The notes under the pieces: model-generated | What the model was told of the DNA's origin: nothing | Database searches by the model: none | Seen by the model: only the letters and a program-made list of their open reading frames with translations | Translations under genes and position numbers: made by a program | Part shown: in pieces, positions 1 through 64,000 of the stretch | How the letters are laid out: the number at the start of each line of letters is the position of its first letter | Numbering within the stretch: the stretch's first letter is position 1 | NCBI GenBank assembly: GCA_976226885.1 | Contig: OZ320315.1 | Span: 96,906,001-96,970,000, forward strand | Origin: Iphione sp. A-MEVVRFRX5 | Taxonomy: Eukaryota | Length of the DNA stretch: 64,000 bases | Direction of reading: 5' to 3'

Positions 1-13170: not shown

Positions 13171-16100
13171 TACTTGATCAGTTAATTCCACCAGAGAGCA
13201 GTTCTCAGCCTGGCCCCTAGACGACATTGTGTGTATTGTAGTTTATACATGAACATAGAAAAGCAAATCGACAATAGTAAAGGAGGTTCCATCTATTCTG
13301 CAAGATGGGGCACAGAACATAATATGAATGTGTACATAGCAAACCTGCCTTATTGCTGTCTGTAGTGGTTGTCAGTCTCCCTCCTTCTCTGTCTGCTCTG
13401 AACTGATCATTCAGTTGTCCTTATATATTTACATGTTCTAAAATGCTACAAAATGTGTAGATGTACAGTAGAGCCCCATGACCTATACTACACTATCATG
13501 ATGGCAAAATAACGCTACACTTCCATAGAAAATTGTCCTTTTTTATGAGGTCTTGTGCACAATGTTTCGTGCATTGAGCAGCTGTCGTTCCATCTTTTTG
13601 CCATTCCATTGGATTTTGAGTAAGTGGTATGCAAGAGTCATGGAATGTGCCGCGAAAGGTTAGTACCTCCCATAATAATTATATTACACTGCATTATAGT
13701 TGACCAAAGTTCACTGACTGATTAAAGGGTTGAGCCGATTTTGTCCTACTGGAACAAGGAAGAAAGGAATGGAGAGCCAATAACACAGACATCAAAGACC
13801 CAACTGGTGTCGCACCAAGGGAGATATCTAACGGGCCGAATTTACGGCCTTAGTTGACTCATGTTCCTCCTGACCTGAAACCCGTGCTGATGTCATCTGT
13901 TGGAGTTGTGTCATGTCTGCCGGGATTCCATTGTTGAGAAAAAAATAATGCGATAATACTTGTGTCTGTTCACCATGGGATGCACTTTTCTGTATCAATG
14001 ATATTTCACTACGGTTTTCGTATGCACTGGATCATTATCACTGGATCATTATCACATTCACAGTATTTACTGTAAGTATCAATTACGTGGCTATTGTATG
14101 CGAATAAAATCACTGAGTTCTGTAACCTATATAATGGGTTGTTTCTATGTCTACCTATTTTTCATAAATGTAAAATCGTTAAACCCTCTCCTAATATATA
14201 GCGTCTGCTCATTGTGAAGCCTAGACGAATTTAAACTTGTTCGAGCGAATACACTGAATCTAACTGCATCATGACGGAAAGTCAATTTCAAACTATAATT
14301 ATTTTGTCACTGTTAATAATAGCGTTAATGATAGTACTTACTAACGGTTGTAGCGAATATCGTTAATAACTGACAACGACTGTTCAAGCCTGTCTAGTAA
14401 CAGTCTGTATACGTGATCGTGCATGATGTATGGCAGTCACACAGTCCCAGTAGTAAATATTTAAAAATAAACAACATGCTGAAAGCGTTGTTGTTATCGT
14501 CTTCAACATGGACGCCAATCGGCAGTACCTTTATCTATTTTGGAAAATATGAAGCTTAAGGGGATCTCACTAGTCTAACATATGTACCTTGCCATTCTCA
14601 GTATTTGAAACCAGCCAAACAAAAGGATTCATTACGTAAACAAACACTGGCCCTGCCCAAGCCAAGCAGGTCCAGTCAAGTAAAAAGGGGGCAGGGCACT
14701 GCGAACTCCGATATAGTGTAAACAAAACACATGATGGCTACAACTACTATCCTGTCAAGAAACTGTACGTGTAACATGTACGCCTTACCTTTCGAAGGGT
14801 CTGTCAGAGTTATTGATCACCACCGCCAGATTAAATCGACCAGGAAGGGGTTGTTTCGATTATATGAGTCCCAGCTGCAGCCTTGTAAGGCTGGCCTGGG
14901 TTCTATGCGTGACGTCACTTCATCAAGTGAGCGACGTCATCAGTTCCTGCAGAGAATTTTGTACACGTACTTCAGAGGGCGCCACAGAAGTTAGTTTAAC
15001 AAACTGCTGCTAGATGGCACTGAAAGCTTTCACAAATACAGATTAATGTTGGGACATATTAAAGAAATGTACACTTTAGCGAACCCACCCCTAAAGCCAA
15101 CCCTAAACATTAAAGATAAGACTTACTGTGAACTCTTACGGATTCAAGAAAATAGACGAAAAGGGACGGGGTCCATTCTACCATAATCTATCCTAGAAGT
15201 CAACATATACCGGTATGTATAAACTTTTTTTGTTGTTTTTGTTTTATAGCTACTTTAAATTCTCTCTATTGTCTCATTACTTTATGTGAAAAACACCTGT
15301 ACAATGGAATGCTATGATCATTCTATAATAAACTGGCTGGTATTTTTACAGAAAATCATTCTTTTAATGAAACAGGATATCCCCTATAGTGTTTATAGTT
15401 TCATTACCCTCTGAACAGAACATGAGGCTATGCAATTTTTTTTTAGAAGTGATTGCTTTTAAACATTTTTCTATGTTGTGGTTTGGTTAGGTTAGTAAAA
15501 TAATGTCATGGTTTAGTTAGGTTTCAAAAAAATTCAGGCAATGTTGTATCAACCTTAAAATTATAAAGTTCAGATAATGTTAGAATGAAACATTCCTAAA
15601 ACTTTGTGGTTTGATTAGATGGGTAGATTGACGTTTTTTTTATTGAAACTAGACTTCTTAGTTTAGGGGAGATTTTGGCCGAGTCCCTCAAGTCACCTCT
15701 AGTTACAGACCTGGAGCGAAGCTAGATATTCTTTCTAATTCGGAAGAAAATAATAGGAAAGGTCTTCAGCATTTTACCCACTAGTAATCCACGAATACAG
15801 CAATAAATACAAGATTTCAGAAGGACAAAACTGAAATCTAAATTCAGTTCGAAAAAAAGGATCACCCGCTACTGGTATTGTTTCAGCCACTCCAGAGAAG
15901 CGATATGCCAAGAGATAAGTTGAAGAATATTAATTTTAAAAGATCAACAACATAAAGTACGAGAGAACCGCGCCCTCCCCTACTGCTCTTTCATAGCAGT
16001 GGAGGGGGCATGGCACATTCCGTCCACCAGGGGGCCTGCACTGGCCCCTCCCCTGCACGTGACTAGGGGAGACACCAGGGTGGCTCTGCCAAAGTACAAG

Positions 16101-18916
16101 AACAATGGCAGAGGGAGGGGCTGCACTGTCACGACAACATCAAGGTGGCTCTTCGGATTTTGAAAGAGCCTTATTGCTAAGTATATTCAGTGAAAGTCCT
16201 GCCAACTGTAGAACTGTAAAAGAGGGCACCAGACCTCCACATAGGAGCTGTGAAAATCCATGCCCCAGTGATCATTTATATCTTCTCTAAAATGAGAGGC
16301 GGGGTGTGGCCTCCCACTCTTATAAGAGAGGACGTATACTCAGTCTTGAAAGGGGTGACATATACTCATTCTATATAATCCAATCTAACCCTCTTTCACT
16401 GACTTTTAGCTGGGAAAAACACCCCTTTCTTCCTGAAAAATAGCAAGGGCGAAGGGAAAAACATCCCTTTCTCCATGAAAAGTCTAGGAACTGAGAAAAC
16501 CAACCCTTTTTTTAGGAATCAAGGACATGCAAAGTCAGAAAATGATACCGCTTTCCTCTTAATTTTCAGAATGAACGTGCTTACCTAGTAGCTGCCAGAG
16601 TGTGGGGGTGGGGTGGGGGGACAGGGTATACCCAATAATAAAGCTTTAACAAGAATTTAGAACAATCATAACGCTTAAAGGAATAGCCGATATAGCCTTA
16701 CCAAGAATTAATCCATTGGTGACGCTTCATCAAGAATTGTTGCATGGTGCTCCGCCAAGAATTCAAAGGATCAAAATAGTTGCCCCCCCCTCCCTGTTCT
16801 CACATGAATGAACACGCGTTCGCCAACTACATTGGCTACATATATCATCTAGCTGTAGTCACGTTACCTTCACTTATTACTTATGCTCTTCCAACAACGG
16901 TGTGAGATGCCACTTAGTAGCCCATGTGCAGATGTGACAATCACCATAGTGCTAGATAGCAAACTTTGAGGCCTGGCAGAGTGACATCTCCCTTATCAAT
17001 GATAAGAGACAGGAGTCAGTTGACTGACAGCAACGTTTGCAACACTGTTATCCTTAGCATCCACACTTCTGCAATTGGTCAATTCTCAATGCTCCTGTAC
17101 CATTGTCCGGCCATCCGTCTGGATAGTGTGTCTCTGTTAAACCTCCAAACCCGGTGTGAAATGCATACATTCTAAATATTGAGGTTGGAAACTGTACAGG
17201 CTCCGTCTGGGACTTGGGTGGAGCCTGTACTGGCTCTGCCCTGAGCTCGAGTGAGCTACTCAGCTCCGGGTCGGGGGAAAGGAACCGTATTATATATAGG
17301 TGAACGCCAATGGAGTGGTTTTGTTTTTTAACTTTATTAATTCAGCAATTAACATCTTAATCTGACTTCTAAGTATGGTTTTTCGATCAGAATGGAACGG
17401 TATAATATTTTGCTGTGTATAGACAGCTGCCACTAGGTTAAAATTATTTCATTCTAAGTGATACAAATAGTAGATAATCGACAGCCGCGAACACGTACCA
17501 TATATATCTATAGTACGCACTTTCTGTGGACTCAGATATAATCTGCCATGTAGAAGTTACCTCTCCCCTTCCATCCTCCACCCACCCCCCATCATTGAAA
17601 CAAATTGTCAAATACATGTAGTTACTTACCTCATAAACTATAATAGGGGTGAGGTGGGCGAATTGTTCCGTGGACTACCCGATTCCCCCCCCCCCCTTAC
17701 ATCCCCCCGCCAGCAAGAAGGTGGCTGCGGAGACCTTGTCAGACCCCCTTACTGTACGTGATAATGACATAAGAGCATCACGAGGGAAGAATATCCACGT
17801 CATCACCAAGAATAGCACAGAATGGAATGGGGGGTGGGGTGGCCTGTCGGTTCAGCGGCGCAGCACTACTGTATTGTACTGCACGTGTGTGTGTATGTGT
17901 GTGTGTTGTGTGTGTATGTGAAAGTAATGGCATCTAAATTGTCCGGTGATATTATGACAAAAATTAGCATGAAAGTGCGACGAATGTGAATTCATATAAA
18001 CGAGGAAGCAGAGATTTAGAAAAATTACCAAATCACCTGCCAGGTTAAGTAGCCTATACAAAAAGTTAACACTGAACCAAGTGGACGATGGACAATCAAC
18101 AATCAAAAAGTTAATAATTTGATCCGGAATTTGATAATGCTGAGTTAAAACCCAAACCATTATTTTGTGAGCACAGTTAGTATTGTCAGGACGTTTATAT
18201 ATACCTAGTGTTGTAAAAGGAACGTGCATTCGGACATGAGAGGCACCCAAGCCTTCCACCTGCCCAGTTGTAAAGGCACGCATAAAATACGTTTGTGTCA
18301 GTGTAATGTGCACGGCCTATGGTAGTCCAGCGCACAGATCTTCTGGATTGTATCCCCCCCCCCCCGCTCCCGCCCCCGGGGCGGTATAGTGGGGTGAGTG
18401 TGGGTACTAGTTCCGTCAATGAGCAGGTATGAACGCCGTAAATGATCGAGGCTGATTCCACAACGACTACGGCCCCTCTGCACTTACATGCCACCCGCGC
18501 CCTCCCACGCCCACTCGGAGGTGGGTGCTGTTACAGCTTGCCTCGGGTGGGAGGGAGGGTTGGGGGGTAGGTGGCTTGCGGTCAGGTGACCAGCGCCTCG
18601 TGCGCGGTCAGTTTTCAATTGGCCATGCTGCCAAGCAGACATGGCAAAAGACACAACCGTCAAGGGTAAGTATTTTTTCTACTAACACGTTCCCGTAGAA
18701 TAAGTGTTGGTGTTGCGTTGTGTTGTGTTGTGTTGGTCTCGTCTCACTAATAAATTTGGTCAGCTGGTGGACACTACTACGAGTCCTGTTTTTGCGGACC
18801 GTTTTCGGTCTCGGGCTGCCAAGTTGCCGGCAAGCTGCCGGGTAACCCACGTCTTGTAGTACGTGGGAGTCACCCGTCCGAGGCAGCTACCACGGAGTTC
18901 CACGGGTTCACCCGTC

Positions 18917-18946
18917 TATAAAGAGTGCTAAAACTTTAGTCACTCA
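18917..18946 (+). promoter_or_regulatory. TATA box plus Inr-like core promoter
   Basis: TATAAAAG at 18917-18924 and TCACTC at 18941-18946 (A is 26 nt after the first T of TATA). Confidence 0.35.
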
Positions 18947-20759
18947 CACCGGAGTTTGCCCGACTTGAGGGAAACTCTGTTATCTTTTTTTCAGGACCAT
19001 GTTTTTGATGAGGAAGCGTGCCGGGTCTAGACTGGCAGGCATCGCGCGTCTTTGGGTGTTACTCTTCAGCAGAACAACTTGTTTCCGTTGTTGGCGGCTG
19101 AAATGAACACCTGTTCCACGCACGTACTGCGGACCCACTTGGCTTCTCTGAATTTGCAATTGACGTCGAACCCTGTTAATGACTTGGGCTGGTATTGTTT
19201 CTCTTTTAAACTGCAGACCAAGGTGACTTAATCTTTGGTTTTCAGCGGCTTGGTTGTCTTGTACTTTGTGGCTTGGGCACCCAAAGTACAAGTCTTCGCA
19301 TTTAACATCTGTGTCGCAAAAATCAACACTAAATCAGTGGGCAGAGAAAGAAGGGATGTTTTTTTTAATGTCTGCATTGCTCGTTCTTAGCGACAATACG
19401 GCAGTTGCCCAGCCCTGCCTTCGGTCCCTGGGCAAGGACGGGATATGTGGTGATGGTTTCCGTGATGGTTATGTCCATTATGATTGTTTGATAGGCGAAT
19501 GAGTCTCTTGACCTGTTGCCCCACATCCACCCCCTCCTTTATTTCTCTGTTCCCTTGTAGAGAGCAGGCCCGTAGACATGAAGTCTTGTTGGGCCCATCT
19601 CAAATTAGAGAGGTGGAACCCTTAATCCAATCATATAACCTAATACCTCACCTCCTAGGGCATTCTTAGGTCAAGATCTCTGCTCTGAAGAGGAATCATC
19701 TGTGACAATTGCAGCCCTTAAAGGGTTACTTTATTTTTTCGAGTTCCTCAACTCTACATGTAGTTGACTTGAGATGATCAATTAACTGTGCCTCGTCTCT
19801 GACTAGTAATTGTAATGCATTGTTAATTGAAACAATGCTGCTGTCTGTATAGTCTTTGATTTTTTTTTCATTTCACATAGGACATAACTCTCATATCAAC
19901 AATATGAGTGAGTCATGAGTGAGTCAGTGTGAGAATTATAGGACCGTACAATGAAAGGAGAAATACTTCGAAAAAAGGGAAGACGGAATACGCTTGTGAA
20001 GAATGTCTCTCCTTGTGCTAATATTTCACTAATATTAATTGTGATTGTCTATTTTTGATATATCCCATGATGCATCAGTGATGCTGATGCATTGGGTGAT
20101 ACACTATTTTTGTATGGAACTTGCATAACTACAGGTCATGTCAAAGTGTGTTCCAGAACACATACAGAGACAATTTAGGTACCAAAACACTGGAAATTAC
20201 CTCCAGAACACTTTCTTAATTGAACATTTTGTCCTAGGAGCAATATTTTTTCATGTTTGCTTTCCAGTAATGTAAATTAGTATACATTTGATGGAAATTT
20301 TCCCAATTGTACCTTACATTCAATCTTGTCTTGTTGCCATGGCAACTAAAAAAATGGAATAAAAATGTTTTCAAAAAAATATGCAATTCCAAGGCTTTCA
20401 CATGATATAATATGACACTACAAAGCATCTCTTGTCTTAAACCCTACAACTAAGTATGATCCAAAAAACTTGTTGCCTATTCCCAAAGCACACCTACGAC
20501 ACACTCGCAGAAAATGCAGCACCAGCATGGAACATGTAGTGATGGCTTGGTTCATGCTGGTGCTGAATTTTCTGGGAAGCCATCCTTTACAGCCATCACA
20601 CAGGAGTTACCTCTTGCCTTGGCCACTTTACCATGGGGCTAGTGTTTGTGGCCTCATTGTCAAGTATTTGGCAGAGAAGAGGGTAGGGCCCTTAGTGAAC
20701 ACTAAATATTTAATCAGGGTTTCGACATGTCGCCTCAGGCACAGGCTTTGTCAAAATGT

Positions 20760-22930
20760 GTCCAGGTTCAGTGGTCCACAGAGGATGTATGTGTGGGTCA
20801 GAAACACAGGGCAGCTATACAGGGTATTTTATGAGGTTATTGATTCTGATATTCACTGTCTAGGTTATCAAGTCCATGTGATGATAATGTTCGCAGTCTC
20901 AATCCATTTGTTCTGGAGGTATTCCTGGTGATTTTCAAGCCATCCATCTTAGGTTATGTTGTATACATTCTCTGATGCTTATCTATAAGTTTTTAGAAAA
21001 TTCATGTCTACGAGTGTTAAAATGTTCTGCAATAAAATTTTTCTTTTCTGGTTTGTAATGTCATAACAGGTGGTGTCTAAAATGTTATCTATCATAGTCA
21101 ACGGTCTTAAAATGGTTTGGAAACTTTTGTAGCAACATTTTGAGTCTTCAAGATGTTTTCCTAATATGTTCCACTTCAGGTTGATATTGAGTCTATCGTG
21201 TTTGCCCACATCAGTCCAAGTCATTAGGTTGTTTTGTACAGCAAGGTGACGTCCATGGTGTTCAGACAATGTGGTTTGTGGAAGTCAACTGATCAGTGTA
21301 TGCAGAAACCTTGGTGGTGCATCTGTTAGCTGAGATGACTGGTCTTCCTGGTGGGGGAGACGATTCTTTATGTAACTTTGGTATTAGGTATAGCTCAGGT
21401 AAGAGGTATAGCTCAGGTAGTAGGCATAGCTCAGGTAAGCTCAGGTAATAGCTTAGGTATTAGGTGTAGCTATGATACTAGGTTTAGTTCAGGTAATAGG
21501 TATAGCTTAGGTATTAGGTGTAGCTCAGGTAAGTGCAGGTAATAGGTATAGCTTAGGCATTAGGTATAGCTCAGGTAAGTGCAGGTAATAGGTATAGCTT
21601 AGGTATTAGGTATAGCTCAGGTAAGCTGAGGTATTAGGTATAGGTAAGGTAAGTGTAGGTAATAGGTATAGCTTAGGTATTAGGTATAGCTCAGGTAATA
21701 TATATAGCTTAGGTATTAGGTATAGCCCAGGTAGCCTATAGTAGGCATAGCTTAGTGGTTAGGTAAAGCTCAGGTGTGGGTGGTATAATTCATTAGCTAA
21801 TCTTAGGGTCCTTTTTTTTTCCTGGTTTAATGTTTCTCTTTTGGGGTTGCCTCGAAGGGTATGATTTGTAATGTTCTTTTGTAGTTTTCCGCGTTCGATG
21901 TCACTCGTTTGTATGCCTTTTTGATGATTATGAAGAGCACTTTAAATCTTAATGTGTGAAATGATTGTTGATGACAGTAACTTTTATTCGCACACCTCAT
22001 TATTCTCTATCAATCCCGGGATTTTTGTAAGTGTCTGCATTCTATAGAGACTTGCAGTATGTCGACAATTGCAAGTTGCCTTCTTCAGCTGTGGTTTTTT
22101 ATGTTCTTTGTTCAGGACAACCTTGCTGTTCTCGTGTGGTTTTCATTTATGGCAGAGCCCAATCCACTAACATTAATGGTTCATTTTTTCATGATGAGGC
22201 TATGCATCGATTTATCCGTTCCTGTTCATTTTTTATTTCTCATCTTTCGATGAGTCCGGTTTGGGAGACACGTGTATAAATTCTAATACTGAAATGATTT
22301 TTTATATGCAGACAAGTTTTATTAAAGTGTACCGTGTACACATATTCTTGTCCTTTGTTTTGAAAATGCCATACAGATGATTTTTGAATCTTTCAACTTG
22401 ACTCAGTTTTAATCATAGTGTCCTTTATGGTGTCGGATCGTTATGAGTATGTCCCAGGTTTTCTGACAGTTCATTCAATATCCATGTTGCCTTCTTGGTA
22501 TTTAGTGATAAATATGATAGGTCTTCTTAGTTAGAAAGACTGGGTTCCTGCCTCTTGTTTGTGCTACTGAGTTGTGGTGCAGATGATTGAGGTGCTGTCT
22601 TGTGCTTGCAGTATTACTGCAAGGGCAGGGCGCTTCTCCCGCCTGGGCAGCGCCGACCACCGTACATATGTCTGAATTTGGAGGATTTTTGGAGGATCAT
22701 TCTTCAATTATTCATGCTTTCTTTATTCCTGGAGTAGTTAATACTCATGAAGATTATGCATCTTGTGTCTTCAAGAATAAATTGGAATGGAACTGTAAAA
22801 ATCTGTCATTCTAGTAATTTGTGGCATTCACAAAGTAGGTGGAATGCATTGTTTTTCTAAAAGCTGGGATCCTCACCATCCTACCCTTAGGCAGGCTTTG
22901 TACTGCATGAAGTGCTCTTCTTTGCTGTGT
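20760..22930 (-). mobile_element. Decayed Penelope-like element (RT region)
   Basis: Manual minus-strand translation gives IIIKKAYK (IIKxADKG block, about 21915-21940), PTPELYL..PKLHKESSPPPGRPVISAN (21301-21390) and LNTMDVTLLY (xDVxSLY motif, about 21235-21265). Many stops and frameshifts; no GIY-YIG endonuclease was recognised. Confidence 0.75.
21379..21775. repeat. Minisatellite inside the Penelope-like RT
   Basis: Variants of ggtattaggtatagctca, with a higher-order unit of about 48 bp. Confidence 0.95.
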
Positions 22931-23338
22931 TGTTGGCAAGCATCCTGGCACTCTTAGGTTATCAGGCTTAAGGTCCCCAGTGGCTGCCCCCCCCCCGAGC
23001 TATGTTTTACGTCGGGCTGTGGTAACGATGGCAGGCAATCCTCAGTGGCTGTGGTGTAACGATTGACAGGGGTCAGTGAGCCTTGCAAGGTGGTGGTGTA
23101 CAACCAGCAGTCACGGTACCAAGTCACTCAACCCCTCACCCCAAGGTTACAGTGGTTTGGGTGACCACCGGAGTCTGGCTGCACGAGGGGATGCTTCTCT
23201 GGGTTTCTCAGGCCCAGGTGAAGTCTGTGGTTAGGTATGTGCCACGTACGTGTCTTTGAGTAACTCTTGTAAGGTAGTTGATTTTCTTAGTTTCGAATGG
23301 TGAGATATTTATGCCCATTACGAGTAGCAAATTGCCTG

Positions 23339-24600
23339 CTAATCAATTCCTTTTGAAATAACCTCGTACCGCAAGTTGACTAACCGAAGTGACCTGTAAT
23401 ATATCTTGCCCTCCATGTTTATTCCTTCCTCAGTACACATTTTGGGCAGATATTTGTCCAGTGTATGGAGTCTACACAATTGGAGAGAAAATCTTTGTTG
23501 GGGTCGCCAGTAGAACTTGCCCTCTGAAGGAATATCCTCAAGGTATTTTTTTGAACATGGAAACAATACATTTGGGATTGTTTGGACTAGCATAATGTCA
23601 TATAAGCATAGATCTTGAGGTACATTCATTTGTCCCTGTAACTTCCTTAGACAGCCTTCCACGACAGACAAGATAGGGTATGACAATGACCCTATCTTAA
23701 GGGTATGATAATGAGTGCAAGAAAGACTATCTTATATTGATACCCTATCATATATTGGTTGACCTCAAGCTTGGAATCCAAACACTTTACAGTTGTAGAA
23801 ATATACACCATATGATAAAAGCCTTTTTCAGTAATGCCATTATCCCAGAGCTGATGCTCATCCTCCTCAGTTATCACATCTGCTCTTTCAGGGTGAGTCC
23901 CCATATCTGTAGCGATCAATTCCTTATGGCTAGCGTCTAGTGCATCCCTGAAGGTTTTAATATGGGGATCATCCTTTTTCAACAAACAGATGCTATGGTC
24001 AAGGTCAAGGTTCAGTGTTACAGTGTTGCAGACTGCGGGGCCTCGCCAGTCCAATTCTCAAGTTGTGAACAGCGCGTGACGAGTGCACATGGCACAGGTC
24101 ACTCACCCCCTCTTGCCAGGATTATAGTGGTCTGGAGGAAACCACCGGTGTGCTGTCACATGGGTGGGTGGGTCACTCAGTCTGTCGCAGACGAGGATGC
24201 CTGGCTTGATGGTATGTCATCCAAGATGGTCTCTCACATAGCGTTGAAGGCCGGCTGCTATGCTTGTCAGAGATCCTAAAAAAACTACATAATACACATT
24301 TCGGAGAATAAAATATTATTGGTGGGCCCCCCATCAAATATTTTCAATTATTTCTTATTTTACTTATCTGGTGGATATGCACTCCCATCCTTTGTCACCG
24401 CCAAAATAAAGTGTGACCACTAATAGTCTCAAGAGATCAGTGTCAGGAAAATCCAACGGGGTAATGGGCCAGTTTGAATGAATACCCTCTTGCCAATCGT
24501 GCCAAAGGCGCCAATATCTTAAATCTAATTTAAGTGGAAAGTGGAAGTACGGAATTGTAATTTCAACTTTCAACACGTTATTGCTATGATTACGTACCAC
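23339..24600 (-). mobile_element. Crypton-like DUF3504 YR gene, copy C1 (pseudogenised, SINE-interrupted)
   Basis: DGSAYPP | intron 24276-24367 | GSLTSIAAGLQRYVRDHLG, then LLKKDDPHIKTFRDALDASHKELIATDMGTHPERADVITEEDEHQLWDNG, then YLPKMCTEEGINMEGK. Confidence 0.85.
23998..24212 (-). mobile_element. 215-bp SINE-like insertion with 4-bp target-site duplication (TATG)
   Basis: Flanked by TATG at 23994-23997 and 24213-24216. The minus strand ends in GAACCTTGACCTTGAC (tandem tail). Removing it restores the frame LG*HSICLLKKDD, matching LGRSSVWLLKKDH of copy C2. Confidence 0.7.
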
Positions 24601-24989
24601 TCTTCACGATGATGGCCCATGGAAGGAGGCACTGTTACCAACCAAAACTAGTTATGTAATGTAAAATATCTGGAAGCAGCTAGTTTGAATGCATCCTTTG
24701 GTTGGTGGAATCTGCAAGGCAGTAAGTTCGTTCTACTTATAGACGAAATATTTCTGTTTCACGTTAACCTTTGCAGCCTTCAGACATTGTGCCTTTGTTA
24801 CTTGATCGGTGAGGCAAGCATTAACGGAAAGTAATATGGGTCAAAGTTGGACATTATCATGTTAGGCCATTAATGTCTCAAACAACTGTGCATGTGTGTA
24901 GAGTGAAACAGTCTCGACAGCACAAACTTGCAGACCTGACAGTGTCTGGCCCAGTCTGCATGTTATAAGACACACGATGTGAATTAACA

Positions 24990-27900
24990 TCATATATCTC
25001 CAACACAACACGTCCTTGACGAAAATTTATAACATAACAATAAACATGACACAAAGAATAAAGGGCAGGCTTACTCTGACACTGGCCTTCAAGGTTACAT
25101 ATGAGAACTTCTGTGCCTAATGATGACCCCTAGGACTCTGGGGTTTCATTAAGGATAGACCAAACCAAAACAAAGCTTACCCTGCCAGATGTTAGAAGTG
25201 AGAGGTGGCTGCCTCCAATGCCAGGTTCTGGGAGGTGTACAGGAGGTAGGCGGGGGTGCATTTCCATGTACCCTGAACCATGATGTTGGGTTGCCCTAAG
25301 CCTGTAGTGTGGTAGAACCCCCTACAAAAAACTGAAGAGAATATTTATATGGCTGAAGGGAAAGGTTGGTATTAACTAACCTGAGCATGGAGACCATGCG
25401 GTAGGTAGTAATGGGGGAGAATAAATAAGGATCAACAAACAATGGCTGGGTAGGAGAGAATGTTGGTGCAACATTTAGCATACACTTGAAAGCATCTAGC
25501 GGGCATAAAGGTGAGCCCCTAACAGCAGGGACTGTTTCTGGTGAGGGTTTAGACCATTTAACCTATTATGAGTAATTTGTCCTGCTGACATACGACATCC
25601 TCCCTTGTCAGCTACGTGTCTGTATCAAATAAAGAAATAGACTTGGGAAGGTTGTTGTATTAGCGTAGCATGGAGTAAAACATAAATAAGAATGTTTTCA
25701 TAACTATGCCTAACGGACCCAGATGCTCAAGTAACTTGACTGTCAAGGTGAGGTGGTTGGGGTTGATAGGTTATTTGCGATCCACCACATGTTTGGAGGC
25801 TATTTCCAAGGCTTTTAATGCGTTAGCAATTTTTGGAACAGACAAGACTGAAATGTCCCCCATAAAGCCATAAAGAACTGTCTCATGGCTGTGACGTGTT
25901 GGGCAACAACTTTGGGGCTCCTGTACAGGACAGCAAAGTACTCGATGAATGGGGAGGTCATCAAGCTGGATGTTGGTCGTGTCGAGGTTGTAATGGATGG
26001 CGATTCCTAAGAACAGGGAGACCATCCTTATTTGAACGCCAGATCCTGATGGAGCACCGCCACCTTGGATTGAGGTAGTCTCAGGCTCATGGCTACAGTA
26101 TCAATTTCTAGACCTAGAAAAGTAACCACCTGGTTGGGGGCTTGCAGCTTGCCCCAACTGATAAAGGAACGTAGCATGATGGCCTCTAGTTGGGCCTGCT
26201 GGCATTTTAGGCGTGAGGGGGCTGTGATAAAAAAGTCATCGAGGTAGTTAACAACTTGATACCCTAATACGCAACACTACCAAGAAAAAACAAAACCCTG
26301 TAACTCCCTGTCTACCGGATGAACGTTGATGACCCTATAGGCTGACTTGATATCAATAGTACAAACGAAATAACCTGGATGTATAAGGTTAGTCACATCG
26401 TGTATAAGGTTAGTCACATCGTCTATCTTGGCAAGCCTGAATGAGTCAACTGTTCTGTCCATCGCATTGTTGATGGAAATGCCCTCAGGCCGGCTACAGT
26501 CGGTGATAGGGCGCACACCCCCGTCTTTCTTGCTAACTGCGCCCAAGGCGTGGACGTGAGTGGGCCTGTATTCTAGTACTTAGTTTCTCTTCCTCGATCT
26601 CCCCCTGGAGGTCGTCTGAGAGGAATTGATATAATCACCGCTGCAGTATGAGCGATAGTTGTCGACTTGGTATGGAGGTATGTCTCCGGATCGACGATGC
26701 GGAAACCGTAGCAAACACCGTCGATTAGATAGTGGAAGTCTGGATCGTCGTTGAGTGACAGCTCCCGCCACCACCCTGATGGAGAGTGTTGGGAGCGAAC
26801 TCCCCCCACCATGTGCTGGCTGCCCGCCCAGACTCGGTCAAGTGATGGGTTCCCCCAGACACCCTGGACACAGGGAGATGAGACGATCCCCTGAAAGCCC
26901 CCCCCCCCCCGAGTCGGACAACCAGAACGGTGGCCTACCTCTCATCGTAGCCGATTCTTGTCTTTCTGTGTCTTGCTGGGACAGTCGACTACCCGGTGAG
27001 CCTTGCGACAGGAAGAGCAAGCATGTAGGCGCCTGCAGTTGCTGAAGGTGCACTCCCGGCGGTTTTACTGCCAGCAGACGTCCTGTGGATACGAATCCCA
27101 CTCCCTTGCCGGTTGCTTGCGCTCCCTGGATGGCCGGTTGAAGGTCTCCCCTGTCAAATAATAAGCGACACTGTCGGTATCTGATACCACCCAGTCCTGC
27201 AGTTCTCCGGTTAGCACTTTCGTAGTAATGGCGTGCTCATAGCGGGCCAAGTTCTCAGCGGAGTGGATCTCCGGGCGGAATCGGCTGGCCATCCTCTTTT
27301 TTCCGTCCGAGGGTGCTTCGATGTCGACAGGGGCCGGGTCCTCAGTGAAGATGGATGCCCCGACGTTGTTGCTCAGCTCTGGAAAATTGAACTGTCTGGT
27401 GGCACTGTGCTGGGTTTGGGTTGGTGCTTCGTTGTTGCTTGATTGGATTGTTCTGCTCCGGTCGATAGTCTCAGCACCGCTGGCGTTGCCCCCCGCCTGA
27501 CCCCCGGTGTGACAGTTGGGAACTGCGGGAACTGTGGCGTCGGTTGCCCTGCCCGTTTGGAGCGATCGCCTTGCTGCCCTCAGCTCCTCGAGTTTCTTGC
27601 GCTGCTCTTCCGTCTCCTGTTCTGCCGCTAGTTCGGCCTCCTCTTTCGTGATTAGCTCCTGCAGGTAGGCGAGATACTCCGGGGACCCGTGCGACGGGGA
27701 TCGGTCTTGTCCGGAGGACAGCAGTGGGTCATGGGACGCCCCGTTCTGCTGGAGTCCGTGGCTTGAATTGAGAAGAGGCTGGCCGTTTTACCTGGCTGCT
27801 GCATCCTCTTCTCTGGTATTTGCCCCCTCAGACCCAGTCTGTGAAAAGAGGGACGACTTGTGTGGGGGGTGTTGGATGACGATGAGTGGAATGGTGCTAC

Positions 27901-28150
27901 TACATCTGTTGTGAGGCTGGACATCACGATGGTGTCCTCCTCCTTGTTACATCTCTTCGCGCGTCTTTCTTGTCACTCTTGTCTCCTAGTAGGTTCTTTA
28001 TGTATGCTGGACAGGATGCCATGTCTCGTGCGTTCAGTTGGATCTCAACTCCCTCCCGATTTCTGAATAGGCCTCGTCTTTCCTGATCCAGGATGTCTTT
28101 CCTCAGGGAGACCTCGCATCGTTGCATCTGTTCTCGGACTCTTTCGGTTT
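24990..28150 (-). mobile_element. Ngaro/DIRS-like YR retrotransposon A (gag-RT-[RNase H deleted]-YR)
   Basis: gag with CCCH/CCHC fingers (CWQ*NRRECTFSNCRRLHACSSCRKAH, about 26980-27090). RT motifs GAVSKKDGGVRPITDCS, TIDIKSAYRVINVHP, VVNYLDDF, VTFLGLEIDT. YR remnants LTREDV, GSPLCP, PLF, YKYSL, MVQGTWK (25210-25650). Confidence 0.88.
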
Positions 28151-28219
28151 TGTTTCTGGGTGGGTTGTGGGTTTTTGGGGAACCTGATCTACATTGTCAT
28201 TACCAAGAATATCCAAACC

Positions 28220-29722
28220 CAAACCAAACGTAGCATTACCTTCATTTTTTGTTGGACTAGACCATGCGGAGCCATTGGGAGGAGGAGGTTGATGAATATC
28301 ACTTTCTCCTCTATATTTGTTGATCTCTTATAATCCCGAATTGATAGGGATTTGTGGCCTGATTTCGTGGCAATGCAGCATGTTGCTTTCCTTGAATGGC
28401 CAGTAATACATGACGCCCTTCAAGATGTATGCCAGCCTCTGAGCACATTTGGGAATATATGAATATTTTTTAATAAGCTAACGATACACCTGGGATTGTC
28501 TGACCAAACAAGGAAGTGGAGCATTCTACCCCCTCAGCACTAATGCCCTGCATAGCCCTTTTTTATGATCTACCCCCAGAGGAGGATCTTTTGGCTCCCT
28601 TTTGCTGCCTAGGCTGCTCAGACATGCCATAATGGAAGAAGCCAAATCCATGATAACAACAAACCGTAATCTTTTTTCAGTGTCATAGGTTAAGGTGTAG
28701 TGAGGAACCTCCAAATTGGCATGCTCGTGTGTTGCCCTGAAGCCAACAATCTTACAATTATAGAAATATACACCGTAAGACAAGGCCCTTAGCTGTGGTG
28801 GAAATGTTCCACTATCCCACAATTGACGTTCATCTTCCTCAGTGATAATGTCAGCTCGCTTTGGGTGAGTCCCCATACCTGTCGCGATCAACTCCTTCCT
28901 ATGTGCCTCCAGGGCATCACGAAATGTCCTGAACTCAGGATGATCTTTCTTTAATAACCACACAGAGCTCCTTCCTAGATCATCTCCCATGTGTCTCTGT
29001 AAATTGGCAGCTATGCTGTTAAGTGAGCCTGCAAATCTTACCCCCACAATCCCTCCATCACTTCAATGTAATTCTATTTACCTGGAGGATAGGGACTGCC
29101 ATCTTTCTTCATAACCTTCATGATGAATTGGGCTAACCAATAGTCGAGAGTATCCAGGTCTGGTTGGAGTCCTCACGACTACCCTCCTGCCAATTTTTGC
29201 AGTGTCTCCATTCTCGAAAAACAGCCCATGAGGAGGCAGATCTCATTGATTTCGGAATCCTCCTTTAAATCCTATCTTGCAGTGTCACAAAACGATTCAG
29301 TCAATCAATTCGAAATGCAAGCCTCAGGTACATCTTCATTCACCATCGCAGTACACTCGGATGAACTTTGCCCTTGAGTATTGCAAACCGTTTCAGTAGG
29401 AGGCAACTCGACTGAATCGTTCTGTGACAGCAACTGACTGTTCTGAGATGATATGAATATTTTTCCATTTATTACATTCATTATACATAAGCCAACAAGC
29501 ATGTACATTAATATATGAACTCAATGCATACAAAATCGAACTGACAAATCACGGATGGTGAAGCCTACCTATACTCTTCGGGATATTTCCTTCCTTTGAC
29601 AATGAAATGTTTAAATTTTCGCTATTGGATTAGAAGATGATGTCCGTTCGACAATGGTGTCCTGGTTGAATTGTCAATCTGTCAGTCATTTCGTCCAGAG
29701 AATCGTGTCCTCCCTCCGCCAT
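28220..29722 (-). mobile_element. Crypton-like DUF3504 YR gene, copy C2
   Basis: LDYWLAQFIMKVMKKDGSPYPP | GT-AG intron 29029-29081 | GSLNSIAANLQRHM...WLLKKDHPEFRTFRDALEAH...VYFYNCKIVGFRATHEHANL, then KMCSEAGI.LEGR remnant. Candidate start MAEGG at 29722 (low confidence). Confidence 0.88.
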
Positions 29723-30949
29723 GGTTGCTCACCATGTCCTATCGGACCTCACAGTACTCCTGTCAAAACGAGAACATTTAGACCTGCACCTGCTGAACTA
29801 CAAGTAGGCCACTACTAATCTACTCAGATAATCCACTTCAGATAATTTGCAAACAATTCAGCCTCACATCCCAAGCCCATATCATGCAATTCCCTGATAA
29901 GGATACTGTGATTAACTGAATCGAACGCCTTTCGGCAGTCAATTTATTTAAATTTCTGAGATAAAGGCTGTCCCAGTACTAGCCTTCCCAGTACTATGGT
30001 TGAGCCTAAATCCATGTTGGTATCGAGATGGTTTTAATAGTTTAGTAGGTACATGTATCTTAATGTTTGTTTAAATACAACCTAATTTTGCAAATACATT
30101 CAAATTCCTTATCAGTCTATATTTTCCGACTTGCATCTTATTGCTCCTTTTTAAAAATAGGGGTAATGGCCTGCTTAAATGTTGGCCTCTCATCCAAGAT
30201 GGATCAGAGTGTACCCCAACCCTCAGATCAAGGTCAAACTCTACCGCATGTATCTGGTGTTTGATCTGTTTAATAAGAAGCCATTGTCATTACACCATTT
30301 TGAGACCTTATCCTTAGTCTACTGAGCTTTGCTGCACTAGAGCCCCACGACTAGATTGTCACATCATCGGCATTCATAATCCTGCACATGCCAAAACCAT
30401 TCCTGTACCTTTTTGGACTCCAAATTGTTGCATCATCATTAACAGGCAGTGTTCATTTTTGAGACTCTAGAGTGAACACATATTCCAAATTTTTTCCTGG
30501 CACAGGCACCAGACGTACTGGCCTGTAATTAAAACTTTGCTTAACACCCTTTCTTAAATAATGGCACAATTGTAGCCAGTTTCCAGGCCCTCGAGACGAT
30601 AGAATCCCTGAGGGACTGGTTCACGATTGATGTAAAGAGACAACTTGATCAGTAGCAGGTCTTTTTAGGCATGGCATGTTGAGAGATATTGAGATTAAGA
30701 AATATCTTTTCACGTTCTCTTAGGGCAGTGCCTGAGGTGTTTACAATGAAACAAGGTTTTAAGAAATGGACAATATAATACAAAATATAGTTTGACCTGT
30801 TATTAAATACATCTCCGAATATTGCCAAAATAACTATCATCCCACGAGGTGTCCAGCTTGGGATACAATTCGAGCAGCCAAGTCTTGCCTTTCCTTATGT
30901 CCCAGCTGTTAATTCACCTATCAATAACAACCTATGGATTAGACATATT

Positions 30950-32280
30950 GTTTCCAAGGAGTTAATTCCTGATTTTTTCTTTAGCGCCATGAATGATGTT
31001 CTCATGATATTAGATCTCCCCTGTCGTACTTTTTAAGGCATTGTTGAATTCAATTTGCAACTCAGTCTGACCTTTTTACTTGCATGGTTTAAAATTGAAT
31101 AGTTCCAACCTGTTTTCGTAAGGCAGTTGCCAGGAGACTCGAGCTAGTCCATAACTCCTTGATCTTACTTTTCGTCGCAAATATTGAACATGACTCCGCC
31201 AGTTTAGGCTACCATCAACTTGGTAGCCCTAAAAATATGACATTGTCACACTCTTCAATTTTTTCCCTCCTATTTCTAAATCAAGATTAAATTTTAATTT
31301 TGCATTTTTCCCAAACTCAACATATACGGTCCATCTTTCATTAATACACAACCCATTTGCCCTAATCTATGACTGTCTTTCAGACCCCTATTCAGCTTGA
31401 ACTGAAGAGCCATTACATTACTTGCAGCGGTGTAGAGAGTTATAGTATACATTTGGTTACCAAAAAGCAATCCGGTAGATCATTTATCATCAGAGGCAAA
31501 AGAAAGGGACCGAGTATACTACCCTGAGGAACCCCCTGTTTAACAGATAGTACAGTTGCAGATTTATCATTACAGTGAACATATTGTCTTCTGACTGATA
31601 GATATGAACTAGAGAGCGAAATCATCATCGATTTGCCAAAGGACATGAGCTAATTTAATAAAATTTTATGATTTATCACATCAAATGATTTAATAAAATT
31701 TTATGATTTATCACATCAAATGATTGACATATCTATCAACACCGCCGCAAAGTGGGAACCCCTATCTAATGCTTCATAAACATCCTTCAAAACACTGCAG
31801 CCGCTGTCTCAGTACTTTTACCCTCGGAAAGTCCTAGATCGTTTTCATCTATTTGACGTATTCTAGCTATTTTACATATTTTGGGGAAAACCTATTCTGA
31901 AATGCTAAATGTTAATAATGATACCTCTCTGAATAAACAAGCCCATCCTTTAACACCCTCATTGGTAGATTATGAATACCAGATTACAGGTTGCCATGTT
32001 CATACTAGTAATTCCGGATGGCTTACCCTTTTTTTGCTTTCTAACCAGTTGCTAATCACTTGCTCATCTACCGGTGCAACGCTCACCCTTTGTAGTGCTT
32101 TCAGACCATTTCCTATCACATTTAGATATCACATAGTTAATTGCTCCTTTACACAGTACATGTATATATATTAACACATACTCGATCCAGACACTGTTAT
32201 TACGTTCAATTGCAAAATTTGCCTTGTTTTCGAGATAATTCTTGTCAAGTACACATTCAATCAAAGCTAATAGTGAATGA
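30950..32280 (-). mobile_element. Decayed CR1/L2-like LINE RT fragment
   Basis: VFPKICKIARI, GKSTETA..AVLIDMS, QGVPQGSILGPFLLPLMINDLP; carries a 35-bp tandem duplication at 31653-31722. Confidence 0.85.
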
Positions 32281-32282
32281 AA

Positions 32283-32600
32283 CACTTTAAACAACCATTT
32301 GGCTGAAGGGGGACAATCATCTGATACCAACTTCCTGAAATCCGAAGACAAAGCTGGCCTAACTTCTTCCCTTCTAACCTTAATAAGAGATTGGACAGCC
32401 ACCCCCGACAACATAACTGCATCCGACAATACCATAGACAAGTTGGCTAACCACGGGGCCTCATTGGCCTCCGCCCTGGGGTTAACCATCTCGACAGCCC
32501 TAAGGCAAGCCACCATAGAGGCCAAGAGATCAAGCTGAACTTTCTGGAGGGACTTTTCCCTCTCCTTCCCCTCCTTAGACAGGATTTGTGATTCCAGGAG
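32283..32600 (-). mobile_element. DIRS1-type gag/ORF1 fragment
   Basis: EKSLQKVQLDLLASMVACL...DAVMLSG...RREEVRPALSSDFRKLVSDDCPPSAKWLF resembles the conserved RRExIRPxL...P...LFG block of DIRS1 ORF1. Confidence 0.7.
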
Positions 32601-32697
32601 GAAGAGTAATTGTCAACGTCTCATGTTGAGGTGCCTCTGTGCGACTTGTTGGTTGATTTGTGTTGGACTGGAGGCTATTTTTGTGGAGCCTGGTTGG

Positions 32698-33600
32698 TTA
32701 GATCAAGATCCAAGCCCAGATCAAAGGTAGCATTACCATGGTCTGGGATATCTGAACATGACCGGCACTGTGTTGGCATTGGAGGCTGCAAACAATCACT
32801 AATATGTTGTTGCATTTGGGAAGTTTCTTTTTTGTAATTGTGAATAGCGAATGATTTGTGGCCACTTCCTGGTTGCTAGACTGTTCGATACCTTGGTCAT
32901 ACAACCTGGTGCAACAGGTAGCTTTGCCAGAGTGGCCTGTGATGTACCTTCCTTCCATATTAATACATGCCTCAGTACACATTCTGGGCAGGTATTTCGC
33001 CAAGGTATGAATTCCAATGCATTGGGCTGAAAAGGAAATTTTACCATCAAAATTTGGAAGCAGCCTCCTATAGAACCTACCTTCCAATGGTACTTTTTGA
33101 ATAGATTTACAATACATCTTGAGTTATTGGGAGTGCTGAAGTGACATACCATACGAGGAAGTGAGGTGCATTTGTTGGCTCCTATTATTAGCTTGGATAG
33201 CCTCCCATGGTAAACCAGATAGTCTTTTTTGCTTTCACTGTCAAACCCTATGGTATATTGGTTCACTCAAGATTTGCATGCTCATCCCTTGCTCTGAAGC
33301 GGAAAACTTTACAATTGTAAAAGTAAACACCATAAGACAACCCCCTTGCCAGTAATGGTGTTGATGATCCCACTATCTCATAATTGTTCTTCGTCAGCCT
33401 CTGTTATCACATCAGCCCTTTTAGAAGGTGTGCCCATACCTGTAGTGATGTGCTCTTTCCTGCGTGCATCCAGAGCATCTCTGAAGAGCTTAAATTTTGG
33501 ATCATCTTTTTTCAACAGCCATGCGTCTCTCTTCTGCAAATCATGCATATGTCTCTCCATACAAAGTGTCTGATATTTCTCGTATATATCCCCAGATGTT
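32698..33600 (-). mobile_element. Crypton-like DUF3504 YR gene, copy C3
   Basis: WLLKKDDPKFKLFRDALDARRKEHITTGMG; YHGRLSK..PRMVCHFSTPNNSRCIVNLFKKY; YLPRMCTEACINMEGRYITGHSGKATCCTRLY. Confidence 0.9.
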
Positions 33601-33744
33601 TTGAGTCATAGCGTGGCGGGTTTTGTAGACTAATTTGTCTGAGTGTCAATCATTCACCACAAGCGAGTGTAGACCTACATGAACGAAAGTCACAGATGTT
33701 AGTCTGCCATGAAGCCTGTGACCCAGCTCCAGGTCTCATCCGCG

Positions 33745-34180
33745 ATATATCGTACACTCTTCCATGCTTATCCCAGCTTCAGCACACATTTTGGGGAGAT
33801 ACTTATTCAAGAGTAGGAATTCCCACCCTTTTCACCTTGTGTTGTTTGGACTTGCAAAGTGTCGGACCATTCTAGGTAGAGAAGTACATTCATTGGAGCC
33901 AGTAACCTGTTTGGATAATCTCCCATGATAGATGAGATACTCTACATTGGCAGAAGGATCATATGCTAGTGTATACTGAGTTACCTTAAGATTGGCATGC
34001 TCGTCCCTAGCCAGAAATCCAAATATCTTACAATTGTAGAAGTAAACCCCATGAGAAAGACCCTCGGCAGTAGTTGCATTTAATATCGCACTATCCCAAA
34101 GCTGACGTTTATCTTCCTGTGTGATCACATCTGCTCTTCTAGGGTGGATACCCATACCTGTGGTGATTAGCCGTTGCCTG
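33745..34180 (-). mobile_element. Crypton-like DUF3504 YR gene, copy C4 (partial)
   Basis: LITTGMGIHPRRADVITQEDKRQLWDS..GLSHGVYFYNCKIFGFLARDEHANLKV..YHGRLSK..NKYLPKMCAEAGISMEE. Confidence 0.9.
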
Positions 34181-34184
34181 GAGG

Positions 34185-36850
34185 GCAGACATCGGATTCT
34201 TCATGGTGCCCCGGCGCCGGGCGTGACGTTGCCTCATCTCCGCCGCTGCCAGGAGCCGGTTGTAGTCAGAGCCTGCGATTAGAGTATTTATAGTCGTAGA
34301 CCCAAGGCATGGAGTTTATTTCTTTGAGGTGTTGTTGGCGAGTGCGCGAGGGGTTGCTGACCGAGATGCCCTGCTGAGGCGTCTGGGAAGTACCATGGTG
34401 ACCCCAGGTCAGTGCTCTGGCATGAAGGCGGCACGCACGGACTCCATGTGAAACCATATGGCCCTCGCGCAGGCATCGAGAACCGGGGCATTGGCACAGA
34501 TGAAGCGAAGACATTTTCCTTCATCGTGGGGGGTGACGAAGCGCCGGACTGTGGCCATACAGTTTACTGCCTCTAGGCGGGAGATGGGATGTGGACTGAG
34601 GCCTTGAAGGAGTAGGAGGACGCGACGTCGTCTTCTCCAGTGCCGGTAAGGGAGGCGTCTGCTGAGATGGTCCTGTGTGGTTGGCACAGGGGAAAGAATG
34701 ACACTCCGTTGTGTGTGGCGGAGAAGTCTCTCCGCCATCGTAGGTTGGCTCTGAAGGAGTCGTCGACCTTGTCGGAGTGCGTCGAGGATGCCGACCATGA
34801 ATAGGCGAGCAGCAGGGATGGCTAGGGACTGGGTTTGGCGCCTAGTCAAATAGTGGCATTCATGAGCTTCGACGATGGCGGCGCGGTATTTGTCGAGTTT
34901 TGTAACCGGGATGGTGAGGGTAGCAGCCGAGTCAGGTGATGGCTTTTGCTGGGCTTTCAAGTTTTCTGTGTGCAACGGTTAAGTCCCAGAAACCGGAGGA
35001 GATGGATAGCATGGTCCACCTGGGCGTTGCGATGATCATGTCGTCGAGGTACATTAGGCATCGAGTCCCTGTTGTCTGGAGGTGACGGACTATGTACTCG
35101 GCTGCCTTTTGCATGGCTAGGGCACTGAGCCTAGCCTCAAAGGGCAAGGCAGTGTCAACGTAGAAAGAGCCTTCGTTCTTCATTACACGCAACGCCGAGT
35201 GTGGAGAAATCACGTTTATTCATACTATCAAAGACAATTGGCAACAATAAAAGGCATAAAATACAACCGGAGAAAATGTCAATAATTCTGTAAACAAGAG
35301 GGAGGGAACATGTCCTCACTGCCTGCGAGTGCCAATCGCCGCGCCGCATGATCCCGTCTACAGGGGGTCCCTTGCTGTAGAGCTGCTGAGCTCCCCCATG
35401 CCTAAGAACATGGAGTGTAGGCCAGGGTTCGGGGAGGCCAAGACGGCCTGGTGCCATAAGCTCTGCCTCACTCGGAAACGTGCAGTAAGGGGCGGCAGAC
35501 TGGAGATGTCGATGGGGCTGAGCCGCGTGCAATGCGCGGTGGTAAGAGACGCCTTGCAATGTTGCCGGGGGCCGAATGGTGATTTCTTTGGACTGCGACT
35601 GGCGAGTCTTCGGCCGTGGGATGGTGATGGCAAGGTGGTCGGTATAAACTCTCCCAAGAGAGGCCAGTCACCAGGGGAGATGCGGAAATGCCGATAAGCC
35701 CGTTTTAGGTCAACGACGGAAATGAAGGGCAATGCATCAAACTGACGGATGACTTCAATTGCCATGCTGATGGTAGGCAGGGAGTGATGGTAATAAACGC
35801 CATCCATGGTATTCTTCTGGACAAAACTTTTTACATTGGCGCCATCCGGAAAGGGCAGGATGGTGATGACCTCCATTTTGGTTGGACCTATTTCTCTGCT
35901 CGCTGCTGGTGCGTCTGTTCTGTGTCTTTGGGTTTCATATGTGTTTTCCTCGCACATGCCATTCCTGTGTGCTGGCACTCCTTGTTCTGCACCCCATACC
36001 AGCACACTGCACATCGGTGCCAGTATACGTGAGGGCTCCCTCCTTGTGGCCGTCAAAGTCCGAACATGTTGCTGTATTATACAGCGGGCATGGCTCTTGG
36101 ATCTGGTCGTCAGTAAGGTTTCCTTTAATTAAGGGTAGCCTAGTACACAGTCTATGTATGTGGTCCTCGTCCAACCATGACATCCTTCTATGGTTGTCAA
36201 CGACCAATTACGGCCCGCGGGCCAGTCCGAGGTCGTCGTATCCTCGCATATTTCGGACATAGTCGCAGCTCATAGTCCGTGGGAAAAGTCTCGAGCACCT
36301 GCACACACAGGCCATGCAAGTATTCAGAAAGAGACAAATCATCAATAGATGGACGCTTCTTTACAGCAACAGCTATTTCACGTGACAATGACACATATGG
36401 GCGCCACCGATGGTGAATTTCTTGAGTAATTGGGTCTGGATAGTTCTTACCGTGTGTTGGCCTGACGTTGTCGCCTTCGTAGTCAACGTGTTCCTCGATA
36501 GTCCTGATATTCGTCTACATGCTGCTCTGAACGGCGGTCCCCCCTTGACTTTGGGGGTAGGCGTGCGGACATATACGGGCTTCGTTATCCGCTTCTTGCA
36601 ACGTTTGTCTTGCCTCTCGCTTCCTCTCGTGGGAGGAGGGCTAGACACTCCTCTATTCGTTGCATCCTTACCAGGACGTTGGGGGTCTTCTTAGGAGGCT
36701 TTTCACCGGTGGTGTACAGGTAGAAACAGGGGAAGGCTGTGTGCTCAATCCGTGGTCGACGTGACAACGTCCTTCTGCCGCTAGCACCGGTCGCTGAGTG
36801 TCCTGTCGTGTACTCGGCGCCGTGCAATGCAAGCCCATTGCTCATCGTGG
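34185..36850 (-). mobile_element. Ngaro/DIRS-like retrotransposon B (gag-RT-RNase H-YR start; rearranged)
   Basis: gag LSLSEYLHG..CPLYNTATCSDFDGH; RT VVDLKRAYRHFRISPGDWPLLG, FYVDTALPF, MYLDD; RNase H RLEAVN..LDACARAIW..PEH*PG; YR start LLAAAEMRQRHARRRGTMKN, truncated at about 34185. Confidence 0.88.
35175..35655 (-). mobile_element. YR C-terminus plus AT-rich 3' tail of a DIRS/Ngaro element inserted in the RT of element B
   Basis: DHLAITIPRPKTRQ...TLHVLRHGGAQQLYSKGPPVDGIMRRGDWHSQAVRTC (HxxR, GxW, Y-to-C). Confidence 0.8.
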
Positions 36851-37009
36851 CTACCATTCTAGTTAAATTTAAGAACAAACTGCATAAAAATGAACTAAAC
36901 GGCGAGTTGGGAAACTGGCATTTATTTATCACCCCACAATGTGTTGATTCATAAAATGCGAATAAAAACATGCAAGAGGCCAAAAGATGGGGTAAAATCA
37001 GGCTGACTG

Positions 37010-38006
37010 TTACACCGAGCTAAGTACTTTCGCGACCGCAGTAGCATGATTTACATGAACATAGCGGCGGTAAGTCTGAGATGCCCAGTTTCCAAACGCC
37101 TGAATCTGGTAGCTATCGCACCCATTTACGTATGCTGTAGTTGCCCCTGTTCTGCGGAGACTGTGCAACGAATAGTCGCTAGGGGGCAGCTCCAGAGCAG
37201 ATGTACCGTCTTTGAATTGCCTGTTGAGCCATTGAGCAGTGACAGGAGTCCCGTCACCTGGATCGACCAGCAACGGCTGTGGCGGCTGGGAGGTTGGAGT
37301 GAGCTGAAGAAGGGCATCGTAGGCTCGAATGACACAGTGACGGGTCTGAAGTAGGCGGCAGGCGCACCTCTCTGGTCTGGTCGTAGCACTGCATGGTTTT
37401 TGCCCATTTTTGCTTGATCGCGAGAAGTTCCCCATCCCTCGTCACGTCAGCACATGTTATGTGGCGTGATGGGTCAAAGTCCTTCGCTGTACGCGGCGCG
37501 ATCTCTGACTGGCTGAAGCCTGTGTAATATAAAAGCAAGAAAGCAAAATGAAGGTTCAGCCCGACGGGGCGGTGAACATCCAGCTGAATCAACACCTTGA
37601 GCTTGTCAAGCCCAAGCGGACGTCGAGGCCGGACGATGTGACGTTTTTCGCGTCGACTGACGTCCAGCGCGAGCAGCACCGGGCGTGACTCCAACGCAGA
37701 CGCGTGCCTGCCTTTGTCCCTGATGAATTCTCATACACTGGATACGGCGTTTCCCACGGACACTGGTGAGCGTAGGTACGACATCAGGTACCGGACATAC
37801 ATCACCCCTTGCATAGGGGTTGGATCCAGTGGGTCGACCCGGAAGCGCCAGCAGAAGGCTAGGTAGTTCGTTGCTGCCGATCGCCTGTTGGCCATAGTCC
37901 CCGGGGCACGACCAGCTGCCACTAGCCGCGGAGCCTCGGCGACCAGGAATTGCTCCACCTGATCTGAGAACAAAGAATTATATATCAGGCCACATGGTTT
38001 GGACAT
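37010..38006 (-). pseudogene. Tyrosine recombinase of element C (frameshifted)
   Basis: N-terminal RAPGTMANRRSAATNYLAFC; LLLYYTGFSQSEIAP (R site altered); YSLHSLRRTGATTAY..IQAFGNWASQTYRRY (HxxR, GxW and Y retained). Confidence 0.9.
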
Positions 38007-40569
38007 CAGGGGTTATGCGTACCAGACCCCCCGCCTCAATGGAGTCCCTAGCGATGAAACTATATTTTGCCTTGGTATGCCAGGTCGAGAGGGCATCAGC
38101 AAATTCCATAGACTCCCCTGGGACATGTTCATAGCGAATTTCGACACCGCACCTTGCTTGATGTAACCACAACGCCTGCGCACATGCCAATAGTACCGGG
38201 TCCCGCCCCAGACCTGGACTGCGGGGAGATTGTCACATTGCACCATAACAACTGTCCCCTCTTCTTCAGGGCCGGTCATGGCCCGGACCGCCATCATCAC
38301 ATTCGCAGCTTCCAACTGGGTGATGTTTTAAGTCCTCCATCTGGGTAGGGCATGGAAGGGTGTAGAAGGATGTCCCATCAGACGCCCCTATCCCTTGCAG
38401 GTAGGCATCCACGACGATGGTCTTACTTACTACCTTCGACCCGATGATCGCTCTCCCATTCCAATCTGGGAGAAAGGTGAGGAACCAATCCCAAGTCCTT
38501 CTTCGCCTCTCTCCTCAGTCGTACATGCTTACCGGATGCCCTTCGTAGCAACTCCAGGAGCCTGGAGACAGAGAGCCTGGCCGGCCCCACGCAACGCGCG
38601 ATGTGGAGGAGCTTGCCGATGATACTCTGCAGTCGTTTCTTCGTCGTAACGCATCGTAACGCATCATAACGTGTTGTAATGCGTCGTAACACGTCGTAAC
38701 GCGGGTCTGCTTCAACTGCCTGACATGAGTGACCACCTCCTGGATCTTCGCCTGCGGGATAGAGATTGTCATATCAGCAAGATTAATACAGATTCCCAGC
38801 CAGGTTACGTTTCTTGCCGGGCCCTGAGTTTTCTCATCGGCAATTGGCAGGCCAAGTTCGTGAAAGAGCGACTGAGCTTGCTCCAGCTGACGGCATCCCT
38901 CCTCCATGTCAGCCGAAACAACCAACAAGTCAAATCAAGATACATGAATCCCACTATGCCTTGCCTATACAGGATCCTCACGACACTGTCGGCCAGCCGC
39001 TGCATGTGATTCGAGGAACATCTCGACCTGAACGGGATACTCCTGTCCCAATAGTAGGCGCCATCCCATTGGAAGAATAGTAGTGGCCAGTCAAGGGGGT
39101 AGCACGGGAGATTCTTATACGCCCTGGCTATATCGAGAGAAAAAAGCACCACATGGGTCTCTGCCCACCTGATATGGGCCAAGACACAGTCTACGGTGGG
39201 CAGGGAATGGTTGCGCTGAACCCCCAAGACCATGTTTTTTGCCACAAACGCGTTCACCGATGCCTCAGCAGGGTAGGACATGTCAGTGATGATGCGTCGG
39301 GTGGAGGAGTCCCGCTTGGGTCTTGACATCAATGGAGAGATGTGTAGCCATTGTTTGAAGGGAGGTTTATAATACGGTTCGGCCAGGGCCCCAGCGTCCC
39401 TTTCTTTGTTAATGTAGACCTCGATATATTCGGGGAAGTGCACAGCTGAAGGATGATTTTCTTGCCTATCGACGCCAGACCTCGGCCCTAAGTACCCCAA
39501 GGGGAAGCCAAACGATATCAAGTCAATCAACTGAGGGTCGACAATGTCAGCACCGAGGTGACACCGCCACGCTTCAACATGGAGGGCAGAGGGGACCGGC
39601 ACTTTCGCCCCAACCACGTTCGGGTGCCCATCTCATTTCACGGCATTGTAGATCCTGACAGTCTCAGGGTTGTGTCCGGATCAGGCTAGTGCGATCGTCA
39701 GTATTCGGCAAGGGAGTCGGCGTCACACAGTCCTGAAAAGTCAGTTGTCTCTAACGTGCACTGATGTCGAATCTTGTCAAAAGTCCATTGATACCTGGAC
39801 CGGGCCACATATATCGGGGGTCGCGACTGGTAGCACACACGCTTTCCTTTATTGTGGTCCGGTATTAATCGTTTTTTGTCGTTGCCTGGTTACCTGTTCT
39901 AACATTACTGCTGGCTTTGTCGGCTGCCCTACGGCCTGTTGTTTTAGGCTGGCTTGGTTGTATCTTGCCCTCTTTGTACATGCTGTGTTTGTGTGGGGAT
40001 ACCTAGCACCAGTTGCAGCGAGGCAGAAACTACACACATGTATACACCTGATTTCACCCTCCATGTGAGAGTCCTGCTTTACCGGACATGTACCATTACT
40101 AAACTGAGGGCAAGCCACTTCCATTGTTACACCCAAGTTGTCTACCGGTGCCATGCTCCACCTCAACCGTTCATATGCTATGACCTGTTGGCTATACCAG
40201 GTTATCTCATTACGTTCAAGTTTGTCAAAAATGCTATTTGACCACTTTCGCACGTTCCTCCAAGGCCTGTATTGGGCATCTTGGGCTACCTGATGCAGGT
40301 GTTCCAACAGAAAGGGCTTTTCCTGGGGGAGAACTGAGTTATCATCCCTAATCCTTGCTAGAAAGGCTGGCATAAATTCATGATATGTTATGCTCTCTTG
40401 ATAGTCACTCTTTTCTTTAATGGTACTACACCCTTCTTTGTCAGTGTCCATGTGCACACGGGGAATAAGATTTCAAACACGAAAGTCAATGTTACCTCTG
40501 GCAGGTGGTGCATTCGTCCATGGAGCGCCGGCATCCAGAAAGGTGTCGATGAATTGCTGGACAGCAGGT

Positions 40570-40720
40570 CCTTGTCTTAGCTGAGACGGGTGAGAGCGAG
40601 CACTGATTGAGAGAGGTTTATATAGCCCCCAGAGGGGAGGGGGTTAATCAGGTGACTAGCCTCGCTTGCAATGCGCGGTCATGTACCCATGCCGTGGCCA
40701 TTAATCACAACGCGCGACCT
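40570..40720 (-). promoter_or_regulatory. Terminal-repeat/promoter-like region upstream of element C gag
   Basis: Minus strand reads TGACCGCGCA..GAGGCTAGTCACCTGA, a C-rich tract, CTATATAAA (40617-40625), then TCAGT. Confidence 0.5.
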
Positions 40721-40739
40721 GGCGTTTAAAATAGTTATA

Positions 40740-42010
40740 TTCTTTTTACCGACATAATTCAAGACTATAGAAGACACGATTTGTTAATCACAGGTGACAT
40801 AAATGTTCGACAATAGGTATATGATGTAGAATGGCCCTAAGAAAACATAACAATGGTAAATGTAGGGTGGGAGGGTGGATTCTTGTGACCGTCCCACAGC
40901 GTGGTCAGAGCCAGACTGACCAGTGTGTGTTCGCCGGTCGCGCATGACCAATGAAGCCGCATGAAGGCGCCACCCCCATGCGGCCGAATTAGCACGCATG
41001 CCCATCGGCCCAAAGGCATAGTAGTGGACAATCGGCGAGACATACTGGAAAGTGCCAGTATGCCCGCTTTAGGTCGATGACGGCTAGGTGCCATGGTTAT
41101 GGGCCGGGGCGGATGTCGTCGACGAGGTCCGCGACTGTTGTTATGGTGGTACCTGTCAGCTCTATATAAGGAATGACAAGTCTACGATGACTCTGACGGG
41201 TGCTGTCTGAATTTAGCCGAGTCATCATCGGCACCGTCTATTCCCTCGAGTGTCCGTTTTTTGAAGAATCGCTCTTGTCAGGCTTGATGTCCTTCTTTGT
41301 TAGGCCTGGTGGATGCAGCCATCCTGTCCTTCCTAGTGCACTCAACTACGGTGTGTTGGCACTTACTTTGAGACGCCGAGCCAACATACTGCACAACGGT
41401 GGTGGTGCGCCGTGCCCGACTCCTTGTGCCTGTGGGGTTTGGAGCAGGAGGTCATGTTGTATGTGAGACATGGTACTTCGGGGAGGGTGGGCTCCTTCGT
41501 GCCCCTACACAGCGCTATGCACGTCCTCATCTCCATGACTGCTTCGTCTCTCCATCTTGAGATCCCCTGGTTTATCTGATGGATAAGGGCACAAGGGAAG
41601 AGGGAGTCGTGCATGACCTGCTCAAGTTGAAACCAGAGCGACCTAGGGTGGGACTCGGGGGGGACGGCCCGGTGAATCATTGCGGTCAGAGCCATCGCGT
41701 GCTCAATAGGAGAGAGGTCGTCTGGGGAAGCTCCGTCCTTGATGTCTGCTAGTTTCAAAGAGGCCTCCAGAACTGAACTATTTTCTCCTTTACATGATCG
41801 TAGATGTGCTTACCTCTAGTCCTGTGAAAGGTGGTCGTGGCCTCTGCCTGTAGAGCCTTGACCACAACGGCCATTGTCTCGCGGGGGATGCGCCTGGTGC
41901 GCCGGGTGTAGTGTTCGACATCGGTTATGACAACCATTCCGAGAAGTCGTCCTCGTCCTTGGTTTGTATAGAACCTGAAAATTACAGAAAATACTAACCT
42001 GAATGAAAAC
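40740..42010 (-). mobile_element. Ngaro/DIRS-like retrotransposon D (gag and RT N-half, internally deleted)
   Basis: gag 41363-41758 (LSPIEH..CLTYNMTSCSKPHRH..HHHRCAVCW); RT PMMTR..RVIVDLSF, AVIDLKRAYWHFPVCLADCPLL (about 40980-41210); then an AT-rich tail. Confidence 0.8.
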
Positions 42011-42019
42011 CATAAAGTT

Positions 42020-42904
42020 CCTGGATTAATCGGCTGCATGCCTGGAGAAGGTGCCCAGTTGTGATTTCCTTCATCATGGCCCACAGTTTGAAGAATTTCC
42101 CCTGAATCTCCATTGACTTGTGCTGGTGTCTTGTCAGTTTATAATGACTGACAAGCTTGAAGTGCAGTGGCACAAGTCAGTAGTGTAATCAACTTACAGG
42201 TTGATTCTGGGGCACTGGCCTTCGAGTTTACTCTGTGTGGCCATCCCTCTGTGTCATTGTTGGTGTAAATGGCAATCCTTTTACAAACTCCATGTGACGG
42301 GCTAGGTGTTACTTGTCATCCATGTAGGATTGATGTAGTCAACCACTGGGTGAAGATGGGTGGGTTGCCTTGTTGTAGAGGGAAGCTCACTGCAATGTGT
42401 TCCACTGGCAAAAAGGGGAGGGCAAATAGCTGACGCACATACTCGGTCTGGTGGGTCACCCTCAGACCTGGATCCATGACATACCTGTACAGAGATTGTA
42501 TCCAGTTTAAGAGTGACGGGGTAAAAACATCCTGACAGCAGCCCAGACCTGAATCCACGACATGCCTGAACATAGATTGTGTTCAGTGGAAGAGTGAGAG
42601 TGGGAAAGACAATCCTGACAGCAGCCCACATAGCAGCTTTCAAGTCAAGCACTAGTCTTTGTCATCTTGAGATTCGCTATCCTTTCCTTGATTCAAGGAC
42701 CTTCACATAATCCTCCTGCTGACTGGACATGATGACAAAGACCAGGGGCACTTGCTTTACAGCCTCATCATTCTTCACAATAGTATATGCATTGAGAACA
42801 ACGGGTTGCACACTAGCTGTCTGCACAAAGTAACACCAGATCATCCGTGCTAAGAAGCAGTCTCTTTTATGCTGAGTATTGATATTTGCTAGCCAACATA
42901 TCAT
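42020..42904 (-). mobile_element. MULE (Mutator-like) transposase fragment 1
   Basis: VKQVPLVFVIMS..DYVKV; DLKAAMWAAVRIVFP; LFALPFLPVEHI; YTNNDTEGWPHRVN. Confidence 0.85.
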
Positions 42905-42934
42905 GTAGGATTACCTTCAGATTCTTCACCCATA

Positions 42935-43150
42935 TTATTTAATTCGATTTTGCTGGTTCGGCTTGGACTTCTGGTTGACATGGTGGTGCCAACCCTCATT
43001 GTTCATCCAGGTCGTCAGACCATAGACGCTCCAGCTTTCGATGGGCCACATGCTGCTGGAGATGTCATTTGGTACAGTTGTTGCAGTGTTTGTATGCCAA
43101 TGGGCTGCGATGAGAAGGCACTACTGTGCTACATCTAGAGATGCTACCAT
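42935..43150 (-). mobile_element. MULE transposase C-terminal fragment 2
   Basis: SMWPIESWSVYGLTTWMNNEGWHHHVNQK (WP..WSV..TNN.EGWH motif). Confidence 0.75.
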
Positions 43151-43194
43151 AGCATAGGCATTTTGCAGTTGTGGTACTTGACACCACTGTGATT

Positions 43195-43315
43195 ACCCTA
43201 GCCTGCCTTGAGTGTGTTCCCATACCTGTTGCTATTAATTCTTTGATTCTGGCGTCTAGGGCGTCTCAAAACATCTCAAGTGAGGATCGTCCTTCTTAAG
43301 GATCCATCTAACTAT
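43195..43315 (-). mobile_element. Crypton-like DUF3504 fragment, copy C5
   Basis: WILKKDDPHLRCF/DALDARIKELIATGMGTHSRQA. Confidence 0.8.
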
Positions 43316-43759
43316 ATTTCCACTGGAGCTATTAGTACGATTAGTGCATTTTTCACAATATTTCTTATTGAATGATAAATAATATACCTTCCCTTATCCC
43401 CAGAAAATTGTCAAACATCTCAAATACCTAAGCACCTGCCTGTCAGATTACCCCCCCCCCCTCGCTACTACTCGCAGTACTCAGCCCAGCCCTCATTAAG
43501 CCTATGTAAGGTACCCGTGTGATTATTTTACATGCAACACAGGTGTGTGAGCAAGCGTCTGTTTGGGTAAAGCTGTGAAAATTACATAAGAGTGTGGTGT
43601 CGGATGTGGGTGGGGAGGATATCAATGACTAGGAAGGCGATACTTAAAATGAAAATATACATTTATTAAATAATTGTTTCTGGTATAAATTGCACATAAT
43701 CAAAATTAATAATAATAGAAAAACACAATATGGATATAATAAAAAGTAGCATAAGATAA

Positions 43760-45014
43760 TGAACTCTTCTTGAGGTCTAGAGATGGACACTTAGAGCCTA
43801 ACTGCATTGGATTTGTGCCCACTGCAAGAGGTTATGGCCTGTTCGTCAAAATTGTTTTCATACAGTGTGGTGCAGCAGGTCACCTTACCATAAGTGACCA
43901 GTGATGTTTCTTCCCTCTGTAGACATCCCTGCTGCTGTGAACATGGCATTCATATATAGCCCAACAACTTATTTATACCAATGTGTTGGACACTGAAAAT
44001 GATATTCCCATTGACATTGGCCACTGGGCATTGATAGAACCTACCAGAGGGGGTGATATTGGCAAGATACTTTCGGAATAGCTTAACCACACATCTCTCG
44101 TTGTCAAGTTGGCCATAATGCTTAACAACCCTGGGAGAGATTTTCGAGCTTAATTTGCCAGTTATTGTCTTGGCTGTGCGTCCATTGTACTGTACATATG
44201 AAATACCATCCCTTTCTGTATCAAAGGAGTACTGTTCAACTTGGAGATTACAATGTTCATCCCTCGCTCTAAACCCAAACACTTTGCAGTCGTAAAAGTA
44301 CGCTGCATATGTGACGGGGCTTGAGCGTTATGAAAACCAATGACTTTGGATTCCCAGAGCTGTGCCTCGTCATCTATTGATATGGGGTCAGCCCTTGTAG
44401 GGTGAGCTCCCACACCCTTAGACAACAATACCTTCCTACGGGCGTCTAAGGCATCACATCTTTCTTGAGCAGCCAAATGTGTGATTTCTGTAAATCGTCT
44501 CTGAGGTGTCTTGAAGACCTGCTGCAATATTAGTGAGACTACTTGAAATGGAAAAATTTAATATTTTGAGTTCAATTGCCTAGGGGAGATCCTTATACTA
44601 TAGGATAGTTGAAATTCAACTAACCTGGGGGGTAATCGGTCCCATCTTGCTTGCGGATTTCCATGATAAATCGTCCTAGCCAATAGTCGAGGAGGGCCAA
44701 ATCGTCAGTATCGAGAGCTGGAACTGGCCACTTGGGATCTCGTCTCATATTTGCAGTTTCTCCAGGTCGGCCATTGACGATATATCCCATGTGCCCAGTT
44801 GGATTGAAGCTTAGTGTTTTTAGGGATCCTTTGAGAGACTTGACACTTGAAATTGCTCTTCTGATTGTATTGGTGCAATATGACCGTCCCATTGATTGAA
44901 CTGGAAAAGATGTGTTGAGTATCCTGTGTTTGTTCCTGTGAAGTTGAAACACTTGCCTGAAGACTCTCCCTGAGAAGCATAGGTCTTTAAAATATGGTGG
45001 AGGAGTAGTCGCAC
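43760..45014 (-). mobile_element. Crypton-like DUF3504 YR gene, copy C6
   Basis: IPKNTKLQSNWAHGIYRQW; LLDYWLGRFIMEIRKQDGTDYPP | GT intron | SLTNIAAGLQ; DALDARRKVLL; FGFRARDEHCNL; ITGH/GKVTCCTTLYENNFDEQAI..SGHKSNAVR. Confidence 0.9.
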
Positions 45015-45053
45015 CTCAACCAGCTCTCCCGGTCAAAGTCTGATTTAGGTAGT

Positions 45054-46260
45054 ATGGGTCGATCGTACAACACCAGAAGTTGCCGAAAGGCCATCAAGAA
45101 AACTCCGACTAGTCATGAAGCAAATGATAGTAGCAGCCTGGGTGGCCAAAATGGACTTACTACAGAAAAACAAGTATGAGGTCGTCTTAACGGTGAGCTC
45201 ACTGTCAATTTTAAACCCAATGGTCAGTCTTAAGTGACTGTCACCGGCTGAACTGGCTGAATTTTCTGTTACACCGTCCTCTGCACTACCAAAAATGCCT
45301 ATCAATAAATCAGTTGGTACCTTTGCTAACGGAGGGACTGCTGATCAGGAACATCAAGATACGGCAACTAATCATGGACATGTCGATGACACTGGACATG
45401 GCTTAATAAGCATGGCTCCCCCACTTACACGATCCGACACCGGTACCCTGAACGTTAAAGGTAAACAAAGCAATCTTCTAAAGGGTGCAAACACAACACT
45501 TGTGAACTCTGGGAGTCAAACAGAACTGTCTGGTAACCAACACCAGATCAGCATTAATCCACTGTCAGAAAGATCGGGTATTGTGAGGGAAATTAAGCTT
45601 GCCATTAGCAAACTTGATCACAAGTTTGAAAATTAGGTGATGGATCTACATGCTCAAATAGGTCATCTAAGAGCAACAACAAAACCTATCAACTCAACTC
45701 TGGATCATCGATGTAGTGCTACAACCTCAAAACTTGAAATGATGATCACTGACATAGTCCAAGCTACTAGATCTGTCAGAAAGTCAGAAGGGTCTCCATC
45801 TTGACATACCAGACTGGAAGTAAACAAAGACTCAATAGAATAGCGGTGGAGGGAGTTCCAAAGGAGAAGAAAAATGACATGAAGAGTTATATAGTAAACT
45901 TATTCAGTGCGCTTGCAGGTGTCAATCATGAAGATATCGGTGACATCACTATATATGGTGAGCAGTCGGACTCTCTATGACTCAGTGTCTTACTGAAGTC
46001 AGTTGAAATTAGGAACGTCGTCCTACACAATAGATTTAATCTTCAGAAAGACCCGCTAACAAAATCAATCTACCTAAAAGAGGACCTTCCCCCTACGGCA
46101 GCTGAGATTAACAACAGCGTCTAGCTGCCAAATCATGTGTGCTCGGTAGTAAAGCTACGGTACGAGGAGTCAACCTAATCATTGATGGGGAGAAATACTC
46201 TCCCCTAGACAGTGCTTACCTTCCTGACATGCTTCAAGATGATAAGCTGCACACTGTTGT
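45054..46260 (+). pseudogene. LINE ORF1: low-complexity N-terminus, coiled coil, RRM-like domain
   Basis: VREIKLAISKLDHKFEN; IAVEGVPKEKKNDMKSYIVNLF..VLLKSVEIRNVVLHNRFNLQ..SIYLKEDLPP; VRGVNLIIDGEKY. These resemble the RRM and C-terminal blocks of L1/CR1-type ORF1p. Confidence 0.65.
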
Positions 46261-46269
46261 TACAAGTAC

Positions 46270-46680
46270 AGATTTCTATTTTGATGCTGAAAATTCCAAC
46301 TTATCACTGTCGAAGGTAAACATTTCACGTCACCGGAAACAGCACTTCTCGCACTAGGAACAAAACTAGAATGAGACTTGAAATTGGAACGCATTAGCAA
46401 CAACTGCCGGACCGCTGAACAAGCCAAACTTGCCATTTTGAAACATGGGACATTGATTTTGAAGGTAACTATGAAGAGACTGTATGAGCACTACTTCTGT
46501 CAATAGCCATGCTTTAGATGCTCTGCTATCCAACGGATCACGTAACCTAAAGTTTGTTGAATATTCAGTACGGGGGGCCTCATGGGGGTGACCCAGTTAC
46601 CATCAGTAATGAGTGAGAGTCGCGGCAAAAACATTATTGGTGAGGCACTGATGGGAATCCATGCTGATTATTCAATCTAA
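46270..46680 (+). pseudogene. NADAR/YbiA-like domain at the ORF1 C-terminus (stops and frameshifts)
   Basis: Joined frames read FYFDAENSNLS..QHFSH*EQ..LATTAGPLNK..TMKRLYEHYFCQ*P..LDALLSNGSRNLKFVEYSVRGASWG..SRGKNIIGEALMGIH. These match, in order, the NADAR blocks F..S.LSN, EQY, M..KF.QN..L..LL.TG, VE.S..D..WG and G.N.LG..LM. Confidence 0.65.
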
Positions 46681-46688
46681 GAGATTAA

Positions 46689-47540
46689 GTGAAAACGTTA
46701 GTAAGCCATGCCAAATATGTGCACTTATCAAGCCGCAATCTGAATGAAATGCAAAACTTTCAAGTTACATGTGTGGAACTGTTCAGTACAATTGTTATGT
46801 TCTCTTCTTCAACAGCCAGGGTGATGCGACACCCGATGGGGGTTCAAACCTCGCACCTAACAAAGGTGCTGGTTATAGCAGACACAAGAACAGCGCCTGC
46901 ATTCAAGACCGTAGAGGATGTGCTCCACCTGCTCCCACTGATATCGATCCATCTAATCACCTTGAAACATGCATCATATTGTATGGTGGCTCGGTGGCTT
47001 TAGTATACAGATGTGCAGATGTTCCACCTCGTCTTGATCTCGGGCGGCATGTATGACTGGGTAGTCAAGGAGACTGACCAGTGGACAGTTAGAACAGGTT
47101 CGCCAGCAGCGTATGCAGACCGGCTACAATATTACATCGACAAAATCTTCCACTTGTGCAAAAATGGTACTGATGATGGGCCTCATGTTGTCCTGTGCTC
47201 AGCAGCAGGCCTGGATCTATGGGGTCTTGAACCTGATACAGATGACAATCTGGAACAACACAAGTTGGATGCTGTGGTCTCCATCCACAACATGGTATGT
47301 CAATCTTCTACCTGTGCCATAGGTGTGATACCATGCTGCCTGGCCACTCCAGTGTCTATCCCGAGTGGGGGCGAGGTCATAAATAACTTTCAACATCTAC
47401 AGAACGATGGATTCAGACTGAAAGAGACAACCATCAATGAGTGGAGCTATTCCATTAGGATGTTCCTACATGAGTACATAAATATGTATGGTTGGCAACA
47501 CATCAGGGACAATGGTCAACTTGTACATATGCATTACTAG
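46689..47540 (+). pseudogene. SGNH/GDSL esterase-like ORF (one in-frame stop at 47001-47003)
   Basis: Track ORFs 46689..47003 and 47013..47540 share a frame. KVLVIADTR (block I, S-to-T), LVLISGGMYDW (block III-like), HLQNDGFRL (block V DGxH, H-to-R). Confidence 0.65.
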
Positions 47541-48639
47541 TCAGCAACTTGCAAGCATCCTTATATGACTAAATGGTCGAATACAAGTGAATACTACCAC
47601 CGATCACTGTTTGACCCAGGACTAGCTGTTGACTGGGAGAGCTTGGCTAGTAATGTTGTCAACAAATAAAAAGAGGTATCACCATTTACTAGCTAAATTA
47701 TAATACTAATCGATTAACAACTTTTTTACCTGTGAACATCCATGAGTATAGTCTTTCTTTAGATGAGTTTGTTACCAGTGCTCAATGTAGGAGACCAGGT
47801 AGAATACTCAACTGCATATTACTTGTTTCTCCCTCTTAACGTCTATTCAAGTGATCACATTTTTCTGTATCTTAGCCGACACTGGTAAGATTAATCATTA
47901 TAAGTCATCAACATTCGTGCATAATAGCTGTTAGTATAATTCATATGATATCTTAGCAAAGAAGCTTAAATCAATTTTTCAATCTACCCCTCCCCTTATC
48001 CAAGTGCTGAAAATGTAGGACTGTATTGTACTAGATATATGTATGTGGCACATCTACTGGACTATGTGCGTGTGCCCAATAGGATGTGTTTTCTATTTTT
48101 CAATTCCCGGGTGATTGTATGTATACTATTTGTAATCATAAATTAGCGTAAAATCATTTACCTGTAAAGGAAGTTAGCTACCTGTGATAGTATTGTTGAT
48201 ATAAGCAACTACTCTAGGACCTGCAATCAGAATATGACATATGTTATGCTTAACATCAGGCAATAATCTCAAACAATAGGTAATGCTCCTATGGTATTAA
48301 TCTAGTAATTTTCCTTATATTCCTAAATCATCAATTGTATTACTGAATTTTTGTACAAAGACTTTTGTTGCATGATCACTACTTCTAACCACATGCAATT
48401 CTTTTAGAAATCACACTATAAGCTATAGCTGTATGGTGAATGTAAACCTGCTTGTAACTGTGTTAGGCTATTATCCCACAATATGTGCTGCATTTTTGTG
48501 TAAGGAACTGGGATATGATCTTACCTATTACCTAATTAATAACATAGCAAGGTGTAAAAGGTTAATAGCAACAGTCCCATTACCTGCCTGTGTATCTTAT
48601 CTTAAGCTCATTATTTATTCGAGCACCAGGTATTAAAAT

Positions 48640-51330
48640 GATGTTCTACAACAGAGTTTGGCAAAGAAAATAAACTGTTTATCAGAATACCTCTATACCG
48701 AAGGTGTGGACATTTGTGGTATAACTGAGAGCTGGCTGACAAGTAGCCACTTGGATAGTTGTATAGATATTCCTGGCTACAGTGCAGTCAGAGCAGACAG
48801 AAGTCAGCTGAATAAGGCCAAAGGTGGTGGATTAATAGTTTACTACAGGTCGTGCTATAAGCTCATTGACAGTAGGGTGCTAACAATTGATGGTTCAAAA
48901 ACTGAAATCCTAGGGTTAAAACTAAAAGCAGGGGTAAGGCGCCTGATAGAACTGCTCTGTGTATATAGACTGCTGGGGGACAAGATATCTGACTCAGTGT
49001 TGGCTATTGACTATGCCATGAAGGAATTCTTAAAACTAAGGACTACCACTACTCTGACAGTAACAAGGCAGGGCTGGCAATAGCTAACTACTTACATGGG
49101 AGAGGGCTAAGACAGACAGTGACAACGTCAACGATGATTGAAACAGATAGGTGCCTGGACCACCTGTGGGTGAACTTCGATGAGCATAAAGGATCTGAGG
49201 TAGGATTGCTACACTTGAGCGATCATCTTCCAGTGTCTGTCACAATGAAGAAGGGTAGGAACTTTCATAGATCGGAAACCCACAAATACAGGAATTGGGG
49301 GAAGGTAGATGTGGCAGACTTATGCGATAGCCTAGAATCGAATAGGGTTGGAGTTATGGAAGGTGATCATGTAGTTAGGTGGAAAGAATTTGAAAACAGG
49401 CTAAAGGAAGAGTTGGAAGTGTCATGTCCAGAAAAGTGTAGGACGGTGAGGCAAGATAGAAACAACTTTAAGCCTAGTGCAGGGTTAAATAGCCTTCGCA
49501 AAGTCAGAGTATTATTTTATAAAATGGAAAAGAGAAGGGAATGTAGATGATTTAAGAATTTATAAATATCTAGATAAGGAAGTGAAAAAGTTCTGGTGGC
49601 AGAGTAGGATAAGTGATGCAGAAGGGGACACTAAGAAAACTTGGAGGATTCTTAATGAAGCGACAGGTAGAATAGGTACCGGTGACATCTTGCCAAGTAC
49701 TGGGACTAACATTGAAGGAAATCAGGAACTGGCTAACTCCTTCAATGACTTCTTCATTGGTGCAGTAAACAAATTGGTGTTGGACCGTACATTTGAACAT
49801 GACAATGAAAATTGTGAGGTAGAGCATCATTTGGAGCTTCCTGTTCCCGAACCCAAGGAGGTGGTTGCCTTAGTAAACAAACTAAAGCCAACTAAACTGT
49901 CTGGTATTAAAGGTGTACCAACCAAAATCCTGAAACCGGTCCTTGTCAAGTTCCATGCATTTCTACCTGGGTGCTAGTTAGATGTGTACTGTCTGGCTCC
50001 TTCCCTGATATGTGGAAAATTGGTAAAGTAACTCCTGTACACAAGCGAGGTAGTAAAGAGGACATTGCAAATTATCGTCCAATCCCTATACTACCGCTGC
50101 CTGGTAAAATTCTGGAGGCATGGGCGATGGGTAAGTTGGTGCTGTGTGAGTCAAGGAGTCTCCTAAACATGGCTCAACATGGTTTCAGGCAACTAAGATC
50201 AACTGAAACTGCCATCATGACCATAATAGGTGAAGCCCAGGAGTACTGCAATCAGAGATTGTATACCACAGTGTTAATGTTTGATTACAAAAAGGCCTTT
50301 GATGTAATTCCTCACAACAAAATAATATCAGAATTGGCTAAATTTGGAGTAGGCCCTAACACAAGGTGTTTCTTTAGCAGTTATCTGTCTGATAGGCAAC
50401 AAAATGTAAAATGTAGAGATGCAGTCTCTAGAGTGGTCCCGGTGACACATGGCATACCCCAGGGTTCGATCATTGGACCCAGCACATTCATCCTTGTAAT
50501 AAATGATATTACTCGTCACCTACCATCTTTCTGTAAACCTGTCTTGTATGCTGATGACTTGACGGTAATTGTTCGGTCAAAAGATCTGCAACTTCTGAGA
50601 TCTCGATGCTTACAGGTGATACAGGCCATCTTAGATTGGAGTCATAGGGCAGGACTCGTACTGAGCACAAGTAAGTGCTCATATCTGCAGTGGGGAGAGC
50701 GGCAGGAATAGAACTAGAGTTAAAAATAGGTAGTGAGCCTCTGCTTTTGGTATCCACTTGTACATTACTTGGCTATTACGTAGACAGTCAGCTGATGTGT
50801 AGCCAAACAATCAAGGCCCTCAAGAGAAAGTTGTGGTTGGCATCTCTGAATATCGGCAGGGCCAAGCATTTGCTACCTGTATCAGCCAAAAAACAACTGT
50901 TCACGTCTCTAGTACTTGCCCATGTCAACTACCATGCTGTAATGTTATATACGATCAGCGCATCGCAAAGAGTACGTCTCCAATTGTTCCTACACAAATG
51001 CGCAAGAGTCTGCTTCCAGGTAAAAGACTATCTTCCCGCTCGGATATTACATGAGAAATTTGGTGTGCCAAGACTGGAAAGAACGATAGCTATTAGAGGA
51101 ATGCAGTGTACCCACAGACTAATGTTGTTAGGTCTCATATCCTCCAAATCCAAGACTGTGACCAGACTTGGTCAGACACTATGTGGAGCAGTAAGCAACC
51201 CACGACTGCCATGTGTGCTAAATCGCTCCGCTATAGAGGAACTATCAAATGGAATGCCCTGCCACTTGAAATCAAGTTAAGTAGAAAGGTGCCTGATAGC
51301 TTGTGTGCTGAGCTATAATAATGTGATGTG
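48640..51330 (+). pseudogene. LINE ORF2 (AP endonuclease + RT), frameshifted
   Basis: ICGITESWL, KGGGL, CLDHLW..SDHLP, YRPIPILP, QHGFR..STETA, FDYKKAFD, GIPQGSIIGP, LYADD. Confidence 0.95.
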
Positions 51331-51981
51331 AACAAGGTAAACAGATGAAGTGGTCCTAACTCTTAAACTCTATTACTAAGATATGTGCGCTGATATTTGA
51401 TGTCCTTCTACCACCAGTAGCATATTTGGTTGTATATATGTGGCTTGTGTAATGTGATGGCGTAAGTAACCATGAAAAGTGTGTGTAACTTGTTCCATAC
51501 CCATGTTCTGTGTATGAATGAATTGGTAAAATGTGGATACTGTAGAAACTGCATGGTTCCATATTAGTCTGAAAGCTGTATCTTGATTCTTCTTGATTTG
51601 ATCAATTTGTAAGCATTGCATGTTCTCTCCAACTATCATATGTTCAAACCATGTTCAATAATGATGTTATTTACTTTCGATACTGCCCAATTTATCTTGT
51701 GTTATGTAGTTACAATAATTGCTGCTGAAAGCTCTGTATACATGTGCGGAGATCTCAATAAACAATCTCAATCTCAATCAATCTCAACTTTAGTGAGTAG
51801 ATTAAGCTCAATTTCAAAATTTGGCATGTCCATGATGGTGGTCAGGTACAGACTGGGTTAAGGACCATTAGTGTTTGTACTTCTTGGTCATTCAAATAAG
51901 TGGTTGATTTCTCATTGGTTTCTCGTTTATTTGATTTGATCTGAAAAAGGAGGTTAACATCACATTCAATGCTGCAATTCA

Positions 51982-52940
51982 TCACAGTTGAACAATAACC
52001 TTCTTGCCATCCTTGATAATAGAAACAATTTTTACATTTCTTGGAATGATTACTGTGAAGGTCTCATCATTGATCAACTCAGCAAGTTTAATTTTCCTTT
52101 CCATATCAGATTCTGAAATTAGTGTTGGTGATGGAACAGCTGTTGACATCTGGGAACGACAGACTGACATGGAATAGAATCAGTCACAGCAATTGAAAAA
52201 CGAGCGTACAGAGTGAGATGGTACAGAATTGGGAAGACATTGGGAAGACATGTATTTGAAGGTTGGTGTCGGGGGCTGGAGATAATCACTGATTCTTCTC
52301 TCCAGATCAAGGGAGGGGCGTTTATACAGTCTCACTGCATTTAATTTGTGTGCGCTTCGTGAGGTACATGTAATTGCTTGCTCACCAAAATTCTGTTCAT
52401 ACAGGGTGGTGCAGCAGGTTACCTTGCCTGAATGTCCTGTGATATTTCTCCCCTCGGTTTGCATTCATGTACCCTAACAGCTTATTGATGCCTAAATGCT
52501 GCACACTGAATAAAATGTTACAAGTCCAGCCGTTACTACTAGTCCAGCCGTTTTATTGGTGAGACTCAGAAATAATTAATTTTGAGTTGAAATGCCTAAG
52601 AGAATAACTTATCCTATGAAACCATTGAAAAATTACCTACCTGGGGGATAATCTGTCCCATCTTGCTTCCTTAGCTCCATGGTAAATCTTCATAGCCAGT
52701 AATCGAGTAGGTTGAGCCCGTTGGTTTCCAAGGGTGGAATGGGCTATTTCAGATCACGTCGTTTTGTATCTGCAATTTCTCCAGGTTCTCCATTCACAAA
52801 ATAGCCATGTACCCATTGGGATTACAGTTCTGCATTTTTCAGCACACACTGGGAAAATGACACTTGGAACTGTTCCTTGGATTGGATTGGAGCAAATGTC
52901 CCATCAAAAGTATCCGATTGTACCTTTGAGAATGGGAGGC
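51982..52940 (-). mobile_element. Crypton-like DUF3504 YR gene, copy C7 (internally deleted; same subfamily as C6)
   Basis: GTFAPIQSKEQF; LLDYWL*RFTMELRKQDGTDYPP | GTAGGT donor at 52640; EGRNITGHSGKVTCCTTLYEQNF..AVRLYKRPS. Confidence 0.88.
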
Positions 52941-53299
52941 ATATTATTCTCTCTCAATCATCCCCTTGCATCTTAATGTCGAAATTGGCTATATTTTTAA
53001 AACTTTTTCTTTCCACTGGATATTGGTACATTAGCACGTAGTTCCAGCATTTTACGATTCATTAATGCTCTTGATAAAACCTCATTAGTCAATAGAATCA
53101 TTTCTTCCTATTTGATATTCATTTGGTTTCCTTTAACAGACAATTAACCTGGATGAAGATGATATAGATATTAAGTTACTGTAAAAAATGACGTCCACAC
53201 CTGTATAACTTACTATTTGGGTATTTACAATATAGTCCAACCGAAGCACCCTGTCCTGTAGCTCAAGCTAAGTGTGTTGTCGGAGTATACCCTGATAAT

Positions 53300-54880
53300 A
53301 CTAGAATTTTGCACTCAGTGAATGGCTCTCAGTGGCAATGCCACTGGAGGGGTCCCGACATGAATACTTATTTCACCTACCAGCGGCATGGCCACTTGGT
53401 ATTCACTCCGGTACCCAGTTATCATAGAGAAAACAAAAAGCAGCTATATTTCAACCCTGTCAACCAGGGGGACTCATAAACCTCAGCAGCATAACTACTG
53501 GAGAGCTTCACTACCCACACAACATCATCTTAGGGGATCTTAGATGACATTTTCTATGCTGCACCGTGTTTCTCAACGTACTTCCGAAATTTATTCATAT
53601 CCAGGTTGGTAACATACAATATATAGTCGTAGTTACACTGCTTATTACTACTTTACAACCCGGGCATAGCAGCATCTGTATCATATGTATCAGCAGTTGA
53701 CTATGACAGCCACATCATCAGCATACATTACAGTATGTGCATCCAGATATCTTGGGAGTGAGTTAATGAAAACCAAAAACATCAATGGCCCATGGATCGA
53801 GCCCTGTAGGACACCGCATTGGACCAGCTTAGCCTTAGATTGGCTTTTATTACACACAACATATTGCTTTGTTATTCAGGTATTTCTGGAACCAAGCTAA
53901 GATTTGAGTCGAAATATTGCACTCTTTTAATCTCTCTAATAAGACATGATTCACCGAGTCAAAGGCTTTCCTGAAATCTACGAATATACCAGTCATCCTT
54001 CGCCCTTTATTTAGATTGACATATGTATAGTTTAAGAGATCAGTTATAGCTGACTCGGTGGATCTGCCAGGTAGAAAACCATACTGCTGGCTAGCCAGCC
54101 ATGAGTGAAAGAGCAAGTAGCTCAACATGGCCCTATGCACCAGCTTTTCTTGAAACTTCCCTATTACACTCGGAAAACTAATTCGTCTGTAGTTAGTTAC
54201 AGCACTCATATTTCCCCCTTTTATCTAATGGGAAAACCTGTGCGGTCTTCCAGTCAGTAGGAATAAATCCCCCATCAAAGCTCTCATTGAACATTTTACT
54301 GAAGAATTTAATATTCTGTTTTACCGCCTCCTTGATTATCAACATCGGTACACTTCCTACTCTCGATGCTTTGGAATTCTTACATGTCATTAAAAGATTT
54401 CCTCAGGACTGCAAAAGGCCTTATTGATTCTTGGCACCTTCTACTAGCTATCTTACCCTTCCAAGATTTCTAGATTTTATTGAAACAGTGTTATCACCTG
54501 CTTGCAATGCTTATTCGAACATGCTTCTAGAACTACTTAAGAACTAATCCTGTGGATTTATATGCTTGGTTCCTTGTTTTAATGCAGGTAGAGCCAATTC
54601 CCCCATGACACTTCGAAAACTGTTCCATTAATTGTCCTCCCTGGTACTTGACGTCTTGTAATGTTCATGATTAGGCTTGGACAGCACTATTGTTGTGGCT
54701 GAGCCAGCTCTCATAATTCTCCTCACAGAGCTGCAATGTGATCATGTTCTTAAACAACATTGGAGAAAAATAGTCACATCTCTGAAAATAGTCCATCCTT
54801 CTGTTCTTAAACATCCAGTCCTTTGCTTGGGCGGTTGTTGCGCCACCTTCTAGGATACACACGTAGAAGTTTACCACGTA
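53300..54880 (-). mobile_element. Decayed LINE RT fragment
   Basis: IPTDWKTAQVFPLDK, NYRRISF, QYGFLPGRSTESA, FVDFRKAFDSVNH, GVLQGSIHGP. Confidence 0.85.
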
Positions 54881-54899
54881 GAAGTTACCATATCCCTGC

Positions 54900-55700
54900 T
54901 AGACTTGGGGACCCCTACATCAAAAATGATACCATGATCCAAATGTGACAGGAAGTATGCATTGAAGGCCAAAATTTGTGCCTCTTTAGTGAGATATGGT
55001 CTGGCACATCTCAGCAAGGAGAGAGAGAGCTGTTTAACCTTCTAAGCTTCTTCTCAATCATCTGTTTGAAAGACATTCGATCATCCAACTCATAACCAAG
55101 AAAGTTAAGTCCTGACCTTGGTTATTGCTGTGTCATTTATCCGAAGATCAAGATTAAAACCCAGAGCCTGACCTAGGGTCATGTTTCTTGTCTTTCTTTC
55201 ATTTAACAGGAAGCCATTGGTACTACACCAACTGGCAATCCTGTCCGGTGTGTACTGTACCTTTCTTGATGGGGCTGCAAGTATAGACCATCACATTTGC
55301 ATACAGTGTCAGTCTACTTGGAAATTCTACATCAGTGATGTCATTCAGGACCATTAAGAAGAGCTAGGGCCCAGGAATCGAGTCCTGGCGAACCCCAGTA
55401 GTCGTTGATTTGAAACAACTAATACTTCTATATATCCATGTCCGCAGTCAAGCAAAGAATGGGATAATTTCATTCACACTTGAATTTACATGCATATTCT
55501 AAAACTGTGGTTGGTTATTGTGTTAATTGAATGCTTGGGAATCATGCTTTAAGTGAGATACAAAAGCTCTTGTATGGTTGTATGCGAATAATGGTGCTGG
55601 CAATAGAGGATACATCTTATGAGTATTTGTAGCCAGGCTGTGCACTTCTTCAACATTAAGTCTGTGGAATTGTTTTGACTAATTTTCGCTAGTGTATTAC
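54900..55700 (-). mobile_element. Second decayed LINE RT fragment
   Basis: TGVRQDSIPGP*LFLMVLNDI..LTLYANV (GVPQGS/YADD remnants) and RPYLTKEAQILAFNAYFLSHLDHG (thumb region). Confidence 0.7.
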
Positions 55701-56079
55701 ATGTTTGCATAGCTGTACCTTCTTAACCGAAGGGCATATATATTATCACTTAAGGATCCTGCCCGTTTATAGTAGTTGTTGCTCTGAATGTACATCTGTC
55801 TGTAACACCCCAACCTTATTTGACTCACTGGCAGTTTCCCCTTCCTTTATGTTTGAAGAGATTCTTTTATCAACACTAGCATTCTTCGCCAGAGCGATTT
55901 CATTTGTTTTTCACTGTACTGACTTTCCCAAACCGATATGGCCAGGGTCCTCGGGTTCTGGAATCTGTAAGGTCCTGATCTGCGTACTGCTTCTTTTGTT
56001 GGATGTAATCTGGTCCTCGCGTCCCCCCTTACTCCTTATTCGAGTCCATTATTCATTTCTTTTCTAATCATATGCCTAC

Positions 56080-56700
56080 TAGGAGGTCCACTTGGGTAAT
56101 AAAAAATTTTCTAAATACTTTTGTGCAACGTTATTAATTTCGCAATTTTCCTTTAGTATTTACCAAACAAAATTCCCATAGTCGATTATAGGCAGTAACA
56201 TTGTTCTCACCAAACAAAAGAGCGCTGTAGAGTCATCTCCTTTCTAATCAACTTGAAAAATCTTAATTTGTTATAGCCCTTGTGTAATTGTTCTCTTAGA
56301 AAGCTATTCCAGTTCAAGTCTGATTAACTCAAAACGCCCAGGTATTTAAAGGTAGAGACCCATTCTAGTTCCCGACCTGCTAGGTACAGGGGAAATCGAT
56401 ATGTTATGTAAATGGCTTGTTTTTTTAAAATTTACCAGATTTTGACCAGTCACACAATTTGTCAAAGTTTTATTGCATTTTTCCCGTAGTTGAACAATAT
56501 TGTCATCAGCCACTATTAACGCAACATGATCGTTTTACGGCCTCTGGTAAATTATTTATAAAGATCAGGAACAGTAGGGGGCCAATAATTGACCCCTTGG
56601 GGACTCCGCATTCAATTTTTACCGTTTTGCTCTTTCAAGATTCAAGATTGTTTTATTGCCTTCTCCATATATGGCGATACAGAGTGATCATTGGAAAATA
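56080..56700 (-). mobile_element. Third decayed LINE RT fragment
   Basis: CGVPKGSIIGP/LFLIFINNLP, ADD, ELEWVSTFKYLGV..SDLNW. Confidence 0.8.
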
Positions 56701-57310
56701 TAACAGAACAAACATCTAGTGCATTGTAGAGAAAGAAAATAAAGTGAAGACGGCATGCGTTATATGGCAGTGGATGTGTGCTAACACTATTACAGTATTA
56801 CAATTTATATTACAAAATGACAATACCACCAGTTCCTTCTATGAAATTAGTTCATAGGTTCCATTAAACAGTAATGCCACTCCCAGGTAGTGTATCCCAC
56901 CGCACTCCCTGCCCCGCACACCAAAAGGATTGCTGCATTTAAGTTAATGCCCACACAGTTCATTATTCCAGGTTAATGTATGTCTTATGCTAGCATCAGT
57001 CAAAAGTATCACAGGTGTACTACAAAAATCATTATCACAGTTGGCTTCCTTGGATATAATCATCTCTTGGTTTACAACTAATGTTGCAACAAGACATAGG
57101 GGGTGATACTCCCTACAGTTGACTGTTTAGAGCATGACGTCACTAACTAGACCTGTCACTGACCATGCTAGTGTAGTGTTAGTGTAGGAAAAGTTGGGGT
57201 GAACCATGCCCCAAGCAGCCCACAGTGGCACTGTTCTTATGTCATACCCAGACTCGTAGTCATGTCCTCCTCTTGGCTGTATCTAGCTGCTACACTATAC
57301 CATGGTCTTA

Positions 57311-59962
57311 TCATGCAAGGTCAACCCTTACTTTGGGCATTGCCCTCAGCATTGGAACTTTCAGACTCCTCTTTACTTCCAAGGACAGGTCATTCCAGCG
57401 CAAGGCGCCATGGTATCCCAGTGATTTTCTGAACAGTACGGTTTTTGGTCTGGACAGTCTTACCCTCACCTCTCCCCCCTTCTTGTTTTTGTCCCAGCAT
57501 CCATTGACCATGTATTGACTGTAGTCCCCTCTCAGCAACTAAGCTTTCCACCCATGGAATATCGAGCTTGCTCTGAAGCCTGCATGCAGAAAGGAATTTG
57601 CCACATTGTATCGATGCCCTCGCACATCTGTTTAGATGTACCTGTAACTGGATCATCTCAGATGTGCCCAGTGTGTATAGGGCAGGGAGATTATGCTGCA
57701 GGTGAGGGAGTACAAGTGACGTAAAGAGCTGCACTCTCTTAGCCAGTGGGAAAAACCTCTTCACCCTGGACAGTTTCCTTGATGCCATCCACATCCTTTG
57801 GATCACCAGCTTGATTGTGTCCCTACAGCCTAACTTGTCCTCAATGTAGTACCAGAGGATTTTGATGGACCTTACATCGACCAGCGGACATTTGTTTAGA
57901 GTCAGATCCAATGGGACGCCTGCAGCTTTCCCTAGCATAGCATACATATATTTTTTCTCACTCCACACAAACTGGTTCTCAGAACACCAGGTCCAGACTG
58001 CCTCTATGACCCTCATAGCCTTCCCCCGTAGCTGCAGCAAGTCTCTCCCCCACACTATGACTGTCAGATCGTCAGCATAGATGACTGGCAAGGCTGTAGT
58101 GCATAGACAGCTGATAATCCCATTCATAACACATATAAAGGCACTTGGCCCGAATACTGATCCCTGTGGAACTCCTCTTGACAACTGCATGATGTCTGAG
58201 CATTCTCCCCCCCACATTTCACAAACTGACCTCTCTGGCTTAGATAGCTTTTCGCTAGTGCGCAAGTGCGCAGATCTAGGCCGAATTTTGCCAGACTCTA
58301 CTATGCTACTATAAAGCACCAGGTTGAAGGCTTTCTTGAGGTCAAATGTTATGAGACAGCAACATAGCCCCTGATTGATAAGTTCGTGTGCTTCACATAG
58401 CAGCTTCACGAATGCAGTCTCTGTCCCATGGCCCTCTCTAAAGCAATGTTGTGCCTCACTTAATTTACCCTCCTTTTCCAGATACTCCATGACTGCCTAT
58501 GTAAACCATTTCTCACATATTTTGCTGGGGAGTGGGAGGATCGAGACAGGCCTATAGTTTCCTAATTCGTCCTTATTTCCCTTCTTATTGACCGGAGTTA
58601 CCCTAGCTATTTTCCAAGCTTCAGGGAAACATCCTGTCTTGAGGATCTTCGAAAAGATCCAGGCCAGGAAATCAGCCATTCTCAGCATTAACGGTTTTAA
58701 TACCACAGTTGGGACAACCTCGAAACCCAGATTGTTTCCTTGACCTTGCTAATCAGCTCAGCAACATGCTGTGGTGAGGGCGGCATTATCTCATGCCTTC
58801 CCACTATTCCCTTTGTGTCCTGAGTCACCAGACTTGATCTACTAGCCAACCTGTCTACCTCCCAGACAAAAAAGTTATTGAATGCATCTGGTCGGCCTAG
58901 CCCTGTTTCTGCCTCTATTATCTCCTTTTTGGGTAGGATTTCCCGATCATTCCCCCTTCTCAATAGGGCATTCACTATTTCCCAATGTTTGGCCTGATCA
59001 TTACTGGCTGACTTCACCCTCCCACTCCAGAACAAGCGCTTCTCCTCGTTGATGGCTTTTTCAAATTTCTTATCAAGAAATTTGAAAATGTTTTTACTGT
59101 CCTCACAGCTGCTGTTCTTCCACTTTTTGAAGTAGTATGTGCGATCCCTCCCGAAGCCCAGCTGAGATTCTGAAACCATCCTCCTTAACCTTAACTTTGC
59201 GCATCCTTAGTGGACACATATCTTCTATGCTCGACCTCACTGTCCCAATGAAGGCTGACCAGGCTTCATGATTCCCAGTCATGTCCATCCCCCCACCCTG
59301 CTCCACCCTGCGTAGTACTTCCTCAACATCCGCATCTCCCGAATTCCGACATTGGTACTCTTTTTTCACTAGCTTGGGTGCCCCCTTTTTAATTACTAGA
59401 GACACTGGCAGATGATCACTTATAAACAGTCATGTGAATCCCCCACAGAGCATCCCCTAGCATTTACCTATATTTGGTCCAAGATGTGGTCATTGTTCTT
59501 CATAGTTCACAGACCATCTGCGTCATCCCTTTACCTACCAACAAATTCCTCTGGGGGCCTGTAGACACACAGAATATCTAGTGGCCTTCGTTGGCCATAC
59601 TTAAGGGAGACACCCAAGAACTCACAAGCACTGCCCTCCTCCTTTATCTTTACGCGGCCTAATTCCCTGTACTCCTCCATGTGATGTAAGACAAGTCCAC
59701 CACCCCGCTTTTTGTTTTCCACCAATCTGTCAGCTCTGATTGATGTGTACCCATGGACAGCTAACTCGCGGTCAGCAAATGACTCATTTAACCACGTCTC
59801 CGTAATGCACATAATGTTGATGTTGCATCCACACATTTCCCCCACCCTGTCCACCTTTCTACCCAGACTTCTGACGTTCCATGTCCCCACCCGGAGTCCC
59901 GGCATAATGGTGAGAATTTCATCCACTATCGCACAGTGCAGCCCCTGACTTCCCACTATCAC
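57311..59962 (-). mobile_element. CR1/L2-like LINE ORF2 (APE-RT), frameshifted; same family as 48640-51330
   Basis: VGTWNVRSL, CITETWL, RADR..KKRGGGL, YRPVSILPLPSK, FDLKKAF, GVPQGSVFGP, IYADD. Confidence 0.95.
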
Positions 59963-60768
59963 CCTTGGTACCCTTCAAGCTATAATAGACTGCTAGGATA
60001 CGTAAACTACTTAACCCCGCTGCTTATAGGTGTGCAATTAGTGTGGCCAAAACTGATCGATAAGTTGGATGATCAGGTTGATCTATAATTCACTAAATAA
60101 GTCAGATAAATTGTCTAATATGTGTAGTTTAATGGAAAATTGGATAAATCGTTACATAAAAAATTGATCAATCATCATTTGGGTGAACATTCAGCTAAAT
60201 TTGCTTAGTATGTACCAGGATAAATAGTTACATAAATAGTTGGATAAATAGTTCGATAGATAATTGGTGCATAGCTGGGTGCTCTCCGGAAAAAGTTTAA
60301 CGTTTGGGATGGTAATAGTGACTTAACCCCCTCTCTCCCAATCCCGAGTTTTTTTGGTTTTTTTTATTCATGTATTTTACCTGGCGTTTATTGGCGTCAG
60401 GATATAACTACATCAGATACATTTCCTGCGGTTTTGTACTATATACAACAACTATAGACAATACTTACAATAGATATACACTATGTACAGTTATATACAT
60501 ATGTACAAGTCATGGATGATGATGGTGAGTAGCTAGAAACATCAGTGTAGTCAGTTATTGAACTAATAACTTATTTCGTAGTGAATGTGGTCATACTTCT
60601 AATGTACCCATAAGTTCTCCTTCGAGATCTTGTTCAACAGGTGTTTTTTTATCTCATTTTTAAATTGTGGCTTAGGAATAACCTTTATTGGATTGGATAG
60701 TTTATTCCATTCAGATTTTGTTTGGTATAGAGGACATTTGGTATATAAAACAGTATTTGGACATTTGG

Positions 60769-63404
60769 TTAATAAGTGTTTCGAAGCCTGTTTTCTACTA
60801 TCAGATCATTGTATTCGTGGTATAATGAAGTGTGATGTATTGTTAGGGAGTAGTACCTACTCCTCATTTTGAATGGGAGAATATTGTTTGCTTTTAGGAA
60901 CAATTCTATGTTACAATTTTCATTCCGAGTAATGATTTTGATAGCCTTAGTAAGCTGATTTTCTAGTCGTTTAAATAATGGTCGCTCAAAGCATTTTATA
61001 GCGCTAATACCGTATTCCAGATTAGGGATAAAATACGATTTCAGAACAATAAGGCTTGTTGAATTATCCCCTAATTTAGCAACATGTCTTAGTAGATTGA
61101 GAAGACTATATGATTTTTTTAGTTTTCGTTCTAATTCATATGTCATGCTTAGCGTACTGTCTAGCATAAAGCCTAGGTATTTGTACCTGTCTACCTGAGA
61201 TAATTTAGAGTTGCCTATGCATACTTTCAGTTTTCCATCTTTGTATTTACTTCGTGGAGTTGTGAAGAGCATGGATTCTGTTTTGGTGTAGTTGATTCTG
61301 ATTCCATTCTTTTTACACCATGCATCTAAAGTACTCAGGTTACTATTCAGACCTTTCTCTATACTCTTTAAATTGGTATCACTGTATAAAATCACCGTGT
61401 CGTTGGCATACATAACAGAAAAAGTCTTTTAATTGAGATAGGCAGTCATCTATGAATAGGCAGTCATCTATGAAAAGAGTGAACAGCATAGGGCCAATTA
61501 TACTCCCTTGGGGTACTCCAATATTCAATGGGCACTTCTGCAGAATTGGTGCGTTTAAATTTCGTGATTATGTTTCTATTTGCAAGATAATTCTCAACCC
61601 AGGCTACGGTGGGACCTAGGCCCATTTTTTCCAATTTCTTTATTAGTACTGTGTGTTGGAGGGAGTCGAAGGCCTTTTTGTAGTCTACAAATATTGCTCC
61701 AACAATGTTGCCATTATCAAGTTCATTGTAGATGTAGTTCAAGACTTTGTCTAGTGCATGAATTGTAGAGCGCCCTTTGCGGAAACCAAATTGCTGATCA
61801 GAAAGTAGATTGTTAGTTTCAATATATTCCATTGTTTGTTCAAATATAATTTTCTCTAGTATTTTACTAGGTAGTGGTAATATGCTAATCGGGCGGTAGG
61901 AGTTTGGGTCGGATTTGTGTCCCTTGCCTTTGTATAGAGGGGTAACGGTGGCTGTCTTCCATGCATTTGGGATAATGTTACTGTTAATGGAACAATTTAT
62001 CAAATGCATAAATTGTTCTAATACTGTGGTAATGGCATTTAGGAATATTTTGGAGGAGCAATAATGTAGACCGCTTGGCTTTGACTTCAGTAGCTTTAGC
62101 ACATACTGTTCACTTACCCTCCTAAGGTGTAGTTCAGTTTTGGCTTGTTTGACTCCTATCGTGGTCAGGGGGTTGTTGATTTCAAATGTGGAATTGCCAA
62201 TAGTAGCAAAATGTCCGTTCAGCTTTGCGACAACTTCATGAGCATCTAATTGTCTACCATTCTCTCTCATGATAACGATATTATTACTTTTATTTTTACC
62301 TAATATTCCAGATAGTAGGCCCCAGTATTTTTTTGGGTTTTGCCTATGATGTAATAGTTGATTACGGTAGTATATCAATTTCTCATTATGTAGTTTAACC
62401 GATATCTTAGATTTTAATGCTACTGCTCTGTCGTACATGCATTTATTTTTTAGTCTGATTCCAAGTTTGAAAAGTTGATTTTTTTCTGAAATTAATTTTC
62501 TTGTTTCATCTGATAACCATGTATTGGTTCCTGTGAATGAGTTGGTATGTTTCATTGGTGAGATTTTGTTAATACAGCACTCTAATATGTTTGATAAGTA
62601 GGTCCAGAGGTAGTCGGGGTCTCTTTCGGTGTAGTATCGAGACCAGTCAGACTGAATTAGCATGTCATGTAGCATGTTGTCATTAATATCTTTCCATGGA
62701 CGGTATATATGGTAAGTAAATTCTGATTTCTTTTTTATTACTCTAGTGATAACTTTGATTCCGTGATGGTCACTCAAAAATGTTTTTAGGACTGAGGATG
62801 ACGATTGTAGGGTTTTACTGATGAAGACTAGGTCTAGACAACTGCTGGTTGACATGCTGACTCGGGTGGGTTTTGTGATTACTTGAGTTAAGTTGTTGTT
62901 GAGACCAATGTGCTTTAGCTCGTTATATATAGCATTATTTTTCTTAAGAGCATCAATGTTGAAGTCCCCCAGTAATAGTACGTTGCTGTGGGTGGTATTA
63001 TTAATTTTGGATAATTGCGAGTCTAGGATGTCAAGGAACTCTCTTACTGATCCTCTTGGCGGGCGATATAATACTCCTACTATGTACTCATGTTTTGTTT
63101 CAGTGGTGATTTTGATCCAGAATATTTCTATATTTCGATTGCTATTGACTAGTTCAGTTTGCATGTCTGCACCTATATTATTACGTAAGAACATAAGGAT
63201 ACCACCTCCAGCACTGTACGTCCTGTCTAGTCTCGTGATGTTGTAGCCGTTTATGCTATTTAGCCATGATTCACTGATGGCTATAACGTCTGGGGTATGC
63301 TTATTCACTAAGATCTCCAACTCTGGCATCTTATTTTTTATACTTCTCATATTGAAATAGAGAACCGTCAGGTGGTCATACTGTTCAATTTTGGCGTTAC
63401 TCAT
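60769..63404 (-). pseudogene. LINE ORF2 (APE + RT), broken only around GVPQG/YADD
   Basis: FNMRSI, IAISESWL, LLGDFN, FLSDH, YRPISILP, FVDYKKAFD; frameshifts at about 61515 and 61420-61440; YADD reads YAND. Confidence 0.93.
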
Positions 63405-63811
63405 ATGTTAGAGATGAAAAGTAATATGAAATGTTGTTTTGATATATGGCTTATGGTCGATAGTATTTGACGTAGTATATTTATGTTGGGCCGGGGGAGT
63501 TGAAAGTCTTGAATAGTTGTCCAGGTCTCATCAACGAGGCCAGTGGATGCTAACATATATGATTTTATTGTTATTATTAACAAGCATATGCGGTAGGTTG
63601 ATACATGTCATGCCATAATAAAAAGACATGAAGTATTAGATAATACAGGGTGACATTCATAAGGCAATATACATTTGAAAGCAAGTAAATGAAGGGTTTA
63701 TACATGGCGAAAAAAGACAGTAATTGTAAAATGGACTGAATTCAAACACAGTGATACAAATGACACATATGAACACTCATGAGGCGAGGCCGTCGGTTAC
63801 AGTTCATGTAA

Positions 63812-64000
63812 TTATTCATGGAGTTTGTGCAGGAATTTTACCAGTTTGGTGACCATTTCTTGGCGTCCTTGATAATTCAGGTGACAGCCATCTTCAAGCA
63901 ACTGGTGTCGGTTGGTGTCCCGGCCATTAGATCGTCCGTGTATCACGCTACCGATATGTCGAGTTATCAGTCCGTGTGACCTGTTGAAGGCGCGGATACC
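63812..64000 (-). CDS. C-terminus of an SGNH-esterase-like ORF (not in the ORF track; begins beyond the window)
   Basis: Open frame from base 64000: GIRAFNRSHGLITRHIGSVIHGRSNGRDTNRHQLLEDGCHLNYQGRQEMVTKLVKFLHKLHE*, with an intact DGxH block V. Confidence 0.7.
   Translation of the reverse strand, partial: GIRAFNRSHGLITRHIGSVIHGRSNGRDTNRHQLLEDGCHLNYQGRQEMVTKLVKFLHKLHE

What the first reader, a model, noticed from the sequence alone, without database searches (positions are those of the whole stretch)
20760..64000. Extreme strand bias: 23 of 24 transposon segments on the minus strand, resembling a uni-strand piRNA cluster
Seen: the Penelope-like element, 7 Crypton-like copies, 4 Ngaro-like elements, the YR insert, the DIRS1 gag, 2 MULE fragments, the SINE and 6 LINE segments are all minus-oriented; only the NADAR-LINE is plus. 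Unrelated classes (DNA transposons, YR retroelements, LINEs) share the bias, so one insertion mechanism cannot explain it. Established: flamenco-type uni-strand piRNA clusters accumulate TE fragments antisense to a single precursor. Inference: a plus-strand precursor is selected here. Caveat: some fragments may derive from the same insertion and are not independent.
Basis: partly seen in the sequence, partly recalled or inferred. Interest (0 to 1): 0.75.

Follow-up and report, generated by a model that had tools for sequence, protein, structure and literature searches.

The report
Left edge of one-strand transposon array
From about 21 kb onward nearly every readable jumping-gene remnant in this window points the same way, and this is the left edge of an array at least 0.7 Mb long that looks like a locus making transposon-silencing piRNAs, but no RNA data could be obtained to show that it does.

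Summary
Between 20.9 and 64 kb I can assign a coding sense to 18-21 transposon pieces: 7 Crypton (DUF3504) copies, 3 tyrosine-recombinase retroelements, 6-7 LINE pieces, one Penelope-like and one MULE-like piece. All but one lie on the minus strand. The exception is the NADAR-LINE at 45.05-51.8 kb.

The Crypton copies I could test are old, independent insertions, not recent local duplicates.

The 200 kb to the left is different. It has few transposons, in mixed orientation (two Gypsy plus, one Gypsy and one Polinton minus), and about 65 kb next to the array has no recognisable transposon coding at all.

To the right, 8 of 8 chance matches inside C4:97.06-97.64 Mb are co-oriented with the window's copies. 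Earlier notes of this scan report the same one-strand layout in eight further windows, up to 0.68 Mb beyond this window's end. So this window holds the left border of an array of at least 0.72 Mb.

The layout meets the sequence criteria used to discover flamenco-like unistrand piRNA clusters in Drosophila. A long non-piRNA transcript, a giant intron, or an orientation-specific insertion process remain possible.

The scan has reported this array before on neighbouring DNA. New here are the border and the mixed left flank.

The parts
1..20900 (.). Border zone left of the array. No transposon coding is recognisable. Only short high-copy repeats occur (6373-6786, 11182-11543, 20013-20491). If the array is read on the plus strand, its start should lie here, most plausibly between 16 and 21 kb (inferred).
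   Evidence: only two repeat blocks match elsewhere in the genome; no Pfam domain in 11 ORFs; polyadenylation hexamers are 25 plus to 7 minus at 8-16 kb and fall to 2 plus to 4 minus at 16-20 kb; no clear CpG island.
20982..21459 (-). Penelope-like reverse-transcriptase fragment (motif only), next to an 18/46/92-nt tandem repeat at 21372-21733.
   Evidence: ORF text; tandem repeat. No Pfam hit.
23296..24057 (-). Crypton copy 1
   Evidence: tblastn against DUF3504-confirmed copies, E 1e-23.
25260..27787 (-). Tyrosine-recombinase retroelement 1: recombinase at 25260-25562, RT at 26031-26579, coiled-coil gag-like ORF at 27068-27787.
   Evidence: RVT_1 E 7e-4. The recombinase is similar to the one at 37.0-37.4 kb.
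28204..29160 (-). Crypton copy 2, with a 146-bp high-copy insert at 28519-28664.
   Evidence: DUF3504 E 1e-4. Nearest genomic relatives 68-73% identical.
29839..29943 (-). LINE RT fragment
   Evidence: tblastn.
31443..31700 (-). LINE RT fragment; not in the same order along the strand as the fragment at 29.8 kb, so a separate element.
   Evidence: RVT_1 E 3e-3; tblastn E 2e-12.
32701..33560 (-). Crypton copy 3
   Evidence: It is 86% identical to a copy on C11 but 68-73% to its neighbours, so it is an independent insertion.
33787..34200 (-). Crypton copy 4, in tandem with copy 3.
   Evidence: DUF3504 E 2e-8.
34269..36207 (-). Tyrosine-recombinase retroelement 2 (RT/RNase H part).
   Evidence: RVT_1 E 2e-4. 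Same order along the strand as element 3.
36373..40457 (-). Tyrosine-recombinase retroelement 3, nearly complete. Order on the minus strand: gag-like 39852-40457, RT 38016-39632, recombinase 37013-38006.
   Evidence: Phage_integrase E 4e-5. Nearest relatives 66-72% identical.
40787..42084 (-). Unclassified run of minus-strand ORFs; not counted in the tally.
   Evidence: no family hit.
42305..42910 (-). MULE-like transposase fragment (motifs only).
   Evidence: ORF text. No Pfam hit.
43068..43306 (-). Crypton copy 5
   Evidence: tblastn.
43794..45015 (-). Crypton copy 6
   Evidence: DUF3504 E 2e-5. Relatives 66-70% identical on many chromosomes, 20 plus to 24 minus.
45050..51800 (+). The only plus-strand element: the NADAR-LINE. 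It is also the youngest large insert, 85-88% identical to a copy on C1.
   Evidence: RVT_1 E 1e-31.
52183..52917 (-). Crypton copy 7
   Evidence: Closer to copies on C19 and C13 (75-79%) than to the local copy 6 (69-73%).
53670..54402 (-). LINE RT fragment
   Evidence: RVT_1 E 3e-11.
55108..56716 (-). One or two further LINE RT fragments: 55108-55245, and an antisense trace of an RT motif at about 56.6 kb.
57393..59974 (-). LINE ORF2 (endonuclease plus RT).
   Evidence: RVT_1 E 3e-13, Exo_endo_phos E 3e-3.
60602..64000 (-). LINE with a 646-aa open endonuclease-RT frame; it runs off the window.
   Evidence: RVT_1 E 6e-17, Exo_endo_phos_2 E 3e-10.

Best explanation
The window holds the left border of a co-oriented transposon array at least 0.72 Mb long, about C4:96.927-97.65 Mb. 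The most likely reading is a unistrand piRNA source locus of the flamenco type, still active or active in the past.

In that reading a long plus-strand transcript starts just left of the first minus-strand element, most plausibly between 16 and 21 kb, and runs rightwards. Transposons land in either orientation. Those lying antisense to the transcript yield antisense piRNAs and are kept. Sense insertions bring terminators and no useful guides, and are lost.

Shown here: the bias, the border, the independence and age of the Crypton copies I could test, and co-orientation far to the right. Inferred: the transcript, its direction, its start, and piRNA production.
For: 1. 14-19 oriented coding pieces on minus against 1 on plus, from at least four unrelated classes. 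There are no domains on the plus strand elsewhere in the array.
2. The Crypton copies I could test are not local duplicates. Neighbouring Cryptons are 68-73% identical to each other, while copy 3 is 86% identical to a copy on C11 and copy 7 is closer to copies on C19 and C13.
3. The same families elsewhere in the genome lie in both orientations, for example 20 plus to 24 minus.
4. The left 200 kb is sparse and mixed: Gypsy minus, Gypsy with env plus, Polinton minus, Gypsy plus. About 65 kb next to the array has almost no transposon coding.
5. All 8 matches that fell inside C4:97.06-97.64 Mb are co-oriented with the window's copies, and 5 of 5 with known sense are minus; p = 0.008.
6. Earlier notes report the same layout in eight windows further right, the first overlapping this window's last 2 kb and the last ending 0.68 Mb beyond it.
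7. Flamenco-like clusters of 227-1085 kb were discovered by exactly this signature and confirmed by small RNA (PMC10643416).
8. The single sense element is the youngest large insert, as expected if sense insertions are purged with time.
Against: No RNA evidence of any kind.

The content is old. Nearest genomic relatives are 65-88% identical, so few perfect 26-30 nt matches to any active copy are expected. The Gypsy families that are intact in the left flank are absent from the window's part of the array.

About half of the pieces are tyrosine-recombinase elements, which might integrate with a fixed orientation next to resident copies.

The plus strand still carries 28 polyadenylation hexamers in 36.5 kb, about what base composition predicts. 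No promoter-like feature was found at the border.

In the one annelid profiled for small RNA, Capitella teleta, no piRNA locus exceeded 10 kb (PMC8915122).
Confidence: 0.5

Rival explanations
1. The array lies inside a long plus-strand transcription unit that is not a piRNA precursor, either a giant intron of a protein-coding gene or a long non-coding RNA. Ordinary selection against sense-oriented insertions (premature termination, cryptic splicing) produced the bias.
For: An antisense bias of LINEs and LTR elements in introns is well documented in mammals (PMC3088655; PMC3517506 and PMC1794541, abstracts). The single sense element is the youngest.
Against: As far as I know, intronic biases in mammals are modest (my own knowledge, not a number I read here), whereas here 93-95% of pieces are co-oriented. 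No exon-like ORF with a Pfam domain was found at the border or in the array. Earlier notes describe the windows to the right as holding only transposon debris (unchecked). An intron or intron series of at least 0.7 Mb would be extreme for a 1.18-Gb genome.
Confidence: 0.2
2. The bias is mechanistic or historical, not selected. One version is orientation-specific integration: tyrosine-recombinase elements recombining next to resident copies, or target-primed and single-strand-targeting elements following one replication-fork direction. The other is very old direct segmental duplications inside the array.
For: Seven Cryptons and three or four tyrosine-recombinase retroelements make up about half of the pieces. 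Two Crypton pairs are in tandem. Matches to the window's rare old families fall inside the 0.7-Mb array far more often than its 0.06% share of the genome predicts: 8 hits among a few hundred matches listed.
Against: LINE, Penelope-like and MULE-like pieces share the orientation. Crypton copies 3 and 7 are closer to copies on other chromosomes than to their neighbours. No duplicated junctions or blocks appear in the self-comparison. The left flank and the rest of the genome show no such bias.
Confidence: 0.2
3. Chance clustering of orientations, inflated by counting fragments of the same insertion.
For: For the window alone p is 1e-3 to 4e-5. About 27,000 stretches of this size exist in the genome, so a few such windows are expected by chance.
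Against: The bias continues for at least 0.7 Mb (8 of 8 spot matches in my, plus eight earlier notes). Fragments that cover the same part of the protein cannot belong to one insertion.
Confidence: 0.03

Closest known systems
flamenco and flamenco-like unistrand piRNA clusters of Drosophila (PMC10643416)
   Same: Size of hundreds of kb. Transposon-dense. Nearly all insertions on one strand. A sharp border to ordinary DNA at one end. Discoverable from strand bias alone.
   Different: Flamenco is enriched in young Gypsy-type endogenous retroviruses, and only these carry the bias. Here the content is old Crypton, tyrosine-recombinase retroelement and LINE debris, with no Gypsy in the window. The lineage is annelid-like, not an insect. 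No small-RNA, promoter or PIWI evidence.
Antisense bias of transposons in introns of long genes (mammals; PMC3088655, PMC3517506, PMC1794541)
   Same: Selection by a transcript against sense-oriented insertions would give the same sign of bias, and a young sense outlier.
   Different: The purity of the bias here is far higher and the span far longer. No exons were seen.
piRNA loci of the annelid Capitella teleta (PMC8915122)
   Same: In Capitella piRNAs with phasing and ping-pong signatures exist and some loci are uni-strand; this genome is annelid-like only according to earlier notes of the scan.
   Different: The largest Capitella locus reported is 10 kb and no massive cluster was found. This array is about 70 times longer.

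Membership tests
Unistrand (flamenco-type) piRNA cluster | Large transposon-rich locus (tens to hundreds of kb) outside ordinary gene-dense DNA. | tested here: met
   At least 18 coding transposon pieces in 43 kb, against 4-7 elements in the 200 kb to the left. Extension to at least 0.72 Mb comes from 8 spot matches and earlier notes.
Unistrand (flamenco-type) piRNA cluster | Strong strand bias of transposon insertions across unrelated families. | tested here: met
   14-19 minus to 1 plus.
Unistrand (flamenco-type) piRNA cluster | 24-32 nt, 1U-biased, phased small RNAs mapping uniquely and almost only to one strand. | not testable with these tools
Unistrand (flamenco-type) piRNA cluster | One promoter at the 5' end driving a long precursor antisense to the transposons. 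| tested here: inconclusive
   The border is located at about 20.9 kb. No CpG island or other promoter-like feature was found. Plus-strand polyadenylation hexamers are dense at 8-16 kb and sparse at 16-22 kb, which only weakly suggests a start right of 16 kb.
Unistrand (flamenco-type) piRNA cluster | Content matches currently or recently active transposons (trap function). | tested here: not met
   In this window the nearest relatives of the large elements are 65-88% identical. Only short repeats are young (a 295-bp repeat, 96%). The Gypsy families intact in the flank are absent. This covers 6% of the array only.
Crypton DNA transposons | A tyrosine recombinase that matches DUF3504, which DIRS/Ngaro recombinases do not (PMC3212892). 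| tested here: met
   DUF3504 hits at three copies. The other four copies are joined to them by tblastn. The retroelement recombinase at 37.0 kb hits Phage_integrase instead.
DIRS/Ngaro-type tyrosine-recombinase retroelements | Gag-like ORF, RT/RNase H and tyrosine recombinase on one strand in that order. | tested here: met
   Element at 36.4-40.5 kb: gag-like ORF, then ORFs that match the RVT_1-confirmed RT of element 2, then a Phage_integrase ORF, all on the minus strand. Its own ORFs gave no RVT_1 hit. Terminal repeat structure and the Ngaro versus DIRS subtype were not examined.
Intron of a host gene | Flanking or interspersed spliced exons on the plus strand. | tested here: inconclusive
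   No domain-bearing plus-strand ORFs at the border or in the array. The right-hand 0.66 Mb could not be read. No transcript data.

The most novel reading that the evidence does not exclude
The co-orientation is not a product of selection by a transcript. It is a record of orientation-specific insertion. Tyrosine-recombinase elements that act on single-stranded DNA, and target-primed retroelements (LINE, Penelope-like), would all have entered a 0.7-Mb domain that is replicated (or transcribed) in one direction in the germline. The array would then map a fork-direction domain rather than a piRNA cluster.
Probability: 0.07. Interest if true: 0.85.

Novelty: new member of a known kind. Interest (0 to 1): 0.55.

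Why it matters
Large unistrand piRNA clusters are well established in flies. I found none described for annelids, and the one annelid profiled in detail, Capitella, showed no locus above 10 kb.

A 0.7-Mb flamenco-like array in an annelid-like genome would show that this architecture arises far outside insects, and with a different cargo: Crypton, tyrosine-recombinase retroelements and LINEs instead of Gypsy retroviruses.

This window matters within the array because it holds the border. Under the model the precursor starts there, so the search for a promoter narrows to a few kb that can be tested with 5'-end RNA mapping and deletion.

If no piRNAs come from the array, then a near-perfect orientation filter over 0.7 Mb needs another explanation, which would be more surprising.

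Tried and rejected
I did not fetch the right flank by any other route. I used only the coordinates and strands of matches from the genome search.
3. Genome-wide background. The RVT_1 family search scores only 150 of 38,547 candidates, so no background distribution of one-strand domains could be built.
4. Recent tandem or segmental duplication as the source of the co-oriented Cryptons. Rejected: self-identity is 68-73% and limited to coding parts, and copies on other chromosomes are closer.
5. CpG observed/expected as a mark of a different germline state. There is no step at the border (0.56 against 0.55).
6. Depletion of polyadenylation signals on the plus strand. The asymmetry of 28 to 55 is mostly explained by base composition (expected 25.5 to 41.8), so it adds nothing independent.
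7. Rfam and tRNA scans, to orient non-coding repeats or find Penelope ribozymes: no hits.
8. Pfam on ORFs of the border zone, to find a host gene or promoter-side gene: nothing.
9. The masked N runs at 2316-2485 and 6181-6370 were left as they are.
Full report
**Where the window lies.** The window is G000:C4:96906001-96970000 in a 1.18-Gb assembly of 89 contigs. Earlier notes of the scan call the genome annelid-like. Two masked N runs (2316-2485 and 6181-6370) were left untouched.

**Checking the observation.** I translated all open frames and scanned them against Pfam, then used the confirmed pieces as queries against the window.
- Minus-strand ORFs carry DUF3504, the Crypton-type recombinase domain, at 28.5, 33.8 and 44.0 kb.
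- Minus-strand ORFs carry RVT_1 at 26.3, 31.4, 34.9, 53.9, 57.4-58.5 and 60.8-63.4 kb.
- Phage_integrase is at 37.0 kb, and LINE endonuclease domains are at 59.5 and 62.8-63.4 kb.
- A tblastn of every ORF of at least 80 aa against the region adds four more Crypton copies (23.3-24.06, 32.7-33.56, 43.07-43.31, 52.18-52.92 kb) and small LINE fragments at 29.84 and 55.1 kb, all minus.
- It also links the three tyrosine-recombinase retroelements (25.3-27.8, 34.3-36.2, 36.4-40.5 kb), whose ORFs match one another in the same order along the strand.
- The only plus-strand element is the LINE at 45.05-51.8 kb (RVT_1 E 1e-31).
- As a fairness control, the ten longest plus-strand ORFs elsewhere in the array have no Pfam domain.
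- The Penelope-like piece (about 21.3 kb) and the MULE-like piece (42.3-42.9 kb) rest on motifs I recognise in the ORF text, not on a model hit.
- DUF3504 separates Cryptons from DIRS/Ngaro recombinases according to Kojima and Jurka (PMC3212892), so the two kinds of tyrosine-recombinase element here really are different classes.

**Are the pieces independent?**
- Fragments that cover the same part of the protein cannot be pieces of one insertion. This gives 7 Cryptons, or 5 if the two tandem pairs are merged.
- For the LINEs it gives 6-7 pieces from at least 5 elements.
- Neighbouring Cryptons are only 68-73% identical in DNA, and only within coding parts.
- Copy 3 is 86% identical to a copy on C11. 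Copy 7 is closer to copies on C19 and C13 than to the local copy 6.
- So for the copies I could test, local duplication is not the source.
- Counts of 14:1 (conservative) to 19:1 (liberal) give two-sided p = 1e-3 to 4e-5.
- With about 27,000 stretches of this size in the genome, the window alone could still be a chance find.

**Context to the left.** I fetched C4:96706001-96906000.
- It holds a Gypsy element on minus (-189 to -181 kb), a Gypsy with an envelope-like ORF on plus (-173.6 to -166 kb), a Polinton on minus (-146 to -129.5 kb) and a Gypsy on plus (-95 to -90.5 kb).
- There are a few further unclassified long ORFs on both strands.
- From about -45 kb to +20.9 kb almost no transposon coding is recognisable.
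- The left flank is therefore sparse, young and mixed. The array to the right is dense, old and one-stranded. The change falls at about 20.9 kb.

- Searching the genome with pieces of the window returned mostly distant relatives scattered over all chromosomes in both orientations, for example 20 plus to 24 minus for Crypton copy 6.
- Eight matches fell inside C4:97.06-97.64 Mb, and all eight are co-oriented with the window's copies.
- Five have known sense, and all five are minus-sense. They are relatives of retroelement 3 (97060700), of the last LINE (97109853) and of retroelement 2 (97155064), plus two relatives of the plus-strand LINE that lie inverted relative to it (97441236, 97513140).
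- Three are of unknown sense (97446531, 97507574, 97639783).
- For 8 of 8, p = 0.008.
- Eight earlier notes of this scan describe the same one-strand layout, in windows from one that overlaps this window's last 2 kb to one that begins 618 kb past its end. The follow-up agents had no RNA data either. I treat those notes as leads. My spot matches agree with them.
- Together they place an array of at least 0.72 Mb at about C4:96.927-97.65 Mb, with its left border in this window.

**Age.**
- The large elements have nearest genomic relatives at 65-75% identity. Crypton copy 3 reaches 86%.
- The plus-strand LINE reaches 85-88%, so the single sense-oriented element is the youngest large insert.
- Only short high-copy repeats are young (295 bp at 32289-32583, up to 96%).
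- None of the Gypsy families that are intact in the flank occurs in the window's part of the array.

**Interpretation.** Strand bias across unrelated classes over hundreds of kb, next to mixed DNA, is the signature by which flamenco-like unistrand clusters (227-1085 kb) were discovered in Drosophila genomes and then confirmed with small RNA (PMC10643416).
- The most economical mechanism is a long plus-strand transcript that starts at the left border and filters insertions by orientation. Whether its products are piRNAs is inferred.
- The purity of the bias speaks for a piRNA precursor rather than an ordinary gene. As far as I know, intronic biases in mammals are modest (my knowledge; the sign of the bias is documented in PMC3088655).
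- The lack of any exon-like ORF points the same way.
- Against it: there are no RNA data, the debris is old, and young active families are absent from this 6% of the array.
- About half of the pieces are tyrosine-recombinase elements that might integrate directionally.
- The plus strand has a normal load of polyadenylation hexamers once base composition is allowed for, and the border shows no promoter-like feature.
- In Capitella teleta no piRNA locus exceeded 10 kb (PMC8915122).
- I put 0.5 on a unistrand piRNA source locus, present or past. I put 0.2 on another long transcription unit, 0.2 on a mechanistic or duplicative origin, and 0.03 on chance.

I did not try to obtain the same material by other routes.

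**Novelty and score.** The array has already been reported by this scan on neighbouring DNA. What this report adds is the left border, the mixed and sparse left flank, the independence and age of the Crypton copies tested, and an independent spot check of the extension. It is a new member of a known kind (candidate unistrand piRNA cluster) in a lineage where none of this size is described. It remains unproven.

Noticed in passing
L007:5784-9998 (-), running on into L008:1-532; that is C4:96771784-96776532: A Polinton/Maverick-type element (about -146 to -129.5 kb from the window start; an rve integrase with chromodomain lies nearby). Its 1583-aa polymerase-B ORF ends in a NADAR domain (E 9e-9). 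The LINE in the window and other LINEs of this genome are also noted to carry NADAR, so unrelated mobile elements here seem to have captured the same domain.
   Followed up: no
L003:6378 to L004:3949 (+); that is C4:96732378-96739949: A Gypsy-type element with long open gag and pol frames, followed by a 731-aa ORF that matches the baculovirus F envelope protein (E 1e-6). This is an errantivirus-like layout in an annelid-like genome. Observed only.
   Followed up: no
L015:7035-9611 (-): An 859-aa frame without a stop codon and with no Pfam domain, about 50 kb left of the window. It is either an unclassified transposase or a host gene.
   Followed up: no
window 60602-64000: The last LINE keeps a 646-aa open endonuclease-RT frame, yet its nearest genomic relatives are only 65-68% identical in DNA. 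It is either a very low-copy lineage that inserted recently, or closer copies were not scored by the search.
   Followed up: partly
window 32289-32583, 20013-20491, 11182-11543, 28519-28664: Four short high-copy repeats (295, 480, 360 and 146 bp) with many copies at 83-96% identity over all chromosomes. They are the only young repeats in the window. Their sense could not be read: no tRNA head and no Rfam match.
   Followed up: partly
window 8001-16000: Polyadenylation hexamers are 25 on plus against 7 on minus, and the AT skew is positive from about -16 kb to +8 kb. This could mark a minus-strand transcription unit that ends or starts beside the array border. No exon was found.
   Followed up: partly
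window 21372-21733 and 6373-6786: A tandem repeat with nested 18/46/92-nt periods directly beside the Penelope-like fragment. A GAG-rich 152-nt tandem repeat abuts a masked N run and has relatives on several chromosomes.
   Followed up: no
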